Origin: a virus
Virus record (IMG/VR): IMGVR_UViG_3300035696_000007
Span: 96,001-160,000 of that record
Reading direction: 5' to 3' (one strand)
DNA: 64,000 nucleotides
Shown: positions 1 through 64,000 of the stretch, piece by piece
Position numbering within the stretch: the first letter of the stretch is position 1
Layout of the letters: each line of letters starts with the position of its first letter
Made by a program: the position numbers and the translations under genes
Notes under the pieces: model-generated
What the model saw: only the letters and a program-made list of their open reading frames with translations
Database searches by the model: none
What the model was told of the DNA's origin: nothing

Positions 1-2
1 AC

Positions 3-254
3 ATGCCCGACAAAACCACAGAGCAGCGCGTCAGGGAGATAGTCGTCAACCAGCTGAACGTGATGGAGGAGCAGGCCACCCCGGACGCGTCCTTCGTCGA
101 GGACCTGGGGGCCGACTCGCTCGACCTCATCGAGCTGGTGTTCGCCTTCGAGGAGGAGTTCAAGGCCGAGCTCAAGGCGCCGATCGGCGAGGCCGACGCC
201 GCGAAGCTGCGGACGGTGGGCGACGTGGTCGCCTACATCGACAAGCCTATTTAG
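3..254 (+). CDS. acpP: Acyl carrier protein
   Basis: DLGADSLD phosphopantetheine motif, acidic 83 aa, typical ACP helices. Confidence 0.95.
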   Translation: MPDKTTEQRVREIVVNQLNVMEEQATPDASFVEDLGADSLDLIELVFAFEEEFKAELKAPIGEADAAKLRTVGDVVAYIDKPI

Positions 255-257
255 TCC

Positions 258-779
258 ATGGACCCGCAGATGGCCGCCAAGCTCGGCGACGGGACCCTGA
301 TCGACTTCGGGGCCGGCTCGCACCTCCCGGTGCTGCTGGCCTGCCTGCGCGCGACGACCGGCCCGGTCCTGGAGATCGGCTGCGGCCACATCTCCACCCC
401 GTGCCTGCACTCGGCCTGCTGCCCCTGGCGACCGCTGGTGAGCCTGGAGGAGAACCCCCACTGGCTGGCCGTGTTCCAGGAGTGGGCGGTGGACGGCCAC
501 AGGGTCGAGGCGGACAGCCCGGAGAACCTGGCCCAGCACGCCCGGCAGCCATGGAGCGTGGTGTTCGTCGACGACAGCCCCGGCCCGCCGCGGGCCGAGA
601 ACGTGCGGCTGTTCCTGCCCGTGGCGGACTACGTGGTCGTGCACGACGCCCAGGGCGAGGACATCATGGTCCCGATGCGGCCGGTGATCGCGGGCGTGCC
701 CCACCAGCTGATGCACAGGCGCTTCTTCCCGTGGACGCTGGCGCTGAGCATGACGAGGCCCATCCCGGCCGTCGTCTAG
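258..779 (+). CDS. Class I SAM-dependent methyltransferase-like protein
   Basis: PVLEIGCG motif I, VVFVDD and VVVHD strands; TATTTA-N4-ATG upstream. Confidence 0.6.
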   Translation: MDPQMAAKLGDGTLIDFGAGSHLPVLLACLRATTGPVLEIGCGHISTPCLHSACCPWRPLVSLEENPHWLAVFQEWAVDGHRVEADSPENLAQHARQPWSVVFVDDSPGPPRAENVRLFLPVADYVVVHDAQGEDIMVPMRPVIAGVPHQLMHRRFFPWTLALSMTRPIPAVV

Positions 780-1165
780 TTCTCCGGCGCGTCGTGGTGG
801 TCGGGCGCCAACTCCTGGGCGCGCTCGGACGGGCGACGCCCCGGCCGGCGCATCCTCTCGTCGTAGGAGAGGAACTCCCTGTCGCGGTAGGCCGAGCCGA
901 ACTTGGCGTGCGTGACGTGGACGTCCCCGTTCGCGGGGTCCATCAGCTCGTCCACCCACGCCGTGCCCACTTCGCCGCCCTGCATCTGCACGTGCCTCAG
1001 AAGCCCGTTCTTCAGGGCCGCCAGCGCCTCCTGCTCGGTGCGGCCATAGGCGTCGAAGGAAAAGTGCCGGGTGTCCACGCTGGCGTGGCAGAGGTCGCCC
1101 TTCATCAGGTCGGCGACGCGGAACTCCCCCTCGGCCTCGCAAAGCCGCTGGATCACGGATCTCAT
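776..1165 (-). CDS. Small late protein, putative head-internal protein
   Basis: N-term RSVIQRLCE motif; TAGTTA-N4-ATG. Confidence 0.6.
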   Translation of the reverse strand: MRSVIQRLCEAEGEFRVADLMKGDLCHASVDTRHFSFDAYGRTEQEALAALKNGLLRHVQMQGGEVGTAWVDELMDPANGDVHVTHAKFGSAYRDREFLSYDERMRRPGRRPSERAQELAPDHHDAPEN

Positions 1166-1172
1166 GCCGTAA

Positions 1173-1853
1173 CTACCGGCCGACCTCGCGGACGGCCTTC
1201 CCCAGGCGGATGGCCAGCTTGCGCACGACCTCGCGGCCCTGCGGGGTGGTCTTGGCGAACTTGGCCTTGAGGGCGTCCTCGTCGATGGCCAGGGCGCTGA
1301 TCTTCTGGATCTGGCCCAGCAGGTCGCTGATGTTGACGGCGCCCGAGTCGATCCTGGCCTGGATCTTGTCCTCCACCTTGAGCAGGAGCTCCAGCAGGGC
1401 GAGCCGCTCCGTGGGGCTGAGCTCGCTGCGGTAGGCCTGGACGATGAGGCCGTGCTCCAGGTGGGACCGGGCCTGCGCCACCACCACGGCCCGGATGAAC
1501 GTGTGGGCGAGGATGATCTGCTTGACGACCTCGGCGCGCTGGTCCTGGTGGGAGATGAGGCGGGAGATGGTCGGGTAGAGGTGGGCGACCGGCTTGCCGT
1601 CCTGGGTGTTGAGGATCAGCTCGCGCAGGGCGGTGAGCGCCACGTCGGCGGCGGGCGGGATGGGCGGGACGAGGGTGGCGGGGACGGCCACGCCGAACTT
1701 CACCAGGGCGGCGGACTCCTCCTGCTCGGTCGCCAGGACGCGGGCGAGCGTGTCCGCCAGCTCGTCGGCGGCGCCGCCGAGGAGCTTGTCGATGGGCAGG
1801 GCGGGCAGCGGGACCAGCCTAGCCGGCACCGGCCTGTGGAGGCGGCGGGGCAT
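1173..1853 (-). CDS. Hypothetical helical protein
   Basis: ORF with GC3-biased codons, tiles with neighbours. Confidence 0.6.
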   Translation of the reverse strand: MPRRLHRPVPARLVPLPALPIDKLLGGAADELADTLARVLATEQEESAALVKFGVAVPATLVPPIPPAADVALTALRELILNTQDGKPVAHLYPTISRLISHQDQRAEVVKQIILAHTFIRAVVVAQARSHLEHGLIVQAYRSELSPTERLALLELLLKVEDKIQARIDSGAVNISDLLGQIQKISALAIDEDALKAKFAKTTPQGREVVRKLAIRLGKAVREVGR

Positions 1854-1862
1854 GCGGGGCCG

Positions 1863-2060
1863 TCACCCGAAGATCTGCCGCTTGACCTCGACCTTGGGCG
1901 CTGGGGCCGCGCCGCCGGCCTCCTGAAGCTTCTGCTTGCGCTTCTCAACCTCGGCCTGGGCCGCCTGCTCGTCGGGGAACGTCGCGCCGTCGCGGCGCAC
2001 GCCGCCCTCCGTCACGACGAACTGCTCCCCCGGCTGCTTCGATGTTTCCTTTGTGGGCAT
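1863..2060 (-). CDS. Hypothetical protein
   Basis: 65-aa ORF preceded by GTTCT-N7-ATG. Confidence 0.55.
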   Translation of the reverse strand: MPTKETSKQPGEQFVVTEGGVRRDGATFPDEQAAQAEVEKRKQKLQEAGGAAPAPKVEVKRQIFG

Positions 2061-2121
2061 ACGATTGAGAACAGCATAAGTACCGGCCAGCCGCCAGCAA
2101 ATCGTCGGGGCTAATTAGTTC

Positions 2122-4557
2122 GTGGCCCTACCTCTGAACGCCGGGCAGCTTTGCACCACGCTGGACAGCCTCAAGATCCTGGCGATCTCGACGCTGTCCA
2201 AGCTGACCGGGAGGCTGTACGCGCTGCGCAGGCTGGCGAGCCTGCTGGAGCTGGCGGGCGACTCGATCACGCTGCCCGACCCGTCGACGCTCATCCCGTA
2301 CAACCTCGTCGACCCGACCCTCTACAACCAGATCGCGGACGCCTGCCCGGGGCTGCTGCCGCCGCTCGACCCCTTCAACGTCGGGGTGAACCTGCTGCGC
2401 CAGATGGTGCGGGACGCCTACGCCAACCTGGCGGACTCGCTGCTGGAGCACCCCTACGAGAAGCTGATGGGCCTCGACAGCGAGCTGAACGGGCTGGTCA
2501 ACCAGGCGGCCACGGGGCTGGCCAACGCGGCCATCCCGCCGCTCTCGGCGCTCGACTGCGTCACGGCCGTCTGCGCGATCGGCGGCGTGGGCGACCCGTC
2601 GGCCCCGTCCGTCATCCCTTCGGTCTCGCCCGACCTGATCGCCGGAGTCGCGCAAGCCATCCAGACCGGCGGGGCGTCCTCGATCACCGCCTTGAGCGCC
2701 TCGCAGAAGCAGAAAGCTGCGCAGATCAAGGCCCTCATCGCGCAGGTCAAGGAGCTGGCGGCCGGGCCAGCCACAGCAACGGCCGCTACGACCGTTTCCT
2801 CGGCGGGCACGACGGCGCCCGCCACCAAGGCGACGCCGGCCCAGCGCACCGCGGCCATCCAGCAGATGGGCGTCGTGACGACCGGCACCCCCGGCGGCGG
2901 GGGCTTCGGCGCCGGCAATCAAGGGCCGCAGGGGGCGCAAGGGGCGCAGGGGGCGCAAGGAACCTCCGGCTTCCTCGGGGGCACGGGCCCGCAGGGCCCG
3001 CAAGGCTACCAGGGCGCGTTCGGCGGCCCGCAGGGCATCACCGGCCCGCAGGGGCCGCCCGGCACCCAAGGCCCCCGCGGCTTCCAAGGCAGCCCCGGCC
3101 CCCAGGGCAACCAGGGCAACCAGGGCAACCAGGGGAACCAGGGCTACCAGGGCTACCAGGGCAGCACCGGGCCGCAAGGGTTCCAGGGCTACCAGGGTTC
3201 CACGGGCACCCAAGGGAAGACGGGCGCCCAGGGCTCCACGGGGGTTGGGACGCAGGGGGCCCAGGGCGCGACCGGCCCGCAGGGGGCGTTCGGGGGGCCG
3301 CAAGGCGCGACCGGCCCGCAGGGGTACCAGGGCTACCAAGGGAGCACGGGCGCCCAGGGCACCCCAGGCACCGGGGCCCAGGGCTACCAGGGCCTCCAGG
3401 GCAGCACGGGCGCCCAGGGGTACCAGGGCAGCACCGGAACCCAAGGCGGCACCGGCACCCAGGGCTACCAGGGCAGCACGGGCCCGCAGGGCGCGTTCGG
3501 GGGGCCGCAGGGCGACACGGGGCCCCAGGGCTACCAGGGCCTCCAGGGGAGCACCGGCCCGCAGGGCAACCAAGGCTTTCAAGGCCTGCAAGGCTCGACC
3601 GGAACCCAGGGGTACCAGGGCCTCCAGGGGAGCACCGGGGCGCAGGGGTACCAAGGCCTGCAGGGCAGCACCGGCTCCCAAGGGAACCAGGGCTACCAGG
3701 GCAAGACCGGGAACCAAGGCTACCAGGGCAGCACGGGCACGCAAGGCTACCAGGGCTATCAGGGGAGCACCGGCGTCCAGGGCTACCAGGGCGTCCCAGG
3801 CACCGGGGCGCAGGGGTACCAGGGCTACCAGGGGAGCACCGGGGCGCAAGGGTACCAGGGCGGCACCGGAACCCAGGGGTACCAGGGCCTGCAAGGCGAC
3901 ACAGGGCCACAGGGCGCGTTCGGGGGGCCGCAGGGAGCCACGGGGGCGCAGGGCTACCAGGGCCTCCAGGGCAGCACCGGCCCGCAGGGCGGAACGGGGG
4001 CCCAAGGCTACCAGGGCCTCCAAGGGGCGACCGGAACCCAGGGGTACCAGGGCCTCCAGGGCAGCACGGGCGCCCAAGGCTACCAGGGCCTCCAGGGGGG
4101 CACGGGCGTCCAGGGCGCGACCGGCACGCAAGGGTACCAGGGCGTCGTTGGCTCGACGGGGAGCCAGGGCGTCCAGGGCAGCACGGGCGCCCAGGGATTC
4201 CAGGGCAGCACGGGCCCGCAGGGCTACCAGGGGAGCACCGGCGTCCAGGGCTACCAGGGCTACCAGGGCGGCACCGGCACGCAGGGGGCGTCGGGCACGG
4301 GGGCGCAGGGGCCGCAAGGCGACACCGGGCCGCAAGGCTCCTACGGGGGGCCCCAGGGCGCGACCGGCGCCCAGGGCTTCCAGGGCGACACCGGCCCGCA
4401 GGGCGCGTCCGGGTTCCTCGGGGGCACCGGCCCGCAGGGCGCCACCGGCCCGCAGGGCTACCAGGGCGGCGCGGGCGCCACGGGCCCGCAGGGGGCGCAG
4501 GGGGCGCAAGGCAGCGGGGCGGTCCTCGATTGGGTCTCCGTCTGGCTGATTACTTAA
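2122..4557 (+). CDS. Collagen-like virion fibre protein
   Basis: About 530 aa of G-X-Y repeats ([12 protein letters not shown]) after a helical N-domain; TAATTA-N4-GTG. Confidence 0.85.
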
Positions 4558-4560
4558 AAC

Positions 4561-4917
4561 ATGGCCCAGCAACACAGCAGCCTAGGGTACATCCAGTACG
4601 TCCCGCCGAGCCCCGGGGCGGTCTACGTGAACGGCTCCGGCACGCGCGCCTACATCCGCGGCCTCTACTTCTTCAACGCGAACCAGGCCGCCGTCGAAAC
4701 GGTGAAGGCCTACGCCGTGCCCATGATGGGCGGCACGGTCGCGACCGCCGGCACGCAGAACCAGTTTTTCAGCTTCAACCTCCAGCCGAACCAGGGGGTC
4801 TCGCTGGAGCTGCCGGGGCCGGGCCTCATCCTGATGACCCAGTACGACTCGATCCAGGCCTCGACCACCACGGCCGCCCACGTCACCTGCCTGATCTTCG
4901 GCGACTACGACTGCTGA
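4561..4917 (+). CDS. Putative virion structural protein
   Basis: Beta-rich 118 aa; TACTTA-N4-ATG; follows fibre gene. Confidence 0.6.
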   Translation: MAQQHSSLGYIQYVPPSPGAVYVNGSGTRAYIRGLYFFNANQAAVETVKAYAVPMMGGTVATAGTQNQFFSFNLQPNQGVSLELPGPGLILMTQYDSIQASTTTAAHVTCLIFGDYDC

Positions 4918-4918
4918 C

Positions 4919-5539
4919 ATGCTCCGAATAATCACCCCGGACCCCTCCGCCGGGTGCATGACGCCCGGCGCCTACGGCTTCAACCAGCTCCCGGTCGTGT
5001 CCGGCTTCGGCACGACCTCGGCGGTCGAGGTCGGCGACGATTTCCAGCAAATAATGTCGCTCGTGGGCGCCGGCACCTACCCGTGGAACATGCCCAACGT
5101 GCCCGCCTTCGACAACATCGTGGGCAGCACCCCGTGGGGCGGCCCGGGCATCTTCGCCGCCGTCGACTACGCCCAGGCCACCGACGACTTCCAGGGCGAC
5201 CTCAGCATCGCCGGCACGCTCTACGACGTCTACGGCGGGAGCTACTGGCTGGCCGACGGCTCGCTGGCCAGCGTCGACTACACCTACGCGAACGACGATT
5301 TCCAGGCCGACGCGGTCGGCACGTACGCCACGCTCTCCGGCGGCTACAACTGGGGCGGCACGATCTTCTCCACCGGCACGCTCTTCACCAACGACTATCC
5401 GGTCGTGGACAACGACGACTTCCAGTCCTACCAGACCAACCCCGGCGTCGGCGGCGTGGTGCCGTCGGGCGGGACCATCACCACGCTGGCCGGCGGCAAC
5501 GGCTGGGCCGCCGGCGGCACCTTCGTCTCCCCAACCTAA
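4919..5539 (+). CDS. Putative virion structural protein with DDFQ repeats
   Basis: Four DDFQ..(L)xGGxxW units; Gly/Thr/Asp rich. Confidence 0.6.
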   Translation: MLRIITPDPSAGCMTPGAYGFNQLPVVSGFGTTSAVEVGDDFQQIMSLVGAGTYPWNMPNVPAFDNIVGSTPWGGPGIFAAVDYAQATDDFQGDLSIAGTLYDVYGGSYWLADGSLASVDYTYANDDFQADAVGTYATLSGGYNWGGTIFSTGTLFTNDYPVVDNDDFQSYQTNPGVGGVVPSGGTITTLAGGNGWAAGGTFVSPT

Positions 5540-5540
5540 C

Positions 5541-6281
5541 ATGGCATCCTCAGGCTTCATCTGGGCAGTGAACGGGGGCACCGACGTAGTGATCCTCCCC
5601 GACCCGCGCGCCGCCTACCGGCGCCAGTCCCTGATCGGCACGAGCTGGAACGAGGTGCGGCTCGGCATCCTCTACACCTGGGTCCCGTCCGTCTCCAGCG
5701 ACGCCGCCTGCTCGACGGAGGCCATCACGGCGGCCAGCTGCCTCGACTGGTTCACGCTCGGCCTGAAGGACGACTCGGACACCGCGCCCGGCCGGGCGGG
5801 CTCCACGTTCATCGGCTTCTGCTTCCCCGGCACGACCGCCACCTACACGGTGACGGTGAACAGCAACGCCAGCGGCACCGCCAACCTCCAGACGTCCAGC
5901 AACCACTCCTACGTCGCCAGCATCAACGGCACCTCGCTCCTCTCCACGGACAACATCGACGCCACCCTCACCATCCAGTACCCGATCTTCAGCACCGGCA
6001 ACGTGTGCGCCTTCCTGGCCCTGAAGCTGGTGGTGAACAACGCCGGCCTCTCCAACCAGACGGTGACGCCGTCCGTCAACACCACCACCGGGCCGGCCAC
6101 CGACCTCAGCGTAAACAACATCCGCAGCCTGCTCTTCTCCTCGACCTACACCGCCTTCTCCGCGCTCACCTGGAACAGCGGCGGCGTGGCGCTGGCGCTG
6201 CCGTCGGACTTCTACGTGCGCGCCCCGTTCAACAACAACCGCATCCGGCTCAGCTGCCACGAGGTGCTCAAGATCTCCTAG
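5541..6281 (+). CDS. Putative fibre-tip/receptor-binding protein, paralog 1
   Basis: Shares WNEVRL, DW..GLKD, VVNNAGLS, WNSGGVALALP with next two ORFs. Confidence 0.6.
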   Translation: MASSGFIWAVNGGTDVVILPDPRAAYRRQSLIGTSWNEVRLGILYTWVPSVSSDAACSTEAITAASCLDWFTLGLKDDSDTAPGRAGSTFIGFCFPGTTATYTVTVNSNASGTANLQTSSNHSYVASINGTSLLSTDNIDATLTIQYPIFSTGNVCAFLALKLVVNNAGLSNQTVTPSVNTTTGPATDLSVNNIRSLLFSSTYTAFSALTWNSGGVALALPSDFYVRAPFNNNRIRLSCHEVLKIS

Positions 6282-6295
6282 GCCTACTTACTACG

Positions 6296-7030
6296 ATGGG
6301 CGAAATCCAACAGATGTCGGTCACGCAGGACGTGGTGCTGATCCAGGAGCCGCGCGAGTACTACCTCCGGGCGCCCCCGTGGACCACCTGGACGGAGGTG
6401 CGGCTGGCGATGATGTTCACGATGGTCCCCACGGGGAACTTCTCGTCCTACGCGCCCGCCGAGACCATCGGGCCCCTCACCAACCCCAGCGCCACCTACC
6501 TGGACTGGTTCTGCTGGGGCCTGAAGGACACCTCCAGCAACCTGCCGGGCGCCGCCGGCAGCCAGTTCATCGGCCTGGGCTGGGGGAGCGGCGGGGTCGC
6601 CATCGCCCTGGCCAGCAACCTGTCCGGCAACGGGAACATCGGGAGCGGCGGCGCCCAGATCTACATCGCCCAGAACGGGGCGACGAACGTCGCGACCAGC
6701 ACCGACGCCGGCTTCGTGCTCAGCTTCCCGCAGTACTCCCCGACCGCCTACTGCTTCACCAACGGGCTGAGGTTCGTCGTGAACAACGCGGGCCTGTCCA
6801 CCCAGACGGTCACCGCCAGCTACTACGCCAACATCGCCAGCCTCGCCGGCGACTACAGCGTCGCCAAGCTGCGCACGGACACCTTCAACACCTCATATTC
6901 GGGCTCCAAAACCCTCACCTGGAACAGCGGCGGCGTGGCGCTGGCGCTGCCGTGCTGCTGGTACCTGCGGATGCCCTTCAACCTCAGCCGCGCCAGGATC
7001 TCGACGATGGGCATGTGGAAGGTCTCCTAG
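6296..7030 (+). CDS. Putative fibre-tip/receptor-binding protein, paralog 2
   Basis: Starts MGEIQQMSVTQD after TACTTA; paralog motifs. Confidence 0.6.
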   Translation: MGEIQQMSVTQDVVLIQEPREYYLRAPPWTTWTEVRLAMMFTMVPTGNFSSYAPAETIGPLTNPSATYLDWFCWGLKDTSSNLPGAAGSQFIGLGWGSGGVAIALASNLSGNGNIGSGGAQIYIAQNGATNVATSTDAGFVLSFPQYSPTAYCFTNGLRFVVNNAGLSTQTVTASYYANIASLAGDYSVAKLRTDTFNTSYSGSKTLTWNSGGVALALPCCWYLRMPFNLSRARISTMGMWKVS

Positions 7031-7032
7031 CC

Positions 7033-7752
7033 ATGGGCGAAATCCAGCAGATGCCGGTGACGCAGGACGAGATCCTGATCCAGGAGCCGCGCGAGTCGTT
7101 CCTGCGCTCCCCGCCGTGGACCGCGTGGAACGAGGTGCGCCTGGGCATGACGATCACCTTCGTGCCGGTCGGCGTCTTCCAGCAGGCCTGCACGACCGAG
7201 ACCATCTACCCCTACTCCTATCTCGACTGGGTGTGCTGGGGGCTCAAGGACCCCTCGCTCAACCTCCCGGGGCAGGCGGGCGCCAGCTTCGTCGGCCTGG
7301 GGCTGGGGACCACGGGCGTGAGCAACGTCCTGAGCAACAACGCCAGCGGCACCGGGAACATCACCTGCGCCAGCAACAACGCCCTGGTCAGCGTCTACGG
7401 GACCTCCGTCCTGACCAAGTCCGCCGACACCGGGACGGTCATCCAATTCCCGCAGTACTCCGCCACGCTGTACTGCTTCACCTCCTGCATGAGGCTGGTG
7501 TTGAACAACTCGGGGCTGTCGAACCAGACCATATCCGCCCAGTGGGTCCAGAACACCGCGAGCCTGGCCGGCGACTACAGCGTCAACAAGCTGCGCACGG
7601 ATCTCTTCAACAGCGCCTACGGCTCAACCTACACCCTGACCTGGAACAGCGGCGGCCAGGCGCTGACCCTCCCGTACTGCTGGTATCTGCGGATGCCCTT
7701 CCTCCTGAACCGCGCCCGGATCTCCGCGCTGGCGATGTTCAAAGTGTCCTGA
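7033..7752 (+). CDS. Putative fibre-tip/receptor-binding protein, paralog 3
   Basis: Starts MGEIQQMPVTQD; paralog motifs. Confidence 0.6.
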   Translation: MGEIQQMPVTQDEILIQEPRESFLRSPPWTAWNEVRLGMTITFVPVGVFQQACTTETIYPYSYLDWVCWGLKDPSLNLPGQAGASFVGLGLGTTGVSNVLSNNASGTGNITCASNNALVSVYGTSVLTKSADTGTVIQFPQYSATLYCFTSCMRLVLNNSGLSNQTISAQWVQNTASLAGDYSVNKLRTDLFNSAYGSTYTLTWNSGGQALTLPYCWYLRMPFLLNRARISALAMFKVS

Positions 7753-9303
7753 CCGGGCGCCGCGCTCAACCCGACCCCACAATCTCCTTCCACGGCAGCG
7801 GCACGCCCATCTGGTCGAGCGCCTGCCGCGCCATCTTCGGCAGCCACGGCGGGGCGGGCTTGGACGGCAGGACGTGGGCGCCCCACTCGATGAGACCGCC
7901 GCCGTCGGGGTCGATGGTCAGCACGCGGCGGCCACCGAGCTCGGGGCGGGCCACCCGGTAGGCGTTCATGCTGGGCAGCGGGGAGCCAAGCTGGTAGGCC
8001 ATGACCATCACGCCCTCCAGCCTGTGCTCGGCCACCGGCACCGGGTCGCCGGGTTTGGCGCCCTTGACGTACCAGGCGTCCATGACGAAGCCGAAGTGCA
8101 CCGCCTCGAACGCGAGGGCCATGAGGCGCATAATCTGAAGGTAACGGGGGTTGCGCTCCGGCCCGGCGTCGAAGCACACGGTCACGAGCTCGCCGCCCCG
8201 GCGCTGGAGGGCGGCGGTGATGGGCGGGCACCCGTCGCCGGAGTAGGCCCGGCGGGCGATGCCGTCCAGCTCCTTGAAAAACTCCACGAAGTCGGGTCTG
8301 CCGGGCGCGTCCATGGCAACTAACTAGAACCCCTCCACTCCCCGTCGAAGTCCTCCCGCCGGGCGGGGTCGATCATCTCGACGGCGACCCTGTGGGCCAC
8401 CGGCGAGTGGAAGCCGCCGGGCGTCGAGATGCTCTCACTGACCCGGTAGAGCCTGCCGCGGAAGAAGGTCCTGAACACGCGCCGCTCGTTCGTCCGCTGG
8501 TCGAACGCCAGCGGGAAGCCCTCCCGCTCCAGCCGCAGCTGGACGAGGTCGGCGCAGTCGGAGCAGAAGAACCATCCGAACCGGCCCGGCTTCCTGACGA
8601 ACTTGACGTTGACGGTCACGGACGAGGCAGGTAGGCGAACAGGAAGGACTCCAGCAGCTTGACCGGGGGTGTCTCGCCCCTGCGGCGGCTACGCAGCCGG
8701 AGCGCCGAAGCGGCGCCCGCCACGGGGCCCATGTAACCGAGGGTAGCGGCGAGCAACATCGCCCTGGCCAAGCGGGACGAGCACTCGCCCCGCGCCAACA
8801 CGCAGCTGATCGCCATCAAGGACACGGAACAGCACTGCTCGACGCGCATCTCGGACGCGCGGCTGCGCAGGCCCATGTCCACGGCCAGTGCGCCGCACTG
8901 ACACTTGATGAAGTTGTGGAGGGCGCGCTCGACCAGCGCGGAACCAAGGCAGCGCACATCCTGGCGCCGCCGGGTGACGCGACGGCGCCACAGAACATCC
9001 GCAGGACAGCCAGCGCGATGGCGCAGGACGGTCACCAGCGACCGGCTCCAGCGGGCGTCGCCCTGCCACTTCCAGGAGTACTTCGCGCTCATGGGGGGAG
9101 CGTGACACGTCGGGCCGCGTTTGTAAACAAAAAAGTCTATGACATTCTGTCGGCACGCCGCCTGATCCACACGCCACCCCCGACCCCGGCGAGGAGGAAG
9201 GCGAGGCTCCAGAGGGGCGACGACGAGCCCCACGACAGCCGGCCCATGATGAAGAAGGCGGCCAGCAGCACCGAAACGGGCAGTGCGAAGATCTTCACCA
9301 TGC

Positions 9304-9552
9304 TCACCCCCCGTTAAGGAAGCGCCCAATCTCCCGGGCCAGCCGCAGGGCCTCACCGCCGGTGTCGGCCGAAATCTCGACGCACGGCCCGGCGCTCAGC
9401 GCGACGCTGGCGCTCAGGACGGACCGCCACCTCTCCCCGGGTGGCTGCTGCGTCGCGACCACCCGCCACGGCCCCCACCCTGCCGCGGGCGCCGAACCGC
9501 TTGACGGCGGCGCCGCATCGCCGAAGTCGAACCTACGGATGGGGCGGGCCAT
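9304..9552 (-). CDS. Hypothetical protein with N-terminal IRRFDF motif
   Basis: MARPIRRFDFGD start overlapping upstream gene. Confidence 0.5.
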   Translation of the reverse strand: MARPIRRFDFGDAAPPSSGSAPAAGWGPWRVVATQQPPGERWRSVLSASVALSAGPCVEISADTGGEALRLAREIGRFLNGG

Positions 9553-9939
9553 AGACCTCCTCAACCGCACGGTCGGCGGCGTGGACAGACAAGCCGATCC
9601 ACCCGGGGTTTTTGTCGAGGGTGCACTTGAACACCGTCCACCAGAGCACGGCGCGATCGCCGGCCAGCACCTTGTCGGCCGGGAGCTGAGCGAGCGGCTT
9701 AGCGTCGGCGGGCATGTTGACCACGACCAGCGGGTGGCGATGGACGTACAACCCGAGGGAGAACGCCACGAGCCCGGCGAGCAGAACCCCCACAAGGAAC
9801 CTTTCGAGGCTGATTGATTTGGGCATAAGCTGTTTGCACCCCCAGGCCCACCATCCCAGGGCGACCAGCAGAACCAGGCCGAAGCCGATAGTCTTCGACC
9901 AGACGGGGTGCTCCCTGATGAACCGGGTCGGGTCGTCCA

Positions 9940-10275
9940 TCAGTCCGGCTCCTCCTGGGTGCGGCGCTCCGCAGGCGGGCGGCCCTTCCGGGGCGCGGGG
10001 AGGACGCCGGTCCCGATGGCGACGAGCCGCACGTCCCTCTTCGTCTCCTCGTCGAAGACCGTGCCCGCCTCCTTGAGCACGCCCTTCTGCACCAGCCCGG
10101 TGATCCTGGGCCGCACGGTGTTCGGGTCCTGGTAGCCGAGGGCCATCAGCTGCCGGTCCGTCATGGGGACGCCGGCCACCCGGAGGCTGGCGAGAATCCT
10201 CACCGCCCGCTTCTGCGCCTTCCCGCTCGCGACGAGCTTGTCGTGGGAGGCTGCCGAGTTGTCGTGCACGCCCAT
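9940..10275 (-). CDS. Winged-helix DNA-binding protein
   Basis: MTDRQLMALG..NTVRPRITGLVQKGVLKEAG wHTH pattern. Confidence 0.6.
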   Translation of the reverse strand: MGVHDNSAASHDKLVASGKAQKRAVRILASLRVAGVPMTDRQLMALGYQDPNTVRPRITGLVQKGVLKEAGTVFDEETKRDVRLVAIGTGVLPAPRKGRPPAERRTQEEPD

Positions 10276-10458
10276 CAGCCCACCTCGTACTTCTCCTTGA
10301 GCCGGGCGACGGACGCCCGCTGCGCCGGGGTGAACTCCCTGCGGTCGAGGTTCGACTCTACGAACTCGGCCTCCCATTCGGTCAGGTTGGGCTCGCCGTC
10401 CAGCGCCTCGATCACGCGCCGGCACTCGTCGTCGGTGGGCAGGATCATGGTTCAGTAG

Positions 10459-10490
10459 TTAGGGTTATCAAAAGGAATGAGTTACTAATA
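10459..10490. repeat. 32-bp AT-rich site, copy 1
   Basis: TTAGGGTTATCA-AAAGGA-ATGAGTTACTAATA. Confidence 0.7.
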
Positions 10491-10492
10491 CT

Positions 10493-10888
10493 TCACCCGC
10501 CGACCCCGAAGCGGCCACCCTTGAACCTGACCCTGGTCAGGTCCTCCAGCGGGACGTAGGGCGAAAACCTGCTCGGGCTGTGGCTGTTGTCGAAGACGAA
10601 CTTCCCGTACACGGTCGTGGCGCCCACCGCCGTCCCGTCGTCCTGCAGCCAGACGATCATCTCGTCCCCGACCTCACGCCGATACTCCACCAGCGCGTCG
10701 CCGACCACCGGCTGGCCAACCAGCGAAATGCCCTCCGAAGCCTGGTCCAAGCCTTCCAGGTTGAAGAAGCGGCGGCGGTGCGGCAAGTAGTCGTACTCCC
10801 TGCGACAGAGGCGCTTGACCGTGATCCTCGCGGCGAAGGCGACGAGCACCACCCCAAGCAGGATCGGAATGAGAAGGAGCCAGTTCAT
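10493..10888 (-). CDS. Membrane-anchored hypothetical protein
   Basis: N-terminal hydrophobic helix MNWLLLIPILLGVVLVAFAA. Confidence 0.55.
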   Translation of the reverse strand: MNWLLLIPILLGVVLVAFAARITVKRLCRREYDYLPHRRRFFNLEGLDQASEGISLVGQPVVGDALVEYRREVGDEMIVWLQDDGTAVGATTVYGKFVFDNSHSPSRFSPYVPLEDLTRVRFKGGRFGVGG

Positions 10889-12176
10889 GTTTTGTTTACA
10901 GAACACTGAGGCTGGACAGGCCGACGTATAAGTGCGGGGTTCTTCCCCCGCTGTCTCCAGGGTCCCCATTCACGGCAATGTGAACACGAATAAGAGATCT
11001 GACCATAAATCAAAAGCTTTTCCACAACACGGCCGCACTTTGGGCAAAAAGGGTGGCCATCACTCATGACTCAGACGGGTTCAGGCCAGCGGAATCGCAC
11101 GCGCTTACAACCACGGGGCTGGTGGGGCGGCGTCGCCGCGAACGGCGGCGTCGCGCCAGGCTCCGGCATGTGCTCCTCGCAGAGGAAGACGCCCTGGCCG
11201 GCGTCGACCCCGTCGACCAAGACGCGGCCGGTCGCCAGCTCGACGCCGCGGGTCGTGGGCCTGCCGCACTCGGCGCAGAAGAACAGGAGCCCGTCGTCGA
11301 GCTGGCGGCAGAGCGGCGCCATGGCCACCAGCCAATCCTGCACCTCGGCGTCGTGGAGCAGGGAGTTGGCCGCCAGCAGCTTCATCGAGCTCTGGCCGTC
11401 GAACCACTCCTTCAGGCTGGCGACAACCCCGGCCAGCTTGAAGAGGAGGGGCGGCGGAGGCTTGAGGGGGTCGGTCATGGTCGTCATCGCAGCAGTTCCG
11501 CGCAGAGGAGCAGGGCGATCTGGCGGGCGAGGTTGTCCGGCTGCCAGGTGGCGCCCTCCCCGAAGACCGAGACGAGGAAGCCGACGGCCTGGTCGGCCTC
11601 CCCGGGCCTGCGGGCCGACGCGATGAGCGCCAGGCCCGCCGGGAGCTCGTAGGCGTCGTCACGGGCCAGCCACTTCGCCGCGTCCACAAAAAGCTTCGGG
11701 TTCAGCTTCATCGGCCCACCCGCCGTCGGAGCAGGAACTTGCGCGCCTCCGCCTTGGTCGGCTTGTAGGGCGGCGCCCTGAGCCCGTGCCGGACCTTGAG
11801 GTAGCTGACGATCTCGGCGTAGCGCACCCGCCGCGGCAGGGCCCTGTTCGGGAAGCACCGGGAGATGCACTCCCGCTCGTGGCTTCCAAGCGCCGAGTCC
11901 CAGACAGTTACGCAGCGGTAGCCACGCGAGATGTGGAAGATAGCTAAACGTTTCATTGAGGGTATACGATGTCCATGATTACCCGTCGCCTGGGCGTATC
12001 CAACCCACCGAGAAGCCTGCGGCGCCTACGTTTTGGTGACCTGTCGCGCACAACGGGGCAGCCGTTGACCCACGCGATCTGCTTAGTGCGTGGGCTATCA
12101 AGGGCGCACATCAGGCTACTGAGCGAGGACGCCTCATGGTAGGGCACAATCTCGCCATTCGGGTGTTGAATCTTGA

Positions 12177-13022
12177 TCACAGCTCGGGCAGGTAGAGCAT
12201 CTCGGCATCCCAGGCGCCGAGGATGTAGTAGTAAAAGCCGAAGGGGGACTGGGCCAGCACGATGGGATCACGCTTGATCTCGCGGTCGGCGACCTCGCGG
12301 AACTGGTCGTTGGTGGCGATCACGAAGAGCCGAGGCTTCTTGCCACACAACTCCATGGTCCTATCAGTGACGGCTTTCATCATCCGGGTGGCCTCGTCGG
12401 GCATCTCGGGGATGAACATGTCGGCGTCCTTGAGCACGAGCTCGTGCTTCTCGCACAGGGCCATGACCTTGGCGTGGTCGGTGGTGTCGAGGCGGGAGAA
12501 GAACTCGCGGAAGGTGGTGCCGTCCTTGGACTTGGCGTCGTACTTCTTGCGGTTGCGCAGGCACTGGAGCAGGGCGTCGACCTCGGCGGTGGAGTACTTG
12601 GTGCCCTGGATGAGGGACCGCTTGGCCTCCATCATCTCGATCTTCGTGTCGAGGCCCTCCAGCGACCAGTGCGTGGGGACGCGGCCGAGCTCGGCCAGCA
12701 CCTCCTTGGGGCGCACCCTGATCTTGGCCACCTTCTCCGGGGCCGGGGCGGGCACGCCGAGCACCTGCACGCCGGACGTGTCGGGCGTCAGCCACGCGGC
12801 GGTGGGGGTCGTCGCGTTGGTCGAGACCATGTTGATGAGGCTATACTGGGTCGGGCCAGTATGGGCGAAGCCGCCGCCGGCGAACCGGTCGGAGCGGAAG
12901 TCGGCGAGGAAGTCGCCGCCCGGCGACTCCTTCTGATCTTTCACGACCGCTTCCTCGACCTCGTCGGCTGTGCGGCCGCTAATGGCCGCGATGAGCGTCT
13001 TGATCAAACTTGGTTTTTTCAT
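12177..13022 (-). CDS. Conserved phage hypothetical protein
   Basis: Long clean ORF ending DPIVLAQSPFGFYYYILGAWD. Confidence 0.65.
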   Translation of the reverse strand: MKKPSLIKTLIAAISGRTADEVEEAVVKDQKESPGGDFLADFRSDRFAGGGFAHTGPTQYSLINMVSTNATTPTAAWLTPDTSGVQVLGVPAPAPEKVAKIRVRPKEVLAELGRVPTHWSLEGLDTKIEMMEAKRSLIQGTKYSTAEVDALLQCLRNRKKYDAKSKDGTTFREFFSRLDTTDHAKVMALCEKHELVLKDADMFIPEMPDEATRMMKAVTDRTMELCGKKPRLFVIATNDQFREVADREIKRDPIVLAQSPFGFYYYILGAWDAEMLYLPEL

Positions 13023-14056
13023 AAGATGCCTCTTAGTTCCTCGGAATAGGGTTCCGAAGCTTAGTGCGGTATGTGGCCTTGAGGTCGCTACCCTGGCAGC
13101 CGTCCGCCGACCTATACCAACTGAGGGTACCGTCCTCACCGGGGAGCCATATCTCAATTTCAGGCGTCGGTGCCCTAGGCCCGATCTCCTCGGGCGCCAA
13201 CAGGCGCCAGCCGTCCTTCACGCCCACGCGCGAGCCGCGCAGCTTGCACGGGTTGTAGCCGGCGGCGACCTCGTCCTTGGGCCACTCGCCGGGGAAGACC
13301 ATCTTCATCTCGTCCCAGTCCCAGGGCGCGAGCGGCAGCTCCCGCGCGTGGAGGGCGCGCAGCTCGGCCTTGCATTTGAGGATGGCCCTCTTCATGTCCT
13401 CAAGGGCGTCGTTGGAGGCTGGCCAGCCGCCCCGCGCGCACCATTTTTTGGCACAGTCCAGGACGGCGCGGGGCAAGTCGTCGGGGTCGAGGAGGAGGGG
13501 CTGCATCCAGAGCAGGCGGGTGGCCCGCTCGGAGGCCGTCTTCGACTCCTTGATGACCTTGCGCCGCTTGTCGGCCGTCTCGCTGAGGGGCTCCAGGAGC
13601 ACCTCGTGGTGCACGTGCCAGTACCATGTCAGTTCGATGCTCATAAATCCTTCCGGTTCCCGCTCAGCCTCTTGCCGGCGCCCGCGGTGACCCGCACGAT
13701 GACCTTCTGGACCTCGCCCACGATGTCCTCCAGGACGTAGGGGAGCATCCCCACGTCCACCAGCCGCAGGCCGAGCGGGCGGGCCTCCGCGTCGAGCTGC
13801 GCGAACATGGCGTTGAGCATGTCCTGCTGGCCAGCCTCGGCGTAGCCCTTTCCCAGCCAACCCTCGGTGAGCGCCACGGTGTAGGGGCGCCCCCGCTGGA
13901 CGTTGTGCACCTTGGGCAGCAGGTCGGCCCCGTCGAGGACCACGATGACCGGGGGGTGCGCGCCGGCGACGGGGTTCGCGGCCCCGGGCGCGGCCCGCAG
14001 CACGGCCTGCACGTCGCCGTCGTAGACGGCGCACACGGTGAATCTGTTGGAGCCGC

Positions 14057-14455
14057 TCACGCCTTCTTCCCCAGCGCCCGCAGGCGCTTGTCGATAGCGG
14101 CGGCGCACAGGGCGCCGGCCCTGGCCAGGTCACGGATCTCATCCTCCAGCCTGCCCGCGGCGGCCTCCTTCTCAGTCCTGAGCACCCGGCGGTGCTCGGA
14201 GGTGCCCGGCTTCCACCAGGAGGCCTTCCACGGCCAGACGGTGACCATGACGCCCTCCTTGTTGGGCAGGCACATGTTCTCGGCGCGGACGCCGCCGGCG
14301 TTGAGGGCGTAGGCGGCCGCCCCGCGCTCCAGCTCGCCGGCCCGGTAGGCGTCGTCGCGGCCGGCGTCGAAGCCCTCGGCCTCGACCTGGCGGGCGCGCT
14401 CGACCGCGATGAGGTGGACACCCTCATTCGTCATAGATTTGCTCTCTTTTTTCAT
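14057..14455 (-). CDS. Phage protein (AERxRQ..WPW..WWKP family)
   Basis: Motifs IAVERARQ, GELxxAAAYAL, WPWKASWWKP, DLARAGAL common in phage accessory proteins. Confidence 0.6.
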   Translation of the reverse strand: MKKESKSMTNEGVHLIAVERARQVEAEGFDAGRDDAYRAGELERGAAAYALNAGGVRAENMCLPNKEGVMVTVWPWKASWWKPGTSEHRRVLRTEKEAAAGRLEDEIRDLARAGALCAAAIDKRLRALGKKA

Positions 14456-16020
14456 GGATGGTTATGATGCCGAACAGCCGCCACGTGGTGACCCTCCACG
14501 CCCGGAACCAAAAGTCGCCGGAGCAGCCCTGGCTCGCCTCGAATCTGACGGCCTTGGTGATCATCCCGCCGCCGTCCCCTTCCCCGGCTTGCCCTCCCAC
14601 AGCCACGCGACGGGGAGCTTCGCGAAGCCGGGGTCGAGCGGACGCCACGCCAGGCAGGCGGGGCGGAGCCCGACGTACATTGAAAGGTAGGCGGGCGGGA
14701 CGCCGCTTAGGCACATCCTGGTCTTCAGCGTCTGCACCTGGCCGTCCGTGGCCACCTCCACGCAGTAGGCCTCGACCGGCTGGCCGGGGTTCGGCTGGGA
14801 AGGCCACGACCCGTCGGGCCGCCTGACGACCCAGCCGTCGCCCGCGGCTGGGCCCGCGTCGCGGAAGTCCCGGTGGTCCACCAGCTCGTCCACCTTGCAG
14901 TCCTCCAGCTTGAAGCCGCTCTCCGGGGGCCTCGGCAGGGCGACGTGGAGTATCGTCGACGCGTCGTCGGCGACGTGCGCCACCCTCCTGCCGAACTCGT
15001 CGCGGTGGACGTAGACGTACACGGCTACTTCACCCTCGAATAGTAGGCGTTGCTGACCCCGGCCTGCGCGCTCCAGCGCCACTGGTCGAGGACGTACTGG
15101 GCGAACTCGCCCTCGGTCAGCTCGATGACCTTGTCCTTGGTCCAGCGCATCATCGAAATGACACGGTCGTAGTCCTCAGTCTGGTCGACGGGGGCCGCGA
15201 CCTGCACCTGGACCTGGAGGGGGATGCGCTTGCCCCTGCGGGCCAGCCTGAGCATCTTGTCGAGCTGCCGGATGACGGTCTTCCGGTAGCCCTCCTGCGC
15301 CTTGAGGAAGATGGCGCGGTGGGCGTTCCTGTTGGCCACGAGCTTGGCCAGCAGCTTTTCCTTGTCGATTTTCACGGTTTCCATAAAGCCTATGAGAACT
15401 CACTTCGGCGCGGGAGCAACCGGCGGAACTCGCGGGGGTCGGCTGGTGAGCCTGTATGCCCGCACCACCCTCTCGTTGACGATTTCGAGGAGCGTCCAGC
15501 CATTTTCGTATGCAGCGGCCAAAAGAGCGTCCCATTGCCCTGGCCGCATTGTGATGTAACCCTGACCCGCCGGGCCCACCACAGGAAATGGGGAGGGGAG
15601 TGGGATACGATCTAGCAGCGGACGTTTCATGGGATGCAGGTCAGAAGGGCGGCGGGAACCTGGAGCCCTCGGCACCTATCTCCGGCCACCGCATGCGGTC
15701 CGGCCCGGCCCGCTCGGCGGCCCGCCTGAGCGCCTCCAGCTGCGGGGCGTCGAGGCCCTTGCTCTTGTGCTCCTCGATGCTCTTCAGCAAATGCTCGACC
15801 ATGCCGGGCGGCATCGCCGCGACCAGCTCCTCGGCCATGCCAGGCGGCACCGTCGACGCGAGGTGGTCGGCGAGCAAGTTCAGGACCTCGCCCAGGGCCT
15901 TCTCGAACTCCTCCGGCGAGAAGGTCTCGTGCCCGACGGGGAGCCCGACGACGGCTTCGAGCTTCGCCTTCAGCGCCTCGATGAAGTCCTCCCCGGACCC
16001 GCCGATGAAAGGCTCGCCGC

Positions 16021-16423
16021 TCACCGGTCGCCCTCCTCGCCCCTGGCGTCCTCAAGCTCGGCCTCGGCCAGGGCGTCGGACTGGCGGTAGCGGACGGGCT
16101 TGCCGTCGACGAGGCCCACCGCGTTCCGGGCGGCCGCCTGTGCGTCCTTGGCCATCCTGAACACCTTCTCCGCGTCGGCCTTAGAGAGCATCCGCATCGA
16201 GAAGAACGACGGCATGCCGTTGATCGAGCGGGGGCCGGCCTCGGAGAGGTACTCGTAGATCAGGCCCGGCGGGTTCTTGATCATCTCCCTGCGCTGCTTG
16301 GCGCCCATGAAGATGAGGACCATGAACACGGACGAGAGGTCCTCCGGGCTGCGCAGTGAAGACGCGGCCCGCGGCGATGTCCAGCGCGAGCTGCCCGAGT
16401 TCGGCTTCGGGGAGGTCCTTCAT
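16021..16423 (-). pseudogene. Frameshifted hypothetical gene
   Basis: N-part MKDLPEAE..DIAAGRVFT and C-part LRSPEDLSSVFMVLIF..YEYLSEAGPRSING are in different frames, joining near 16355. Confidence 0.5.
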
Positions 16424-16989
16424 GTATCAGGAAAATGTTTACGCCACCCTCGGCCTGCTCGACGGCATGGGGCCGGGGCTGGGCTTCTTCTTCGCGTCAC
16501 GCTCGCGAACCTCCACAAGCATCGGCGGGATGGCCTTGCCCTTGAGGCGGCGGATGTCGAAGTCGAGCGGCAGGATCGCCTGTCCGGTCTTCTCCAGCGT
16601 GCCGCGGGGCTGGATCTCCACGTGCGTGCAGCCGCTGACGTGCACCAATAGGTTGATCGCCATGCCGGCGAAGCCGGTGTAGGTGTCCTCGACCTGCGTG
16701 CCGAGCACTTCGATTGGGATCTCGCAGTCCACAAGTTCGATTTTGTGCTCGCCAAAGCCTTCAAGCCTCTCCGCGGCCAGCCAGACTTGCTTGAGCGGCC
16801 GCTGGTCGGCCGGGTCCAGGCCCTTCGGCTGGACGAGGTACAAGTGCGAAAGATCCAACCCGATCTGCAGGAGCGTCACGGTGCCCCTGAGGCCCGTCGC
16901 AAGGTCCCTGACCTTGCTTCCAAGCTTGATGATTTTCATTCTAGTTTTTGTTTACAACTTTATGTCTACAACAAAATGGTGGCCGCATG

Positions 16990-17763
16990 TCAACTGAAAC
17001 CCGACGCCGTCAGCGCCGCACACGCCTCCATGGCCGCCTTGAGGCCCTGAGCGATCTCGACCCACCGCACGGCAAGGACGACGGCGTACACGGATGGCTT
17101 CACGCCGTAGGCGCCGCAGGCGTAGGCGTCGTTCGCCTCGATCAGGGCCGTGATGGACCCGCCCCGCAGCACACCGAAGTCCAGCAGGAAAGCGACCGGC
17201 CCGCCCGCGGCGAAGTACGCGTACGCCGCGTCCTCGACGACGCCGCGGTCCACCGGCGTGGCCTCGTCGCCCCAGTAGTGCCGCACGTCTAGGACGCGCC
17301 CGAGCAGGACGAACGCCCGCCACTCCGACTTGAAGTCGACCACGTCCGAGCACCAGATCTCGTCGTCGGGGCGAATCCTGGCCAGGGTCGGCGTGCCGGT
17401 GACGAAGCCGGTGAACTTCTTGACCCGGCCCCGCGGCTTGACGAAGAGCGGCGCCCTCCCGCAGACCTCCCGCCAGGTGGACGGCCACACGCACCGCCGG
17501 AAGAACCGGCGCAGGCAGTCGGGGTAGTCGAGCGGCCAGGGCGGGGTGAGGCCGAGCTGCCTCAGCGCCATGTGGACGACCGGCACCGTGCCGCCCACCA
17601 GGGTGCCCGTGGAGAGGGGCACCCGGCCCCTGAAGAGGTTCTTCTCGTAGAAGCCGAACCACGGGACGCGCGGGCTGAGCGCCGACAGCCCGGCGGCGAG
17701 CGCCTGGCAGTCCGTCTCCAGGCGGCCGGGCGACTCCAGCAGGAGCTGCGCGGAGGTTATCAT
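16990..17763 (-). CDS. ATP-grasp domain protein (R2K/DUF4343-like)
   Basis: LFVKP..KKFTG, SEWRAFV, LDFG..LIEAND motifs. Confidence 0.75.
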   Translation of the reverse strand: MITSAQLLLESPGRLETDCQALAAGLSALSPRVPWFGFYEKNLFRGRVPLSTGTLVGGTVPVVHMALRQLGLTPPWPLDYPDCLRRFFRRCVWPSTWREVCGRAPLFVKPRGRVKKFTGFVTGTPTLARIRPDDEIWCSDVVDFKSEWRAFVLLGRVLDVRHYWGDEATPVDRGVVEDAAYAYFAAGGPVAFLLDFGVLRGGSITALIEANDAYACGAYGVKPSVYAVVLAVRWVEIAQGLKAAMEACAALTASGFS

Positions 17764-17764
17764 G

Positions 17765-18607
17765 TCAGCTCCCGATGGCGATCGAGCCGTCGAGGATCTG
17801 GGCGATGTACTGCTCGTGCGTCGCCTGCGCCCGGCGCCTGGCCGGCCCGCCGGCGACGCGCTGCCAGAAGGAGGGCCGCGAGGACATGTGGGCGTCCACG
17901 CGCCTGGCCTCCTCGATCCTGGCGTCGAGCGTGCCGCCGGCCAGGGCCCCGGCCTCGACGCCGCGGCGGGCCGTCTCCAGGGCCCTCGCGATGGCCTCGC
18001 TCCGCCACCAGTGCGCCGGGATGTCCCGCGGGGTGTAGACGACGCGGGGGACGCCGTCCCATTCCGGCCGCGCGCCCACCGGCCCCTGCACGCCCGTCGG
18101 GCCCACCGGCCCCTGCATGCCACCGCGCGGCCACATGCGCGTCGGCTCGACATGCCCGCGCGGCGGAGGCCCCGCGCCGGTGACCCCGGAGGCGGCGGCC
18201 CATCCCGGCCCCGTGGCCCCGGGGAACATGGCGAACGCCCCGGACTCGCGCGCCCCCGGCCACGCGTCCGCGCCGCGCACCTCGAAATTGGAGTTCATCG
18301 CCTCGATCACGCGCACCTGCTCCTCGGTCATGGGGGGCGTCGCGCCGGGCCGGTCCAGCCAGGCGGGGTGCTCCACGGGCTGGCCGTCGACGGGGGCCGT
18401 CAGGACCATCTCCTCGCGGTAGCCCGCGCCGAGCGGCCCCTGCCACTCGCCGTCCTCGTTCTTCCACCAGCGGCTACCGTCGCTAGTGTCCTCGACCGCG
18501 GGCAGGCCGCGCCACTCGCCCGGCCGGAAGCGGGCCTTCGGGGCCTTCGGCTTCTTCGGCCTGGGGGCGGAGGGCTCTTCGAGGTCGAACTTTCGGATGG
18601 CGGCCAC
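17765..18607 (-). CDS. Hypothetical protein, IRKFDL motif and short collagen-like stretch
   Basis: GTG start after GTTCT; GMQGPVGPTGVQGPVG. Confidence 0.55.
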   Translation of the reverse strand: MAAIRKFDLEEPSAPRPKKPKAPKARFRPGEWRGLPAVEDTSDGSRWWKNEDGEWQGPLGAGYREEMVLTAPVDGQPVEHPAWLDRPGATPPMTEEQVRVIEAMNSNFEVRGADAWPGARESGAFAMFPGATGPGWAAASGVTGAGPPPRGHVEPTRMWPRGGMQGPVGPTGVQGPVGARPEWDGVPRVVYTPRDIPAHWWRSEAIARALETARRGVEAGALAGGTLDARIEEARRVDAHMSSRPSFWQRVAGGPARRRAQATHEQYIAQILDGSIAIGS

Positions 18608-18622
18608 GGCTCTGGAAAGAAC

Positions 18623-18946
18623 TCAGGTCATGTAGACCGGCACGCACACCGGCACGGCCACCGGCATCATCACCGTGATCATCGAGATGAACACGGGCAC
18701 GGGCACCGGCACGGGCACCAGCACGGGCACCGACGGCGCGGCTGGCGCCCACCCCCAGCCCGTCCAAGCCAGCCAGCCGAAGCGAGGATCGAAGCAGACC
18801 GTCCCGGGCGGCGGAAACGGCTGGGGGCAGTTCGAAGTCCAGAACGACGGGCGCGCGGGGGCCGGCTCCGGGGGCGGGGGCGGGTCGCCGAGGTCGAACC
18901 TGCGGATGGGCGTCTGCACGGGATTCGAGCCGCGATGGCCGGGCAT
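18623..18946 (-). CDS. Hypothetical Pro/Val-rich protein with IRRFDL motif
   Basis: ORF between neighbours; PVPVPVPV tail. Confidence 0.4.
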   Translation of the reverse strand: MPGHRGSNPVQTPIRRFDLGDPPPPPEPAPARPSFWTSNCPQPFPPPGTVCFDPRFGWLAWTGWGWAPAAPSVPVLVPVPVPVPVFISMITVMMPVAVPVCVPVYMT

Positions 18947-19844
18947 TTGTTTACAAGCCCCGCAGCTTCCTGCACCCCGGGTTGCCGGACATGCAGGGGC
19001 CGCCGAAGCGCCCGCAGAGCCACGTGCCGCAGGTGATGCGCCTGGGGCCGCGCACGCACCTGACGCCTTCGGGCGAGGAGTCGTCGGAGACGTAGTAGCG
19101 GACGGCGGTCTCGGTGACCTTCGGCCCGCGCCTGAGGAGGCCCGCGGCCCCGCAGAGGCGGAACTGCTCGCTGAACAGGCGGGGCGCCTTGGGCGGGGAC
19201 ACCGTGCCGGGGGCGGCGGACTCCATCTCGGCCAAGACGGTGCCCTCCAGCGTCTGGAGGGCGCAGCCGAGCACGTAGAGCTTGCCGCGCAGGCCGCCCT
19301 TGGGCGGCAGGGCGTTGACGGCCGCCCAGAACGGGCGGGACTTGGGGCCGGAGTACCGGCGGTGGAGGGGCTTGGCCCGGCGAAGGAAGGCCTGCCGGTC
19401 CTTGGCGAACTTCCTGAGATCCTTCAGCCATCGGGCGTGCGTCTTTTTCGGTGTCTTTTTTGGTGTCTTTTTTGGCATCTTCATGGCGGGTTCAAAGTTC
19501 GACCTGCTTGCCGTCGAAGCCGATCCAGGGCTCGTCCCTCCAGTCCTCCCCGTCGCCGCGGTCGCCCCAGTCCGTGGCCGCCGTCGGGGTGTCGATCTCC
19601 GTCCACGGGGCGCCCGGCGGGACGTCGCGCTGGTCGCCGCCCGGCCCGGTGTACTTGACGGGGGTGGAGGGGTTCCGCTCCGCGAACAGGGCCACCGCGA
19701 TCAGGAACGCCCGCTCCGGCGTGTCCGTCGCGACGTACGGCCCCGGCCGCAGGAGGCCGAAGTCGTGCACGACGCCCCTGACGTACCGCCGGCCCCGGCG
19801 GGGCAGCCGCTCGTACGCGGCCTCGTTGAACGTCCTCGTCTCAT

Positions 19845-20360
19845 TCACGGCACGGTCTGGAGCCTGAAGGGGGAGACGATGACGCGGGGCTCGACGTAGA
19901 CGGGCTTCACGTCGCCGCCGTTGGGGTCCTTGAGGAGCACCCAAGTGCCCTCGGCGGTGGCGGGCGAGTAGAGGCCGTTGGGGTCGGCCTGGGCGATGGT
20001 GGTCGCCCCCTGCCCGTAGGGGATGGTCTGCTGCGGGTTGGTGAACTGGGTGGCGTAGGGGATGCCGTAGCCGACGGACTCGCCGAGGAAGACCAGCTTG
20101 CCGGTCATCTCCGCCACGATGTAGGTGTAGGTGACGAGGCCGTTCTGGTCGCGCAGCTCGATGATGTCCTTCAGGAGCTTCTTCTCCCTGAAGTTGTGGA
20201 CGGCGGGCATGCCGACGGTCATGTTGGACTCGCGCTGCAGGGTCTCCTGCCGCTGCTTCTCGACGGCGATGCTGTCCGGCGTGCCGGAGCAGGAGTTCTC
20301 GGCGCCGCACCAGAGCAGCGCGAGAGGGATCAGGACTGTGAGGGCCAGCTTTCTTTTCAT
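19845..20360 (-). CDS. Secreted/lipoprotein-like phage protein
   Basis: Signal-like N-terminus with Cys; GYGIPYATQFTNP, QADPNGLYS motifs. Confidence 0.6.
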   Translation of the reverse strand: MKRKLALTVLIPLALLWCGAENSCSGTPDSIAVEKQRQETLQRESNMTVGMPAVHNFREKKLLKDIIELRDQNGLVTYTYIVAEMTGKLVFLGESVGYGIPYATQFTNPQQTIPYGQGATTIAQADPNGLYSPATAEGTWVLLKDPNGGDVKPVYVEPRVIVSPFRLQTVP

Positions 20361-20379
20361 GGGGGCTGGGGGTCAGGGG

Positions 20380-20721
20380 TTATTGGTTGAGGTGCTTGCG
20401 GGCGCGGAGCTGGCGCATGAAGCCCTGGAGGTCGGCCGGGAGCTTCTCGTCGGGGTAGTCGGCGTAGCGGTGGAGGATCAGGCTGGCCAGGGCGTCCTTG
20501 CCGCCCTCGTCGGCGGCGACGTACTGGGCCTCCATGCCGTAGAGGTCCTGGATCATGCCCTGGTTGTAGGCCTTCGACTGCTCGAAGGTGGAGCGGCGCA
20601 CCGCCTCCATCCTGGGGTTGAACACCTTGAACAGGAAGTAGTCGTTCCCCTGAACGACCCATCCGATGGCCAGCACCGCGAGGAGGCCGGCGAGGAGTAT
20701 CGTGGCGATTTTGGTCTTCAT
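20380..20721 (-). CDS. Membrane-anchored protein
   Basis: N-terminal TM, RRSTFEQSKAYNQG. Confidence 0.6.
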   Translation of the reverse strand: MKTKIATILLAGLLAVLAIGWVVQGNDYFLFKVFNPRMEAVRRSTFEQSKAYNQGMIQDLYGMEAQYVAADEGGKDALASLILHRYADYPDEKLPADLQGFMRQLRARKHLNQ

Positions 20722-20792
20722 GGAAGGGGGTCACGGGGCGAAGGACTACCCGGGGGCGTCCCAGTGCTCGCATGACTGGCAGAAGCGCATGG

Positions 20793-21344
20793 TCAGTCCC
20801 TGTCGACGCAGATGGCGATGACGCCCCCGACGGCGAGGACGATGAAGAAGACGACCTGGCAGCCGCCCACCCACCGCCAGAGGGACGGGTGGCTGTGCTT
20901 CCACCAGACGCCCTCGAACACGTCGAGCATCCCCTTGGCCTCGCCCTGCTCCTGAGCCGTGATCTGCTGGATGGCGGCCTGGTACTGGAAGGAGCCGACG
21001 TCCATGTTCAGGATTTCGTGCAGGCGCCCCTGGAGGCTCTTGACGGCCTCCAGGTTGCGGTCGAAGGAGTTGTCCGGGGTCGTGAGGAGCACGGCGTTGT
21101 GCTCGCCGGCGAAACCCCCGGCCTCCAGCGCGGCCACGAAGGCGTCGACGTACTTCGACTTCTGCGGGATGGTGGAGGCCTTCTCGGCGAGGCTCCAGTA
21201 CGACCCGAACTGGCGGCTGTACTGGTACTCGCCGACGATCTCGTTGGCGACGTTGAAGACCGTGGCGGCGACGCCGACCAAGAGCATGACGATCCCGGCG
21301 GGCGTGAGGGCGGACCTGTCGGAGGGCGACGATATGGTGTCCAT
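20793..21344 (-). CDS. Two-TM membrane protein
   Basis: Hydrophobic helices at both termini. Confidence 0.6.
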   Translation of the reverse strand: MDTISSPSDRSALTPAGIVMLLVGVAATVFNVANEIVGEYQYSRQFGSYWSLAEKASTIPQKSKYVDAFVAALEAGGFAGEHNAVLLTTPDNSFDRNLEAVKSLQGRLHEILNMDVGSFQYQAAIQQITAQEQGEAKGMLDVFEGVWWKHSHPSLWRWVGGCQVVFFIVLAVGGVIAICVDRD

Positions 21345-21350
21345 AAAGGT

Positions 21351-21749
21351 TCAGCGCAGGCCGAGGACGCCGGTAACCCCGACGCCCGCGGCGAGCAGCA
21401 GGGCGACCATGCCCGCCTCCGCGAGGGAGGCGCACTCGCCGCTGCGGACCTCGTGGGGCCACGGCCGCGAGAAGTCGAACAGCGTCACGGTCCAGTAGTT
21501 GACCTGGTCGGGGCCGATGTGCCGGGCCTTCCAGTCGCGCCTGTCGAGGCAGGCCAGCACGGCCTTGGAGTCGCCGGTGAAGTTGGGCAAGCCCTCGAAG
21601 ACGCACCGGTCACCGTCGAACCAGCCGCCGGGGTCCACGAGGTGATAGTCCGAGTCGAAGGCGGGGGGACGCATGACGAGGCCAAGCGCACGCTCGGCGA
21701 AGAGTTTGTTCTTCGCGGTGGCGTCCAGGGCGTTCCAGTCGATTGTCAT
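21351..21749 (-). CDS. Phage ABA-sandwich-like protein
   Basis: NKLFAERALG..LPNFTGD..A pattern. Confidence 0.45.
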   Translation of the reverse strand: MTIDWNALDATAKNKLFAERALGLVMRPPAFDSDYHLVDPGGWFDGDRCVFEGLPNFTGDSKAVLACLDRRDWKARHIGPDQVNYWTVTLFDFSRPWPHEVRSGECASLAEAGMVALLLAAGVGVTGVLGLR

Positions 21750-22400
21750 TGAGAAGGCGGTTGAATCTTCGGCTTGGTGATCTGGTGATTGTATTCGTCG
21801 GCCAACGAAGCGGCCATGAAGACCTCCAAGGCGTTGAGAGCGGCCTGGGCGTCGACGCCCGACACGTCGGTAGAGGTCGACAGCCCTCCGTCCGGGCGCA
21901 GCATCTCGGCCCTGGTGGCGATGTTGTCGGCGTCGATCACGACCTTCCAGCCGTGGCGGAGCAGGCGGTTGATGAGGGGGTGGGGCGGGCTCATGCGCAG
22001 TTTGTGTTAGACTATTAGAACTGCGGGTCGCAACTTTTTTCGTAAACAAAAGTTAGAGTCCGATCTCCCGCAGCCACCGGCTGTACGCCATGACCGTCGC
22101 GTCGTGCGCCGCCCGCATCGCCTCCAGGTTGCCGGACTTGACGGCGCAGTGGAACTCCGCGTTGGCCTCGTTGAACTGGCGGAGCCAGAACTCACCCTGG
22201 ACGCAGGCCTGCTCGCGCCCCACGCTGTAGCGCACGAGGCCGACGAGCGCCGCAGCGATCGCGATGTAGACGAGGCCGACGGGCAGCGAGACGCAGCTGT
22301 TCGCGACGCCCAGCCCCGTCGTGACGACCACCATCCCGACGGCCAGCCACTTGGAAAACCTAGCCGAGGCCGCGCTTGGACCCTTGATGATTTCCATTGG

Positions 22401-22432
22401 AAAAAACCGCGGGCGGCGCAAGCCGCCCGCGG
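22401..22432 (-). terminator. Intrinsic terminator-like hairpin
   Basis: CCGCGGGCGGC-loop-GCCGCCCGCGG followed by T6 on minus strand. Confidence 0.6.
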
Positions 22433-22480
22433 CTATGAATCCATCCACTCTCCAGCGCCGGGGGCGCTGGCAAACGAAAG

Positions 22481-22876
22481 TTAGGAGACAGGGGCGGACG
22501 CCACCTCGACCGGCCCGGACACAGGCGAAGGCGCAGCCGAGTCGGGCTGGGCAACCACGGGGGCGACGGGCACTGGCGGCGGAGACCGGGGCGGCTTGAC
22601 GGCGGGGGCCACGTAGGGGCGCTTGCGGACTTCGATGAAGCCGGAGGCGAGCAGGCTCTTCTTGTAGAAGGAGAGGACGCGGGTCGGCTTCTGCCGGGAG
22701 TTCCCGAGGTGCCTGGCCATCGCCGCGATCAGCTCGCGCCGGGTCAGGGGCCGGTGGTGGGTGCGGAGCACCGACACAATCATGCAGCCCTGCGGGGTGA
22801 GCTTGGACGGGTCAGCCGCCCGGAGCGCCCGAAAGGTGGCGACCATGCGTTGCGGTCTTTTGGCGGTTGTTTTCAT
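22481..22876 (-). CDS. Basic winged-helix-like protein
   Basis: PLTRRELIAAM..LSFYKKSLLASGFIEV. Confidence 0.5.
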   Translation of the reverse strand: MKTTAKRPQRMVATFRALRAADPSKLTPQGCMIVSVLRTHHRPLTRRELIAAMARHLGNSRQKPTRVLSFYKKSLLASGFIEVRKRPYVAPAVKPPRSPPPVPVAPVVAQPDSAAPSPVSGPVEVASAPVS

Positions 22877-23148
22877 AGTTTCACTGACAAGAACTGCTAG
22901 CACACCCACGCGATGTTGTAAACATTTATTACCAGAGGCCGAGCCTGTGGCCGAGCGCGCCCAGGATCATGGCCACGACGGACACCAGCATGGCCGCACT
23001 TATGACGTTGTCCCTGAGCCTCTCCCGCCGCTCGTTGCGCCGAAAGATCCTCTCCGTGTCCTCACGGACCCCGCCCATGACCCTCGCCCGCTGATCCTCG
23101 GTGAGCGATGGCCCCTTCGAGCCTTCCGGCCCCTTGTCGTTCATAGCA

Positions 23149-23796
23149 TTAAGCATGGGGAGGGGGAGCGGGCCACTTGTGCTTCCACCATGTAGAACTG
23201 GCCGTGGTGTCGTTCTGGCAAAAGACGTAGGGGGACCCCCTCTGCTTCCTCACGATGCCCTCCCAAAAGGGGAGGTTTTCGGACAGGTGGCGCAAGAAGG
23301 CCTCCGTGGGCGGGTTGAAGATCCACGCCGCCCCGACGGCCCGGCAGGCCTCCTCGGCGACCCTGGCCCGCTCGTCGGGGCCGGCCCGGAGGTAGGACGT
23401 CCCGCCGACGGCGAGCGCCTCGAACGGGTAGAACAGGCCCTTGTAGACCTCGCCGTCGAAGCAGGAGCCGGGCGGCAGCTTAGCGAAGTCGGGGAGATTG
23501 GCGACCTTGTAGTGGTAGCGGCGTCCGTGCCGGTTCTGCACCAACAGGGCGATGCCGTCCACGACGACGGGGGAGAAGAAGCTGCGGTCGGCGTCCGACA
23601 GGGCCGAGGCCCGCACGGTGGCGACGCCAGCCCTGTCGCCGTTCAGCTTGGGCTGGAGGGTGTCGCCGTTGCCCTTGAACTCCAGCACCAGTTCGACGGC
23701 CCTCGCCGGGTCGGAGAGGGCGCGCCCCTCGGCGGGGCGCATGGGATAGAAAGGCACCGCGATGCCGGGCACCACTCTGACGCGGGTCGGGGGCAT
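23149..23796 (-). CDS. Stand-alone ATP-dependent ligase nucleotidyltransferase domain
   Basis: QPKLNGDR (motif I), FDGEV (III), EGIVRK (IV), WWKHK (V); no OB domain. Confidence 0.7.
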   Translation of the reverse strand: MPPTRVRVVPGIAVPFYPMRPAEGRALSDPARAVELVLEFKGNGDTLQPKLNGDRAGVATVRASALSDADRSFFSPVVVDGIALLVQNRHGRRYHYKVANLPDFAKLPPGSCFDGEVYKGLFYPFEALAVGGTSYLRAGPDERARVAEEACRAVGAAWIFNPPTEAFLRHLSENLPFWEGIVRKQRGSPYVFCQNDTTASSTWWKHKWPAPPPHA

Positions 23797-24853
23797 CAAT
23801 CGGCCCTCGGCGTAGCCCCACCCAACGCCAAATCGACGTTGAGTGAAAGACAGACAAGAGCGCCGTCCTCAGCATTGGTCTGAGACATGCCACAGACGTT
23901 GAAGGAACCAACGTGACCAGTGCCACGCAAAGCCCGGCGAACACGCTCCAAGTCTTCTAGCAGATGGACACGCTCCTCAGGGGTACCAGCCTCTATGTAA
24001 AGGCTGGGCACGTTATCATGGACAACAACCTGAAGGTGCATGTTACTCGACGGTGGCGGTGATGGTGTTCTTGACGACCTCGGTCACCTTCTCTTGGTCG
24101 CCCACCTTGGGGAAGGCCGCCCAGCGGGTCTGATGGAACCCCTCGCGGACGGTGACTTTTTCGAAAGTGCTGAGCGGGCACGCGGTGCCTTCGGGGAGGT
24201 AGCCACGCTTGATAAGCTCGGCGGTGACGGTCTCGGCGGACTTCCGGTAGGCGTCGTAGATGCGCTTGCTGAACTCGCCCTTGTCCTCCCCGACCTTGGA
24301 GACGAACACGGCGTCGTCGAACTTCGCACCCGCCCTCTGCTGGACGTAGTCGTTAATGTCCTTGCCGAGGGACTTCATCAGTTCGTCGACGGCCTCGACG
24401 TTAGCGATGATGGAGTAGCGGTCTTGAAAGCTGACCCGCACCGAAGTGCCCTCCCTGTCCGTGAGACGCACCGTCGCGACGGGCTTCATCGGCTCGGCGA
24501 TGTTGTGGATGAAGAGGCGGTGGGTGGCGTCGGCCTTGATGGTCGGCTCCAGTTCGGCGATCTCGGCCTCGGCGGCGCGCTTCGCGCGGATGGCCTCGGC
24601 GTAGCGGCGGAGCCCGTCATTCTCGATGACGAAGCTGGGGACGTCGGTACCGTTCTTGGCGCCGGCGGTGGTGGAGGTCTTGAGGGCAACTGTCTTGAGT
24701 GGCATGGGAGGGTGGATTGGATTTTGTTTTGGTGAGTTCTAAACTATGCCCGGAGTATGGGGGTTCCGGCCCCGGTTGTAAACAAAAAAATGTCATAAAC
24801 TTTTTGCTTGCAACCCCGGCCCGCTTCCCCCAGCCTCCCAGGAGTCACCCGCC

Positions 24854-25744
24854 ATGCCCCGCTTCGTAAAAAACCTCAACTACGGCCTCATAAAGGACAT
24901 AGACCTCCAGAAGATGAGCCGCATCGCGCCCATCATCGCGAACGTGGGCGCACAGGCGTTCACCGAACTGCTGCTGATGCACCTCCACGCCCGCGTGGGC
25001 ATGACCTTCATCATCCAGAAGAAGGTGACGGACGACCTTAGGCTGACGGACTTCCACGAGGGCCGGTTCGAGGACCTGACGTGGCCGAGCACGACCATCG
25101 AGTTCAACTTCGAGGACCCGGCCCTCGGCACGCTGCTCGCGGGGAAGCTCACGCGGCAGCAGGTGCTGGAGGCGTCCGAGCGGCTGAACGTGACGCTGCG
25201 CGGCTACACCGCCGCGCCCGACCACGACCACCAGCTCATCATGGTGTGCCAGGCCTCCGACGGGAGCGGCTCCTGCGTGATGGTCCACGACGAGCACACG
25301 TGGCCGCGGCTGATGGCGGGCGAGGAAGTCGAGAGCATGACGCCCACCGGCCCCGGCGACGGGCGCATGGAGAAGGCGGAGTCGGCCGAGATGATCGACC
25401 TCGCGAAGCTCTGCATGAAGGTGCTGGCCTACTCCTCGATCCCGCAGTTCAAGCCGGCGCCTGTGACCCGCCACCAGCTGCACTACGGCGAGGGCAAGCC
25501 GGGCGTCCGGGGCCGGCCGAACCGCCCGACCTTCCGCGTCATCTACCTCCCGCACGTCATCCACGTCGGCGAGCGCAAGCCGTCCGAGCCGACCGGCATC
25601 CACCGCGAGTTCAAGGGGCGGCGCGGGCACCTGCGCTACTTCCACAGCGACTACTTCGTGAACGTGAAGGGCCAGTGGAAGTACATCGCGCCCGTCGAGG
25701 TCGAGGGCGTCGAGCGCACCATCGCCATAGTGAGGGAGCCGTAG
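24854..25744 (+). CDS. Hypothetical phage protein
   Basis: Clean ORF, GGAG upstream, C-term RRGHLRYF motif. Confidence 0.65.
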   Translation: MPRFVKNLNYGLIKDIDLQKMSRIAPIIANVGAQAFTELLLMHLHARVGMTFIIQKKVTDDLRLTDFHEGRFEDLTWPSTTIEFNFEDPALGTLLAGKLTRQQVLEASERLNVTLRGYTAAPDHDHQLIMVCQASDGSGSCVMVHDEHTWPRLMAGEEVESMTPTGPGDGRMEKAESAEMIDLAKLCMKVLAYSSIPQFKPAPVTRHQLHYGEGKPGVRGRPNRPTFRVIYLPHVIHVGERKPSEPTGIHREFKGRRGHLRYFHSDYFVNVKGQWKYIAPVEVEGVERTIAIVREP

Positions 25745-25746
25745 CG

Positions 25747-25956
25747 ATGTCGCGCTCCCACAGGAACTGGCCCGGCGGAATCCACCGCTGCTCGAAGTGC
25801 GGAAAGGAGTACAAGCAGGGGGCGAGCCTCGCCGCCCACATCATCGCCGGGTGCACGCCGAAGAAGCCCCGGCGCTCCCGCTACCCGAAGCACTACCAAG
25901 ACTTCCTAGACCGGCGCGCCGAAGCCGAAGCCGCCAGCCTGCCAAAAACTTTATGA
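25747..25956 (+). CDS. Small C2HC zinc-finger protein
   Basis: CSKCGKEYKQGASLAAHIIAGC. Confidence 0.55.
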   Translation: MSRSHRNWPGGIHRCSKCGKEYKQGASLAAHIIAGCTPKKPRRSRYPKHYQDFLDRRAEAEAASLPKTL

Positions 25957-26600
25957 AACCAACCCCCAAACTACTCACAACGGGCGTGTTCATGTGGCAC
26001 GCCGAGGAACGCAGGAGCAACCGCTACGGCGCCTTCTACCCGGCGACCGAGAGCTACTCCGGCGAAATGACGAAGCTCCGCCGGATCGACCAGGGCGCGG
26101 TCAAGGGCTTCGACGGCAAGCGCGTCAGGATGTTCGCCGTCGTCGTGGAGAGCCGCCCGAGCGGCCACCTCGGCGATTTCTTCCTCGGCCTCAGGCCGAA
26201 CCCGGCGCCGGTCGGCGCCACCGTCGAGATCGGCGTGGGCACGCTGCGCGTGACCAAGAACCCCGAAATCGGCGACACGCCCATCTTCGAGCTGCACCCG
26301 GACGACGGCCGGCGAGAGTTCTGGTGCGACCCGCGCAACTTCTACAAGCTCCACGACCAGACGGTGGAGTTCTACGCCGCAAGGACGAAGGCCGCCGCGC
26401 CGCCCGCCTACCAGGGCAGCCGGGATGAGGACGAGGCCATCGTCATTGGGACAGACCCGGCAGGAGCCGACCTCCAGGTGAAGACGAGATCGAAATCTTT
26501 CAGGATACCTGGCACCATCGCCAACATGGGCGGCGGCACGTTCATCGTCAGGGCGCCCGTCCTGTCGGAGGGTTCCCGCCACAAACTCGCACCCGAATGA
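25953..26600 (+). CDS. Hypothetical protein
   Basis: ATGA overlap with upstream ORF, GC3 bias. Confidence 0.6.
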   Translation: MKPTPKLLTTGVFMWHAEERRSNRYGAFYPATESYSGEMTKLRRIDQGAVKGFDGKRVRMFAVVVESRPSGHLGDFFLGLRPNPAPVGATVEIGVGTLRVTKNPEIGDTPIFELHPDDGRREFWCDPRNFYKLHDQTVEFYAARTKAAAPPAYQGSRDEDEAIVIGTDPAGADLQVKTRSKSFRIPGTIANMGGGTFIVRAPVLSEGSRHKLAPE

Positions 26601-26652
26601 CACACAGATTTCGCTTGCATTGAAGGTAGGGCTATACTTAGGTGGGTTACTT

Positions 26653-26970
26653 ATGAACTACATCCCACCAGAAGATGCAAACTCCCCCAAAGAACACTTG
26701 TTCTTGATCAAAGTTCTCGTTCACGGTTCCGAGGACACCCTGGCTCTCGCCCTCATAAAATACGACGACACCTTTACGCTCGGTCTCCGCTGGAACGGCG
26801 ACAAGGACAGGCCAGCCGGGTACCCACAATCCTACGGCCATCCCAGTTGGTTCGTTGTCGAAGAGGGGTTTTTCGCCGAGCAGATTGTCAGCGGCCTGAA
26901 GCCCGTAGACCAGGCCTTCGTGCGCAACTTTATCGCGAAGCCGAAAGTACCGCCGCCCTGCCCGGACTGA
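26653..26970 (+). CDS. Hypothetical protein, lower GC (likely recent acquisition)
   Basis: LGLRWNG..GYPQSYGHPSWF; AT-richer codons, own TATACT. Confidence 0.55.
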   Translation: MNYIPPEDANSPKEHLFLIKVLVHGSEDTLALALIKYDDTFTLGLRWNGDKDRPAGYPQSYGHPSWFVVEEGFFAEQIVSGLKPVDQAFVRNFIAKPKVPPPCPD

Positions 26971-29900
26971 TCACTGGAAGGTGTAGGTGGCGGTGGCGCG
27001 CGGACTCGGAGCCACGCCGCTCAGGAAGGCCCGGGCGTTGAGCGTGACCGAGTAGCCGGGGTTGTAGGGCACGTTGACGGCGCCGCCGTAGGGCAGGCCC
27101 GAGTCGATTGACTGCGGGTCGGTGCCGTCGAGCGTGTAGCGGATGGTGACGTTCGCGTCGGGCGACGAGATGACGACGGCCACGCCCTGCGAATAGATGC
27201 CGGAGCTGACGCTGAGGCCGATCTGCTTGAGCCCCGTGGCATAGACGATGCAAGGCGCGACCGAGACCTGCATGGAGGCGCCGAACTGGTCGTAGACGGT
27301 GACCAGCCCGTCGATCGAGGCGCCGACCGGGGCGACCGTGCCGCTCGTGTCGACGTCCACGTTACCGCCCCAGAGGGTCTCGCCGATGGAAGTGAAGTCC
27401 CAGCGGTAGTTGACGGTGTCACCCTGGGCGTCGATGGCGTAGGCGGCGAACGAAGCCAGCTGGCCGACCGCCACGCCGGGGTTGACGGGGTAGGCCCACT
27501 GGATGACCGGGGCGGTGTTCATCACCAGCTCGACGATGCCGTTGGCGGTGGCGGAATAGCCCATTTCGTCGGTCACGGTCGCGCTGAACAGGCCCTGCCC
27601 GCCGGCAGGGATGAGGCCGACGACCTTGGTCAGGGTGGCGTAGTAGGTGTTGCCGTAGCCTCCGATCGGGGTGAGGATGGCGGCCGCCGTGGTGGCGTCC
27701 CAGAAGGAGAAGACGACGCTGGCGATGCCGCGCTCGTCCGGGTCGCTGACGATGGCGGAGAAGACGAGGTCCTGGGTCAGGTTCACGCCGGCCCTGGCCG
27801 TCGCCGGGTACTCGCAGAGGGAGATCGTGGGCGGCTGGTTCGGCGCCCCGAAGAGCGGGATCGTGCCGGTCGTGGTGAGCCCCGCCGAGTTGGCCACGGT
27901 GACCGACACGGTCTGCGGCTCGGAGACCTGGTAGCCAGCGATCTCCTCCGTCGTGCCGATGACCGTGGAACCCGACATCCAGAGGTAGGTCAGCGGCAGG
28001 CCGCCCGGGTCGGCCGCGAAGGCCGTAAGGTTGGTCGTGTAGGGCAGCGGCTGGTTGTTGACCGAGGCGACGATGAGCTGGAGCGACGGCGGCGCGACGA
28101 CGCTGATCGCCTCCGAGACGCTGGCCCACTGGCCCATGTCGTCGACGGCGGTCACGGTGGCGATCGTATCGCCTCCCTGCGCGAAGGTCACGGAGGCCTG
28201 CGGCAGCCGCGTGGACACGGTGCCCGTGCCAGGGACGACCCAGACGTAGCCCAGGTTGGTGCCGGTCCCGTTGACGCTCAACTCCACGGTCTCGCCGACG
28301 TAGTAGGGCGGCGAGACGCTTATCGCGAAGTCGGAAAGAACCGGGACTTCGGGCGCCGGAACGTCGGGCAGCGCCACCGGATTGAGCACGGCCAGATCGT
28401 CGGTTCTCCTGGCCGTCGAGCCGGTGGTCGTGTTCGAGACCGGCCACCGGGAGTTGTCATAAGCGTCCTGGCCAAGGGTGGCCGAGTAAATCGTGGACTC
28501 GTGGGAAAGCGACACGATGGTGCCGTAGCTGTTGAGTGCCCCGACCCACGCCCCGGCCGGCAGGGACACCGGTGAGGCGGCGCTGGTGGAGACGGGGGTG
28601 AGGACGAAATCCGGCGGCGAAAGGGTGACCTGATAGAGCACCGGGGCGAGCTTGCGGATCTCGTAGCCATAGACGGCGAGCTGGCGCACCTGGCCGCGGC
28701 TCGGCACGCTGGCCTCGTTGGCCCATGTGAAGGTGAGCACCCAAGGCCCGGACAGGTTGGAGGCCAGGGTGAAGTCGACGGACGTCAAGCCCCGCGGGTT
28801 CAAGCCGGCGCCGTCCGGCAGGAGCGTCGCTGTGAAGACCGTCGCCGCGCCGCTGGAGCCTTGGAGCTGGATGCTGACCTCGAACCCCGCGAAGTCGTCG
28901 TCCACGACGCCGATGTTGCCGGCGTCGACGGTGATGCGGTAGTACCCGGCGACCAGGGCGTCCGGGACCTCGAAGGACAGGTCGCCGTTGTACGGCAAGG
29001 CCGCCACCCCAAGGGCCGTCCCGAAGCTGTTGGCGTTCAGCCAAACCGAGAAGGCGTTCGGCTGGTCCGACCAGACCTGCGACTGATTGTAAATGAAGAG
29101 GGGCGGCGTGGCGACAGTCCCGGCCCAGGGGGCCACGTAGACGACGCCCGTCGTGCCCATGCCCGCCACGGAAAGACGGTTGCCCGAAACGGCCAGGAGC
29201 GAGACGGCATCGGTGGGCTCGTCGTAGCCCATGAGATCCGGGCCGACGATGGCCTCCTCGGCGGCGGGCCTGGAACGCAGAGGCAGCGATACCGTGAACT
29301 CCGGCCCGGAACCCGTGTTGTCCAAACCGACCTCATAGACCGTCGTGCCGTCGCCAGCCAGGATGTAGGCCCGGTCCTGGGCCGCGTTGAAGTTCGGCAA
29401 AGCCGCGACCGTGCCGGCCCACGCCTGGCCCACGAGCGTGCCCGCGTAGGCATAGGTTTCGCCCGGCAGCACACCGGTCGTCCCGGCGAGCACGACCTTG
29501 CCCGCGCCCTCGATCTCCGGGCCCTGCAGGCCGAGCGGGAAAAGCGGGGGCACGACTTGGGCGCCGCCGAGCCCGACCAGCTTGAACTCGTCATCCCCGT
29601 CGAACTGGCCAGTGGCGTCGTACCGGCCCACGTAACCCTGATCCAGGGCCTCGGTGGTGGGCCGGGTGGCCGCGTTGGTGCCCGCGGCGGGCACCACGAA
29701 GCCGGAATCGAGGATGGCAAGGCCGTACCGGTCACCCCGCACGGAACTGACGTAGGGAAGCCCCTCGACCGTCTCAAGCGGGGTGAACGCCGGGTTGCGC
29801 ACCACGGCGAGATCCGAGCCGAGCTTGATCGAGGCCCAAAGACTGAAATCCTGGAGGTAGGAGAGGCCTTCGGTGCCGTAGATAATGGCCTGCGAGGGGG

Positions 29901-32571
29901 TAGTCGGGTCGAAGATCCCAGCGGCCGACACCGTGACCGGAGACAGCGCCGGGTCAGCCGCGCCAAGCGTGAGCAAGGAAGTGGAGAGGCTGACGAACAC
30001 ATAGGCCTGCGCGCCAGCAAAGGGCACCCAGCCCGTTGACACGGCGGTGCCATTGGACTGCACGGCCATGGCCGAGAACCCGGAGGACCCGACGTACAGC
30101 GACACGGGGCCGAGCAGGGCAAACGTCTCCGCGATGGGCTGGAGCTGGCCCTGCTGGACGTAAAGCCCCGCCGTGAACCCGTCGTCGCCGATGGCTCTCG
30201 AAGCCGTCGAAGTCAGGTCAACGCCCACCGGCAGCGAAAGGCCCCACCCGCGGAAGGGGTCCCACACCCGGTGCGACGGCATGAGCTGCGGCGCAACCGG
30301 GTCAGGATAAGCCGTGACGTCCTCCACGACCAGCGCACTGTCAGGGTGCTCGGCCATCGGCCACCAGGCCGTGAGGTCGTCGTACCTCGCCGGAACCCAA
30401 CATTGGGCGGCGATCAGGAGCTCCTCCGAGACAAGGCGGACTTCCGCGAGGCCCCCACCGCCGAGGACGCCAAGGCCCAGGCGGACCGGGGCGGACGCCT
30501 CCGGCTCGTCCAAGGCGACTGCTCGGACGCGATAGGGCTTCACCGAATAATTGAGATCGAGCACGCGCAGGCCGTACGCCACCCCAGCGTCGTCCACCAC
30601 GCGCGCTTCGGGGCCGATCAGGGTGGGCATCGGGTCCGCCCCGAACGGCATAAAGTAGTCTGGGGAGACCACCTCACCCCCGGCCCTGAGCAGCCGCCGC
30701 CAGGGGTACTCGTCCTGGGTCTCGTAGTCCCAGTCGACGCAGTTGACGCTCCCGTTCAGGTCCACGCCGACGTAGGCGAAGGTGCCGGTCACGTCGACGA
30801 CCGCCTCCGGCCGCGCCTCGTAGCTGACGGACATCCCGGCCGGCGGCTCCGGCCTGATCGTGCCGCTATCGGCGACAACCCATTCGGCGACGACCGTGCC
30901 GGCGAACGCGGGGCCGGCGGCGATCCCAAACTCGCCCGCGCTGAAGTCGTACCAGCCGGACACGACGTCGCCCGTGACGCTGCCGCCGAAGTAATAGACG
31001 CTCCCGATTTGCTCGGTGGAGAGGGGGGTGGAGGAGTCGCCGAGCACAACAGAGAACTCGGCCGCGTAGTCGCCGAACGGCGCCTGCGGGAACAGAAGCG
31101 TCCCGAAGAAGGTGCCGGACCCGCCGCCGGTGAGAAAGTCGTAGGCCGGGTACGGGGCGTAGGCCGCCGCATCCCTCCCAAGCAGCCCGGAGGTCTTGCG
31201 GCGGGGGAGCCGGGTGGCCGCCCTCACATCCTCAAGATAGCCGAATGTCCTCGTCGCATCCGACTGGAGCGTGACCGCGTCCACCTGAGGCGTCCCGGCC
31301 GCCGCCTGGGTGACCGGCACCGGCGCGACTGTGCCCGCCAAAACGACCTTCTCCGGCCAGAGCGTGACCGCGGGCTCGGGCTGCCAACCGTTCGCCCACG
31401 GGCGCCACGGGGCCGGGGCAGTCCCCGCCGGGGTCACAAGGTCCGGGTTGGCCTCCAGATCGGTGTTTGGGATGGCCGCGATGGTGCCGGGGTCGAGGCT
31501 GAACACGCCGAGGTCGAAATAGCTTGTGCGGTACTTGATGCTGGACAGCGCCCCGAAGCACGAAAGCGTGCGCCAGGTGCCGGAGCCGGCCACAACGATG
31601 GGCAGGCCGTTGAAGCTGTCGCCAGGGACGAGCGCCTGGGCGAGCAACCCGGAGACCACGGTACCGCTGTCGAGGGCCACGCTGGCGACAAGCGCCGGGG
31701 CGCCGCCGGCCAGCGGATAGGAGCCGGGCACCGGATTGACGACGCTGCCCGCCGTCTGGACGAGCCTGAAGAAGGGGTTGGCGCCATTAACCGCCGTGAG
31801 GTAGAATGAGTCGCTGGTCCCGTCCGCCACCAGGGCCGGGCTGGCGTACTGGTAGAAGGCACCGTCGGTGAAGTCCTGCGGGTCGTAGTTGCCTTCCGGG
31901 TCCGGGAGGGTCGGCGTCGGGAAATAGTCCGGCACGGCCGCGAAGTCCCTGTCGTTGGCCGGGCTGCCGATGTCCAAGGCCTCGCGCGGCGAGAGCCTGC
32001 CCCACAGGGGCGTCATGGCGGCGTCACCGAAGCCCGACAGCTTGGCCACGGTAGCGAAGCTCTGGGCAGTGCCCTTGGTCTTGAGGCGCGGGAAGTAGGT
32101 GGCCATGGCCCGCTGCTGCCGGGCGGCGGCCTCCGCCGCCGTGTCGGTCGCCGGCCCGGAGTAGAGGGTCGCCCCCAGGCTCCGGGCGAGGAACTGAACC
32201 GTGTCAACGCCCACCTGCCGCAAGAGGTCGGTGCCGACGGTGACGGCGGTCACCTGCGACGGGTCGACGTCCATCTGCGCCGCGGCCCAGGCGAGGAGGG
32301 CCACCGGGTCGTCCACGGGCGTGTCGGGCAGGACGTCGAGCGTGCGCGTGATGAGATTGCCCGCGTCGCCGACATAGGTGGCGAACACGCAGGTGAGGGG
32401 CGCGGGGGCGGGCTGGTTGAGGTTCTCGAACCAGCCGACCAGCGACCTGAGGTCGGCGATCCTATCCTGGTACCCGCCGACGACCGCCTGGATCAACTTG
32501 CGCACGTCCAGGTCGACGATGAACTGCGGCAGGTCGTCGTAGAGATACGATTCTGGCAAATTGGCTAGCAT
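26971..32571 (-). CDS. Large baseplate wedge/tail protein with PKD/Ig repeats and C-terminal FN3/chitobiase-like domain
   Basis: N-term KTKGTAQSF..L.GF wedge-like motif; PKD-like repeats; VTIRYTLDGTDP; about 1866 aa from ATG 32571. Confidence 0.75.
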   Translation of the reverse strand: MLANLPESYLYDDLPQFIVDLDVRKLIQAVVGGYQDRIADLRSLVGWFENLNQPAPAPLTCVFATYVGDAGNLITRTLDVLPDTPVDDPVALLAWAAAQMDVDPSQVTAVTVGTDLLRQVGVDTVQFLARSLGATLYSGPATDTAAEAAARQQRAMATYFPRLKTKGTAQSFATVAKLSGFGDAAMTPLWGRLSPREALDIGSPANDRDFAAVPDYFPTPTLPDPEGNYDPQDFTDGAFYQYASPALVADGTSDSFYLTAVNGANPFFRLVQTAGSVVNPVPGSYPLAGGAPALVASVALDSGTVVSGLLAQALVPGDSFNGLPIVVAGSGTWRTLSCFGALSSIKYRTSYFDLGVFSLDPGTIAAIPNTDLEANPDLVTPAGTAPAPWRPWANGWQPEPAVTLWPEKVVLAGTVAPVPVTQAAAGTPQVDAVTLQSDATRTFGYLEDVRAATRLPRRKTSGLLGRDAAAYAPYPAYDFLTGGGSGTFFGTLLFPQAPFGDYAAEFSVVLGDSSTPLSTEQIGSVYYFGGSVTGDVVSGWYDFSAGEFGIAAGPAFAGTVVAEWVVADSGTIRPEPPAGMSVSYEARPEAVVDVTGTFAYVGVDLNGSVNCVDWDYETQDEYPWRRLLRAGGEVVSPDYFMPFGADPMPTLIGPEARVVDDAGVAYGLRVLDLNYSVKPYRVRAVALDEPEASAPVRLGLGVLGGGGLAEVRLVSEELLIAAQCWVPARYDDLTAWWPMAEHPDSALVVEDVTAYPDPVAPQLMPSHRVWDPFRGWGLSLPVGVDLTSTASRAIGDDGFTAGLYVQQGQLQPIAETFALLGPVSLYVGSSGFSAMAVQSNGTAVSTGWVPFAGAQAYVFVSLSTSLLTLGAADPALSPVTVSAAGIFDPTTPSQAIIYGTEGLSYLQDFSLWASIKLGSDLAVVRNPAFTPLETVEGLPYVSSVRGDRYGLAILDSGFVVPAAGTNAATRPTTEALDQGYVGRYDATGQFDGDDEFKLVGLGGAQVVPPLFPLGLQGPEIEGAGKVVLAGTTGVLPGETYAYAGTLVGQAWAGTVAALPNFNAAQDRAYILAGDGTTVYEVGLDNTGSGPEFTVSLPLRSRPAAEEAIVGPDLMGYDEPTDAVSLLAVSGNRLSVAGMGTTGVVYVAPWAGTVATPPLFIYNQSQVWSDQPNAFSVWLNANSFGTALGVAALPYNGDLSFEVPDALVAGYYRITVDAGNIGVVDDDFAGFEVSIQLQGSSGAATVFTATLLPDGAGLNPRGLTSVDFTLASNLSGPWVLTFTWANEASVPSRGQVRQLAVYGYEIRKLAPVLYQVTLSPPDFVLTPVSTSAASPVSLPAGAWVGALNSYGTIVSLSHESTIYSATLGQDAYDNSRWPVSNTTTGSTARRTDDLAVLNPVALPDVPAPEVPVLSDFAISVSPPYYVGETVELSVNGTGTNLGYVWVVPGTGTVSTRLPQASVTFAQGGDTIATVTAVDDMGQWASVSEAISVVAPPSLQLIVASVNNQPLPYTTNLTAFAADPGGLPLTYLWMSGSTVIGTTEEIAGYQVSEPQTVSVTVANSAGLTTTGTIPLFGAPNQPPTISLCEYPATARAGVNLTQDLVFSAIVSDPDERGIASVVFSFWDATTAAAILTPIGGYGNTYYATLTKVVGLIPAGGQGLFSATVTDEMGYSATANGIVELVMNTAPVIQWAYPVNPGVAVGQLASFAAYAIDAQGDTVNYRWDFTSIGETLWGGNVDVDTSGTVAPVGASIDGLVTVYDQFGASMQVSVAPCIVYATGLKQIGLSVSSGIYSQGVAVVISSPDANVTIRYTLDGTDPQSIDSGLPYGGAVNVPYNPGYSVTLNARAFLSGVAPSPRATATYTFQ

Positions 32572-33092
32572 AGCAGTCTCTCCCTCAAATGATTGTATGC
32601 CTGCCTCAGCCACACAAAAAACTCCTGCTGCGACGCACTGCCCTTCGCATAATTGCAACGCTTACAGCATGGAACGACGTTCGCCAAATCGTATCCCCCT
32701 GAGCTTTCCACTCGATCCAGGCCGTTGTAAAGATGCAGACCTACGAACGGCTTACATGACCGCACGATAACCTGAGCCGGTGGTCTCCCACAATAGAAGC
32801 AGTTGGAGTTGGCCAGTGTCACGAAATCCTGAAAAGAAAGACTGAACTTGATCCCGCGCAGCCGTGCCGTGCTCGCGATGCCTCGGTAAAGCACCCTAAA
32901 GGCCACTTCCCTTTCAGGCAGTTTACGAGCGCACCCGCAGCTCTTCACCCTGACAATGTTGGACGACTTCTGCCTGAACACATTTCCACAACGCTTACAC
33001 TTAGCCAGATACCAACCTCCATCAAAACCGACCACTTTGACGTGTTCAGTCTCAAAAGAGAGGTACTTGAGTGGCGGATGCGGATGAGGCAC
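32565..33092 (-). CDS. HNH homing endonuclease
   Basis: CFYCG..NGLDRVESSGGYDLANVVPCCKRCNYAK; markedly lower GC. Confidence 0.85.
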   Translation of the reverse strand: MPHPHPPLKYLSFETEHVKVVGFDGGWYLAKCKRCGNVFRQKSSNIVRVKSCGCARKLPEREVAFRVLYRGIASTARLRGIKFSLSFQDFVTLANSNCFYCGRPPAQVIVRSCKPFVGLHLYNGLDRVESSGGYDLANVVPCCKRCNYAKGSASQQEFFVWLRQAYNHLRERLLC

Positions 33093-33140
33093 AAACTAAC
33101 TATGGCGGGGCCGGGCCGCCGCCCGGTAGTTAGGCTGGCC

Positions 33141-33794
33141 ATGAGCGAAACCACGACAGGGACGGACACGCAGGACAACTACTTCTCCATCACCGCGCAG
33201 GGCATGGGAATCGGCGAGGGCGGCCCCGCCCCGACCCCCTACGTCGGCGCCGTCCCGGCGACGATCCAGCCGAGCAACCCGCAGGGCTACGACGCGATCC
33301 TGAAGATCTGCGACGGGGCCGGGCCGCTCACCCTCGCGGGCATGACCGTCGCCCAGGGCCACGAGGACTCGGTCAACTTCACCAACGGCTGCCACGACAT
33401 CCAGTTCTCCGGGGTCGTCGGCGCGGGCACGATCCGGGGGCTCCGGGCCATCACGATCAAGGGCCCCTGCAGGAACATAACCTTCGGGCCGACCGTCATC
33501 GACCAGCACGGGACGGATGAGGACGTCAAGCTCGGCGACTGGCTGGACGAGTCCTACGGCGCCCCCGACCGGGTCGACCTCTCCAACATCACCATGCAGG
33601 ACGGGTCCAAGGTCCAGGTCGTGGTCGGCCATTCCCCGTGGCCCAAGTACAACCCAAGCAAGCAGATCCTTTTCGGCTCCACGGCCGAGCTGAAGCTCTA
33701 CTGGTGGTTCAAGCGGGGGGCGCGAATCCTCTGCGGGGTCAAGGTCGGCCAGCAGGGGCCCAAGAACTTCCTGGGGTTCATCGACCTCACCTGA
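33141..33794 (+). CDS. Putative beta-helix late protein
   Basis: TAGTTA upstream; GHEDSVNFTNGCHDI-type beta repeats. Confidence 0.5.
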   Translation: MSETTTGTDTQDNYFSITAQGMGIGEGGPAPTPYVGAVPATIQPSNPQGYDAILKICDGAGPLTLAGMTVAQGHEDSVNFTNGCHDIQFSGVVGAGTIRGLRAITIKGPCRNITFGPTVIDQHGTDEDVKLGDWLDESYGAPDRVDLSNITMQDGSKVQVVVGHSPWPKYNPSKQILFGSTAELKLYWWFKRGARILCGVKVGQQGPKNFLGFIDLT

Positions 33795-34156
33795 TGCTGA
33801 ACACGCGGGGCATAACCCAGGTCGCGGTCGGCCTGAGCCGGGACTTGAGCAAGCGGGGGGCCGAGTTCGCGTTCGACCTGAACGAGAGGAGCCGCCCCTA
33901 CCGCCGCATCGGGCAGTGGGCGCAGGGGGTGTGGCTCAAGTGGCGCGTCATCCTCGCGGCGGCCTTCGTCAACCTCGTGGTGTCGAACGGGCTGGAGGTG
34001 ACGGTCAAGGGCGCGCTGCACTGGCACTGGGCCTTCGCGTGCGTCGACGGGATGGGGATGTCGTGGAAGGCCGCGGTGGCGCAGGCGATCCTGCACTCGC
34101 TCTGGAGCGGCGCGACCCACATCGCCGGGCAGAAGAAGGTGTCGGACGCCGGCTAG
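33794..34156 (+). CDS. Small membrane protein (holin-like candidate)
   Basis: Hydrophobic segments, basic C-terminus. Confidence 0.35.
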   Translation: MLNTRGITQVAVGLSRDLSKRGAEFAFDLNERSRPYRRIGQWAQGVWLKWRVILAAAFVNLVVSNGLEVTVKGALHWHWAFACVDGMGMSWKAAVAQAILHSLWSGATHIAGQKKVSDAG

Positions 34157-34773
34157 TGCATCCACTGCATGCTCTCGACGCGCTCGTCGCCATGCAGGGC
34201 GGCGTCGATGGCGTCCTCGATCTTGGCGATGAGGGCGCCGTGGTGCTTGGGGTCAGCCACGACATCCAGCGAATAGACGTCACCAGTGCCACCCGCGGGA
34301 ATAATCTCAACGCCAAAGGTACGCTCGGCGGAAGGCTCGTCGTCGCCTCCCCCGGCGCCCTCGGCCTCGTGAACTTGAGACTCCTCGGGCTCCTCAGGAT
34401 CATCCTCGTCAGGCTCAAGTCGGTATTTGAAGCCGCACTCCGGGCACTGGCAGATCTGGTAGACCGTTTCGCGCGTCTTCGGGTCGGTGACGTCCTTCAG
34501 AATGTCCACGCGCCGGCCGCACTTGGGGCATGTGGGCGGCTGCTCCGACATAAGCCAAACATCCAGGTCCTCCTTCACGCGGGGGCCCGCCGGCATGGTC
34601 TGGTCGAGCCTGCTCAGCTCCGCGAAGGTGGGCGAGCGGCCCGCGCCGCGGTCGCGGCGGCCCTTGCGCTTGCGCGGCCACATCCCGGCCATGGGCGAGG
34701 CGCTCACGGGGCACTCCAGCAATTTGTCGACGAGCGTCCGGCCCGCCTGTTCCACCCTGTCGAGATCAGTCAT
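34153..34773 (-). CDS. Late Zn-ribbon protein with VDKLLE motif
   Basis: CPKC/CPEC; RTLVDKLLE; TAGTTA-N4-ATG. Confidence 0.6.
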   Translation of the reverse strand: MTDLDRVEQAGRTLVDKLLECPVSASPMAGMWPRKRKGRRDRGAGRSPTFAELSRLDQTMPAGPRVKEDLDVWLMSEQPPTCPKCGRRVDILKDVTDPKTRETVYQICQCPECGFKYRLEPDEDDPEEPEESQVHEAEGAGGGDDEPSAERTFGVEIIPAGGTGDVYSLDVVADPKHHGALIAKIEDAIDAALHGDERVESMQWMH

Positions 34774-35079
34774 GCCCTAACTACTGGGGCACGAGCGTGG
34801 TGGAGCACTCCTCGATGGCGAGGCGGACTTCGCAGGGCAGCTCGGAGTCCGGCACGGCGACGCAGTTGCGGCAGCGCGTGACGACGTGGCCGAAGTCGTC
34901 GAGCACGACGTAGTAGGTCGTGCCGCGGTCCCCGACGGCCGTCAGGTGCAGCCACCCCTCGAAGTCCACGGTCCGGTTGATCTGGAAGATCTCATCCATC
35001 GGATTCGACGATACGCAAACAGGGCTGAAAGTAAACAACAAAAGTAAACATCATCCTGCGCGGCCAGTGGTTACGCGAA

Positions 35080-35133
35080 GTCGTAGACATTATTTTGTTT
35101 ACAACTCCGACCCGCCTGTGGTAGCTTCCAGGC
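35080..35133 (+). promoter_or_regulatory. Sigma70-type early promoter with operator-like GTCNTAGAC (representative copy)
   Basis: GTCGTAGAC..TTTTGTTTACA-17bp-TAGCTT, 6 nt before ATG of XRE gene. Confidence 0.65.
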
Positions 35134-35673
35134 ATGACCAGGATCACGCCCAAGAACATCAGGCGCCTGCGCGCCCGCGCGGGCCTCAGCCAAACGAAGC
35201 TGGCCGAGAAACTCGGCTGGCCGCCCAAGAAGGCCTCCATGATCTCGTGCTGGGAGCGGGGCGTCTGCCAGCCCTCGCTGATCGAGAGGCGCCAGTTGCG
35301 CGAGCTGATGCGCTCGACCCCGGTGACGCGTGCGCTTGGCATGGTCCGGGAGAGCCGCGCCAGGATGAACAGGTATTCCGGCGACCAGCGCGCAAAGTTG
35401 GAGGCGGCGGCGCGGAAAAAGCTGGCGAAGGAGGGCGCGCCCAAGACCGAGATGGTCTGGCACCCGCCGCTGGAGCAGCAGTGCGAGGCGCTGATCGGGG
35501 CGATGGCCGACATCGTCGAGCTGGCCGACCAAATCAAGGACCCGGAGGTCTTCAGGCGCCACGCCCGGAAGATCGCCGATCGCAGCCGCTTCCTCTCGAT
35601 GCAGTGCCGGCTGACCATCTCCGACGCGGCCGCGCGCAAGCTGGTGCGCGACCCCAAGGCCGCGAGGTCCTAG
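35134..35673 (+). CDS. XRE-family HTH regulator
   Basis: IRRLRARAGLSQTKLAEKLG..ISCWERG..P. Confidence 0.85.
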   Translation: MTRITPKNIRRLRARAGLSQTKLAEKLGWPPKKASMISCWERGVCQPSLIERRQLRELMRSTPVTRALGMVRESRARMNRYSGDQRAKLEAAARKKLAKEGAPKTEMVWHPPLEQQCEALIGAMADIVELADQIKDPEVFRRHARKIADRSRFLSMQCRLTISDAAARKLVRDPKAARS

Positions 35674-36320
35674 GCGGGCCGGAACACGACCAGGGCCGAC
35701 GGGAAGGGGGCCGGGCGGGGCGCGCCGCCGAAGGTGAGGCGCCCGCGGATGAAGCGGGTCTCGCCCTTCATGGCGTAGTCGTGCCACCAGGCCGTGTCGG
35801 TGCGGGCGGGCACGAGGCAGACGACGAGGCTGCTCTCGTACGCCTTCTGCATCCACCTGCCGATCTCGCGCCCGTAGGGCGGGTTCATCCAGACGCGCCC
35901 GCGCCAGGGCCGCGACAAGCCGTCCTGGGCCCGCGTGTAGTAGCGCCGGGCCTTGGCGTTCCCCGGGGTGGCGCAGGCGTCGAGGTCGAACGGGCCGAAC
36001 TCGGCCTCGACCTCCTTGAAGAGGGTGTCGGGCGTCGCCCACTCGTCGGTGACGCTGGAGAACGCCTGGCGGCTTCGGAAGAACGGGGTGGCGGCCTCGC
36101 AGGCGAGCAGCCGGCCCACCAGGGCCAGGGCCTCGGCCCTCACGGAGGGGGCCGGCGGGCCGACCCTGAACACCTGCCCCGGCTTGGCGCGGCGGAGGGC
36201 GCCGGCCTGGGCGAGCGCCCTGGCGCGGTCGCGCCTGCCGGGCGGGACGCGCCTGACCTCGGACCACCCGGCCTCCGGGGCGCCGCGGCCCTTGGCGTAG
36301 ATCCTGTAGGGCTCGGCCAT
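35670..36320 (-). CDS. dam: Phage DNA N6-adenine methyltransferase with N-terminal extension
   Basis: DEWATP, FDLDAC, WMNPPY, LVPARTDT.WW, FIRGRL.F. Confidence 0.9.
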   Translation of the reverse strand: MAEPYRIYAKGRGAPEAGWSEVRRVPPGRRDRARALAQAGALRRAKPGQVFRVGPPAPSVRAEALALVGRLLACEAATPFFRSRQAFSSVTDEWATPDTLFKEVEAEFGPFDLDACATPGNAKARRYYTRAQDGLSRPWRGRVWMNPPYGREIGRWMQKAYESSLVVCLVPARTDTAWWHDYAMKGETRFIRGRLTFGGAPRPAPFPSALVVFRPA

Positions 36321-36589
36321 CAGCGTGGCCCGATGAGCCGGTTGACCAGCTCGACCGCCGCGGGGTCCCCCCGTCCGCGCCGGGGCGGCGGCTGGACGGT
36401 TCGGACGACCTCGCCGTGGGGGTAGAGGATGTGCAGGGCGGCCTCCGGGCAGTAGCCGTAGCTCTTGCCGTCGGGGTCGCGCTCGGCGAACTCGTCCGCG
36501 TGATGCCTCTCGTCGACCACGGCGATCGGCAGGCCCGAGTCGCGGGCCGCCTGCTCGGCGCCTTCCACAGCGTCCTTCAGCGTTGCCAT
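36320..36589 (-). CDS. Small late protein
   Basis: TAGTTA-N4-ATG; C-term AVELVNRLIG. Confidence 0.6.
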   Translation of the reverse strand: MATLKDAVEGAEQAARDSGLPIAVVDERHHADEFAERDPDGKSYGYCPEAALHILYPHGEVVRTVQPPPRRGRGDPAAVELVNRLIGPR

Positions 36590-36592
36590 GCC

Positions 36593-36820
36593 CTAACTAT
36601 CGAGCTCGGCGGCGAGGTGGGCGACGACCTTCCGGTACTCCGGCCGGAGCACGGGGTGCATGCCGACGAACCAGTCGGCGCCGAACTCGGCGAGCTGCTG
36701 CGTCGTGCGCCTCGGGTCGTCCGGGTCAGACTGGGCCATGCACATCAGGCCGTAGGCGGCGTGCAGGTCGCTCGCCTCCTCGTCGGTCAGCAGCTCAAGC
36801 TCAAGGCGGTCTTCTCCCAT
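36593..36820 (-). CDS. Small late protein
   Basis: TAGTTA-N5-ATG. Confidence 0.55.
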   Translation of the reverse strand: MGEDRLELELLTDEEASDLHAAYGLMCMAQSDPDDPRRTTQQLAEFGADWFVGMHPVLRPEYRKVVAHLAAELDS

Positions 36821-36950
36821 CCTTCTAACTACACCACTAATCGCAGCGCAACACAGACAAAAACATCATAAGCGAATGTTGTTTACTTTTCCCGGCAAAG
36901 CGGGTGGAAAAGCAGTTCTCTCCTTGGAACAACCGAACAAAGAAACCCAC

Positions 36951-37799
36951 ATGCACTCGAAACGAGCCCCATACTCAAAGCTGGAAACCCTGACCCCGAA
37001 ACTCGCAGACCACCTCCTAGAAACCCTCACCCACGGCCCGCTCAACATCGACCAGGTATCCTTCCTGGCGACCGAACTGAGGGAGAATCGGTGGAGGAAG
37101 TTCCCGGGGGCCATAATGATCGCCGACGCCGAGCGCGTGCTGGTCGACGGCGCTCACCGGTGCGGGGCTTGCTCCCTCACCGGAATCTCGTTCCCGGTGT
37201 ACATCTGGCACAACGTGCCGGCGGACACCAACCCCGACCTCGGCATAAGGGGCCACTCCCTGGCCGAGGCGATGAAGCTCAACAAGAACATCGTGTCTGC
37301 CGCCCGCCAGCTCGCCGCCGCGTGCTGCAAGCACCACCCCGTCAAGATGAGCATGGGATCGACCCTGATAGTGCTGGACGAGTTCCAGGGCGACATCGAG
37401 CGCGTGACCAAGGCCATGGCGGGCTTCAGGGCGGGGAAGCACGCGTGGGTCGTCGGCGCGCTCGCGCTGGCCTGCGGGGCGGACCCGGGGACGATCCCGT
37501 TCATCGAGGCCTTCGGCTCGGGCGAAGGCCTCCACCGGGGCGACCCCGCCAAGGCGGCGCGGCAGTGGCTCACCAACAACGAGCCGAGCGGCCACGACCA
37601 CAACCACGGGGCGGCCGTCGAGACACTGCTCATCGCCGCCTACCACGCCGCGATGGGCGAGCAGATCACCGTGCTGCGGCGCAGCGACCAGGGGCTCAAC
37701 TACTTCCTCGGCAGGAAAGCCGGGTTCGTCAAGGCCCTCCGCTCGGCGCTCACGCTCCTGCTGCCCCGCCCGCGCACCCAGCCCGTAGTTAGGGCGTGA
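36951..37799 (+). CDS. ParB/DGQHR-like domain protein
   Basis: LVDGAHRC motif; TPKLA..LL N-terminus. Confidence 0.6.
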   Translation: MHSKRAPYSKLETLTPKLADHLLETLTHGPLNIDQVSFLATELRENRWRKFPGAIMIADAERVLVDGAHRCGACSLTGISFPVYIWHNVPADTNPDLGIRGHSLAEAMKLNKNIVSAARQLAAACCKHHPVKMSMGSTLIVLDEFQGDIERVTKAMAGFRAGKHAWVVGALALACGADPGTIPFIEAFGSGEGLHRGDPAKAARQWLTNNEPSGHDHNHGAAVETLLIAAYHAAMGEQITVLRRSDQGLNYFLGRKAGFVKALRSALTLLLPRPRTQPVVRA

Positions 37800-38302
37800 C
37801 CGACTACAGGAAGCTTGTGCGCAGGTTCCCGGGGGACGACGACGCCTCGTTCGAGGCGAGGGCGGCGCGCGCCGGGGACCTGGGGATCGAGGACATGGAG
37901 GACGGCGACCTCACGCCCGCGGGCCTCAAGGCCAAGGCCGAGGCGGTCCGCGAGATCGGGGGCGACTTCTGGGACGAGTACCGGGGGATGCACCCGGGGC
38001 TGCGCGAGCGGGCACGCCACGAGTCCCGCGCCAAGCGGGAGCTGGAGGGGCTCCTCGGCGAGTCGGCCCTGGTGTGGACCGAGATGCTCACCAAGGCGTG
38101 GGCCGAGGGCAAGCGGTTCCTCATGCTGCCGCAGCGCGGCGCGGCCGAGCTCCTGGCCACGAGGGAGGAGGCCCTGCGCCTCGGCAAGAACTTCGAAAGC
38201 GTCGCCATCCCCTACGCCGTCTTCTCCGTGCGCGAGCTGGTCGGGGCGACCCACCAGGCGGCCTACAACCAGCCCATGACGGCGCGCGGCTCCCCGCAAT
38301 GA
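37796..38302 (+). CDS. Small late protein
   Basis: TAGTTA-N4-GTG; ESRAKRELEGLLGES. Confidence 0.6.
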   Translation: MTDYRKLVRRFPGDDDASFEARAARAGDLGIEDMEDGDLTPAGLKAKAEAVREIGGDFWDEYRGMHPGLRERARHESRAKRELEGLLGESALVWTEMLTKAWAEGKRFLMLPQRGAAELLATREEALRLGKNFESVAIPYAVFSVRELVGATHQAAYNQPMTARGSPQ

Positions 38303-38811
38303 ACCCCCCTGACAGCAGAGCGCGCCGGGCGGTGGACCGCCTCGTGGAGGCGGAGGCCGTCACGGCGATGGACAAGGCGACCGCCAAGCGCATCCACCAC
38401 GAGGCGGACGACCTGATGAGGACGCTGGCCGAGGACCTAGGGATGCAGCACGCCGGCAAGGGCGGCAGCTACAGCTAGGACACCTTCACCTATCGCTGCG
38501 AGTTCAAGCTCAAGACGGTCGGGGGCGTCCCCGCCGAGGAGGCGAGGTTCAAGCGCGAGTGCTACCTCTTCGACTTGGAGCCGTCCGACTACGGGGCGGT
38601 GATCACCATCAACCGCGAGCAGTGGAGGCTGACGGGGCTGCAGCCGAACCGGTCGAAGTTCCCGCTGGTGTTCACCCGCGTCAGCGACGGCAAGCAGCTG
38701 CTCTTCACCGACGACCAGGTCGACAGAGTGAAGGCGGCCCGCAAGGGCGGGGCGCCGCCACCACCAGCAGCACCGATGAAGCCCTTTGCGCCGCGGGCGC
38801 CGGAGACATAG
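38299..38811 (+). pseudogene. Late gene interrupted by in-frame TAG (38476-38478)
   Basis: Same frame continues GGSYS*DTFTYRCEFKLK..; N-term RARRAVDRLVE. Confidence 0.6.
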
Positions 38812-39137
38812 TCAGACCGTCGGGTCCTCGAAGTCCTCGAACGGGTTCCCCTCGCACATGACGGCGAGCGGGACGGGGGTTATGGTGCCGTCGCGGTTGC
38901 GCTGCATCGCGGCGACGAGCGCCACGGGCTTCTTGTCCGCCTTTCGGACGGCGGAGATCAGCCCGAGGTCCCCCTCCTTGGCGGCCCGGAGGAGCATGCT
39001 GAAGTTCTTGCGGTAGCCGACGTAAGAGGGGGCGGGGTGGGCCCCTCCCCGGCCGGGGCGTCGCCCCGCTGCGCCCCCTCGTCAGCTTCCAGCAGCTTGT
39101 CGACAATCTTTCTGGCCCGCTCGGCGTCTCGGTTCAT
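38812..39137 (-). pseudogene. Late gene with internal frameshift
   Basis: MNRDAERARKIVDKLLEADE frame shifts (-1) into ..YVGYRKNFSMLLRAAKEGDL frame between about 39020 and 39081. Confidence 0.55.
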
Positions 39138-39189
39138 GCCCTAACTACAGCCCCTACGTTGTAAGCAAAAAGAGTTATGACCAGAAAGG

Positions 39190-39593
39190 GGTGCGGAGAC
39201 AGCTCACCGCGGCTCGGCGAGGTGTCGTTGTCGGCAGACACCTCGCCCTTAGTTGCGCGCGTGCGCCCGCGCGAGGGCGGGCGCCGCAGGTGGGCGGGGT
39301 GGCGCATAAGCCGGCTGAGGGGCCGGCTGGAACGGTTGCCGCCGGTCTTCCCATGACGCGGCCCGTGCTCGCCCAACTCCAAATGAGGCGGCGGCCATCC
39401 GGCCCGCATGGTGCGTTCGAACCGGTTTCATCTGCCCCATCCGATATGGCTCAATCCTGACGGCTAGCGGCTAAGACAAGGAGCACGCCGGGGTGTCAGG
39501 CTCGATGAACACGTATGGCTTAGAGTTGCGGCACGCGCGCAAGCGCAACGAACAACGGCCCGTGCGGAGGCGACGGCACCCCGGCGGCAACCG
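39190..39593 (-). ncRNA. Candidate large structured ncRNA (unknown family)
   Basis: Gene-free 0.45 kb with 12-13-bp long-range helices and several hairpins; GTTCT motif at 39597-39601. Confidence 0.55.
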
Positions 39594-39618
39594 GTAAGAA
39601 CTGCAAACCGCGGCCAAG

Positions 39619-40326
39619 TCACCTGCCGGACGGCGACCACGGCTGGAGCCCCGGGTAGGGGCGCCCGATGGTCTTAACCACCGCGCCGGGCCAGCGCTCG
39701 TGCAACAGATGCGCGATGACCGAGTCCAGATGCTCGGCCTCGACGCCGGCGGGAACCATGATGTTCTGGCGGTTCACCCCGACCTCCGCGCCGACGTCCA
39801 CGGTGAACTCGACGCCATAGGTCTTCGGGCCCTGGTCGAAATCGGCCTCCTCCAAGCCCCCCTCCACCTCTTCCTCCTCCGGGTGCTCGGCCTCCCAGCC
39901 CTCCAAGAAGTCGCCCCAGCTCGTCCACAGGAACTCCTCGGTCTCGCTGTCCAACAGGAGCGTGTTCTCGTAGGTGTCGCCCATGTTGACGTACGTGGCG
40001 ATGATGTCCCCGTAGTAGCCGTCCACCCAGGCGTCCTCCTTGTGGATCGCCTCGACGCCGTAGCCCTCCAGGACCTCGTTGGCGGCCTCAAGGATCTTCT
40101 CCTCGTCCGAAGGCTCGTTGTAGCACTGGCCGACCCAGTCCTGCACAGACTTGAAGGACATCGGATCGAGCTCGCCTCTCACCAGCTGTCGGATCTGCTC
40201 AGGTGCACCAGCCAGGCCTAGGTCACCCCGCGGAACAGGGGCACCGCCGCCCGGACCAGCGAGACGGTCTCTCGCGGCCATGCTCACCTCGACCAACGAA
40301 TCCAGTATGCTGCGGGCGTTGCTCAT
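39619..40326 (-). CDS. Acidic late protein with ILDSLVE motif
   Basis: TAGTTA-N4-ATG; YVNMGDTYENTLL motif. Confidence 0.65.
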   Translation of the reverse strand: MSNARSILDSLVEVSMAARDRLAGPGGGAPVPRGDLGLAGAPEQIRQLVRGELDPMSFKSVQDWVGQCYNEPSDEEKILEAANEVLEGYGVEAIHKEDAWVDGYYGDIIATYVNMGDTYENTLLLDSETEEFLWTSWGDFLEGWEAEHPEEEEVEGGLEEADFDQGPKTYGVEFTVDVGAEVGVNRQNIMVPAGVEAEHLDSVIAHLLHERWPGAVVKTIGRPYPGLQPWSPSGR

Positions 40327-40333
40327 GGCCTAA

Positions 40334-42055
40334 CTACTTGTCCAAGTCGGCTGCCTCATATCCGGCGCCGATGGAGTCCGGCCCCAAACAAGGCCAGAAG
40401 AAGCTGAACCCGCGCGTCTTCTCCAGCTCGGCGACGAGGGCCAGCGACCCGCGGCGCATCGCCGAGGTCTGCCGGTCAATGAAGAGGGTCACGTGCGCCT
40501 CGTTCTCCCCGGCAGGCTTCCTGCGGATGAAGCGCCCGATCATCTGCCGGGCGACGTCCGGCCCGGCCACGTAGTCGGCGATGACCCCGGCCTTGAGCTC
40601 CGGCAGCGACACGCCCTCCTTGACGAGCGGCGAGACGAGGACGGCCCCCGGCGTGCCGACCAGCCAGGCAAAGGCCTCGTCGCGGGTCTTCGAAGTGTCC
40701 TCGCCGGTGAGGGTGCGCACCTCGGCCAGCCCGGCCTCGGCCAACAGGGTCTCGATGATGAGGACGTGCAAGGTACGGGTAGCGATGACCAGGGTCGGCC
40801 AACCCTTGGAGACATAATGCCTGACCCACTCGACGACCAGCCGGTTGCGATCCCTGAAGCGGACGACGCCCTCATCATGCTGCCGATGGAGGAGGCACCA
40901 GCGGCTCTCCACCTCGAACTCGCCGCCCTCGTCCAGCTCGATGAGGTGCTTGTTGATGACCACGGTGGGCTCCTTCCTGGCGTTGCGCACGATCACGCCG
41001 CGCTCGTCGCGCTCGTAGACCGGCCCGACGTAGGTGCCCCGCTTCCAACCCTCGCCCATCAGGCACCAGGCCTTGGTGCCCTTCTTCGCCCGGTTGGGCA
41101 AATCCTGGAAGCGGTTGTTCCACTCCGGGCAGTCGACGAGGTAGAGGATGGGCTTGGCGACGCGCCCGACCTCGATGAGCGGCGCGAGAGTCGTGCGATG
41201 GCGGGCGGGCCCGAAGGCACCCTCGACGGCCAGCCCGCGCATCTTGTCCTGCGGGCGGCTGCTGTCCTTGACCGAGGCAGAGGCCCCGAAGCGGAAGAAG
41301 GTGGGGATGTCGCCGACGACCTTCCGGGTCGCCGGGGCGCCGACGTGGTGCACCTCGTCGAACAGGAGGCCGGAGAAGGTCTTGTACCAGCCGGAGACTA
41401 AGAACCGGTCATGGTTACGGTTGAGCGAGGCCATCGTGGCCACGACCATGTCCCGCCCCGTCTCCGACTTCACCCCGCCGCCGAACTGCGACACCCTCAG
41501 GGAGGGTGCTAGCTTCCTAGCCTCCTTGACAACCTGGCGGACGAGCCGCTCGGAGGGCGTGACGTAGAGGAACCGGGCGTCGGGGAAGCGCCGGCGGATG
41601 AGGAGGGCGACGGAGAAGAGGACGGCGGTCTTGCCGCCGGAGGTGGTGATCTCGACGGTGCCGAAGGCGTTGCGGCAAAGCTCGGCCACGCAAGTCCGCT
41701 GGTCGAGGTCGAGGGTCAGGCCCTTGAGCAAGTCGGGCGGCACGTCGTCGACGGTGATCCCGGCGAGCGGCTTGCGCCGCTCTTTCCATTCGACCTCGAT
41801 GTCCTCCTGCGCGGCGGCCGCCAGCAGCCGCTCCTGGTGGCCCCGCTGCACCCACGCCTGGTCGCGGGCGACGCGGTGCACCAGCGTTAGCGTGCCATCC
41901 CAGCCACTCTTACCGTCGGTGCGCTTCCACAGCTGGTACTTCGGCGATCGCCAGTACTCCGGCGGGTGGAACCGAAGGCGCTCCACGAGGGCGTCCAGCT
42001 CGCCCCTCTCGCCCTTGAGCCAGACCCGCACGTTGGATTCTTCGAGCGTAACCAT
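40334..42055 (-). CDS. uvsW: SF2 DNA helicase, UvsW-like
   Basis: TTSGGKT Walker A, FDEVHH, EGVSLPEL, QMIGRFIR; N-term FHPPEY..PKY..WDG. Confidence 0.85.
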   Translation of the reverse strand: MVTLEESNVRVWLKGERGELDALVERLRFHPPEYWRSPKYQLWKRTDGKSGWDGTLTLVHRVARDQAWVQRGHQERLLAAAAQEDIEVEWKERRKPLAGITVDDVPPDLLKGLTLDLDQRTCVAELCRNAFGTVEITTSGGKTAVLFSVALLIRRRFPDARFLYVTPSERLVRQVVKEARKLAPSLRVSQFGGGVKSETGRDMVVATMASLNRNHDRFLVSGWYKTFSGLLFDEVHHVGAPATRKVVGDIPTFFRFGASASVKDSSRPQDKMRGLAVEGAFGPARHRTTLAPLIEVGRVAKPILYLVDCPEWNNRFQDLPNRAKKGTKAWCLMGEGWKRGTYVGPVYERDERGVIVRNARKEPTVVINKHLIELDEGGEFEVESRWCLLHRQHDEGVVRFRDRNRLVVEWVRHYVSKGWPTLVIATRTLHVLIIETLLAEAGLAEVRTLTGEDTSKTRDEAFAWLVGTPGAVLVSPLVKEGVSLPELKAGVIADYVAGPDVARQMIGRFIRRKPAGENEAHVTLFIDRQTSAMRRGSLALVAELEKTRGFSFFWPCLGPDSIGAGYEAADLDK

Positions 42056-42056
42056 A

Positions 42057-42302
42057 TCAGTCGGAGGCCGGGATGTTCTCCCAGCAGCTCTCGCCGCGCC
42101 TCCGCTGCCAGACCGCCCCTGGCTTCCTTGTCGCGAGGGCAACCTGCTTCGCATCCGTGGCCACGCCGCCGTGGGTGTCCATGTCGTACTGCGAGACACC
42201 CATCAGCCGGAACGCCGCGGTCTTCGTCCGGGCCGCGACGATCCTCAACCCCTCGGGGCACCGCACATAGTAGACTTGGATGGCATCCCTGCTGACGTTC
42301 AT
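42057..42302 (-). CDS. Hypothetical protein
   Basis: GGAG RBS; TTTGTTTAC upstream. Confidence 0.5.
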   Translation of the reverse strand: MNVSRDAIQVYYVRCPEGLRIVAARTKTAAFRLMGVSQYDMDTHGGVATDAKQVALATRKPGAVWQRRRGESCWENIPASD

Positions 42303-42351
42303 CTCACCCCCATATAGTCTATGACATTTTGGCCGTAAACAAAAAAGTGGC

Positions 42352-43470
42352 TCAGCCGAGGATTTCCTTGACGGCCGCGACGATCTGCGCGGGGTCGCGC
42401 GGCAGCACGCCGCACCACCCGGAGGTCCTAGTCGGGCAGTAGGAAGGGAACTGCGGCCGGTAGACGAGGCACGGGGCGTGCGGGCACACCTTGGGGTCGC
42501 GGAGCGGTCGGTGACCCTTGTAATAGGCCACCCTGTAAGCCGGGTCCGTCGAGCCCCATAGGCCGACGCACGGGCGCCCCCAGACGCCCATGGCGTGGCA
42601 GAGCAGGCTATCGGGACCGACGCCAACCTCGGCCAGCTCGGCCATCGCGAACAAGTGGCGAAGCGAGGGGAAGCAGATGATCTCGACATTGGAGGCGCCG
42701 TCGGGCTTCTTCCAGAAGCCTTGCGGCACGAATGAGTCGACGATGCTGAACCAGTGGATGCCGGGGAAGGCCTTCGCCAGGGCGGTCAAAGTGGCCACGG
42801 ACAGATCGGCCGGCAGCGTGCGCGTCGGCGAGGTGGCGGAAGGCTGGTAGAAGGCCACCTTGCGGCCCGCCCGGAACCTTCTGGCCATCGCCCGCTCGCC
42901 GTCGGACAGCGCAGGCGCCACGCACTTCGCCTCGCTCGGCACCAGGTCGGGGTCGATCCCCATCCGGTGAAGCACGGCGTCGATCGGGTGAAGCTGGCCA
43001 GGGTGCTCGTCGACGTTCGTTATTTGCTCGAAGAGGCAGAGCTCGTCGAAGCCGCGAAAATAGTCCAACGGCTTGGGGAGGCTGCTGACACCCTTCACCC
43101 AGGGGAAGTGCCACCAGCACGTCTCATTGCCCTTGAAGTCGGCCAGGACGTGGACGGCGTAGCCCGCGCTCTCCGCGAGCCACCGGACGACCGGCCACAT
43201 CATCAGCTGGTCCCCGTAGCCCCCGGCGCCCGTGTGGAACAGGACGCTCTTGCCCCCACCACCGTGCGGGTCGACGCGGAACTGCCTCAAGCGGGGCTCG
43301 AAGAAGCTGCTGCGCTTAAACTCGGCGGCGACCTTGGGCTCGGCGACGAGCCTCTCCCAGTGGTGGGCGGAGATGACGTAGTCCCGGCCTGCCTCGAAGC
43401 GGAACGGCTGCTCGCCCTCGGACTTGCGGAAGTTGACGTTGAAGTCGCGGATGAACGTGACGAGCTGCAT
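42352..43470 (-). CDS. GT9 (heptosyltransferase-like) glycosyltransferase
   Basis: GGYGDQLM, VGPDSLLCHAMG..P.VGLWGST.P, CPHAPC. Confidence 0.85.
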   Translation of the reverse strand: MQLVTFIRDFNVNFRKSEGEQPFRFEAGRDYVISAHHWERLVAEPKVAAEFKRSSFFEPRLRQFRVDPHGGGGKSVLFHTGAGGYGDQLMMWPVVRWLAESAGYAVHVLADFKGNETCWWHFPWVKGVSSLPKPLDYFRGFDELCLFEQITNVDEHPGQLHPIDAVLHRMGIDPDLVPSEAKCVAPALSDGERAMARRFRAGRKVAFYQPSATSPTRTLPADLSVATLTALAKAFPGIHWFSIVDSFVPQGFWKKPDGASNVEIICFPSLRHLFAMAELAEVGVGPDSLLCHAMGVWGRPCVGLWGSTDPAYRVAYYKGHRPLRDPKVCPHAPCLVYRPQFPSYCPTRTSGWCGVLPRDPAQIVAAVKEILG

Positions 43471-43725
43471 TGTTGCCTTTGAAGAACTTGCCTGCCGCGG
43501 GGCGTGAGTTCGACCCGGGCCACCCCGCGCGTTACGAGCACCCCCCAGTCGTCGACGACGGCCTCGGGCACGGAGCGCCCCTCGGCGTCAACCCCGGATG
43601 GCGCCCACATCCGAACCAAGCCCCTGCGACGGAGAGCCAACCGAAGCTGCCGACGGCTCAGCGACCGGCCACCATCGACCACCCGCAGCAGCTCGCCCAT
43701 TTCGTCCATGTCCACTAGAACTGGC

Positions 43726-44457
43726 TCACGAAAGCTTCTCGCACATCAGGACCGAACCGGTCGAGACCCAGTTGCCAGTCTGCGACCCGGACGTGGACAC
43801 GGCGGCTATGGACAGCGTGTAAGTGCCGGCCGGCGACACGACGACGTTGGACACGGCGATAGCGCCCATCCCGACGTTGCGCCCGAAGCCCGAGCCGCCC
43901 GTCCGAAGGGCGGTGAAGGAGGTGGTGACTATGCCAATGCCGGTGATGGCCCCGACCTGGCTCACCTGGATGTTCGAGTTGCCGCCGGAGTCGTTGTCGT
44001 AGCCCATCGTCTGGAGGCTCAGCTGCCACGTCCCCGCCGCCAGGTAGGCCGTCCGGGTGGTGGCCCCGCCCGAACTGACCAGCGTGTAGTGCGTCGGGTA
44101 CACCACCGAGGCCGGCGGGGCGACGACCTGCCAGCCGGAGCCGTCGTTGTACACGTACTCCCCCTGGAGCGTGGTGTCGTAGAAGAGGAAGCCGTTCGCA
44201 GGGTTGGAGGGCCGCTGGTTAGTCGTGCCGAAACCGACCATGGCGGCCGCAGGCGCCACCGGGATCGAGACGGGCTGCCAACTCGTGTCGTTCCAGACGT
44301 ACTCCTGGCCGATGGTGGTGTCGTAGTAGAGGAAGCCGTCCGGCGGGTTGCCGGGGCGCTGCGCGCTGGTGCCGTAGCCGACCATCACCAAGGCCGTGGC
44401 GGCGGCCGGGGGCTGGGTCTGGAGGCTGGCGCTCTGCGGTGTCGCTGTCGATGCCAT
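43726..44457 (-). CDS. Tail-fibre-associated protein with duplicated GTxxQRP..YDTT..W repeat
   Basis: Two copies of YG/FGTxxQRP..GFL.YDTT...Y.WN. Confidence 0.7.
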   Translation of the reverse strand: MASTATPQSASLQTQPPAAATALVMVGYGTSAQRPGNPPDGFLYYDTTIGQEYVWNDTSWQPVSIPVAPAAAMVGFGTTNQRPSNPANGFLFYDTTLQGEYVYNDGSGWQVVAPPASVVYPTHYTLVSSGGATTRTAYLAAGTWQLSLQTMGYDNDSGGNSNIQVSQVGAITGIGIVTTSFTALRTGGSGFGRNVGMGAIAVSNVVVSPAGTYTLSIAAVSTSGSQTGNWVSTGSVLMCEKLS

Positions 44458-44460
44458 GGC

Positions 44461-45978
44461 TCAGGAGATTGCGTTGGCCGGCTTGTCGCCGGTGATGACG
44501 ATTTCGACCTGGTTGGTGCCCCAGGAGGTGACGTTCCAGGCGGTGCCACCCATGGGCACGACGGAGACCAGCGGGACAGTCGTAAGGCCGAACAGCGGGT
44601 TGCCGTGGGTGCTGGCCTCGATGACCGTGTCCGCGACCGTCCAGTTGGCCCGGGCGCTGTTGGCCAGCGTGGGCAGGTTGATCTGGAGGTCGCCGTAGAA
44701 CACCAGCCCGGCGCGGCCCCGCAGCCAATTCATCGAGCTGTAGGGCTGGGCGGGCGGGCCGCCGAAGATGACGGACTCGACGAACGGGAAGTTCCAGATG
44801 GTGCCGACGACGATGATGTCGTAGCCCGGCTGGGCCGTCGTGGGGTCGGCGACGAAGCTGGCCTGGGGCGCGACGGCGACGGGCACCGAGGACTGGACGT
44901 AGCACGGGCCGGTGAACGGCCCGAAGAGCGGCAGCCACGGGGCGGACGGCGGGGCGTTGTACGTGGCGCCGACGTCGTTGTAGTACACCATCGTCTGGGT
45001 GGTGCCGGTGCCATTAAGGACCACCGCGCCGTACGGGTACTGCGTGCCCGCGGCGAAGTACCCCATGTATATGAAGCCCTGAGTGCCCGTGGCGCCCACC
45101 TCGCCCTGCACGCCCTGCGCGGCGGCGGCGAGCACGTCCCAGTTGGTCGACGGCGCATTGGCGGGCAGGGGCGGGACGACGCCCGTGCACGGCAGGATGT
45201 TGATGTAGCTGACCAAGCCGATCGTGCCGTCCCAGTCGTGGCTGACGCCGTCGTTGACGGCGTAGATGGAGGTGTTGCTGTACGCGCCGCGCCAGTTGAG
45301 GCCGGCGAGGCCGGGGGCGCCCGGAGGGCCGACGACGCCCACCCCCTGCGGCCCCTGCGGGCCGGGGGCACCCTGCGAGCCCTGCACGCCCGGGCCGATG
45401 ACACTGCCCGTCTGGGCGGTGGTCGGGCGGACAGTCATCATGATCGAGGCGACGACCTCGGTCGGCGTGACGCCGGTGTTAGTGAGCTGGACGACGAACT
45501 CGCCCGTGCCGTAGAAACTGGTGCCCGCGCCGGATTCCTTGTAGGTGGAGACGGCGGTAACCGAGCCGGTCGTCTGGCCGAACGTGTTCGCGTTGTAAAG
45601 GACCTCCAGGAGCACCTGCTGGGTGACGGGGGTGGAGGAGACGGTCGAGTCAATCAGCCGGGCCTCGAAGCCGGGTGGGATGCGGTAGTTGGTGGCGACC
45701 ACCGACTCGCCGGGGCCCAGCGCCGTCCAGATGGCCGGCAGGTTCATCAGCTGCTCCTTGTTGTTCACGACCGCGATCAGCTCGTTGAGCTTCGCGGAGA
45801 GCAGGGCGTCGCGGTACGCCAGCATGCGGGTGACGTTGCTGATGGCCGGCGCGTCCAGCGGGCTGCTGGGGCCGAGGTGCTGCACGTCGCCGCCGTTGTA
45901 GTTGATCGGCGAGCCGTCCGGGAGGGAGAGCGGGCTGACCAAGCCCAAGGTGCCTGTGCTGACAATCTGAGTCGCCAC
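44461..45978 (-). CDS. Tail fibre protein with short collagen segment
   Basis: GVQGSQGAPGPQGPQG, NWRGAYS..YAVND repeats; TAGTTA-N4-GTG. Confidence 0.7.
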   Translation of the reverse strand: MATQIVSTGTLGLVSPLSLPDGSPINYNGGDVQHLGPSSPLDAPAISNVTRMLAYRDALLSAKLNELIAVVNNKEQLMNLPAIWTALGPGESVVATNYRIPPGFEARLIDSTVSSTPVTQQVLLEVLYNANTFGQTTGSVTAVSTYKESGAGTSFYGTGEFVVQLTNTGVTPTEVVASIMMTVRPTTAQTGSVIGPGVQGSQGAPGPQGPQGVGVVGPPGAPGLAGLNWRGAYSNTSIYAVNDGVSHDWDGTIGLVSYINILPCTGVVPPLPANAPSTNWDVLAAAAQGVQGEVGATGTQGFIYMGYFAAGTQYPYGAVVLNGTGTTQTMVYYNDVGATYNAPPSAPWLPLFGPFTGPCYVQSSVPVAVAPQASFVADPTTAQPGYDIIVVGTIWNFPFVESVIFGGPPAQPYSSMNWLRGRAGLVFYGDLQINLPTLANSARANWTVADTVIEASTHGNPLFGLTTVPLVSVVPMGGTAWNVTSWGTNQVEIVITGDKPANAIS

Positions 45979-46010
45979 GCCCTAACTATTCCCGGCGCGG
46001 CGCGGCGCCT

Positions 46011-46325
46011 TCAGGGGGCGAGGCCGTGGAGGCGCCCGAAGGCCTTGAAGACTTTGAAGGTATAGCTGATCCTGATCCCCAGGAGGTAGTTCCGCTTCAC
46101 CTTCCGCACGCCGCTCGCGTCGCGCATGAAGCCCATCGTGACCGTGCGGGCCCCCCGCTTGACCGGCTTCAGGACGCCCACGTGGCCGACGCAGATCTGG
46201 GAGCGGCTGGCGACGCCATCCTCGAAGAACCCGACCACGGCCCGATAGGCCGTCTGGGCCTGGGAGTAGGTGAGGCCGGCGTCGACGAACCGGCGGATGA
46301 AGTCGACGCGCTTGAGCTTGGGCAT
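46011..46325 (-). CDS. HU/IHF-like DNA-binding protein
   Basis: Basic; LTYSQAQTAY..ICVGHVGVLKPVKRGAR..YTFK fold pattern. Confidence 0.65.
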   Translation of the reverse strand: MPKLKRVDFIRRFVDAGLTYSQAQTAYRAVVGFFEDGVASRSQICVGHVGVLKPVKRGARTVTMGFMRDASGVRKVKRNYLLGIRISYTFKVFKAFGRLHGLAP

Positions 46326-46329
46326 ACCG

Positions 46330-47040
46330 TTAAGAACCGGAAAACGAAAGCGGGGCGAGGAGCGTGTACGTCTGCGGCCCCAGGTTGGAGGTGAAGGTGA
46401 TGAGGATGTTCACCTGGGTGCCCTGCTGCGTCGCCTTGACGTCGGTGAGCGTCACGCGGGGTTCGTTCGCACTCACGGCCGAGGTGACGAGCTCCCGTAC
46501 GGCGTTGAGCAGCGAGGGGTCGTTCGGGTCGAACACCAGCCTCCGCACACCGCACCCGAAGTTCGGGCGCATGAGCCGCTCCCCGGGGTTCGTGAACAGG
46601 ATCGAGACCAGCGACGCCTCAAGGCAGAGGCCGTCGGTACCCACGTTGAACTGCCAATCCTGGGCGTCTGGGAAGCCGTTGATCCGAGGGAAAATCGGCC
46701 CGAAGTACACGGGAGCCGCGGTCGGGACGACAGCCTGGTTGGCTAGGACGACGGTGAGCGGCGACATCCACACGGCCTGGGTCTGGTTCGGGACCTCGGC
46801 GTTGACGGCCGTGATGCGGATCAGGTAGGTGCCGGGCGGGTAGGCGTGCTCGACGGCGACCGGGCCAAGCGGCTTCGTCTGGAGCGGGTACGCCTGAGTC
46901 TGCCCGTCGCCCCAGGCGACGGTGGCCGCCACTTGGGACAGGTAGGGGTCGGTCTCGTCGACGGTGAAACTGAGCGTCACGACGGCCTTGGAGACCGTCT
47001 CGATCTGCGTGGCGGAAACGGTGGCGATGATGGTGACCAT
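46330..47040 (-). CDS. Baseplate wedge gp25-like protein with N-terminal PKD domain
   Basis: ILFTNPGERLMRPNFGC..FDP..EPRV; WGDG..HAY..GTY. Confidence 0.9.
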   Translation of the reverse strand: MVTIIATVSATQIETVSKAVVTLSFTVDETDPYLSQVAATVAWGDGQTQAYPLQTKPLGPVAVEHAYPPGTYLIRITAVNAEVPNQTQAVWMSPLTVVLANQAVVPTAAPVYFGPIFPRINGFPDAQDWQFNVGTDGLCLEASLVSILFTNPGERLMRPNFGCGVRRLVFDPNDPSLLNAVRELVTSAVSANEPRVTLTDVKATQQGTQVNILITFTSNLGPQTYTLLAPLSFSGS

Positions 47041-47043
47041 GGC

Positions 47044-48939
47044 TCAGCCTCGCGACACCGGCGACCAGGCCCTCCACGCCTCGCCCTGGGCCTTCTGGAC
47101 GTCGTTCGCGAAGTGGTCGAGCTGCCCGAACGACGAGACGATGAGGTCGCCCGGCTTGATCGCCCCGTCCAGCCGGTCGGGCCGGGTCTGCTCACTCTCG
47201 AAGATCTTGCGCCCGTGGTGGGCCAGCGTCCTGTGGTTGCTGCGGGTGTCGTAGACGACTTGGCGCAGGTCCTCGACCACCGTGCGGAGGTAGCGGTTGC
47301 CCTGCACCTTCTTCTCGATCTCCTCAAGGAGCTGGCGGGTGGTGTCGCCGCGGGCCGTGCGCTGCTTGCTCTCCGTGGGGCCCTTGGCCTCCGGGGGCAG
47401 CGCCGTCATGAAGGCGTCGACCACCTCGGAGGGCAGGTGCATGTACTTCTTGAAGATGACCTCCAGCCAGACCTCCTGCGGGAGGCTGTACTTGTCGACG
47501 ACGTCGCCAAGCTTCTGGAGGATGTCGACCTGCTTTTCCAGCATCTCCAGCTTCATCTGGTCCTCCAGGGACCCGATGTCGCTCATCCTGGTGCGGATGT
47601 CGAGGTTGGTGATGTTCTTGCCCTTCAGGAGGCAGTGGAAGTAGGCCAGCCAGGTGTAGCCGTTGATGATGGGGCGCCGCAGGGCCTTGACCTTGCGGTA
47701 GAACCGAGCGTCCTGAGCGAGCAGCGCCTTGCCGGACGCGGGCTGGTTGCCACCCTCGCCGCCGCCCGTGCTGGCCATGCCGAGCCAGGACTTGGGCATG
47801 CCGATGATCGAGAAGAAGAGGTTCACGAGCATCTCGATGTCGTACACGTCGGGCACGGTGGTGGTGCCGGCCAGCTTCTCGATGGCATGGTTGAAGCCCT
47901 TCGGCTTCGCCAGCCAGAAGATGGTGTCGAGCGAGAGGGCGTTGTAGTAGGACTTGAAGTCGTTCGGGGTGGTGTAGTCGATGTTCTGCCCCTGCTGGTT
48001 GGTGGTTCCGCCCCAGCCGAAGGCCAGCTTGGCCCGCATGGACTGCTTCCACCGCTGGATGGTGCGCATTTGCTCGACGGGCGGCTGCTCCTGGGTGTCG
48101 ATGTTGACGACATAGCGGTCGGGCTGGACCTGGGCGCGATGGACGACCATCTGGTCGATGGCCAGGCGGAGCTTCTTGTAGATGCCCTGGGCCTCATCGA
48201 AGATCGGCTCGCCGTGCTCGTTGAGCCGGAGCCGGTACATGCGGCGGAAGTGGAGGAAGTCCCACGGGTAGTGGAGCTCCTCGGTGGACTGGCCGTCGGC
48301 GATCTCCGTGTGGGGGACGATCTTGTTGGCCTGCATCCAGAGGCTCTCCTTGTCGGGCTTCACCAAGTTGGACATGTTCTGGTTCCACCGGAAGCCGACG
48401 CACTGCCGGTTCTTGGCGAGCCAGTAGCGGCGCACGTCCATCGGATGGGCGAAGGCCATGCCCAGGACACCCTCCTTCTGGGCGTAATAGAGCTTCTCGA
48501 AGTGGTTGCCGAAGGCGGCGGTGTGCCAGAACTGCGACGGGAGGACGCCCTCCACGTCCAGCTTCTCCACGATGTTCTCGTTGAGGTCGTCCTCGACCTC
48601 GTGATCGTTGCTCTCGTACCAGAGCGTGCCAGGAGCCATGGAGTCGGGCTGGGTAGCCTCGTCAACCACCTCGACCAGGGCGGCCGCCAGCAGGTCCCAG
48701 GTCGACATGTCCTGCCAAAGGCGGAGCATCTCGTCGTACGAGGTGGGCATCCGCATGCTGGCGTTGTAGTAGCTCCAGACGTCCGGGTTGGCGATCTTGC
48801 TGTCGTCGAGGAAAGTCTGGTAGTCCCGCTCCCGGGTGGGCAGGTTGTCCATCCGCGGCGCCAGGGTGCTGGTGGCGACGCCCCCGCCCGTGATGCCCAA
48901 AAGGCTCAGCACGTCGCCAGCGATAGAGTGTTCGGCCAT
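47044..48939 (-). CDS. Portal protein (T4 gp20-like)
   Basis: AAALVEVVDEAT, FLHFR, KKLRLAIDQMVVHRA..PDRYV.NID, IEKLAG, LAQDARF.RKV. Confidence 0.9.
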   Translation of the reverse strand: MAEHSIAGDVLSLLGITGGGVATSTLAPRMDNLPTRERDYQTFLDDSKIANPDVWSYYNASMRMPTSYDEMLRLWQDMSTWDLLAAALVEVVDEATQPDSMAPGTLWYESNDHEVEDDLNENIVEKLDVEGVLPSQFWHTAAFGNHFEKLYYAQKEGVLGMAFAHPMDVRRYWLAKNRQCVGFRWNQNMSNLVKPDKESLWMQANKIVPHTEIADGQSTEELHYPWDFLHFRRMYRLRLNEHGEPIFDEAQGIYKKLRLAIDQMVVHRAQVQPDRYVVNIDTQEQPPVEQMRTIQRWKQSMRAKLAFGWGGTTNQQGQNIDYTTPNDFKSYYNALSLDTIFWLAKPKGFNHAIEKLAGTTTVPDVYDIEMLVNLFFSIIGMPKSWLGMASTGGGEGGNQPASGKALLAQDARFYRKVKALRRPIINGYTWLAYFHCLLKGKNITNLDIRTRMSDIGSLEDQMKLEMLEKQVDILQKLGDVVDKYSLPQEVWLEVIFKKYMHLPSEVVDAFMTALPPEAKGPTESKQRTARGDTTRQLLEEIEKKVQGNRYLRTVVEDLRQVVYDTRSNHRTLAHHGRKIFESEQTRPDRLDGAIKPGDLIVSSFGQLDHFANDVQKAQGEAWRAWSPVSRG

Positions 48940-48949
48940 ATCGTAAGTA
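48940..48949 (-). promoter_or_regulatory. Late promoter motif TANTTA-N4-start (representative copy, portal gene)
   Basis: TACTTA-CGAT-ATG; about 23 copies in window. Confidence 0.75.
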
Positions 48950-49010
48950 TTCCTCGGAGGCGCGTTTTTGATCGACGCCCGTGTTTACAAGAACAGTTCT
49001 TAGGGGCTAT

Positions 49011-49226
49011 ATGCCAAAGTTCGTTAATGAAGGCGAAGGGCTGGAGACCGTCGTCATCTTCAGGCTGACCGCGGCGGACTTCGCCGCCCTAGACAAGCAG
49101 GTGCGCGACCTGCGCATCATCAAGGTCCACTCCGCCAACCAACTCGCCCGGAAAATCGTGATCGACTACCTCAGGGAACGGCTCATGTACCTTAGCGAAG
49201 CCGACAGGCACATCTGCGGGCCCTAG
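49011..49226 (+). CDS. Small ribbon-helix-helix-like protein
   Basis: VVIFRLT..DF..LD..SANQLARKIVIDYL. Confidence 0.45.
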   Translation: MPKFVNEGEGLETVVIFRLTAADFAALDKQVRDLRIIKVHSANQLARKIVIDYLRERLMYLSEADRHICGP

Positions 49227-49543
49227 TCCAGCCGTTCGACCCGACCCTCGGCGGGCTCCACCCTGAAACGAACCTCGATGGCGAACGGCGAAGCGTCCTC
49301 ACAGTCCTCGGCCATGGCCGGGGCGGCGCAGCAAACCCACTTGGGGCCCATCGACTCCACGACGACCCCCGCGGGGTCACAGACTTCGGGCTGGGCGGCC
49401 AGGAAAGCCCTCACCGCCCCGGAAAGGCTGCCCTCGCGCACCTGCCTCGTCATCCAGGCCAGGACGCCGTCAGACGACTCGGCCAGCGGCGCCGGGTGCA
49501 GGCCGGTCAGCTCCCTGATCGTCCTCGTGCCCTTCAGCAGCAT
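49223..49543 (-). CDS. Hypothetical late protein
   Basis: AGGAGG RBS, tiled ORF. Confidence 0.5.
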   Translation of the reverse strand: MLLKGTRTIRELTGLHPAPLAESSDGVLAWMTRQVREGSLSGAVRAFLAAQPEVCDPAGVVVESMGPKWVCCAAPAMAEDCEDASPFAIEVRFRVEPAEGRVERLD

Positions 49544-49955
49544 GCTCGCCCTCCTCCTGCGGCGCCACTTCGAGCTCGGACAGGTCCTCGTCGGTCGGGT
49601 GGAACCTAAACCCGGTGCAGGGCGCATCGTGCCGGTAAAACTTGAAGATCTCGACCTTCGCGCAGCCGGAGAGCTTGACCACGCCCTCGATCAGCTCCTT
49701 CGGCAGGCGCCAAAAGCTGAACTCGATCGCGTCGTCGACCACGCCGGAGTTGATCATGAAGGTCACCAGGCCGGGTGCCGCGCTAAAGAAGCGGAGCACA
49801 AGCAGATCCGCGAAGACCTTCAGCTTGGCCTCGCGGTCGAGGCTGCCCTTCTCGGCCGACGGCTCGTCAGCCCTGTCGTTCTTCACGGGCAAGCCTTGCG
49901 CAAGGGCGGTGGTGGCCCCCTCAGAACCGATGTCAGCTGCGTTGAAGTCCGGCAC
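49470..49955 (-). CDS. Hypothetical late protein
   Basis: TAGTTA-N4-GTG. Confidence 0.55.
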   Translation of the reverse strand: MPDFNAADIGSEGATTALAQGLPVKNDRADEPSAEKGSLDREAKLKVFADLLVLRFFSAAPGLVTFMINSGVVDDAIEFSFWRLPKELIEGVVKLSGCAKVEIFKFYRHDAPCTGFRFHPTDEDLSELEVAPQEEGEHAAEGHEDDQGADRPAPGAAGRVV

Positions 49956-50266
49956 GCCTTAACTACAGGAGGCAGAGAGCGCGGCAGATGAAGTGCCGCA
50001 GCCAAGTGTCGCGGACGGACAACGTCGGCCTCACGGGCAGCCAGAACGGCTGCTCGACGATCACACGGGCCAGCAGCCTGCCGTTGACCTCAAGCCGATA
50101 TACTTCGACATCGCGCATCACCATAAGAACCAGGGGCAGGGTCGCCGCCCGGCCCACGGGGAGCCTTATGACCCCGAAACAATTACCGGCTATGATCATG
50201 GTGGAAAAACCCATAGAGGCGCCCCCAGGGACGAAGTAAACAAAAACCGAACAGTTCTCAGGGCGG

Positions 50267-51316
50267 ATGAAGATCCTAGTCTATACCGACGTGCAGGCGA
50301 CGGAGGGCGCCGAGCGGTGCCGGGCCAGGCCGGAGGTCACGCTCCAACGGTATCGCACGGCCCGCTTCTTCATCGAGCTGGAGCGCCTGGCCCGGGAGCG
50401 CCGGGTGGACGCCGTCTGGGACCTCGGCGACACGCTGGACAACCGCAGCGAAATCCCCGTGCCGACCATCCAGGTGGTGGAGGCCGGGCTGGCGTGGCTC
50501 ATGCGGGGGCGGGGCGGCCCCCTGTGCTACAAGCTGATCGGCAACCATGAGCAGCACCAGAAGGCCGCCGGCGTCCACACGGGTGCCCTCTTCAACCCCT
50601 TCTTCCGCGTCGTGCCCGAACGCGAGGTCTTCGACTGGTCGCGGGTTGAGGAGGACGGCCCCTGGATCATCGCGGCGGCCTTCCCCTACGACTTCGAGGA
50701 CGCCGCGGCCTGGATCAGGGCGGAGGTGGTCCGGGGCCGCGAGGCCAACCGGAACGTCATCGTCATAGGGCACCTGCCCCTGAAGGGCGCCAGGCTGCCA
50801 GGAGGGCCGCTAGCGACGGGCCTGGAGGCGGACTGCCTTGAAGGCGCGGACTTTGCCCTGCTCGGCCACGTCCACCGGCACCAGGAGGTGCGACGCAGCT
50901 ACTGGTACGTGGGCTCGCCATTCCAGCAGGACTTCGGGGAGGCGGGCGAGCCGAAGGGCGTCGCCCTATTCGACACCCGGACGCTGGAGGTGGAGTTCGT
51001 CGACCTCGGCGGGTTCCCACAGTATAGGGTGGCCGAAGCGGCGGGGCTGCCGGACGAGCTGGCCCTCGGCGAGGACCGGTGGAAGATCCTCGTGCGCGAC
51101 CGGGCGCAGGCCCAGGCGATCTACGCCAGGCCGTGGGCGCCGGAGGTCGAGCTGACCTACCTGTACGAGGAGGCCGCAGCCCGCGACCCGGAGGCGAACG
51201 TGCTCGTGGGCGAGCCGGAGAGCCTCGTCAAGGAATACCTGGCTACCCACCCGGCGGCGGGTCTCGACGGGGCGCGACTACTGGAGATGGGGATGGGGTT
51301 CCTGCGCGGGCAATAA
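50267..51316 (+). CDS. Recombination nuclease, gp47/SbcD/Mre11-like metallophosphoesterase
   Basis: TDVQ, LGDTLD, GNHE, GH, GHVHRHQ, YVGSPFQQDFGE. Confidence 0.9.
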   Translation: MKILVYTDVQATEGAERCRARPEVTLQRYRTARFFIELERLARERRVDAVWDLGDTLDNRSEIPVPTIQVVEAGLAWLMRGRGGPLCYKLIGNHEQHQKAAGVHTGALFNPFFRVVPEREVFDWSRVEEDGPWIIAAAFPYDFEDAAAWIRAEVVRGREANRNVIVIGHLPLKGARLPGGPLATGLEADCLEGADFALLGHVHRHQEVRRSYWYVGSPFQQDFGEAGEPKGVALFDTRTLEVEFVDLGGFPQYRVAEAAGLPDELALGEDRWKILVRDRAQAQAIYARPWAPEVELTYLYEEAAARDPEANVLVGEPESLVKEYLATHPAAGLDGARLLEMGMGFLRGQ

Positions 51317-51345
51317 AAAAGCCCTGTGATTCTCGGCCCACAGGG
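51315..51345 (-). terminator. Terminator-like hairpin
   Basis: CCCTGTG..CACAGGG followed by T-run on minus strand. Confidence 0.5.
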
Positions 51346-51550
51346 AAAGCCGTGCAAGAGGCGCCGTAAGGCTAGCGCGATCTGCTGACCTGCGCCAAGA
51401 AGACCACAGAGCGTCTCCCTGTCAACTCTGTTCACGATATGATTTGCACCCAATCATATCGAACAATCGAAGCCCGGAGGCGGTGATTAATCTGCTAAGG
51501 CGTGCCGTTCACGGTGCGCGTCCACATCACCATCAACCCAGCCAATCCCC

Positions 51551-52018
51551 ATGCTCAACCAACTCAGTGGCGTCCCCTTCGGGACAGACGCCACCACCCT
51601 GGCAGGCTATGCGATTGCCGTTAACGACCGCCTCGGTAACGTCAACTTCATCGTCGAGAACACCGGAGCGAACAATCTTTGGATCGAGTTCCGCGAGTTC
51701 GTCGGCGTCGCCAACACTCCAGTGGCCGCCTCCGGCTACTCGACCATTGGCGCTGCGTTCACCGTCGTCCCCGGCGGCCAGATCACGCAGTCGCTGTCGA
51801 TCCTCAGCCAGCAGGTTGGGTTCTTCGGCTCAGGCAGCACCACAGCCAACATCTCCTGCGTCTTCCGCAACCCGGCCGACCGGCGCGGCGCGCAGATCGA
51901 TCTGGCCATCGTGGGCCGCGTGGGCTGGAGCGTCGACCCGGCTTACCCCGTCAAGGCCTTCCGGCCGAACTGGGGCTCGCCGCCCGACAGCCCAACCACC
52001 CCGCCGACCAATCAGTGA
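51551..52018 (+). CDS. Putative virion protein
   Basis: Beta-rich ORF, followed by terminator. Confidence 0.55.
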   Translation: MLNQLSGVPFGTDATTLAGYAIAVNDRLGNVNFIVENTGANNLWIEFREFVGVANTPVAASGYSTIGAAFTVVPGGQITQSLSILSQQVGFFGSGSTTANISCVFRNPADRRGAQIDLAIVGRVGWSVDPAYPVKAFRPNWGSPPDSPTTPPTNQ

Positions 52019-52332
52019 TCGCGGGCGCCAGCAGACTTCAAAGGGCCGCCACGGGGCGGCCCTTTTTCTTGCTCAGGGTCGGCGCCGTTGGACCTCAGGC
52101 AGACGAGCGCGACCTGGTAGAGGTGCCGGGCGTGCTCGACCGTATGGGGGAGGATCACCCGCTCCCCCGACTCAAGGCCGTCCAGCTGGCGCTTCAGCTC
52201 CTTACGCTCCTCCTCGCACAGGCGAAGTTGCGCCAAGGCCGCGTCAACAAGGTGCGAAGGCACATGGTGACTCTGCACGAGGTACTCCCGCGCCTCGACC
52301 AACACCGCCTGGGTGTAGCTGGGGTCGTACAT
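52012..52332 (-). CDS. Hypothetical protein
   Basis: Tiled downstream of GroES. Confidence 0.5.
   Translation of the reverse strand: MYDPSYTQAVLVEAREYLVQSHHVPSHLVDAALAQLRLCEEERKELKRQLDGLESGERVILPHTVEHARHLYQVALVCLRSNGADPEQEKGPPRGGPLKSAGARDH
52041..52070 (+). terminator. Intrinsic terminator
   Basis: AAGGGCCGCC-ACGG-GGCGGCCCTT then TTTCTT. Confidence 0.75.
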
Positions 52333-52946
52333 CAGTCGACCTTGGCGTGGATGAACCCCTGGTCAATGTAGACCATAAGGTTCGCGCCGAGCTTGAAGGG
52401 GTTCGCCCGGCCGGGGTCGAGCTTCACCTCGTCGCCCGCCTTCACGTCGATCTCCGCCGCCGGACCCGCCTGGGACACGTAGTAGCGGGGGCGGCCGGGG
52501 GCCTCGAATACGCTCTGGTCGGGCAGGTAGATCCTCCCCACCTTCTCCGGCATCTCGATCCGGCACAGCACCCACGCGCCGGTGACGTGGAAGGTGTCGG
52601 CGTGCACTCGCTCGGAGTCCAGCGTGGCGATGACGTCGCCCTGCGGGATGACGAGAACCTTCACGCCCTCCACCTGGCAGCCGCAGTGGGCGATCATCAT
52701 CCCGTTAAACTGCATGAAGACGACGTCGCCAGGCTTCAGCCACATGTGGCGGACCTTCGCTTCGCCACGGACGCGCCCGTCGCCGACGGCGACGACCAGC
52801 CCGATGCAGTACTGCCTCTGCCTGTTCTCCGGCAGGACGATCCCGGTGTCGTTCTCCTCCTCAAGGTCCATGACCGCCACCCGGTCGCCGAACACCGTGA
52901 GTTTGCCGTTGATCTTCTTGAAGTCCTTCCGTTCCGATTCAGTCAT
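52332..52946 (-). CDS. groES: Tandem two-domain GroES (Cpn20-like) co-chaperonin
   Basis: GDRVAV..GIVLP..VVAVGDG..LKPGDVV and second WVL..RIYLP..VKAGDEV domain. Confidence 0.8.
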   Translation of the reverse strand: MTESERKDFKKINGKLTVFGDRVAVMDLEEENDTGIVLPENRQRQYCIGLVVAVGDGRVRGEAKVRHMWLKPGDVVFMQFNGMMIAHCGCQVEGVKVLVIPQGDVIATLDSERVHADTFHVTGAWVLCRIEMPEKVGRIYLPDQSVFEAPGRPRYYVSQAGPAAEIDVKAGDEVKLDPGRANPFKLGANLMVYIDQGFIHAKVD

Positions 52947-52958
52947 GCCGGTAAGAAC
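52947..52958 (-). promoter_or_regulatory. GTTCT-N7-start motif (representative copy, groES)
   Basis: GTTCT-TACCGGC-ATG; recurs before primase, gp47, HU, FkbM. Confidence 0.6.
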
Positions 52959-53306
52959 TCATTCGAATCCCTTGTCGTAGTAGAGGTTCGCCGCCCGCTG
53001 GGCCTCGTCCCGCTTGCGATAGGGGGCGTCCCGCATCCCCGCCGGCCCCGCCGCCCAGGCCAGGGCCAGCCGGTACGGCGTCGGGTCGGGAACGACCTTC
53101 TCCAGCCACCGCAGGTATTCGAGCGGGTCCAGCGCCCTCTTCCGGGCGGCGGCCGTCATCTGCTGCGGGCCGATCTCGCCCGCGCGACCCACCATCCAGC
53201 GGTTCCCGGTCTCCACCGCGCCGATGCAGCGCAGCTCGCGCGCCTCGTCGATCTGGGCGACCGCGGGCAGCGCAAAAAGCAACAAGAGAATGAACAGGAG
53301 CCTCAT
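52959..53306 (-). CDS. Secreted lysozyme-like/lytic transglycosylase
   Basis: Signal peptide; IGAVETG (catalytic E), GEIGPQQM, LALAWAAG. Confidence 0.65.
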   Translation of the reverse strand: MRLLFILLLLFALPAVAQIDEARELRCIGAVETGNRWMVGRAGEIGPQQMTAAARKRALDPLEYLRWLEKVVPDPTPYRLALAWAAGPAGMRDAPYRKRDEAQRAANLYYDKGFE

Positions 53307-54331
53307 GGCAGGCGGCTGAGCAGCGACTCGTATTCGGAGTACGCCCCCCTCTTGGCGAAGAGGTCGGCGGCCAGGCGGGCGTCGTCGTTGGGGTCTACTT
53401 TCCTGCCCTGGGCGTCCGACGGCATCTTGACCACGGTCACCGGCACGCCCCCCTGGAGCCGCCGGCACTCCTCATAGGCGCTCGCCAGGGCGTCCGCGTC
53501 GAACATGAGGCACACCTCGGCCAGGCCCTTGACGGAGGACAGCTTGCCGAGCTGCTCGGCGCTGACCTTGTGCTTGAAACAGGCGACGGGGGTGGCGCCG
53601 ACCCCCCGCGCCGCCAGCTCGCGACGCAGCGACCTCACGTTGAGGATGGCCTCGACCACGATGGCGACGCCGCCCCGCTCGCGCAGCTCGTCGAAATTGT
53701 AGAGCCAATGGCGGGAGCCGAGCTTGACCTCGCTCCGGCTGGGGAACTGCTTGGTGGCTCGATCCGGCTCATCCGTGTAGGTGCGGCCCTGGTAATAGAC
53801 GACCCGGCCCCATTCGAACACCGGGAAGATGGCGTAGGGCTCCCACCGAGGGTCAACGCGGGTGAAGCCGACGCCCGCCTCGATAAAGTCGGCGAGGTCG
53901 AGGTTCTTCCGCTCCGCCATGCGCCCGATGAGGCGGGCGTAGGCGCCGTCAGGCTCGTCGGCCAGGAGCGTGAAGCCCGCTGGCAAGCACACCTGAGGCA
54001 CGTAGGACGGCTGCCTGCCCTCCGGGACGCCAAGGCCGGCGACCATCCCACTCAGCTCGCCCACGGCCAGGCCCGGCTCCTCCTCGATCTCCACCGGGTA
54101 GCCAAGCTGGGTGGCCCAGCGCACGAAGTCGCCACCCTTGTTGCAGCGCCAGCAGTTGGTCTTGCCGGTCCTGAGGTTGACGGACCTGTTGCCGGAACGG
54201 TCGCCGCAGCCCGGCTCGGGGCAGAGGAAGACCAGCTCGTCACCTTGGCTGCGGTCAGGGATGACGTCGAACAGCATCTCCACCTGCGACCGAAGCTGGG
54301 CGGGGTTGTATCGTCTGACCTTGCTTTCCAT
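53303..54331 (-). CDS. DNA primase (gp61/DnaG-like)
   Basis: Zn finger CPEPGC..CWRC; YYQGR; TOPRIM VEAILN, FDADA, DPND. Confidence 0.9.
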   Translation of the reverse strand: MESKVRRYNPAQLRSQVEMLFDVIPDRSQGDELVFLCPEPGCGDRSGNRSVNLRTGKTNCWRCNKGGDFVRWATQLGYPVEIEEEPGLAVGELSGMVAGLGVPEGRQPSYVPQVCLPAGFTLLADEPDGAYARLIGRMAERKNLDLADFIEAGVGFTRVDPRWEPYAIFPVFEWGRVVYYQGRTYTDEPDRATKQFPSRSEVKLGSRHWLYNFDELRERGGVAIVVEAILNVRSLRRELAARGVGATPVACFKHKVSAEQLGKLSSVKGLAEVCLMFDADALASAYEECRRLQGGVPVTVVKMPSDAQGRKVDPNDDARLAADLFAKRGAYSEYESLLSRLP

Positions 54332-54344
54332 CGAGTGTCAGAAC

Positions 54345-55124
54345 TCAGATGAGAGCCGCCGTGGACACCTGGACGGGCAACCAGCCGGAGCACCCGAAAG
54401 TAGCCGTGATCATCCACACACCCTGCCCACTGTATTGGAGGGCAGAGGGTGAGATGCCGATGGGCCACATCTGGTGAATCTTGATGGCTGACGCGACCTC
54501 AAAAGGCGGGTTAGGGGCGATGACGCCCCTGCCGCCGGTCGTCGCTTGGTCCCCGCTGAGGATGGACTGCAGGGAAGCACCCATGAGCAGGTTGACGAGC
54601 ACGTCGAACTGGTAGGTGGGCTGCAGGGTCGAACCGTCGATGTCGTTGAGGCCTACGGCGAACTCGAAGTCGGGGTTGTCCGCAAAGCCGCCCTGGAAAG
54701 AGCCGCGACCCGCGCGGCCGAGGGCGCGCCAGGCGAAAAGCAGGCTCAGCAGCTTCGAGCCGAGGGCGGGGGCGGGCGAGCCTGCGTCGACGAGGAAGGT
54801 GAGCTTCACGGTCGAGGGCGCGTGGTCGATTCCCGGCACAAGGTAAGGCAGGGCGTCCCGTGCGATCGTCGGCGAGTCCATGACGAGTTCGGGCAGGTCC
54901 ACGGACTGGACGTAATAGAGGGCGTAGGCCGAGGAGGGCAGGCTTCTGAGGAGGGGGCCGGAGTTGCGGTACTGCGCAACCTGCTGCAGCTGGTTGCGGA
55001 TCTCGTTGACGACACCGTGCAAGTCGACCTGCCAGAGGTCGACCCTCTGCGCGTCCATCAAGAGCGCATTGGCCGCCGTCGGAGTGATCTTCCCCCAGGG
55101 GTTCGCTACATGGTATCTTGGCAT
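54345..55124 (-). CDS. Tail tube-like/baseplate tube-initiator protein
   Basis: QR.DLW.V, VQSVDLPEL, WPIGISPSALQY..ITATF tube-fold pattern. Confidence 0.6.
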   Translation of the reverse strand: MPRYHVANPWGKITPTAANALLMDAQRVDLWQVDLHGVVNEIRNQLQQVAQYRNSGPLLRSLPSSAYALYYVQSVDLPELVMDSPTIARDALPYLVPGIDHAPSTVKLTFLVDAGSPAPALGSKLLSLLFAWRALGRAGRGSFQGGFADNPDFEFAVGLNDIDGSTLQPTYQFDVLVNLLMGASLQSILSGDQATTGGRGVIAPNPPFEVASAIKIHQMWPIGISPSALQYSGQGVWMITATFGCSGWLPVQVSTAALI

Positions 55125-55146
55125 AGTCCTCCTGTCTAATTATGGT

Positions 55147-56043
55147 GTGGCGCACTTTTTCGCAACCTACGCCGGAACCGTAGAGTCCACCAGCGACCCG
55201 GAGAGGGTCGGGAGGCTCAAGGTGCGCGTGCCGCTGATCTACGGGCCGTCCAGCTCCAACGAGGCCATCTCGGTCTCCGACCTCCCGTGGGCCCTCCCCG
55301 CCGGCCTCCCGGCCGGGGGCACCGCCCAGTCGGGCGGGATGGTGTGGCTCCCGCAGGTGGGCGACCACGTCTGGGTGCGGTTCCTCGACGGCGAGGCCGA
55401 GAAGCCCATCTGGGAATGGGGCGCCCAGGACACCAAGCAGGCGGCCGCCTACCGGTACTTCCGGCTCCAAGACGGCGGCTACGAGGCCAGCGGCGCCGCC
55501 CCCACCATGGGGATGCTGACGCGGTACGGGCACGCCATCCAGCTCTCCCCCGGCGCCGTGGTCCTGTCCAGCTCCGGCGGCTACACCTACTACGTCAACG
55601 ACAGCGACGAGGCGGAAGGGCAGCTCGGCCTGCGCACGGCGCGGGGGTACCTCCACGAGTTCGACGACTCGACCGACACGCTGCTCCTCTACGTTCGGAA
55701 CTACACGGCCAACGTGTCCTACCTGTTCTTCACGGGCGACGACTACAAGTGGGTGGTGACCGACCAGGCCGAGTTCGACGTGGGCAACACCTTCGCGGTG
55801 ACCGCCGGGGTCTCCGCATCCTTCGACACGCCGGAGTTCGACGTGAGCGCGGCCCACTTGGAGCTTGGCATGGACGCCGACGATCCCGTAGTACGTCTCA
55901 GCGACCTCCAGGCCGCCATCGACACCGTAACCGCCTTCTTCAACGACCACCAGCACACCGGCAACCTGGGGGCGCCGACGTCGCCCCCGCTGGCCCCGAT
56001 GGAGGTCACCGGAACCGGCAGCCCCACCACGTTCTCAACCTAG
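55147..56043 (+). CDS. Baseplate spike, gp5/VgrG OB-fold
   Basis: GTVESTSDPERVGRLKVRVP, LPWA, LPQVGDHVWVRFLDG..PIW; C-term HQH. Confidence 0.9.
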   Translation: MAHFFATYAGTVESTSDPERVGRLKVRVPLIYGPSSSNEAISVSDLPWALPAGLPAGGTAQSGGMVWLPQVGDHVWVRFLDGEAEKPIWEWGAQDTKQAAAYRYFRLQDGGYEASGAAPTMGMLTRYGHAIQLSPGAVVLSSSGGYTYYVNDSDEAEGQLGLRTARGYLHEFDDSTDTLLLYVRNYTANVSYLFFTGDDYKWVVTDQAEFDVGNTFAVTAGVSASFDTPEFDVSAAHLELGMDADDPVVRLSDLQAAIDTVTAFFNDHQHTGNLGAPTSPPLAPMEVTGTGSPTTFST

Positions 56044-56056
56044 GCAGCAAAACACA

Positions 56057-56239
56057 ATGAAAACAGCCATAATCATCATCGGCATCCTGACCGTGGTCTT
56101 CTGGGTCCTCGTGGCCGTCGATCTCGTCATGCGGAAGTTCGCCAAGAGCATCCCCGGCGTGGCCCAGATCAAGGCCTTCCTCGTCAAAGTCCTGAGCTAC
56201 ACGCCCGCTCCGAAGTCGGTTCCCCCCGCCGTAGCGTAG
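56057..56239 (+). CDS. Small membrane protein
   Basis: Single TM helix. Confidence 0.5.
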   Translation: MKTAIIIIGILTVVFWVLVAVDLVMRKFAKSIPGVAQIKAFLVKVLSYTPAPKSVPPAVA

Positions 56240-56246
56240 TTAAGGC

Positions 56247-56774
56247 ATGCCAGAGGGCTACCTCACCTGCATCGGCGTCCGCGACGCGGGCGGCCGCGAG
56301 ATCGCGTTGAAGGACGCCGTCCGTTACGGCTGGCTCAGGCCCGCCAGGGCCCCCGCCGGCTGGGGCATCGGCCCCGGCGAGGTGCCGCTCGGCCACAACC
56401 TCTTCCTCGACGCCGGGCGGCAGTACCTGGCCTACTCGTTCGGGTACCGGTCGCCCGTCGCCAACTACGCCGTGCAGTACTTCGGCATCGGGACGGGCAC
56501 GTCCACGCCGACCGCGGCGGACACGGCGCTCGCCAACCCGGTGGCCTTCGACTACGCGAGCACCTACCTCAAGCTGATCGACACGGTGGACTACCCGGCG
56601 CCGTTCGTGGCCCGCGCCCTGTTCACGATCGGGGCGGGCCAGGCGAACGGCTACCTTATCACCGAGTTCGGGCTGTATTCCGGCGACAACACGCTGCTCA
56701 TCCGGCTGACGCGGGTGGGCATCAACAAGACGAGCGACTTCGCACCCCAGCTGGCGCACCGCATCCGCTTCTAG
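56247..56774 (+). CDS. Baseplate/tail-fibre attachment protein
   Basis: HNL..GRQYLA, GIGTG..P...DTAL, ANG..ITEFGL, INKTSDF. Confidence 0.7.
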   Translation: MPEGYLTCIGVRDAGGREIALKDAVRYGWLRPARAPAGWGIGPGEVPLGHNLFLDAGRQYLAYSFGYRSPVANYAVQYFGIGTGTSTPTAADTALANPVAFDYASTYLKLIDTVDYPAPFVARALFTIGAGQANGYLITEFGLYSGDNTLLIRLTRVGINKTSDFAPQLAHRIRF

Positions 56775-56776
56775 CC

Positions 56777-57118
56777 ATGAACGCCAAGGCCCTTCTCGAC
56801 CAGCTAGTCGAGATACAGGCGACCCGGAGCATCCCGCGCGAGGCGATGAAGCAGAGGATCGCCCGCGCTTTCCCAAAGCTCTGGATGAAGGACTCGGAGG
56901 AGTTCGACCCCGGAACGAGGGGGGCCATCTGGACGACGGCCGAGGACGCCGACGCCACCGCCTCAGACGGCAACCGCCTCTTCGACGCCTACGCCGAGGA
57001 CTTCAAGGAGACCACCTACGTCCTGGGCGTCCATCGGCAAATGCTCGCCCTCCTCGACGCAGGCGGCTGGTCCGCCGAGTTCTACGACCCAGGCACCGTG
57101 CTGCTCTTCCCCGGCTAG
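56777..57118 (+). CDS. Small late protein with LLDQLVE motif
   Basis: MNAKALLDQLVE; W.AEFYDPGT. Confidence 0.6.
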   Translation: MNAKALLDQLVEIQATRSIPREAMKQRIARAFPKLWMKDSEEFDPGTRGAIWTTAEDADATASDGNRLFDAYAEDFKETTYVLGVHRQMLALLDAGGWSAEFYDPGTVLLFPG

Positions 57119-57759
57119 GCCGGAAGAACGAACGGCAGGTGCTGCGGGTCGCGGGCGTCGCGCAGCCGGATAATGACGGGCATGGTCGGCGGCGCCTTCG
57201 GGGCGCGCCGGAGCTTGAGGCCAACCTGGTGCGGCAGGCGGTCCCCCTTGAGCGTGTTGGTGGCCTTGCGGGTGACGACGACGTTCTCCCAGACGGTCTT
57301 GCCGCCGGAGTGGCGGGAGACGACGTGGTCGATGTTCCACTCGCCCGGCTGGAGCCGGCGGTCGTCCGCCGCGTACTGGTCGAGGCCGTGGTCGCGCTCG
57401 TAGACGGCCTTCGGCGTGCACTTGACCGTGCGCACCGGGACCTTGTCGTAGTGCTGGCAGATGAGGACCATCGGGACGCGCACGCGCTGGTGCGCGGCCT
57501 GGAGCCAGAGGTCGAACGGGCGGATCGGGAGCTTCAGCCAGTCCCCCCAGGCGGTCGGGATCGAGCGAACCGGGCGCAGGTAGTCGAACTCGCCGTCGGC
57601 GCCGACGGCGAACTCCAGGTCCATGGCGAACTTCGCCGGGCCCCGGCCCATCAGGCCGCCGTTCATGTCGACGATGGCCTGCCGGACCGTGCGCCAGCCG
57701 ATGGCCCGCCAGTGACGGTTCAGGGAGAGGACGATTGGCTTGTCGAGATCCGCGAACAT
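57115..57759 (-). CDS. HNH endonuclease (McrA-like)
   Basis: VLSLNRHW, VYERD..QY, NIDHVVSRHSGG..WENVV..N..KGD. Confidence 0.85.
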   Translation of the reverse strand: MFADLDKPIVLSLNRHWRAIGWRTVRQAIVDMNGGLMGRGPAKFAMDLEFAVGADGEFDYLRPVRSIPTAWGDWLKLPIRPFDLWLQAAHQRVRVPMVLICQHYDKVPVRTVKCTPKAVYERDHGLDQYAADDRRLQPGEWNIDHVVSRHSGGKTVWENVVVTRKATNTLKGDRLPHQVGLKLRRAPKAPPTMPVIIRLRDARDPQHLPFVLPA

Positions 57760-57802
57760 AAGATGACTCTGAGCGGTGGTTCCTTCGTAGAAAAGTTGAA
57801 AG

Positions 57803-57897
57803 TGGCGGAGGCGTGCGGTTCCGCCCCGCGCCGGGCTTGACCTCGGTCCCGGGTTAGCAACCCGGTCGGACTTCTGGATGTCCTGCTTACTGCCTCC
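57803..57897 (-). tRNA. tRNA-Ser(GCU), atypical 8/4 fold
   Basis: CCGGG-TTGCTAA-CCCGG; long V arm; G73-CCA. Confidence 0.7.
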
Positions 57898-57903
57898 GAA
57901 AGA

Positions 57904-57990
57904 TGGCGGAAGGCGATGGAGTTGCGCCATTGTCCTTGCGGGCACTGCGGTTTTCGAGACCGTTCGAGGAGACTACCCTCAGCGCCTTCC
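57904..57990 (-). tRNA. tRNA-Ser(CGA), 8/4 fold
   Basis: GGAAGGCG/CGCCTTCC acceptor; CTCGAAA loop; CCA. Confidence 0.8.
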
Positions 57991-58004
57991 GAAAATGGTA
58001 TTAT

Positions 58005-58036
58005 TTAGGCTTATCACACTAGATGAGTTACTAATA
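58005..58036. repeat. 32-bp AT-rich site, copy 2
   Basis: TTAGGCTTATCA-CACTAG-ATGAGTTACTAATA. Confidence 0.7.
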
Positions 58037-58038
58037 GA

Positions 58039-58126
58039 TGGCGGAGGGCGGAGATCTCGCGTCCCAGCGGCTCGCGCCGCCCCATGAGCTTCCAACTCAG
58101 GCCGACCCTCGGCCGGTTCACCCTCC
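58039..58126 (-). tRNA. tRNA-Ser(GGA), 8/4 fold
   Basis: GGAGGGTG/CGCCCTCC acceptor; TTGGAAG loop; CCA. Confidence 0.8.
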
Positions 58127-58409
58127 GAAAAGGAAATCGTTGACAAAACCGCGCCGGGAACAATCGGTGGTCGCGGGGATGTTTACGAAATCATGGTGGC
58201 CCGGCAGCTGGCTCGTGCGCGTCTCGGCCCGGAAGAAGGTCGTGCGCAGCTTCCAGTGCCTGACCTTCGACGACGCGAGGCTGGAGGCCTCCAAGGCCGT
58301 GAACGCCCGGCGCCTGCGCAGGCACCCGCTGCCGACGGCCGTCACCGTGGCGCTGATCGAGGGGCCGGGCCGGACGAGCCCGGAGATGCCCCTCTTCAGC
58401 GGCGGAAAG

Positions 58410-58485
58410 TGGTCCCCCCGCCCGGATTCGCGCCGGGATCTGCGCCTTAGGACGACGCGGCCCTGTCTAGTTGGACGACGGGGAG
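58410..58485 (-). tRNA. tRNA-Arg(CCU)
   Basis: GCGTC-GTCCTAA-GGCGC; CCA. Confidence 0.85.
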
Positions 58486-58486
58486 A

Positions 58487-58562
58487 TGGTAGGGGCGGTG
58501 GGACTCCCACCCACACTATGCCGGGTTCGTAGCCCGGGTGACTAATAATTGCCGACGCCCCC
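58487..58562 (-). tRNA. tRNA-Arg(ACG)
   Basis: CCGGG-CTACGAA-CCCGG; CCA. Confidence 0.85.
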
Positions 58563-58586
58563 AAGATTGAAAAAGGTAGTTACGGC

Positions 58587-59009
58587 ATGAACAAGAGCCG
58601 ACGGGTGATCAGCCAGCTGACGGAAGCCGGGCCGGACCAGGGACAGAAGCCCGACGCCCTCGCGGCACTGGTGGCCTTCGCCAAAGAGGTGGTCGAGGCG
58701 TTCGAGGAGCACGAGTCCGGCGACCTCAACGACATCCCGGCGGACATCGTCATCGAGCGCGGCCGGGCCGCGCTGAAGCTGGCCGGCGCGGACGTGTCCA
58801 GCCTGCAGAAGTACAAGGTCGAGCAGCTCTTCGGCGGCGACTGGGGCGACCCGCAGTGGGAGGAGAACGAACACCCCATGCGCTTCGACACCGAGGAGGA
58901 GGCCTGGGTGGAGGTCGACGAGTTCCTCGCCGACGCGGCGGCCGCCGCGGAGGCCGGGCACATGGCGGCGGGGTTCAGCCGGGACGAGTTCCGGGTCGTC
59001 CCCGCCTGA
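58587..59009 (+). CDS. Acidic small late protein (VISQLTE motif)
   Basis: TAGTTA-N4-ATG. Confidence 0.65.
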   Translation: MNKSRRVISQLTEAGPDQGQKPDALAALVAFAKEVVEAFEEHESGDLNDIPADIVIERGRAALKLAGADVSSLQKYKVEQLFGGDWGDPQWEENEHPMRFDTEEEAWVEVDEFLADAAAAAEAGHMAAGFSRDEFRVVPA

Positions 59010-59012
59010 GAG

Positions 59013-59088
59013 TGGACCCCGCGGCGGGATTCGCACCCGCACCACCGGCCTTAGAACGACCGGGCGCTGTCTGTTACACCACGCGGGG
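59013..59088 (-). tRNA. tRNA-Arg(UCU)
   Basis: CGGTC-GTTCTAA-GGCCG; CCA. Confidence 0.8.
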
Positions 59089-59104
59089 AAGGGGTACTTA
59101 GGCC

Positions 59105-59341
59105 ATGAAGAGCGCCGTCGAGAGGCTGCTGGAGGACGACCGGCAACCGTGGAGCCACGAGAACACGGTCAACGCCATCGTCGGCTCGTTCGTCGGCTTC
59201 GACTTGGACGCCAGCGTCGCCAGGCTGCGCGTCCTCCTGGCCAAGGTGCCCGACCCGCTGCTGCGCCAGGTCTACGACGCGATGCACGCGGGCGAGGAGG
59301 ACACCCTCGCGAGGGGCCCCTACCGGTTCACCGACAAGTGA
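59105..59341 (+). CDS. Small late protein (AVERLLE motif)
   Basis: TACTTA-N4-ATG. Confidence 0.65.
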   Translation: MKSAVERLLEDDRQPWSHENTVNAIVGSFVGFDLDASVARLRVLLAKVPDPLLRQVYDAMHAGEEDTLARGPYRFTDK

Positions 59342-59342
59342 G

Positions 59343-59416
59343 TGGTCGCCCCGCCGGGAATCCCACCCGGGACGCGGCCTTCGGAGGGCCGCATGATATG
59401 GCTTCACCACGGGGCG
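59343..59416 (-). tRNA. tRNA-Arg(CCG)
   Basis: CGGCC-CTCCGAA-GGCCG; CCA. Confidence 0.85.
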
Positions 59417-59420
59417 AAAT

Positions 59421-59497
59421 TGGGGCGATCGACGGGGCTTGCACCCGCAACCCGCGGGCTCACAACCCGCTGCTCTGCTGATTGAGCTACGACCGCC
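59421..59497 (-). tRNA. tRNA-His(GUG)
   Basis: G-1:C73; GCGGG-TTGTGAG-CCCGC. Confidence 0.9.
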
Positions 59498-59498
59498 G

Positions 59499-59573
59499 TG
59501 GGGCCTCAGTGGGGATTTGCGCCCCCCTGTCCGATTTACAAAATCGGTCCCTCGCTGCCTAGGGGTCTGAGGC
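59499..59573 (-). tRNA. tRNA-Thr(UGU)
   Basis: CCGAT-TTTGTAA-ATCGG; CCA. Confidence 0.85.
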
Positions 59574-59596
59574 GAAGTCGAAGTTGTAGTTAAGGC

Positions 59597-59917
59597 ATGG
59601 AAAAGACTCCTGCACCGAAGCCGAAGCTGCGTGGAACCATGGCGCCGGGTTCCGCCCTCCTCAGCCTTGTCGCCGACATCGAGGCGATGCAGACCAATGT
59701 CCCCGACGAATATGAGGGGGATGCGGCTGACCGCGGCTGGTTCGGCCCCTTCGAAACAGGGGTGTCCGCGTACGAGCGGGGCCACTTCATCCTGTGGCCC
59801 AACCTTGAAATCCTTCTGGTGCAAGCCAAGGCGGCCCTGGAGGCGACCAAACCAAGAGGCTCCGCCGGCCCGGTCGAATCCAAAGCCTCCCGCCTCGTCG
59901 ACAGGCTACTCGAATGA
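59597..59917 (+). CDS. Small late protein (C-term LVDRLLE)
   Basis: TAGTTA-N4-ATG. Confidence 0.65.
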   Translation: MEKTPAPKPKLRGTMAPGSALLSLVADIEAMQTNVPDEYEGDAADRGWFGPFETGVSAYERGHFILWPNLEILLVQAKAALEATKPRGSAGPVESKASRLVDRLLE

Positions 59918-60399
59918 GCCACCGTTTCATCCTTTTCGGCGGCGGGTCTGGGAACGTCTACGGCGTCAGCGACGCCGCGAGCTTCGAGGAGGCGTGGAAG
60001 GAGATCCTGGCGGCGGGCGGGCCGCTGGGCTACTCGGCTGGCGGGGAGCCCGGGGGCGAGGTCGAGCGCGAGTGGCCCGAGTTCGACGACATGTCGGTGA
60101 TGCTCGGGGGCGCGGAGATCGAGAAAAAGGACGGCTACTGGCTGATCACCGCCCGCGACTCGGACGAGGGCCAGTTCGGACTGCTGGACGCCCAGTCCGC
60201 CAACTCGGCGGTGCAAAAGGAGATCGAGGATCTCGGCCTGCAGAAGTACGCCGACGAGTTCGTCGCCGAGAAGGCCGCGCTGGACGCCGAGGCCGAGGAC
60301 GAGATGCACCGCCAGGCGGTCTACGCGCAGGCGCCGCAGCACGAGTCGGTCAAGGCGGCCGCGAAACGGCTGGTCGACGCGCTGCTCGGCGAGGCCTGA
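59914..60399 (+). CDS. Acidic late protein (C-term LVDALLGEA)
   Basis: ATGA overlap with upstream gene. Confidence 0.65.
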   Translation: MSHRFILFGGGSGNVYGVSDAASFEEAWKEILAAGGPLGYSAGGEPGGEVEREWPEFDDMSVMLGGAEIEKKDGYWLITARDSDEGQFGLLDAQSANSAVQKEIEDLGLQKYADEFVAEKAALDAEAEDEMHRQAVYAQAPQHESVKAAAKRLVDALLGEA

Positions 60400-60402
60400 A
60401 AG

Positions 60403-60478
60403 TGGGGCCACCGACCCGAGTCGCACGGGCAACGTCCTGTTTACGGAACAGGTGCTCTGCTGATTGAGCTACGGCGGC
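60403..60478 (-). tRNA. tRNA-Thr(CGU)
   Basis: CCTGT-TCCGTAA-ACAGG. Confidence 0.85.
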
Positions 60479-60483
60479 GAGAT

Positions 60484-60558
60484 TGGTAGGCGCGGGAGGG
60501 GTTTCGCCTCCACCCAAGGGATTATGGGTCCCCTGCTCTGAGATTGAGCTACGCGCCC
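60484..60558 (-). tRNA. tRNA(CAU), Ile2 or Met
   Basis: GGGGA-CCCATAA-TCCCT. Confidence 0.8.
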
Positions 60559-60562
60559 GAAG

Positions 60563-60648
60563 TGGTGCGGCCGGCGCGAATCGCACGCGCACGCCCCGGA
60601 GGGCAGCGGGGTTTAGGCCCGCCGCGTCTGCTGTTCCGCCACGGCCGC
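60563..60648 (-). tRNA. tRNA-Leu(UAA)
   Basis: GCGGG-CCTAAAC-CCCGC; long V arm; A73. Confidence 0.85.
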
Positions 60649-60653
60649 GAAGT

Positions 60654-60737
60654 TGGTGGGGGCGGAGGGGGTTGCACCCTCATGCCTCGCGGCCGGGGGT
60701 TTTGGGTCCCCTGCGTATGCTGTTCCGCCACGCCCCC
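60654..60737 (-). tRNA. tRNA-Leu(CAA)
   Basis: CCCAAAA loop; long V arm. Confidence 0.85.
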
Positions 60738-60742
60738 GAGAT

Positions 60743-60819
60743 TGGCGGCGGCGACGGGAGTTGCACCCGCATTTCACCGGCTGAGAACCGGGGTTCCTAG
60801 GCTGTTAGAAGACGCCGCC
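60743..60819 (-). tRNA. tRNA-Glu(CUC)
   Basis: CCGG-TTCTCAG-CCGG. Confidence 0.85.
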
Positions 60820-60826
60820 ATGAAAT

Positions 60827-60902
60827 TGGCCGCCCCGACGGGATTCCCACCCGTGTCGCAGGCTTGAAGGGCCCGCATCCTGGGATGCTAGAAGACGGGG
60901 CG
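60827..60902 (-). tRNA. tRNA-Glu(UUC)
   Basis: CGGGC-CCTTCAA-GCCTG. Confidence 0.85.
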
Positions 60903-60905
60903 AAA

Positions 60906-60990
60906 TGGTACGGGTAGAGGGACTCGCACCCCCATGCCTTGCGGCGCCGCCTTCTGAGGGCGGTGTGTCTGCTGATTCCACCATACCCGC
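60906..60990 (-). tRNA. tRNA-Leu(CAG)
   Basis: CCGCC-CTCAGAA-GGCGG. Confidence 0.9.
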
Positions 60991-60996
60991 GTGAAA

Positions 60997-61254
60997 CTAT
61001 TCGGCCATCGCCCTGCGGATCGCGGCGAGCGCGGCCGGGTCCCCGGCCTTGGCCCTCTTGGCGAACAGGGCGAACGAGGTCCCCCTGACGGCGTCGGTGA
61101 CCGGCTTCCGGCCGTGGAGCCTCTGGAGGTCGAGCTCGGCGGCGCGGCGGGCGACTCTCTCGCCGTAGGCGTCGCGCAGCCACCGCACGGCGTCCACCGT
61201 GCTGCCCTCCTCCCTGGGCCTGGCCAGGGCGTCGGCTATCCTGACGAGCCTCAT
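60997..61254 (-). CDS. Small late protein
   Basis: TACTTA-N4-ATG. Confidence 0.55.
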   Translation of the reverse strand: MRLVRIADALARPREEGSTVDAVRWLRDAYGERVARRAAELDLQRLHGRKPVTDAVRGTSFALFAKRAKAGDPAALAAIRRAMAE

Positions 61255-61266
61255 GCCCTAAGTAAA

Positions 61267-61351
61267 TGGTGCGGTCAGGGGGAGTCGCACCCCCACGGGT
61301 CACCCCACCGGCCCCTCAAGCCGGCGCGTCTGCTGGTTCCGCCATGACCGC
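61267..61351 (-). tRNA. tRNA-Leu(GAG)
   Basis: CCGGC-TTGAGGG-GCCGG. Confidence 0.9.
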
Positions 61352-61361
61352 GAAAAATCGT

Positions 61362-61625
61362 TCAGCCCCGGACGTGGTACTCGATGCGCAGCCGGGCCCT
61401 GTCCTCCGCCGAAACGCACTCCCAGCACTCCACCTGGCCGGGGAAGAATACCCGCACGGGCAGGTCCTCGGGGTAGTCGCCCTTCATCTCGACGAAGACG
61501 GTGTGGCAGCGCTTCTCGGCGTCCCAGAGGTTCAGCTGGGCCGCGCACCCCGAAAGGAGCCGCCCGCCGACTTTGAACCTGATTTTGATGCCGTGCGGCG
61601 GCAGGAGCCTGTTGATGCTGATCAT
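61362..61625 (-). CDS. Hypothetical protein
   Basis: GTTCT-N7-ATG. Confidence 0.55.
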   Translation of the reverse strand: MISINRLLPPHGIKIRFKVGGRLLSGCAAQLNLWDAEKRCHTVFVEMKGDYPEDLPVRVFFPGQVECWECVSAEDRARLRIEYHVRG

Positions 61626-61641
61626 GCCCGTAAGAACAAAG

Positions 61642-61717
61642 TGGGGCCTCCTGTCGGATTTGCGCCGACCGTCCTCCCCTTACCAAGGGGTAGCATCGCT
61701 GCCTATGCTTAGGAGGC
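61642..61717 (-). tRNA. tRNA-Thr(GGU)
   Basis: CCCC-TTGGTAA-GGGG. Confidence 0.85.
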
Positions 61718-61718
61718 G

Positions 61719-61795
61719 TGGTAGCACCGGTCGGATTTGCGCCGACGACCTTCCCCTTATGAGGGGGCTGCGCTGGCTGGCTGCGCCACGGTGCC
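61719..61795 (-). tRNA. tRNA-Met(CAU)
   Basis: CCCC-CTCATAA-GGGG; GGC..GCT A73. Confidence 0.85.
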
Positions 61796-61802
61796 ATGAA
61801 GT

Positions 61803-61881
61803 TGGTGGGGGCCGAGGCAGTTGCAGCCTCACGGATGGTCCGGGTAAGGGCCGGGTGCCCGTCTACTGTGGCTTGACCCCC
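61803..61881 (-). tRNA. tRNA-Lys(CUU)
   Basis: CCGG-CCCTTAC-CCGG; CCA. Confidence 0.75.
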
Positions 61882-61888
61882 GAAAGTT

Positions 61889-62098
61889 TTCCAGCCCGAG
61901 CGTAGCCGCGATTCTGTTTTATCCGCACATCACTCTAGGCCGCTACCATGCCCTCTTGACGGGAAGCACTACCCTGGGGCCCTTTTGCGTTGCAGCTACC
62001 ATGCGGTGTTGGCGGGCCCGCGCCCTCCCGATCGGCTGCTTTGCTGTCGCGAACTTCCTCCGGGGACGAGCCCCGGCGTGCAGTCCTCTTGGCTGGAA
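61889..62098 (-). ncRNA. rnpB: Miniature RNase P RNA (catalytic domain, nearly no S-domain)
   Basis: P1 TTCCAGCC/GGCTGGAA; GAGGAAGTTCGCGA pairs with ACAGAATCGCGGCTA (P4 with bulged U); P5 CAGC/GCTG+CAA; P6 AAGCA/TGCTT; L15 GGTA; CCTAGAGTGATG. Confidence 0.88.
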
Positions 62099-62105
62099 TC
62101 GAAAG

Positions 62106-62180
62106 TGGCTGGGGCGGCAGGATTCGCGCCTGCGCCATCGGGGTTCAAGGCCCCGCGTGCTGCTGTTACACCACGCCCCA
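62106..62180 (-). tRNA. tRNA-Gln(UUG)
   Basis: CGGGG-CCTTGAA-CCCCG; U1-A72, G73. Confidence 0.88.
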
Positions 62181-62200
62181 AAAAGCTGTTCTGACGAGGC

Positions 62201-62836
62201 ATGGTCGACTACTCGACGATCCCCGCCTCCTGCCAGATCCCCGGCCTGGCGGGCATCTACCGGAAGTGGCTCGCGCCCGCGGAGACGGGCGCCTTCGTCG
62301 AGGTGGGGGCCTACAGCGGCATCGCCTACAGCAACACCTACTGCTTCTGCCTCGCGGGCTGGCGCGGGCTGCAGATCGAGCCGCACCCCGCGACCTTCGC
62401 CTCGCTGCTGGAGAACATGCGGCCCTTCCCGAACGTCGCCTGCGAGCAGGTGGCCTGCTCGGACTGCGACGGGGAGGCGAGGCTGTACGACATGGGGGAG
62501 TGCTCCACGCTCGTGCTGGACGAGAACGCGCGGGCCTGGGGCTGCCGCGAGGACCGGTTCATCGTGGTCAGGACGACCCGGCTGGACGGGCTGCTGGAGA
62601 GGCACGCCATCCCGCCCGGCTTCGAGGTGCTGGTCGTCGACGTCGAGGGGGCGGAGCTGTCGGTGCTGGCCGGGCTCGACCTGCGGCGGTGGCGCCCGAG
62701 GATGGCGATCGTGGAGACGCACGAGAAGCACCCGAGCATCCTACACCCCAACGCCTGGGCCATCACCAAGCACTTTGAGGACCGGGGCTACTGCAAGGTC
62801 TACGCCGACCACATCAACAGCATCTTCGCCCGCTGA
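62201..62836 (+). CDS. FkbM-family methyltransferase
   Basis: FVEVGAYSG..SNT, GWRGLQIEP, VDVEGAE..VLAG. Confidence 0.88.
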   Translation: MVDYSTIPASCQIPGLAGIYRKWLAPAETGAFVEVGAYSGIAYSNTYCFCLAGWRGLQIEPHPATFASLLENMRPFPNVACEQVACSDCDGEARLYDMGECSTLVLDENARAWGCREDRFIVVRTTRLDGLLERHAIPPGFEVLVVDVEGAELSVLAGLDLRRWRPRMAIVETHEKHPSILHPNAWAITKHFEDRGYCKVYADHINSIFAR

Positions 62837-62839
62837 AAC

Positions 62840-62915
62840 TGGTGGAGGTGGCGGGATTCGCACCCGCGGCCTACGCGATGCCATCGCGCCGCTCTGCTGG
62901 CTGAGCTACACCCCC
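62840..62915 (-). tRNA. tRNA-Ala(GGC)
   Basis: G3:U70; ATGGCAT loop. Confidence 0.9.
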
Positions 62916-62964
62916 GAAAAAGTTGATCCAAGCAGCCGCGCTTAGAGTTCTTGTTTACATTCCC

Positions 62965-63360
62965 ATGAACACGAAACAGACGCTGCAGACACTGTTGAGC
63001 TACTACACGGCGACCCGCAAGATCGGCCACACCCGCGCGATGCTTGCCGGGGCGCAGAATACAGATGGTTGTCTTATTCTCACCGGCGTGGATGACATCG
63101 CCCTGACTCCCCCCAAAGGCGCCTCGTGCGTCAACGTCGTCTATGACGACAATCTGGTCCAACACTTCGTGGGTGTGCGCAAGCCCATGCTAGTGGACAA
63201 CTCCGCCATCGAGCACATCCTGCGCACGTCGCTGGCCGAGATCACCCGGCTGGAGACCCACGTCAAGCGGCTGAAGACCGAGAAGGCGCACCTGGCGCAG
63301 GGCAGACCCGGCCAGATCCCGGCCGAGGCCCCGGCGGCCCCCGGCGAGCTGCCGGCCTGA
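62965..63360 (+). CDS. Hypothetical protein
   Basis: Clean ORF after GTTCT; RKIGHT, LVDNSA. Confidence 0.55.
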   Translation: MNTKQTLQTLLSYYTATRKIGHTRAMLAGAQNTDGCLILTGVDDIALTPPKGASCVNVVYDDNLVQHFVGVRKPMLVDNSAIEHILRTSLAEITRLETHVKRLKTEKAHLAQGRPGQIPAEAPAAPGELPA

Positions 63361-63363
63361 AAG

Positions 63364-63438
63364 TGGCTGCGGCGACTGGCTACGCTCCAGTGACTTCGGT
63401 TTCAGAGACCGACGTGTTACTAGCTACACCACACCGCA
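63364..63438 (-). tRNA. tRNA-Gln(CUG)
   Basis: TCGGT-CTCTGAA-ACCGA. Confidence 0.85.
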
Positions 63439-63480
63439 AAGGAGTCTTCTTCACCGTCCGAGAACAGACCGTGCGTAGAT

Positions 63481-63557
63481 TGGTCGGCCCGGTGGGATTC
63501 GCACCCACGGTCTCTTGCTCCCGAAGCAAGCGCGATACTAGGCTACGCCACGGGCCG
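63481..63557 (-). tRNA. tRNA-Pro(CGG)
   Basis: CTTGC-TTCGGGA-GCAAG; C1-G72. Confidence 0.9.
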
Positions 63558-63565
63558 AACGGAAA

Positions 63566-63641
63566 TGGTGGTCGGCGGGGGACTCGCACCCCCGGTCCCC
63601 TGCATGTCGCGCAGGTGCCTTGGCTGCTGGGCTAGCCGACC
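63566..63641 (-). tRNA. tRNA-Val(GAC)
   Basis: CCTGC-GCGACAT-GCAGG. Confidence 0.85.
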
Positions 63642-63648
63642 GGAAAGC

Positions 63649-63725
63649 TGGTCGGGCCGGCGGGATTCGCACCCGCGGTCTCCTGCACCCCATGCAGGCG
63701 CGATGCTAGGCTACGCTACGGCCCG
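63649..63725 (-). tRNA. tRNA-Pro(GGG)
   Basis: CCTGC-ATGGGGT-GCAGG. Confidence 0.9.
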
Positions 63726-63730
63726 GAAGA

Positions 63731-63805
63731 TGGCTGCTCGGGCAGGACTCGCACCTGCAACCCTGGTGTTAACAGCACCCCGCTCTACTTTGGAGCTACC
63801 GAGCA
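63731..63805 (-). tRNA. tRNA-Asn(GUU)
   Basis: GGTG-CTGTTAA-CACC; G73. Confidence 0.9.
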
Positions 63806-63813
63806 ATGGAAAG

Positions 63814-63942
63814 TGGTGCCGGCGCTTGGAGTCGAACCAAGTCTAGTCTATTAGCAGTAGAAGTAACCCTCGTCATCACTGCGCCTTGCGACGAGAATAG
63901 GAGACCCGGGTGTTTTCTGTGCTACCGTTACACTACACCGGC
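63814..63942 (-). ncRNA. tRNA-like RNA with about 55-nt insertion between D and anticodon arms (Y-RNA/Yrl-like candidate)
   Basis: GCCGGTG/CGCCGGC-ACCA acceptor, canonical GG D-loop and TTCGA T-loop, TCTA-CTGCTAA-TAGA arm. Confidence 0.6.
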
Positions 63943-64000
63943 AGAAGCCTCCCGGGAGGAAGTCGAGTAGGGGTTTGGCCGGGTTTGCGGCCCGGTGCCT

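Follow-up and report, generated by a model that had tools for sequence, protein, structure and literature searches.

The window analysed here, a 64,000-nucleotide stretch from an uncultured, high-GC, T4-like giant phage, holds ten small genes whose products carry the same short peptide tag, together with a T4-type portal gene and tRNA genes (Table 1). It lies within an 82.8-kb contig (G000) that represents ~37% of a genome, for which 111 proteins were called and on which two further tagged genes are found outside the window. Four of the tagged genes lie among the genes of the tRNA array, the remainder being scattered far from this RNA region. A 204.7-kb contig also exists that encodes proteins identical to those of this phage.

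Table 1. Tagged genes, weak candidates and the portal gene, with tag positions and TANTTA elements. Coordinates are those of the window unless prefixed with the contig.
Feature	Coordinates	Strand	Tag, residues and codons	TANTTA element	Remarks
Tagged gene, 129 aa, pI 5.6	776-1165	-	RSVIQRLCE, residues 2-10, 1136-1162	TAGTTA 1170-1175	Element 4 nt ahead of ATG
Tagged gene, 206 aa, pI 4.7	34153-34773	-	RTLVDKLLE, residues 12-20, 34714-34740	TAGTTA 34778-34783	Zinc-ribbon-like middle part
Weak candidate	36320-36589	-	VELVNRLIG, C-terminal, ~36329-36355	TAGTTA 36594-36599	Matrix score 7.0; Dam methylase gene comes next
Weak candidate	37796-38302	+	KRELEGLLGE, internal, ~38033-38062	TAGTTA 37786-37791	Matrix score 7.8
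Tagged gene, 59 aa	38299-38478	+	RRAVDRLVE, residues 9-17, 38323-38349		Start overlaps end of TANTTA-headed gene 37796-38302
Tagged gene, apparent frameshift	38812-39137	-	RKIVDKLLE, residues 9-17, 39087-39113	TAGTTA 39142-39147	ATG at 39137; frame shifts at a C5 run into the 38812-38997 frame
Tagged gene, 235 aa, pI 4.2	39619-40326	-	RSILDSLVE, residues 5-13, 40288-40314	TAGTTA 40331-40336	
Portal gene, T4 gp20 family	47044-48939	-		TACTTA 48944-48949	TACTTA-N4-ATG
Tagged gene, 113 aa, pI 4.7	56777-57118	+	KALLDQLVE, residues 4-12, 56786-56812		Begins 2 nt past TANTTA-headed gene 56247-56774
Tagged gene, 140 aa, pI 4.4	58587-59009	+	RRVISQLTE, residues 5-13, 58599-58625	TAGTTA 58577-58582	Flanked by a minus-strand tRNA gene
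Tagged gene, 78 aa, pI 5.2	59105-59341	+	KSAVERLLE, residues 2-10, 59108-59134	TACTTA 59095-59100	Minus-strand tRNA genes on both sides
C-terminally tagged gene, 106 aa	59597-59917	+	SRLVDRLLE, last nine residues, 59888-59914	TAGTTA 59587-59592	Pro/Gly-rich linker ahead of tag; stop overlaps next start (ATGA)
C-terminally tagged gene, 161 aa, pI 4.3	59914-60399	+	KRLVDALLGE, residues 151-160, 60364-60393		
Tagged gene beyond window, same contig	G000:C1:15109-15405	-	N-terminal		
Tagged gene beyond window, same contig	G000:C1:10983-11261	+	N-terminal		

A nine-residue tag shared by otherwise unrelated proteins

Our analysis confirms that a nine-residue tag is indeed shared by about a dozen small proteins that are otherwise unrelated. 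The tag follows the consensus [RK]-x-h-h-[DEQ]-x-L-h-(G)-E and is closed by L-x-E or L-G-E in all 12 of its bearers. Positions 3, 4, 7 and 8 are hydrophobic, the opposite face carrying basic and acidic residues, and in structure models the tag stands apart as a helix of its own beside a low-confidence linker. Ten of the 12 tags start at residues 2-13, in the N-terminal 12-residue region that comprises 6% of all positions (binomial P = 3.7e-11), and their closing glutamates fall at residues 10, 10, 10, 12, 13, 13, 13, 17, 17 and 20. The remaining two lie at the extreme C-terminus, in the overlapping genes 59597-59917 and 59914-60399.

A regular expression built from the instances returned zero additional matches in the six frames of the window and just two sites in a 238-kb relative. 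When a matrix of the tag was run over the six frames of the contig, scores of at least 14 were reached by the 12 instances only, against a background maximum of ~12, and nine of the 12 still scored at least 11.6 when left out of the matrix. Residue shuffles gave 0.07 N-terminal matches compared with the nine observed; indeed, the shuffle and six-frame controls exclude chance. The ten window genes named in the original prediction are retained, but its two other entries, 36320-36589 and 37796-38302, score at background level and lack support on their own. Furthermore, the positions that it assigned to the motifs are edges of open reading frames, the true tag codons lying elsewhere.

All-against-all BLAST of the tagged proteins revealed nothing in common but the tag, and at this level their description as otherwise unrelated holds. 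Searches of Pfam, PHROG and the ESM Atlas assigned none of them to a family or fold, the first two returning just a zinc ribbon and the third no usable match. The product of 58587-59009 has no relative in the database, and the core domain of 39619-40326 has three distant homologues, all lacking the tag. A homologue of 59914-60399 (54% identical) conserves the tag and has indels in the linker; the AlphaFold model of this product has a mean pLDDT of 62 and presents the tag as a separate terminal helix. None of 13 tag-bearing queries (the 12 tagged proteins and the weak candidate 36320-36589) has a homologue in the relatives G001 and G002, in which 28 of the 111 contig proteins are represented. 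This matches the variable cargo of the T-even internal proteins (PMC3012670). As predicted, the tagged proteins are mostly acidic: 11 of 11 have a pI below 6.5 compared with 41 of 100 others (P = 1.3e-4), with a median of 4.65.

The start element, the portal and the head operon of relatives

The element TANTTA-N4-ATG/GTG heads the portal and tail-fibre genes as well as the units in which the tagged genes reside. Nine of the 12 tagged genes possess their own copy (Fisher P = 8e-6) and the other three sit directly after a TANTTA-headed gene, which bears out the earlier statement that nearly all follow this motif. Twelve TANTTA genes, the portal and fibre genes among them, carry no tag, and the replication genes have no TANTTA-N4-start. 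On gene content only, we infer that TANTTA may be a late element. The portal product matches Portal_T4 (E = 1e-17), which places the phage in the T4-type head lineage, and the TACTTA ahead of its gene links the start element to structural genes.

Close relatives of this phage were sought by several routes. A megablast search with the largest gene found nothing in the phage collection, the helicase as an anchor found no relatives among viral contigs, and an exact 40-mer had no match in metagenomes. With the portal as query, tblastn returned only 25%-identical matches, from Flavobacterium and PA5oct-type phages, and the metagenome contigs one 80%-identical relative just 3.6 kb long. Protease, scaffold and capsid genes are all missing from the ~37%-complete contig. 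Peptidase_S77, the gp21-family prohead protease, is encoded by four of the five relatives searched, and Gp23, the gp23-type capsid protein, by three of the four in which it was looked for, Gp23 being seen in relatives only. A receptor and a protease for the tag are therefore putative, deduced from relatives that share only 52-56% portal identity.

In the relatives G001 (96% complete), G002 and G005, an operon encodes in order a small protein, a second protein, a 90-aa protein and the protease-scaffold; in G001 and G002 the capsid gene comes next, as it does in G005 judging by N-terminal sequence only. The first protein of this head operon is small and TANTTA-headed in all three, and its N-terminus runs ...IKRILGE, ...IVAKLLGE or ...IIKLILGE. 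The family of this protein comprises 56 clusters at 50% identity, of which ~40 display h-h-x-[RK]-h-L-G-E near the N-terminus, with G and E near-invariant in the alignment. A second matrix, made from the N-termini of this family only, recovers 11 of the 12 tags of our phage and gives nine N-terminal matches compared with a shuffle mean of 1.07 and maximum of 4. The N-terminal motif is all that is held in common, as hmmsearch with the family alignment against the contig proteins gave no match, and the ending differs, being LGE in the family and LLE in most tags on the contig. The family itself has no PHROG, and neither sequence searches of the PDB nor Foldseek searches of BFVD and PDB gave a match.

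A comparable pattern recurs in G001, where h-I-h-x-x-L-L-E and an acidic tract stand at the N-terminus of at least 10 proteins, which belong to no families except for one NUDIX domain and one DUF5661; G002 shows weak N-terminal enrichment and no TANTTA association. The N-terminus of the capsid protein (MVIQDALTG in G001) was also considered as a tag and was dropped, as it is not conserved in G002.

Probable capsid targeting and its alternatives

The tag is probably a modular capsid-targeting propeptide, an analogue of the T4 capsid-targeting sequence (CTS) that would be cut after L-x-E. Of the explanations considered, this one, already put forward in the original prediction, is the best supported, because the phage has a T4-type portal, because its relatives have both a gp21-family protease and a gp23-type capsid protein, and because the position of the tag, its length of 10-20 residues to the glutamate and its L-x-E ending match the T4 propeptides. 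It gains further from the start element common to tagged, portal and tail-fibre genes, from the presence of the same type of tag at the head of the first protein in the relatives' protease/scaffold/capsid operon, and from the retention of the tag, though not of the linker, in the 54%-identical homologue. The nature of the cargo fits less well, being acidic here, whereas the T4 internal proteins IPI-III are basic (pI 8.9-9.5). The two C-terminal tags likewise count against a CTS, since a cut after their glutamate would remove nothing.

Were the tag to work in this way, the tagged proteins would be produced late in infection alongside the structural proteins, each with a short amphipathic helix joined to its cargo through a flexible linker. 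The helix would imitate the N-terminal peptide of the conserved small core-module protein and dock on the scaffold or core of the assembling prohead. The gp21-family prohead protease would then cut after the closing L-x-E (or L-G-E), freeing the cargo inside the shell, and the cargo would exit with the DNA at the next infection.

In T4, the CTS is found on IPI, IPII, IPIII and Alt and is removed by the prohead protease gp21 (Mullaney and Black 1996, reviewed in PMC9026906, PMC3012670, PMC5694885); these propeptides span 10-20 residues (PMC5694885, PMC9026906), and gp21 cleaves itself after nine (PMC9958956). The N-termini in the T4 record are MNEPQLLIE for gp21, MAKINELLRE for gp24, MLKEQLIAE for gp22, MEGLIE for gp67 and MKTYQEFIAE for IPII/IPIII. 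Like our tag, the CTS occupies the extreme N-terminus with 10-20 residues to a glutamate, ends in hydrophobic-x-Glu and is carried by otherwise unrelated, poorly conserved proteins in a phage with a T4-type head. By eye, KTYQEFIAE also falls into the same register of basic, S/T, hydrophobic, x, acidic, x, L/I, x, E, and in both phages tagged genes lie near a tRNA cluster and a gp5-type hub gene. Against the tag matrix, however, T4 N-termini score from -8.4 to 4.0 compared with at least 14 for members (gp20-24, gp67, gp68, inh, hoc and two Alt fragments were scored, and the internal proteins compared by eye). Hence the link to T4 is one of analogy and not of homology, the residue-class pattern alone being matched. 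Moreover, the T4 tagged genes occupy a few loci, whereas at least 12 copies are dispersed as single-gene cassettes over 83 kb in this phage, and the CTS is defined as N-terminal, unlike our two C-terminal tags.

Other packaging systems offer partial likenesses. The cargo-loading peptide of encapsulins is similarly short and terminal, may lie at either end and docks varied cargo inside an HK97-fold shell; encapsulins differ in having no protease step, no DNA and another motif, and in that their cargo genes adjoin the shell gene. The phages phiKZ, 201phi2-1 and SPN3US carry long N-terminal propeptides on head and ejection proteins, which are cut by gp21-like proteases (PMC5694885, PMC7411985). 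These are large phages, as ours is, and they combine a gp21-family protease and many head-internal proteins processed after Glu, as predicted for ours, with conserved N-termini on diverged paralogues. Their propeptides, however, mostly exceed 100 residues, have A/S/G-x-E sites and belong to conserved paralogue families, in contrast to a nine-residue helix ending in L-x-E, placed on unrelated ORFans in a phage with a T4-type portal. At the level of genome organization, there is a likeness to the PeSL cassettes, promoter/stem-loop units by which ORFans are shuffled in T4-type genomes (PMC2839356, PMC4122927): there too, ORFans are dispersed among conserved core genes, and each brings a short conserved regulatory element of its own. 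In PeSLs this is an early sigma-70-type promoter with a terminator, and no shared peptide is involved, whereas the cassettes described here combine TANTTA-N4-start with a coding tag.

The tag might instead act within the prohead core, with the tagged proteins serving not as injected effectors but as expendable acidic core or filler, protease substrates or regulators that are degraded and expelled before DNA packaging in the manner of T4 gp67/gp68. Indeed, the tag in relatives heads a small acidic protein that opens the protease/scaffold operon, T4 gp67 is small, has an extremely acidic tail and is degraded by gp21 (PMC9958956), and acidic proteins are ill-suited to a place beside packaged DNA. 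Nevertheless, we consider such a role unlikely, as core components are conserved, yet not one of the tag-bearing queries has a homologue in G001 or G002; the tagged proteins are, in addition, mutually unrelated and resemble folded domains behind linkers (a zinc ribbon, a conserved globular core). We would give little chance to the idea that the helix docks the proteins on a different common partner, not the capsid, whether a hub protein of phage or host, a chaperone, or an assembly of RNA and protein like the Ro60/Y-RNA and tRNA machinery nearby. The four tagged genes within the tRNA array and the occurrence of the tag at either end would be in keeping with this, and terminal amphipathic helices commonly bind hubs, but the other tagged genes lie far from the RNA region, no candidate hub was found, and both the match to the N-terminus of the head-operon family and the start element shared with portal and fibre genes weigh against it.

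Two further readings fare worse. One short leader common to unrelated small proteins is what a RiPP-like modifying enzyme might recognize, but this is most improbable given that Radical_SAM (PF04055) occurs neither on the contig nor in G001 despite the 96% completeness of the latter and its tagged proteins; the lone match is one 248-aa frame in G002, and no other enzyme is consistently adjacent. A radical-SAM leader was accordingly rejected, PF04055 failing to co-occur with the tag in G000 or G001. Conservation at the nucleic-acid level, whether as the start context of leaderless TANTTA messages or as a recombination sequence for cassette shuffling, is barely credible, as is chance, excluded above. 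The tags do come right after an unusual start element, and T4-type phages do shuffle ORFans via promoter cassettes (PMC2839356, PMC4122927). However, the same residues are written in different codons (CTT, TTG, CTC, CTG and CTA for the leucine at position 7; AGA, CGG, CGC and CGA for arginine), and on this varied usage a DNA-level element was rejected. The tag, moreover, begins anywhere from 1 to 11 codons past the ATG or lies at the C-terminus, and it is lacking from the 12 untagged TANTTA genes.

Implications for giant phages

If capsid targeting is indeed the function of the tag, the ability of T4 to address arbitrary proteins to its capsid would not be a peculiarity of the T-even phages but a general, evolvable system, extending to distant, environmental, high-GC giant phages. 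The tag would allow the proteins that are injected ahead of gene expression, prime candidates for counter-defence, to be listed from sequence. It would also provide a handle both for finding the matching receptor among core proteins and for constructing packaging vectors in non-model phages. Additionally, cargo that is acidic throughout and tags placed at the C-terminus would broaden current ideas of what packaged proteins can be.

It is tempting to go further, although what follows is a tentative proposal towards which we do not lean. A single address peptide, taken over from the N-terminus of a conserved protein of the prohead core, usable at either end and able to punctuate longer chains, might operate across a clade of uncultured T4-like giant phages. 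It might carry at least 12 fast-evolving, mostly acidic proteins per phage into the head, to be injected together with the DNA; these proteins could plausibly mimic DNA or counter host defence in other ways. Should this clade-wide reading prove true, the injected proteome of these phages would be readable straight from sequence.

A short terminal peptide in otherwise unrelated proteins

The tag, a nine-residue terminal helix closing in L-x-E or L-G-E, forms a real and non-random family. A search expression derived from the instances of the original prediction matches 10 sites when the window is translated in all six frames, and none besides; the tag starts at residues 2-12 of the gene in eight of these and constitutes the last 9-11 residues in two, and a further two N-terminal tags lie on the same contig just past the window end. 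Only two sites in a 238-kb relative match the expression. The coordinates first proposed were ORF edges, and hence several motifs sit at the other end of their ORF. The first 12 residues, which make up 6% of all positions, hold the start of 10 of the 12 tags (P = 3.7e-11). Across six frames of the contig a weight-matrix score of at least 14 is reached by 12 instances only, nine of which score at least 11.6 on leave-one-out matrices, and nine N-terminal matrix matches were observed against 0.07 in residue shuffles. Two of the predicted instances, at 36320 and 37796, fall to background level (7.0 and 7.8). In the tagged gene at 39137 (ORF 38812-39137, minus strand) the reading frame switches at a stretch of five C (~39025-39035) and proceeds in that of 38812-38997; this reflects either an error of assembly, a pseudogene or a (programmed) frameshift.

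The consensus of the peptide, [RK]-x-[LIVA]-[LIV]-[DEQ]-x-L-[LVCT]-(G)-E, places hydrophobic positions 3, 4, 7 and 8 on one helix face with charged residues opposite. With Met as residue 1, the closing Glu falls at positions 10-20, usually followed by a small or acidic residue and then a Gly/Pro/acidic linker. Codon choice for identical tag residues is highly varied and the tag begins 1 to 11 codons past the start codon, indicating selection on the peptide and not on the DNA.

The proteins carrying the tag are 59-235 residues long and, as had been proposed, acidic and otherwise unrelated: all 11 intact ones have a pI of 4.2-6.2, the median of the remaining contig proteins being 7.7 (P = 6e-5), and all-against-all BLAST reveals no similarity among them except the tag. 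Pfam and PHROG families were absent save for a zinc-ribbon-like stretch in one, and of 13 queries, comprising the 12 tagged proteins and the weak candidate at 36320, none had a homologue in two large relatives, compared with 28 of the 111 called contig proteins. A comparison with 5.8 billion clusters yielded no relative of protein 58587, and the core domain of protein 39619 is common to three proteins without this tag. A 54%-identical homologue of protein 59914, P0006, keeps the C-terminal tag behind a linker that has acquired indels; there the tag is internal, and the 55 residues that follow include a second tag-like stretch, RKLDKLLDD, which hints at tag-punctuated chains. A shared terminal peptide distinct from the tag was also seen 3.9-5.0 kb past the window end, where adjacent paralogues of 117 and 234 aa (G000:C1:8000-9061, on the contig holding the window) have the common tail ...SGGAVPLLT(I).

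Start element and gene layout

The window corresponds to bases 15584-79583, read on the reverse strand, of an 82,834-bp IMG/VR contig with an estimated completeness of 37% and a GC content of 65-72%, for which gene calling via third-position GC content gave the 111 genes. No close relative of it turned up in the phage collection searched. Recognizable window genes, besides those tabulated, encode a primase, a helicase, an SbcD-like nuclease and a Dam methylase.

The start element TANTTA (consensus gTAGTTAgggcATG), placed exactly 4 nt before ATG or GTG, stands upstream of 22 ORFs on the contig (window span 248-61264), among them the portal, tail-fibre genes and tagged genes. Its TAG frequently doubles as the stop of the preceding gene, and a Shine-Dalgarno-like site is found in only about 1 in 5 genes. 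The claim that nearly all tagged genes follow this element was substantiated: nine of the 12 have their own (odds ratio 22, P = 8e-6) and the remaining three overlap or abut the end of a TANTTA-headed gene. The genes for the helicase, primase, SbcD and Dam lack an element of their own, and gene content suggests that TANTTA marks late genes. It is also present in a relative of lower GC (57%). Four tagged genes on the plus strand (58587-60399) are fitted exactly among minus-strand tRNA genes (region 58587-60478).

Coordinates of features in the window and in related contigs
Feature	Source	Location	Strand
T4 gp20-family portal	window	47044-48939	minus
gp5-like baseplate hub	window	54964-56043	
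Collagen-like tail fibres	window	2122-4557 and 44461-45978	
TANTTA elements, examples	window	48944-48949; 2112-2117; 45983-45988	
Small acidic head-operon protein	G002	L038:15828-16250	
Small acidic head-operon protein	G001	L032:14780-15274	
Small acidic head-operon protein	G005	L049:12350-12811	
Tagged proteins, examples (from L022-L031)	G001	L023:15767-16645; L025:8373-11810; L026:13251-16823; L028:11878-16157	

Tags and the head operon of relatives

Contigs retrieved by the portal (51-56% identity) include G001 (238 kb, 96% complete) and G002 (203 kb, 89% complete). A Peptidase_S77 (gp21) domain occurs in four of five relatives, within a frame of ~540 residues whose second half is scaffold-like, and a Gp23-family capsid protein in three of the four searched for it. 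We observed the long helical half fused to the protease at L032:16435-18051 (G001), L017, L018 and L020; the fusion terminates in a conserved helix, E-A-h-x-M-V-x-R-L-S-K-A, faintly like VELVNRLIG, the weak C-terminal instance in window gene 36320-36589.

In G001, G002 and G005 a small acidic protein, preceded by a TANTTA-type element, is followed by a second protein, a 90-residue protein and the protease-scaffold; the capsid gene comes next in G001 and G002, and in G005 as judged from N-terminal sequence only. The first protein starts ...IKRILGE, ...IVAKLLGE or ...IIKLILGE, and the second has a similar SLVDQILG-type start in G001 and G005. Used as query in a full HMMER search, the small protein of G002 gathered a family of 56 clusters, ~40 of which carry h-h-x-[RK]-h-L-G-E inside the first 30 residues, sometimes doubled, with G and E near-invariant in the alignment. 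The model predicted from this alignment places a short helix over the tag (residues 4-10) and, beyond a linker of low confidence (residues 11-36), a confident helical core (pLDDT >90 for residues 41-90). The linker is acidic and disordered, and no match to the family was obtained from Pfam, PHROG, PDB or fold searches.

A matrix built from these foreign N-termini alone, with Gly optional, puts the window tags at the top of the contig proteome, recovering 11 of 12 at a score of at least 6, with nine N-terminal matches, whereas 100 shuffles averaged 1.07 and never exceeded 4. The core of the family has no homologue among the window proteins; the two groups have only the address peptide in common.

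The pattern recurs in G001. At least 10 G001 proteins of 127-1509 residues, one with a NUDIX domain, start with a two-part module of ~25 residues: h-I-h-x-x-L-L-E plus an acidic tract, often followed by F-D-h-K-D-L. N-terminal matches occur at ~5 to 16 times the internal rate and are associated with TANTTA (5/21 vs 10/232, P = 0.004). The signal in G002 is weak. Window gene 776-1165 has a second part, FRVADL, similar to F-D-h-K-D-L.

Probable capsid targeting and its alternatives

In T4, N-terminal propeptides of 10-19 residues direct diverse internal proteins, in which the capsid targeting sequence (CTS) alone is conserved, to the core of the scaffold, and gp21 cleaves them off; targeting depends on residues 4 and 7 and processing on residues 8 and 10, and Alt and gp21 are also processed C-terminally (PMC9026906, PMC3012670, PMC5694885, PMC9958956). 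The T4 record gives the N-termini MKTYQEFIAE (IPII/IPIII), MAKINELLRE (gp24), MNEPQLLIE (gp21), MLKEQLIAE (gp22) and MEGLIE (gp67). The tag agrees with the CTS in place, length, amphipathic character and closing L/I-x-E and, aligned on the Glu, has the same residue classes as KTYQEFIAE. Sequence similarity is absent, however: T4 head-protein and Alt N-termini score only -8 to 4 on the tag matrix, the internal-protein leaders being compared by eye only, and T4 internal proteins are basic where the tagged proteins are acidic. The layouts are alike: in T4, ~1 kb separates ipI from the tRNA cluster and ~4 kb separates it from gene 5, and here too a gp5-like hub, tagged genes and a tRNA array are neighbours.

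Convergent but indirect evidence makes capsid targeting combined with a protease site, as originally proposed, the best available and a fairly probable reading of a tag family that is itself secure. The tag might instead serve to dock its carriers on some non-capsid partner, a reading for which the tRNA neighbourhood of four tagged genes is the sole positive point; we consider this improbable. It is possible that the tagged proteins are disposable core components and not injected cargo, an idea that fits badly with their lack of conservation. A radical-SAM leader fails as an explanation, as G001 has many tags yet no radical-SAM domain, and a nucleic-acid element is rejected given the diversity of codons, the variable spacing and the copies at C-termini.

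Our literature search found no paper on such a tag in this phage clade. Capsid targeting of the tagged proteins would quite plausibly extend a mechanism known from T4 to a distant clade. The system here differs clearly from that of T4: the putative cargo is acidic, tags occur at both ends of proteins, the genes form single-gene cassettes that bring a start element of their own, and the tag is linked to a conserved protein of the head operon.

What the first reader, a model, noticed from the sequence alone, without database searches (positions are those of the whole stretch)
39190..39601. About 400-nt gene-free element with crossing long-range helices: candidate novel ncRNA
Perfect complements: 39333-39345/39581-39593 (13 bp) and 39253-39264/39531-39542 (12 bp), which cross each other as a pseudoknot. 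A competing helix forms at about 39486-39495/39578-39587. Nested pairs TAAGCC/GGCTTA and CGTGCTC/GAGCACG occur, with local hairpins at 39216-39247, 39263-39284 and 39309-39328. The GTTCT motif (same GTTCTTACCGG as groES) would start a minus-strand RNA right at the terminal helix. I do not recognise the family; a replication origin is an alternative.
Basis: partly seen in the sequence, partly recalled or inferred. Interest (0 to 1): 0.7.

Follow-up and report, generated by a model that had tools for sequence, protein, structure and literature searches.

The report
New structured RNA in peat phages
The gene-free stretch is real. It most likely encodes a previously undescribed structured non-coding RNA shared by a few related large soil and peat phages, but only its local hairpins, not the proposed long-range pseudoknot, are backed by comparison with relatives.

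Summary
Window 39138-39618 is non-coding: no GC3 periodicity and no Pfam or PHROG hit. The 13-bp and 12-bp perfect complements are exact, cross each other, and are not expected by chance (0 of 300 dinucleotide shuffles gave two helices of 12 bp or more).

I found three homologous copies in related uncultivated phages whose helicases are 62-67% identical: L008, L164 and L165. Each lies in a non-coding gap of the variable region beyond the helicase. Their neighbours differ, and one copy is inverted. All four start at a (G/A)TTCT expression motif and share a roughly 150-nt 3' domain (window 39335-39181, minus strand).

That domain has four hairpins, H0 to H3. All four hairpins form in every copy: 118 Watson-Crick pairs, 6 G-U pairs and 0 A-C pairs, with several compensatory changes. 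A CCUC loop and a C-rich linker stay invariant and unpaired.

The long-range helices lie in a 5' part that does not align with the relatives. The 12-bp helix also overlaps conserved H1.

There is no Rfam, tRNA or tmRNA match and no RNA-seq data.

Best reading: a self-contained phage ncRNA gene of a new family, function unknown. The evidence is only four sequences.

The parts
39597..39601 (-). GTTCT expression motif at the 5' edge of the element, within GCAGTTCTTACCGG.
   Evidence: All four copies keep (A/T)CGC(A/T)(G/A)TTCT(A/T) at their 5' edge. GTTCT followed by 7-8 nt and a start codon precedes about 9 GC3-supported genes in the window, including groES. Here there is no ATG at that offset.
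39336..39596 (-). 5' domain, specific to the window.
   Evidence: An HMM of the 5' domains of L008, L164 and L165 finds nothing here. There is no coding signal. It carries an excess of long perfect complements.
39581..39593 (-). 5' arm of the 13-bp long-range helix. Its partner is 39333-39345.
   Evidence: Perfect complement. Not conserved in the homologues.
39333..39345 (-). 3' arm of the 13-bp long-range helix, just upstream of H0.
39531..39542 (-). 5' arm of the 12-bp long-range helix. Its partner is 39253-39264.
   Evidence: Perfect complement. The partner overlaps conserved H1.
39181..39335 (-). Conserved 3' domain, made up of H0, the C-rich linker, H1, H2, GAG, H3 and a U-rich tail.
   Evidence: A two-sequence HMM (window plus L008) found L164 at E = 2.5e-17. 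A three-sequence HMM found L165 at E = 1.4e-25. The alignment has 77% mean column identity. The covariance model scores 127-154 bits on its own four training copies.
39309..39328 (-). H0: a 7-bp stem (AGCCGGC/GCCGGCU) with loop CCCUCA. CCUC is invariant in all copies; the other three have CCUCC.
   Evidence: The stem sequence differs between copies while pairing is kept (GC/AU and CG/GC swaps).
39288..39308 (-). Invariant unpaired C-rich linker, UAUGCGCC-ACCC..CCCA..UGC.
   Evidence: Invariant columns in alignments A7 and A8.
39259..39287 (-). H1: an 11-bp stem with one bulged base.
   Evidence: Present in all four copies. Position 8 is C-G, G-C or A-U, and position 10 is G-C or C-G.
39216..39247 (-). 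H2: a perfect 11-bp stem, followed by the invariant CGCCGAG.
   Evidence: A-U here corresponds to C-G in the other three copies.
39193..39210 (-). H3: a short stem (GCGG/CCGC) closing a 10-nt loop that contains GCUGUCU.
   Evidence: The stem sequence differs in every copy but always pairs. This is the weakest of the four.
39142..39147 (-). TAGTTA motif 4 nt before the ATG (39137) of the next gene. It marks the 3' limit of the element.
   Evidence: 16 of the 30 TANTTA sites in the window sit exactly 4 nt before a GC3-supported start codon.

Best explanation
The gap holds a self-contained gene for a structured non-coding RNA, read from the window's minus strand.

**Proposed transcript (inferred).** Transcription starts a few bases after the GTTCT motif, near 39590. 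That motif sits at a fixed distance before the start codons of a set of genes of this phage. The RNA is about 400 nt here and about 330-360 nt in the relatives. It ends in a conserved 150-nt domain of four hairpins (H0 to H3) at about 39335-39181.

**Proposed working surface (inferred).** The parts that never change are unpaired and C-rich: CCUC(C) in the H0 loop and the linker UAUGCGCC-ACCCGCCCCA. I take these as the working surface. My best guess is base-pairing with G-rich, Shine-Dalgarno-like partners, as actinobacterial 6C sRNA does with its C-rich loops, or alternatively a protein-binding platform.

**Shown:** non-coding status, homology in four phages, conserved hairpins with compensatory changes, strand-specific wobble pairs, and independence from neighbouring genes.

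**Inferred:** that it is transcribed, its ends, and its mode of action.

The window-specific 5' part with the long perfect complements may add lineage-specific long-range or alternative folds. That is untested.
For: 1. **Non-coding.** The GC3 periodicity is lost, the internal ORFs have no family hits, and the copies differ by 1-nt indels inside the conserved block.
2. **Homologues.**
   - The L008 block was first seen by blastn and then aligned at 78-80% identity.
   - L164 was found at E = 2.5e-17 by an HMM that did not include it, and L165 likewise at E = 1.4e-25.
   - The 3' domain has 77% mean column identity. The helicase genes of the same phages are only 68-71% identical at the DNA level, and the flanking genes are unrelated.
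3. **Structure.**
   - H0 to H3 form in all four copies: 124 pairs, of which 118 are Watson-Crick, 6 are G-U and none is a mismatch.
   - On the model-fitted alignment, 86% of cells pair against 80 +/- 1.5% in shuffles (0 of 500 reach the observed value). Five pairs change on both sides (3 of 500). With partners slid by 1-3 columns only 24-59% pair.
4. **Strand.** There are 6 G-U pairs and 0 A-C pairs, so the stems hold only on this strand.
5. **Self-contained unit.**
   - The copy in L164 is inverted relative to the helicase.
   - In L008 and L164 the gene on the 5' side points away from the element, so no upstream co-directional gene reads into it.
   - In L165 a perfect bidirectional terminator follows directly.
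   - All copies keep the (G/A)TTCT motif at the 5' edge. That motif sits 7-8 nt before the start codons of about 9 real genes, yet three of the four copies have no start codon at that offset.
6. **New family.** No Rfam family, tRNA or tmRNA matches.
Against: - There is no expression evidence of any kind.
- There are only four sequences, and L164 and L165 are close to each other, so the covariation counts are few and not independent. The tool's own notes warn that related sequences can beat shuffles without any structure.
- G+C-rich sequence forms hairpins easily. Whole-element folding energy is not better than shuffles. For the 3' domain alone, z is -2.6 in the window but only -0.4 in L008.
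- The window has no clear terminator.
- The 5' domain of the window does not align with the others, so the RNA's extent here is uncertain.
- Single-stranded DNA hairpins would give the same pairing pattern.
- The proposed C-rich seed function is by analogy only. A scan of the window for complementary targets found nothing longer than 13 nt.
Confidence: 0.6

Rival explanations
1. It is a DNA-level element: a replication origin, a recombination or packaging site, or a small mobile (MITE-like) module. On this reading the hairpins act in DNA, as cruciforms or single-stranded DNA.
For: - It lies next to the replication helicase in all four phages.
- Its position and orientation differ between relatives, as expected for a mobile module.
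- L164 has 8-bp terminal inverted repeats ATGTAAAC/GTTTACAT at the block edges, and L165 has 6 bp.
- L008 has an A+T-rich stretch with perfect palindromes right after it.
Against: - There are no iterons.
- There is no GC-skew turn.
- The genome record holds a single copy.
- The 6 G-U against 0 A-C asymmetry rules out a double-stranded cruciform, though not single-stranded DNA.
- The inverted ends are short and overlap TTTACA-type promoter boxes of the neighbouring genes.
- No transposase or recombinase lies nearby.
Confidence: 0.15
2. It is a cis-acting part of a longer mRNA. It could be a structured leader, a processive antiterminator of the HK022 put type for the genes downstream, or a terminator and stabiliser for the gene upstream.
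For: - In the window it lies between two genes on the same strand.
- Strong G+C-rich hairpins without U tracts can terminate transcription in high-GC hosts (general knowledge).
- Co-directional genes follow at 43-180 nt in the window, L008 and L164.
Against: - The downstream genes are unrelated to each other and carry their own TANTTA or GTTCT start signals.
- In L165 a terminator separates the element from whatever follows.
- In L008 and L164 no co-directional gene lies upstream, so it is not a 3' UTR there.
Confidence: 0.13
3. It is a neutral remnant, such as a decayed gene or spacer. On this reading the complements and hairpins are by-products of G+C-rich sequence, and the similarity to relatives reflects recent common descent.
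For: - Folding energy is not exceptional.
- The family is tiny and limited to close relatives. It was not detected in phages whose helicase is 35-44% identical.
Against: - The block is more conserved than the coding DNA, while the sequence around it is unalignable.
- Substitutions inside the stems keep pairing: 124 of 124 pairs hold.
- The excess of perfect complements beats all 300 shuffles.
Confidence: 0.07
4. It encodes one or more very small proteins, for example the 39-codon TTG frame that starts 6 nt after GTTCT, matched by a 46-codon ATG frame in L008.
For: - GTTCT normally precedes a start codon.
- L008 has ATG at about the right distance.
- The window has a TTG one base early, opening a 39-codon frame.
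Against: - The two peptides are unrelated.
- L164 and L165 have no start codon at the expected offset.
- There are no family hits.
- The conserved part lies downstream of these frames and is interrupted by frame-breaking indels.
Confidence: 0.05

Closest known systems
6C sRNA of Actinobacteria (Rfam RF01066)
   Same: Both are hairpins that present conserved C-rich unpaired segments in a high-GC setting. 6C binds several mRNAs through its C-rich loops (PMC6486639, title and abstract). This is the functional analogy I lean on.
   Different: The Rfam scans gave no hit even at E up to 10. This element is three to four times longer, has four hairpins plus a 5' domain, and is encoded by a phage. Part of the C-rich conserved sequence lies in a linker rather than a loop.
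Large phage-associated structured RNAs of unknown function (GOLLD, ROOL)
   Same: Both are large, structured, phage-borne RNAs with no known function, found by comparative analysis of long intergenic regions.
   Different: Neither was reported in the Rfam release 15 scans. Those RNAs are larger and, from my own recall, usually sit near tRNA genes. This element lies beside a helicase, about 20 kb from the phage's tRNA array.
HK022 put RNA (processive antitermination)
   Same: Both have tandem hairpins just downstream of a phage promoter, with conserved structure.
   Different: From my own recall, put is about 70 nt with two hairpins and acts in cis on the downstream operon. Here the downstream genes differ, and one copy is followed by a terminator.
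Origin transcripts (ColE1 RNA II; T4 oriF/oriG promoter-plus-unwinding-element origins)
   Same: Both involve a promoter followed by a structured non-coding transcript close to replication genes.
   Different: From my own recall, such primers rely on G-rich RNA pairing with the template and on an A+T-rich unwinding element. The conserved unpaired parts here are C-rich. No A+T-rich element is conserved and there is no skew signal.

Membership tests
Any Rfam release 15 family | A covariance-model match at the gathering score, or at least a suggestive E-value. | tested here: not met
   The window had only tRNA hits at the gathering score. The only hit at E up to 10 in 38900-39900 was an 8-E-value hit to a plant-virus element outside the gap. 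The homologous copies in L164, L165 and L008 had no hit at E up to 5.
6C sRNA (RF01066) | A match to the family model, plus two hairpins whose loops each carry a run of C residues. | tested here: not met
   There is no model match. Only the H0 loop is C-rich (CCUCC). The other conserved C-rich part is a linker.
tmRNA / tRNA-like | A tRNA-like domain formed by the two ends, plus a tag reading frame. | tested here: not met
   ARAGORN found nothing in 38900-39800. No Rfam tmRNA model matched.
Group I / II intron | A match to the intron core models, with flanking exons that form one gene. | tested here: not met
   There is no Rfam hit. The downstream gene has its own TAGTTA-N4-ATG start, and the neighbours differ in every homologue.
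Intrinsic terminator of the upstream gene | A G+C-rich hairpin followed by a U tract, downstream of a co-directional gene. | tested here: not met
   No terminator-like site was found in 38700-40000. In L008 and L164 no co-directional gene lies upstream.
Replication origin | Iterons or initiator boxes, an A+T-rich unwinding element, and a skew turn. | tested here: inconclusive
   There are no repeated boxes and no skew turn. Skew is a weak test on a phage fragment, and no initiator is known for this phage.
Conserved structured ncRNA (generic criteria) | Homologues in several genomes, stems kept through compensatory changes, and evidence for one strand. | tested here: met
   There are four copies. 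All 124 of 124 pairs are kept, with 6 G-U and 0 A-C. Five pairs change on both sides, and the shuffle and slide controls score lower. The sample is small.
Conserved structured ncRNA (generic criteria) | A detectable transcript with defined ends. | not testable with these tools
   No listed run that holds this DNA is on record as RNA. All runs laid on the region were DNA contigs.

The most novel reading that the evidence does not exclude
The RNA is a phage-made mimic of the anti-Shine-Dalgarno sequence. Its invariant CCUCC loop and C-rich linker would soak up or mask the G-rich ribosome-binding sites of host mRNAs, or dock on the translation machinery. The phage's own messages would be unaffected, because most of them start 4-8 nt after a promoter-like box and appear to lack a Shine-Dalgarno sequence. 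That would be an RNA-based host shut-off matched to a leaderless phage transcriptome.
Probability: 0.07. Interest if true: 0.85.

Novelty: new variant of a known kind. Interest (0 to 1): 0.5.

Why it matters
Large environmental phages are known to carry tRNAs and a few odd RNAs, but very few of their long non-coding regions have been explained. This stretch is a clean candidate for a new phage RNA family. It is conserved more strongly than the neighbouring genes, it moves and flips as a unit, and it displays invariant C-rich single strands. In a phage whose genes mostly lack ribosome-binding sites and which already carries other unusual RNAs elsewhere (noted by earlier readers), it could lead to a new way for a phage to control translation or RNA metabolism. 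If it turns out instead to be an origin or a mobile module, it would still mark the plastic region next to the helicase in this phage group.

Tried and rejected
**Expression**
- No RNA holder was listed for this DNA.
- The four runs laid on 37000-42000 were DNA contigs of the same clone and showed no substitutions, so they gave no microdiversity to use.

**Same-species contigs**
- L002 and L003 are 99.99-100% identical to the window, so they are uninformative.

**Homologue searches that found nothing new**
- The 235-aa and helicase proteins used singly in IMG/VR.
- 29 IMG/VR loci with helicases 35-44% identical, each with 10 kb of flank, searched by nhmmer and by the covariance model.
- Five whole IMG/VR records of 45-238 kb.
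- GenBank phages.
- Pattern scans of IMG/VR, of JGI metagenomes and of GTDB genomes. These gave only chance matches, filtered out.
- The contigs of P0009, P0006 and P0093 have gaps in the right place, but no DNA is held for them.

**Rejected hits**
- L019 9822-9973 (E = 4.8) lies in the 3' end of a 374-aa coding frame.
- L185 9700-9814 scores only 4.2 bits.
- L039 is coding sequence.

**Long-range helices**
- I looked for a closing helix between the 5' end and the stretch before H0 in the homologues. There was no consistent signal.
- No equivalents of 8 bp or more were found in the homologues.

**5' domain**
- A consensus fold of L008, L164 and L165 gave no convincing shared structure beyond one hairpin, GGCGGC..GUCUCU..GCCGCC.

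**Targets**
- No complement longer than 13 nt to the 3' domain exists elsewhere in the window.

**Coding remnants**
- Proteins of the relatives' neighbouring genes do not match the gap.

Full report
**Setting.** The window is the reverse strand of an 82.8-kb IMG/VR virus record. It has 67.5% G+C, and the same DNA is found in peat metagenomes. Identical DNA sits on contigs of up to 182-254 kb, so this is a large phage.

Genes here show a very strong third-position G+C signal of 0.9-1.0. That signal disappears between about 39000 and 39600.

On the minus strand the order is:
- an SF2 helicase, 40334-42199;
- a 235-aa protein with no family match, 39619-40326;
- the gap, 39138-39618;
- a small gene starting at 39137, which meets plus-strand genes at 38811.

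**The observation.**
- Both long perfect complements are exact and cross each other. The competing 10-bp helix is one base off the stated coordinates.
- Dinucleotide shuffles of 39190-39601 give on average 0.26 perfect helices of 10 bp or more (4 observed) and 0.027 of 12 bp or more (2 observed). None of 300 shuffles had two. The complements are therefore not chance.
- Minimum free energy of the whole region is ordinary on either strand.
- Rfam, ARAGORN, Pfam and PHROGs find nothing in the gap.

**Relatives.** Same-species contigs are identical, and the runs holding this DNA show no variants in the gap. I therefore went through the helicase, which has many relatives.

- *L008.* In this contig (helicase 62% identical), blastn and then alignment showed a block of about 150 nt, 78-80% identical to window 39335-39181 on the minus strand, inside a 515-nt gap.
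- *L164.* An HMM of those two copies found a third in L164 (helicase cluster 67% identical) at E = 2.5e-17. It is on the strand opposite to the helicase.
- *L165.* A three-sequence HMM found a fourth in L165 (helicase cluster 65% identical) at E = 1.4e-25.

The helicase genes of these phages are only 68-71% identical to the window at the DNA level. The genes next to the element are unrelated between phages. The block is therefore kept more tightly than its surroundings.

| Copy | Gene on the 5' side | What follows |
|---|---|---|
| L008 | points away from the element | co-directional gene 180 nt downstream |
| L164 | points away from the element | co-directional gene about 120 nt downstream |
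| L165 | a sugar-synthesis cassette | a perfect bidirectional terminator (5412-5452) |

The element behaves as a unit of its own.

**Anatomy.**
- All four copies begin with (A/T)CGC(A/T)(G/A)TTCT(A/T).
- In the window, GTTCT followed by 7-8 nt precedes the start codons of about nine GC3-supported genes, including groES. This confirms that the motif is a real expression signal.
- At the element only L008 has an ATG at that distance. That fits a transcript that is not translated.
- The 5' domain is about 185 nt in the relatives. It is 85% identical between L164 and L165 over its first 120 nt and partly alignable with L008.
- The window's 5' domain is about 290 nt and is not detectably homologous.
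- The 3' domain is shared by all four: H0, the linker UAUGCGCC-ACCC..CCCA..UGC, H1, H2, the invariant CGCCGAG, H3, and a U-rich tail.

**Structure evidence.**
- Each of the four hairpins can be written for each copy with no mismatch: 118 Watson-Crick and 6 G-U pairs out of 124.
- *Compensatory changes.*
  - In H0, G-C alternates with A-U, and C-G with G-C.
  - In H1, position 8 is C-G, G-C or A-U, and position 10 is G-C or C-G.
  - In H2, A-U alternates with C-G.
  - In H3, every copy has a different stem.
- I built a covariance model from the MAFFT alignment, refitted the four copies to it and counted the pairs.

| Measure | Observed | Shuffles | Shuffles reaching observed |
|---|---|---|---|
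| Cells that pair | 86.1% | 79.9 +/- 1.5% | 0 of 500 |
| Pairs changed on both sides | 5 | 2.0 | 3 of 500 |
| Covariation score | 0.198 | 0.098 | 0 of 500 |

- With partners slid by 1-3 columns, only 24-59% of cells pair.
- That alignment still misplaces the window's H0 and L008's H1, so it understates the fit.
- The 6 G-U against 0 A-C asymmetry means the stems hold only on this strand. That points to RNA, or to single-stranded DNA, of the window's minus strand.
- The weaknesses are plain: four sequences, two of them close, and G+C-rich DNA that folds readily.

**The long-range helices.**
- Three of their four arms lie in the window-specific 5' domain.
- The fourth arm (39264-39253) overlaps the 3' strand of conserved H1 (39270-39259).
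- I found no equivalent closing helix in the homologues.
- They may be a lineage-specific feature or an alternative fold. Their excess over chance is real, but comparison gives them no support.

**What it is not.**
- It is not an intrinsic terminator of the upstream gene.
- It is not a leader of one particular gene, because the downstream genes differ, carry their own start signals, and in L165 lie beyond a terminator.
- It does not look like an origin by repeats or skew, although that test is weak.
- It is not coding.
- The family seems confined to this narrow clade. Phages with helicases 35-44% identical, GenBank phages, IMG/VR and GTDB genomes gave no further copy.

**Mechanism.** I commit to an independently transcribed phage ncRNA (confidence about 0.6). 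The invariant unpaired C-rich parts, namely the CCUC(C) loop and the linker, are the likely contact surface. By analogy with 6C sRNA (PMC6486639), they would pair with G-rich sites. This last step is inference only. A scan for targets within the window was empty, and the host is unknown.

**Earlier scan notes.** This stretch was also noted in the overlapping window of the same genome (e1-5734550). No look-alike in other genomes had been recorded.

Noticed in passing
window 38812-39137 (minus): The small gene after the element is split into two frames, offset by 2 nt, in the window. One contig of run X5 lacks 2 nt at 39060, and that version reads as one intact 107-aa frame. Its N-terminus, MNRDAERARKIVDKLLE, carries the peptide that other notes describe as a tag. 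Its C-terminal part has a weak, sub-threshold Pfam DUF6117 match (E = 1.7e-4, 21.9 bits against a cut-off of 27). This could be a polymorphism, an assembly error in a G/C run, or a programmed frameshift.
   Followed up: partly
window, whole: TA[ACGT]TTA occurs 30 times on both strands. Sixteen of these sit exactly 4 nt before the start codon of a GC3-supported reading frame, including the 235-aa gene beside the element (motif at 40336-40331). This is a strong, position-fixed start signal with no room for a Shine-Dalgarno sequence.
   Followed up: partly
window 52958, 54344, 50254, 46337, 62188, 61637, 2072 and others: GTTCTnA followed by 5 nt and ATG precedes a second set of genes, including groES. 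Some sites are preceded by GAAC, which makes GAAC-N-GTTC palindromes that look like operators (48996, 50254; also L008 6978-6994 and 7306-7323, and L164 about 4215-4232).
   Followed up: partly
L165 5412-5452: A perfect bidirectional intrinsic terminator, GCUAAAAACCCGG..CCCGGGUUUUUAGC, lies directly after the element.
   Followed up: no
L008 7340-7375: An A+T-rich stretch after the element holds an 18-bp perfect palindrome, TAATTTGTGCACAAATTA. It could be an operator or an origin-like site.
   Followed up: no
L158 about 950-1120 and L162 about 6700-6850 (unrelated IMG/VR contigs): These contigs carry arrays of ATGCGCC(A) and GGCGCA boxes every 20-40 nt. They were picked up only because they share the ATGCGCC..CCACCTGCGGCGC pattern. 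They could be iterons or a coding repeat.
   Followed up: no
region after the helicase in L008, L009/L165, L164 and the window: The segment downstream of the helicase is a hot spot of gene turnover. DUF7178 genes, a three-gene sugar-nucleotide cassette (L165 2257-5080) and unrelated small genes replace each other between phages whose helicases are 62-67% identical to the window's.
   Followed up: partly

Follow-up and report, generated by a model that had tools for sequence, protein, structure and literature searches.

The window (the whole stretch of DNA that was analysed, 64,000 nt, positions 96,001 to 160,000 of IMG/VR record IMGVR_UViG_3300035696_000007) comes from a jumbo-type phage of 67% GC found in peat (soil), and the record is about 37% complete. 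It contains an array of tRNA and tRNA-like genes, within which lies an RNA with the catalytic architecture of bacterial RNase P RNA, here called the mini RNase P RNA (Table 1). The order in the array is Asn, Pro, Val, Pro, Gln, Ala, Gln, the mini RNase P RNA, an odd tRNA-like gene, Met, Thr, Leu, Leu, Glu, Glu, Leu, Leu, a gene with anticodon CAU, Thr, Thr, His, four Arg and three Ser. The whole array has about 40 genes, runs past position 64000 and covers all 20 amino acids. A methyltransferase gene lies on the opposite strand to the array, between tRNA-Ala and tRNA-Gln, and a tRNA-like/Y-RNA-like hybrid with a canonical elbow adjoins the array tRNAs.

Table 1. Features of the tRNA array, the mini RNase P RNA and the neighbouring genes (window coordinates)
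Feature	Position	Strand	Remarks
Array of 27 CCA-ended tRNA/tRNA-like genes	57806..63805	-	All G55
Irregular or long-arm tRNA, Glu-UUC	60902	-	
Irregular or long-arm tRNA, Arg-ACG	58562	-	
Irregular or long-arm tRNA, Ser-GGA-like	58127	-	
Irregular or long-arm tRNA, Ser-GCU	57900	-	
Mini RNase P RNA	61889..62098	-	210 nt; type-A-like catalytic domain, almost no S-domain, no P18
P1 5' strand	62091..62098	-	UUCCAGCC; pairs with 61889-61896
P2 5' strand	62078..62083	-	CUGCAC; pairs with GUGCGG, 61923-61928
CR-I, J3/4 and P4 5' strand	62048..62060	-	GAGGAAGUUCGCG, bulged U; pseudoknot with 61904-61910
P6 5' strand and 40-nt remnant in place of S-domain	61997..62041	-	P6 5' strand AAGCA, 62037-62041
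J5/15, P15, P16, P17, J16/15	61941..61992	-	J5/15 CAA (A248/A249 equivalents); P15 CGC/GCG
GGU in J16/15	61945-61947	-	CCA-binding motif of type A
CR-IV-like motif, P2 3' strand, J2/4 (CR-V), P4 3' strand	61904..61936	-	CR-IV-like AGAGUGAUG; J2/4 AUAAAACAGAA; P4 3' strand CGCGGCU
FkbM-family methyltransferase gene	62201..62836	+	Pfam PF05050, E = 7e-21; GC3 0.99
tRNA-like/Y-RNA-like hybrid, canonical elbow	63822..63950	-	D loop ..ACGGUAG..; T loop UUCGACU
HNH endonuclease gene	57115..57759	-	Directly downstream of the array

The array members look like functional tRNAs. They have the cloverleaf, a 7-bp acceptor stem, an anticodon arm, a 5-bp T stem, a 7-nt T loop and a 3' CCA, and NCCA follows every tRNA that was parsed. 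Twenty-three pass a cloverleaf parser that requires the 7-bp acceptor stem and the D, anticodon and T arms; four more, with irregular or long arms, were recognized under relaxed rules by reading and folding by hand. The preliminary description had reported 27 tRNAs with a rewired D-loop/T-loop elbow, and this count agrees with it: all 27 have G at position 55. Standard tools see the array incompletely. ARAGORN called 16 tRNAs in the window and the Rfam tRNA model 17; 11 of the 27 escape ARAGORN, which under-detects G55 tRNAs (16/27 here), and about 40% are missed by ARAGORN and Rfam.

The near-universal elbow set of G18, G19, U55 and C56 is not found in these tRNAs. They retain the cloverleaf, the 7-nt T loop and the 19-56 and 54-58 pairs of the canonical elbow (G18-Psi55, G19-C56, T54-A58; RF00005), and the genomic context is ordinary for a phage tRNA array, but across the set they have A18 and G55 where the canonical elbow has G18 and U55. 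The T loops take the forms UGCRANN, CGCRAAU, AGCGUAG, UGGGANU and CGAAACC, and the D loop of the large majority contains AG (A18 G19) rather than GG. Position 56 is C in 23 tRNAs, G in three and A in one; the tRNAs with G56 or A56 lack the AG in the D loop and have C or U there, a potential partner at position 19. Because position 55 is G, Psi55 cannot form in the array tRNAs, and those with C or A at position 54 have no T54.

The altered elbow is not peculiar to this array. Among 1,928 distinct tRNAs from 318 viral loci, a GG D loop occurs in 1392/1469 tRNAs with U55 and an AG-only D loop in 362/424 tRNAs with G55, an association which argues that the A18/G55 elbow did not arise by chance. 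Judged by this covariation, the G18-U55 tertiary contact is replaced by a co-varying A18-G55 contact, and the 19-56 pair is kept or is itself compensated. We found no published description of an A18/G55 elbow in phage tRNAs. G55 was most likely selected because it removes the U54-U55 site that would be recognized by T-loop-directed nucleases and by modification enzymes. For example, CbCash, a CRISPR-associated Schlafen that acts as a T-loop nuclease, cuts immediately 5' of U55, and its cleavage is abolished by single mutations of U54 or U55 (PMC13462974). The U54-U55 step of the T loop is open to attack by bacterial immunity, and pressure of this kind could favour G55. Escape of G55 tRNAs from elbow-directed attack is plausible, and for this phage a link to a CbCash-type nuclease is one that we infer.

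The mini RNase P RNA begins 8 nt past the CCA of tRNA-Gln(UUG), ends 7 nt ahead of the next tRNA-like gene, and has a CUUUC-type leader like those of the array tRNAs. It is built from P1-P6, P15-P17 and CR-I, CR-IV and CR-V. The RNase P catalytic core is represented by a P1-P2-P3 framework, a P4 with a bulged U (CR-I/CR-V; AG(U)UCGCG pairs with CGCGGCU) and a P2 that crosses P4. Features of type A are a P6 pseudoknot between J5/7 and the P17 loop, P15-P16-P17 with GGU in L15, and the J5/15 adenosines. The helix order of bacterial type A (E. coli M1 RNA, rnpB; RF00010), P1-P2-P3-P4-P5-P6...P15-P16-P17...P2'-P4'-P1', is common to the mini RNA, as are the two pseudoknots (P4 and P6), the bulged U in P4, GCAA in J5/15 and GGU ahead of the P15 3' strand. 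Motifs of the mini RNA correspond to those of type A, GAGGAAGUUCGCG to GAGGAAAGUCCGG, GCCUAGAGUGAUG to GCCUAGAUGAAUG and ACAGAAUCGCGGCUA to ACAGAACCCGGCUUA.

The two RNAs differ mainly in what has been lost. Bacterial type A RNAs are about 350-400 nt long and have a 136-195-nt S-domain (P7-P14, the T-stem-loop binding site) and P18, whereas the mini RNA is phage-encoded within a tRNA array, is not detected by RF00010, has a P4 one A-U pair shorter, and forms no hairpin (P18) between the P15 3' strand and CR-IV. Of 67 bacterial rnpB genes examined, 66 have 136-195 nt between the P5 strands, where the mini RNA has 46 nt. Helices, motifs and this short interval bear out the earlier report of a 210-nt RNase P RNA without a specificity domain inside the array. 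The 40-nt remnant contains a small hairpin besides a conserved GGGAG and an ..ACC motif, and since it keeps invariant nucleotides, elbow-independence of the mini RNA is no more than a prediction.

Curated RNase P models do not recognize the mini RNA: the Rfam families RF00010, RF00011, RF00373 and RF02357 gave no match, even at E<=10. A sequence profile of 67 bacterial C-domains matched the window copy at E = 11 and other family members at borderline values only, and the phage model gave one weak match among 26 bacterial rnpB loci. The reality of the mini RNA thus rests on 45 or more homologues with covariation, and its proposed homology to RNase P on architecture and on the identity and order of motifs, without a significant model score. 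A strict motif pattern (49 bits) identified 45 viral contigs carrying the RNA; chance matches are estimated at well under one, the collection searched being of unestablished size. In an alignment of 36 sequences, 90.2% of cells are paired; shuffles reach 67.3% and slid controls 29-44%. Compensatory changes occur at 23 of 29 pairs, and covariation supports the helices, both pseudoknots included. In a model alignment of 45 sequences, ten of which the pattern had not found, the corresponding values are 86.4% and 59.9% (shuffles).

P1 averages 9.3 bp per sequence versus 5.6 bp in shuffles, its sequences differing and the helix being present in most. P2 is paired in 95-97% of cells, with compensatory changes in 5-6 of its 6 pairs, and the closing pairs of P3 in 99%. 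P4 is paired in 100% of cells in the 36 sequences, with covariation at the three pairs that the search pattern left free, and the P6 pseudoknot has compensatory changes in 5/5 pairs. P15 (95-98% paired) and P16 (82%) both show compensatory changes; a helix in the 40-nt remnant is weakly supported (53% of cells). Invariant columns include GAGGAAGUUC, CAA in J5/15, AG...AUG, AACAGAA..GGCUA and, in the L15 GGU, G and U, with a nearly invariant G in the middle; part of the CR-IV/CR-V side (61904..61936) was fixed by the search pattern. The window copy (R1), itself a training member, scores 128.8 bits against the family model, and an unannotated copy in the cultured Stenotrophomonas phage DLP6 scores 104 bits (E = 7e-32). 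tRNAs are present in the fetched stretch at 29 of 36 distinct loci. We found no published description of a phage-encoded mini RNase P RNA.

Reduced RNase P RNAs of other origins provide a basis for comparison. One of them is type T, a natural RNase P RNA from which most of the S-domain is missing (PMC3579882). Like the mini RNA it keeps the catalytic domain and is missed by the standard models of its domain of life. However, type T, which derives from archaeal type A, is an essential cellular RNA with archaeal protein partners and a 3-bp P2, whereas the mini RNA resembles bacterial type A, has a 6-bp P2 and a bacterial L15 GGU, and does not match RF02357. The isolated C-domain of E. coli RNase P RNA cleaves about 100-fold more slowly and is stimulated by the C5 protein; in it a P6 mimic matters and P18 is dispensable (PMC5839562). 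The engineered, S-domain-less Eco CP RPR of that study, which needs a P6-like pairing and can do without P18, keeps and drops the same elements as the mini RNA, but it is a laboratory construct, whereas the gene for the mini RNA is natural and conserved, as is the short remnant it contains.

Could the mini RNA be something other than an enzyme? We consider it very improbable that it is a fragment of a host rnpB that was captured and is decaying, among G55 tRNAs that are degenerating pseudogenes. Standard tools do miss the RNase P RNA and 11/27 tRNAs, but conservation contradicts this reading: the reduced architecture recurs with compensatory changes in 45 or more contigs spanning 43-64% GC, cloverleaves are intact, anticodons are sensible for all 20 amino acids, CCA is encoded, and 18/55 covariation is strict in the 1,928 tRNAs. 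The RNA might instead be a decoy or regulator, for example a sponge for host RnpA that blocks host tRNA maturation, or else serve the operon as a structured spacer or as a processing signal; taken together these forms are unlikely. The camelpox RNase-P-like RNA is inactive in vitro (PMC3001073), and no gene for the protein subunit, RnpA, was found in the record, which is about 37% complete. On the other side, the invariant sites are those of catalysis and docking (bulged-U P4, J5/15 AA, L15 G and U, CR-IV/CR-V), which a protein sponge would not need, and compensatory change maintains P6 and P15-P17.

The preliminary description had also proposed that the phage supplies the mini ribozyme because the elbow was changed, that is, an elbow-recoded tRNA pool with a matching, elbow-independent maturase, host RNase P handling G55 elbows poorly. 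Both features do lie within one operon, and T-stem-loop binding is a function of the S-domain (PMC5839562). Moreover, a complete relative (G080; portal 56% identical) has both a G55 array and the mini rnpB most similar to the window copy; the next relatives of that copy (G061, then G041 and L210) also lie in G55-rich arrays, and four such arrays have the gene besides the window phage and G080. The wider distribution points the other way. Among 367 tRNAs beside 36 other mini RNase P genes, 352 (96%) have canonical U55 and 13 have G55. A co-occurrence test across phages, of the kind that the preliminary description itself had put forward, was run with the family model and gave no significant enrichment: matches occur in 8/48 contigs with adjacent G55 tRNAs and in 4/50 with adjacent U55 tRNAs (Fisher p = 0.23; odds ratio 2.3, a positive trend), many of the surveyed records being fragments. 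The model detected no mini rnpB in 40 of the 48 G55-pair contigs, including 13 of 15 near-complete genomes, nor in any of the five searched records where at least three adjacent G55 T-arm pairs occur. Likewise, no RNase P RNA was detected in relative G003 (96% complete; portal 54% identical), which has a G55-dominated array with a tmRNA and YrlA-like RNAs, and nothing in the conserved columns sets mini rnpB genes from G55 phages apart. Elbow recognition by RNase P depends chiefly on shape and on stacking on the 19-56 pair, and this pair is kept in the array tRNAs. The G55 elbow and the mini RNase P RNA are largely independent across phages and not a matched pair. A weak or lineage-specific link is compatible with these counts; a matched enzyme and substrate pool we regard as quite unlikely.

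We favour, as probable but well short of assured, a phage tRNA operon that combines alternative-elbow tRNAs with a phage-supplied catalytic RNase P RNA as two separate traits. The tRNA set uses A18-G55 in place of G18-U55. The mini RNA belongs to a widespread family of phage RNase P RNAs derived from the catalytic domain of bacterial type A. It no longer has P7-P14 or P18 but retains P1-P6 and P15-P17, a P4 pseudoknot with a bulged U, the J5/15 adenosines and the L15 GGU. The tRNAs and the mini RNA most likely share a transcript, from which tRNA processing cuts on both sides would release the mini RNA; the freed RNA then most likely serves as a catalytic RNase P RNA, with host RnpA as its probable partner. 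Its predicted role is to add 5'-end processing capacity for long phage tRNA transcripts. Both traits accompany large phage tRNA arrays; in this lineage some members have inherited the two together and others have not, and the tRNAs and the mini RNA would not be a co-adapted enzyme-substrate pair.

In the lineage of G000, G080, G061, G041 and L210, the G55 tRNAs, the mini RNase P RNA and a Ro60/Y-like RNA module might constitute one semi-autonomous tRNA supply, a speculation to which we give little credence. If true, host enzymes or nucleases that read U54-U55 would fail to see the tRNAs, the ribozyme without its T-stem-loop binding site would tolerate, or be tuned to, the altered elbow, and the canonical-elbow Y-like RNAs would still be addressable by host factors.

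On our preferred reading, of two separate traits, the G55 elbow and the mini RNase P RNA are phenomena to be studied separately and not as one system. A virus-encoded RNase P ribozyme, if true, would add a new class to the auxiliary genes of phages and be a natural experiment on the minimal RNA for RNase P in a bacterial cell. It would be a bacterial-type enzyme minus its substrate-reading domain, where type T, by contrast, is archaeal; the copy in cultured phage DLP6 makes it directly testable. The A18/G55 elbow would be a working alternative, in whole phage tRNA sets, to a tertiary contact that ranks among the most conserved in biology, and it bears on tRNA folding, Psi55 and T54 modification, tRNA gene finders and phage evasion of tRNA-directed immunity.

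Based on its architecture and on covariation among its relatives, we read the 210-nt RNA inside the tRNA array as a bona fide RNase P RNA in reduced form (mini RNase P RNA; gene, mini rnpB). The preliminary description of it as an RNase P RNA without the specificity domain (S-domain, P7-P14) is thus upheld, with membership in the family assigned by architecture and not by model score; no curated model matches it. We favor this reading because the invariant columns of the mini rnpB family are the positions for catalysis and substrate docking. The order and wording of the motifs match the catalytic half (C-domain) of bacterial type A RNase P RNA. The P5 strands of the phage RNA are 46 nt apart; of 67 extracted bacterial rnpB genes, 66 have 136-195 nt there.

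Features of the tRNA array, the mini RNase P RNA and a cultured relative
Feature	Position	Strand	Sequence or remarks
Mini RNase P RNA, 210 nt	window 62098-61889	-	follows tRNA-Gln(UUG), precedes a tRNA-like gene
P1			UUCCAGCC / GGCUGGAA, read directly
P2			CUGCAC / GUGCGG, read directly
P3 hairpin			GAGGAAGUUCGCG at its end, read directly
P5			CAGC / GCUG, read directly
Insert between P5 strands			46 nt, read directly
CAA, then P15			CGC / GCG, read directly
P6			P16/P17 loop UGCUU can pair with AAGCA directly 3' of P5
AUGGUA			ahead of the P15 3' strand
GCCUAGAGUGAUG, then AUAAAACAGAAUCGCGGCUAC			CGCGGCU within the latter is the P4 3' strand
P4			CGCGGCU / AG(U)UCGCG, bulged U
tRNA-like gene	window 61807-61881	-	acceptor and T arms good (UGCAACU); anticodon loop CCCUUAC without U33; variable region 8 nt
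129-nt tRNA-like RNA	window 63822-63950	-	insert of ~60 nt replaces the anticodon arm
FkbM-family methyltransferase gene	window 62201-62836	+	inside the tRNA array, strand opposite to the tRNAs
Ro60/Rsr gene	G000:C1:12130-13584 (phage record)		outside the window, upstream, within the same tRNA array; TROVE domain (E = 2e-19) plus vWA domain
DLP6 mini RNase P RNA gene	L488 2470-2694 (KU682439.2, about 105784-106008)		tRNA cluster, between a hypothetical gene and tRNA-Arg

Searches of the phage DNA with existing models gave little. Rfam had no RNase P match, at the gathering threshold or at E<=10, on the window, an 8-kb piece or a 241-nt piece, and RF00010 had none on the whole viral record. An nhmmer profile of 67 bacterial C-domains was not significant on the phage genome and borderline on family members, and the window RNA as an nhmmer query had no match in the viral loci that we had fetched. 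Among cultured phages, BLAST with the region as query returned tRNA-Leu matches alone. MFE folding of a 221-nt stretch gave an uninformative z = +0.5, as is usual when an RNA is pseudoknotted and its sequence GC-rich. With the RNA as query, BLAST of 37 viral records gave only chance matches (loci L056 and L057), which were rejected on reading.

Relatives were found by pattern. A first, strict pattern (GGCCTAGAGTGATG...TAAAACAGAA) had 0 matches. The mini-type pattern, built on universal RNase P motifs (GAGGAAGTYC, 98-128 nt, AGNNNNATG, 5-12 nt, ACAGAANNNNGGCT; ~49 bits), matched 45 viral contigs of up to 494 kb, 36 of them distinct; the number of chance matches, estimated without the size of the collection, is well below 1. 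The proposed helices were tested for covariation in a MAFFT alignment of 36 sequences, in which 90.2% of cells were paired compared with 67.3% when shuffled and 29-44% with partners slid, compensatory changes occurred in 23 of 29 pairs, and the covariation score (0.579 versus 0.168) was reached by 0 of 500 shuffles. As in authentic RNase P RNA, P4 had to be drawn as a pseudoknot crossing P2; a purely nested drawing mis-pairs P2 and P4, and overall pairing drops to 63%. P1 is present in most of the family, with unrelated primary sequence. A covariance model of the family (R1) picked up 10 more copies that were not among the pattern's matches, and once these were added the nested helices were 82-99% paired with compensatory changes, and a helix of the S-domain remnant and P17 were weakly supported (53-61% paired). 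Against 26 bacterial rnpB loci, R1 gave a single weak match, at the 3' end. BLAST of one family copy (from viral locus L198) against cultured phages found no match.

Longer forms of 220-275 nt were also seen in four viral loci (L224, at G016:C1:15678-15896; L478; L479; and L487). These retain the bacterial wording GAGGAAAGUCCGG, and their insert in place of the S-domain is larger; they may represent intermediate stages linking full-size to mini RNase P RNAs.

The tRNAs around the mini RNase P RNA have a rewired elbow, A18/G55 instead of the canonical G18/U55 (G55 tRNAs), and the count of 27 in the preliminary description was reproduced. Across the stretch, ARAGORN gave 16 tRNAs and Rfam's tRNA model gave 17; 23 in the window pass a parser demanding all four arms, and reading by hand added 4 whose D or T arms are irregular or whose variable arms are long. 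T-loop position 55 is G in the whole set of 27, in the loops UGCRANN, CGCRAAU, AGCGUAG, UGGGANU and CGAAACC, and every parsed tRNA has an NCCA end. Where G55 is followed by C56, the D loop has ..AG.. in place of the canonical ..GG.., and the three G56 tRNAs and one A56 tRNA have no AG and instead a C or U able to pair at position 19. Among 1,928 distinct tRNAs from 318 viral loci, a GG D loop accompanies U55 in 1392/1469 and an AG-only D loop accompanies G55 in 362/424. The A18/G55 elbow is genuine covariation rather than decay. Within the array, the 129-nt tRNA-like RNA has a canonical elbow (GG D loop, UUCGACU T loop), whereas all neighboring tRNAs are A18/G55.

Viral loci L015-L054 and L241-L473 have two other T-loop variants. 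In one, a third class with C55 (35 tRNAs), the D loop is GG without exception. The other combines A54 with U58 (AGCGUUA, AUCGUUA); such loops recur, and thus the 54-58 pair swaps as well.

A G at position 55 removes the substrate of Psi55 synthase. The defense nuclease CbCash cuts the U54-U55 step, and a single mutation of U54 or U55 abolishes cleavage (PMC13462974); G55 takes away this step as well. Because both targets are removed, our best guess is that G55 was selected by escape from T-loop-directed attack.

The window corresponds to bases 15584-79583, reverse strand, of an 82.8-kb viral record (67% GC, ~37% complete by CheckV) with a T4-like portal gene. Several peat metagenomes contain DNA near-identical to the record; the sequencing runs listed for the phage DNA are peat metagenomes (DNA), with no RNA run among them. 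The tRNA genes are densely packed on the minus strand from 63805 down to ~57806, with small genes interspersed, mostly on the opposite strand, and the array extends outside the window, representing all 20 amino acids over the whole record. The sole viral relative found of the FkbM methyltransferase (locus L001, 39% identity) comes from a stretch that holds no tRNAs. In G003, a relative of the window phage, a G55 tRNA array and Ro60/Y-like RNAs likewise occur together.

The preliminary description had joined the recoded elbow and the mini RNase P RNA into one coupled system, in which an elbow-independent ribozyme serves the recoded tRNAs. That claim, the one specific to the window, does not hold. 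The G55 elbow and mini rnpB travel together in part of one lineage, and neither requires the other, as judged from neighboring tRNAs, picked records, a matched comparison, kin and conserved columns. Beside 36 other distinct mini rnpB genes, 352/367 tRNAs are U55 and 13/367 are G55 by ARAGORN, which under-detects G55 tRNAs; one contig (L210) holds 9 of the 13. Encoded CCA (235/367 of these tRNAs) was considered as a correlate and rejected, since it is all-or-none per phage and shows no simple link. Thirty viral records picked for A18/G55 tRNAs yielded 1 strong R1 match, with none in the 6 that were at least 90% complete.

In the matched comparison, R1 matched 8/48 records with two adjacent G55 T arms (6 strong; 2/15 near-complete genomes) and 4/50 with two adjacent U55 T arms (1/15 near-complete genomes), counts in which many records are fragments and R1 may miss divergent forms. 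There may be a modest positive association (odds ratio 2.3); the co-occurrence across phages on which the coupling had been staked is not significantly enriched (Fisher p 0.23). R1 had no match in the five searched records richest in G55 pairs, including a complete 275-kb genome. Among kin, G080 (225 kb, complete, portal 56% identical to that of the window phage) has both a G55 array and the mini rnpB nearest to the window's copy. In G003 (portal 54% identical; 238 kb, 96% complete), most T loops of the array are UGCGANU, and a tmRNA and YrlA-like RNAs (weak RF02553 matches) are present; neither R1, run with its filters off, nor Rfam finds an RNase P RNA in this genome. Lastly, G55-hosted mini rnpB and its nearest U55-hosted neighbors have no shared difference in conserved columns. 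Neither a phage-encoded RNase P RNA nor an A18/G55 tRNA elbow turned up in full-text literature searches; an inactive camelpox transcript is the only viral RNase-P-like RNA mentioned in the literature found (PMC3001073).

The mini RNase P RNA is separated from its flanking tRNAs by gaps of 8 nt and 7 nt and shares the tRNAs' pyrimidine-rich leader of the CUUUC type. More generally, most tRNAs and the mini RNase P RNA have a T-rich leader (ACUUUC, CUUUC or AUUUC) immediately before them, in the 16 nt ahead of the 5' end (e.g., 62099-62105), in a genome of 67% GC; this could be a processing signal, a protein-binding signal or a trace of duplication. Most likely, the mini RNA would be co-transcribed with the tRNAs, the cuts releasing the tRNAs would also release it, and it would then partner with host RnpA as a putatively active RNase P RNA. 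A search of the viral record (~37% complete) for RnpA (PF00825) found none. Such activity is plausible given published cleavage by the E. coli C-domain, which alone is ~100-fold slower than the full RNA, is stimulated by C5 protein, and needs a P6-like pairing but not P18 (PMC5839562).

The cultured Stenotrophomonas phage vB_SmaS-DLP_6 carries an unannotated copy (R1 104 bits, E = 7e-32) and offers a laboratory model for the family. For the phages, the benefit of a mini RNase P RNA would be that more of the 20-50 tRNAs per array, made late in infection, could be processed.
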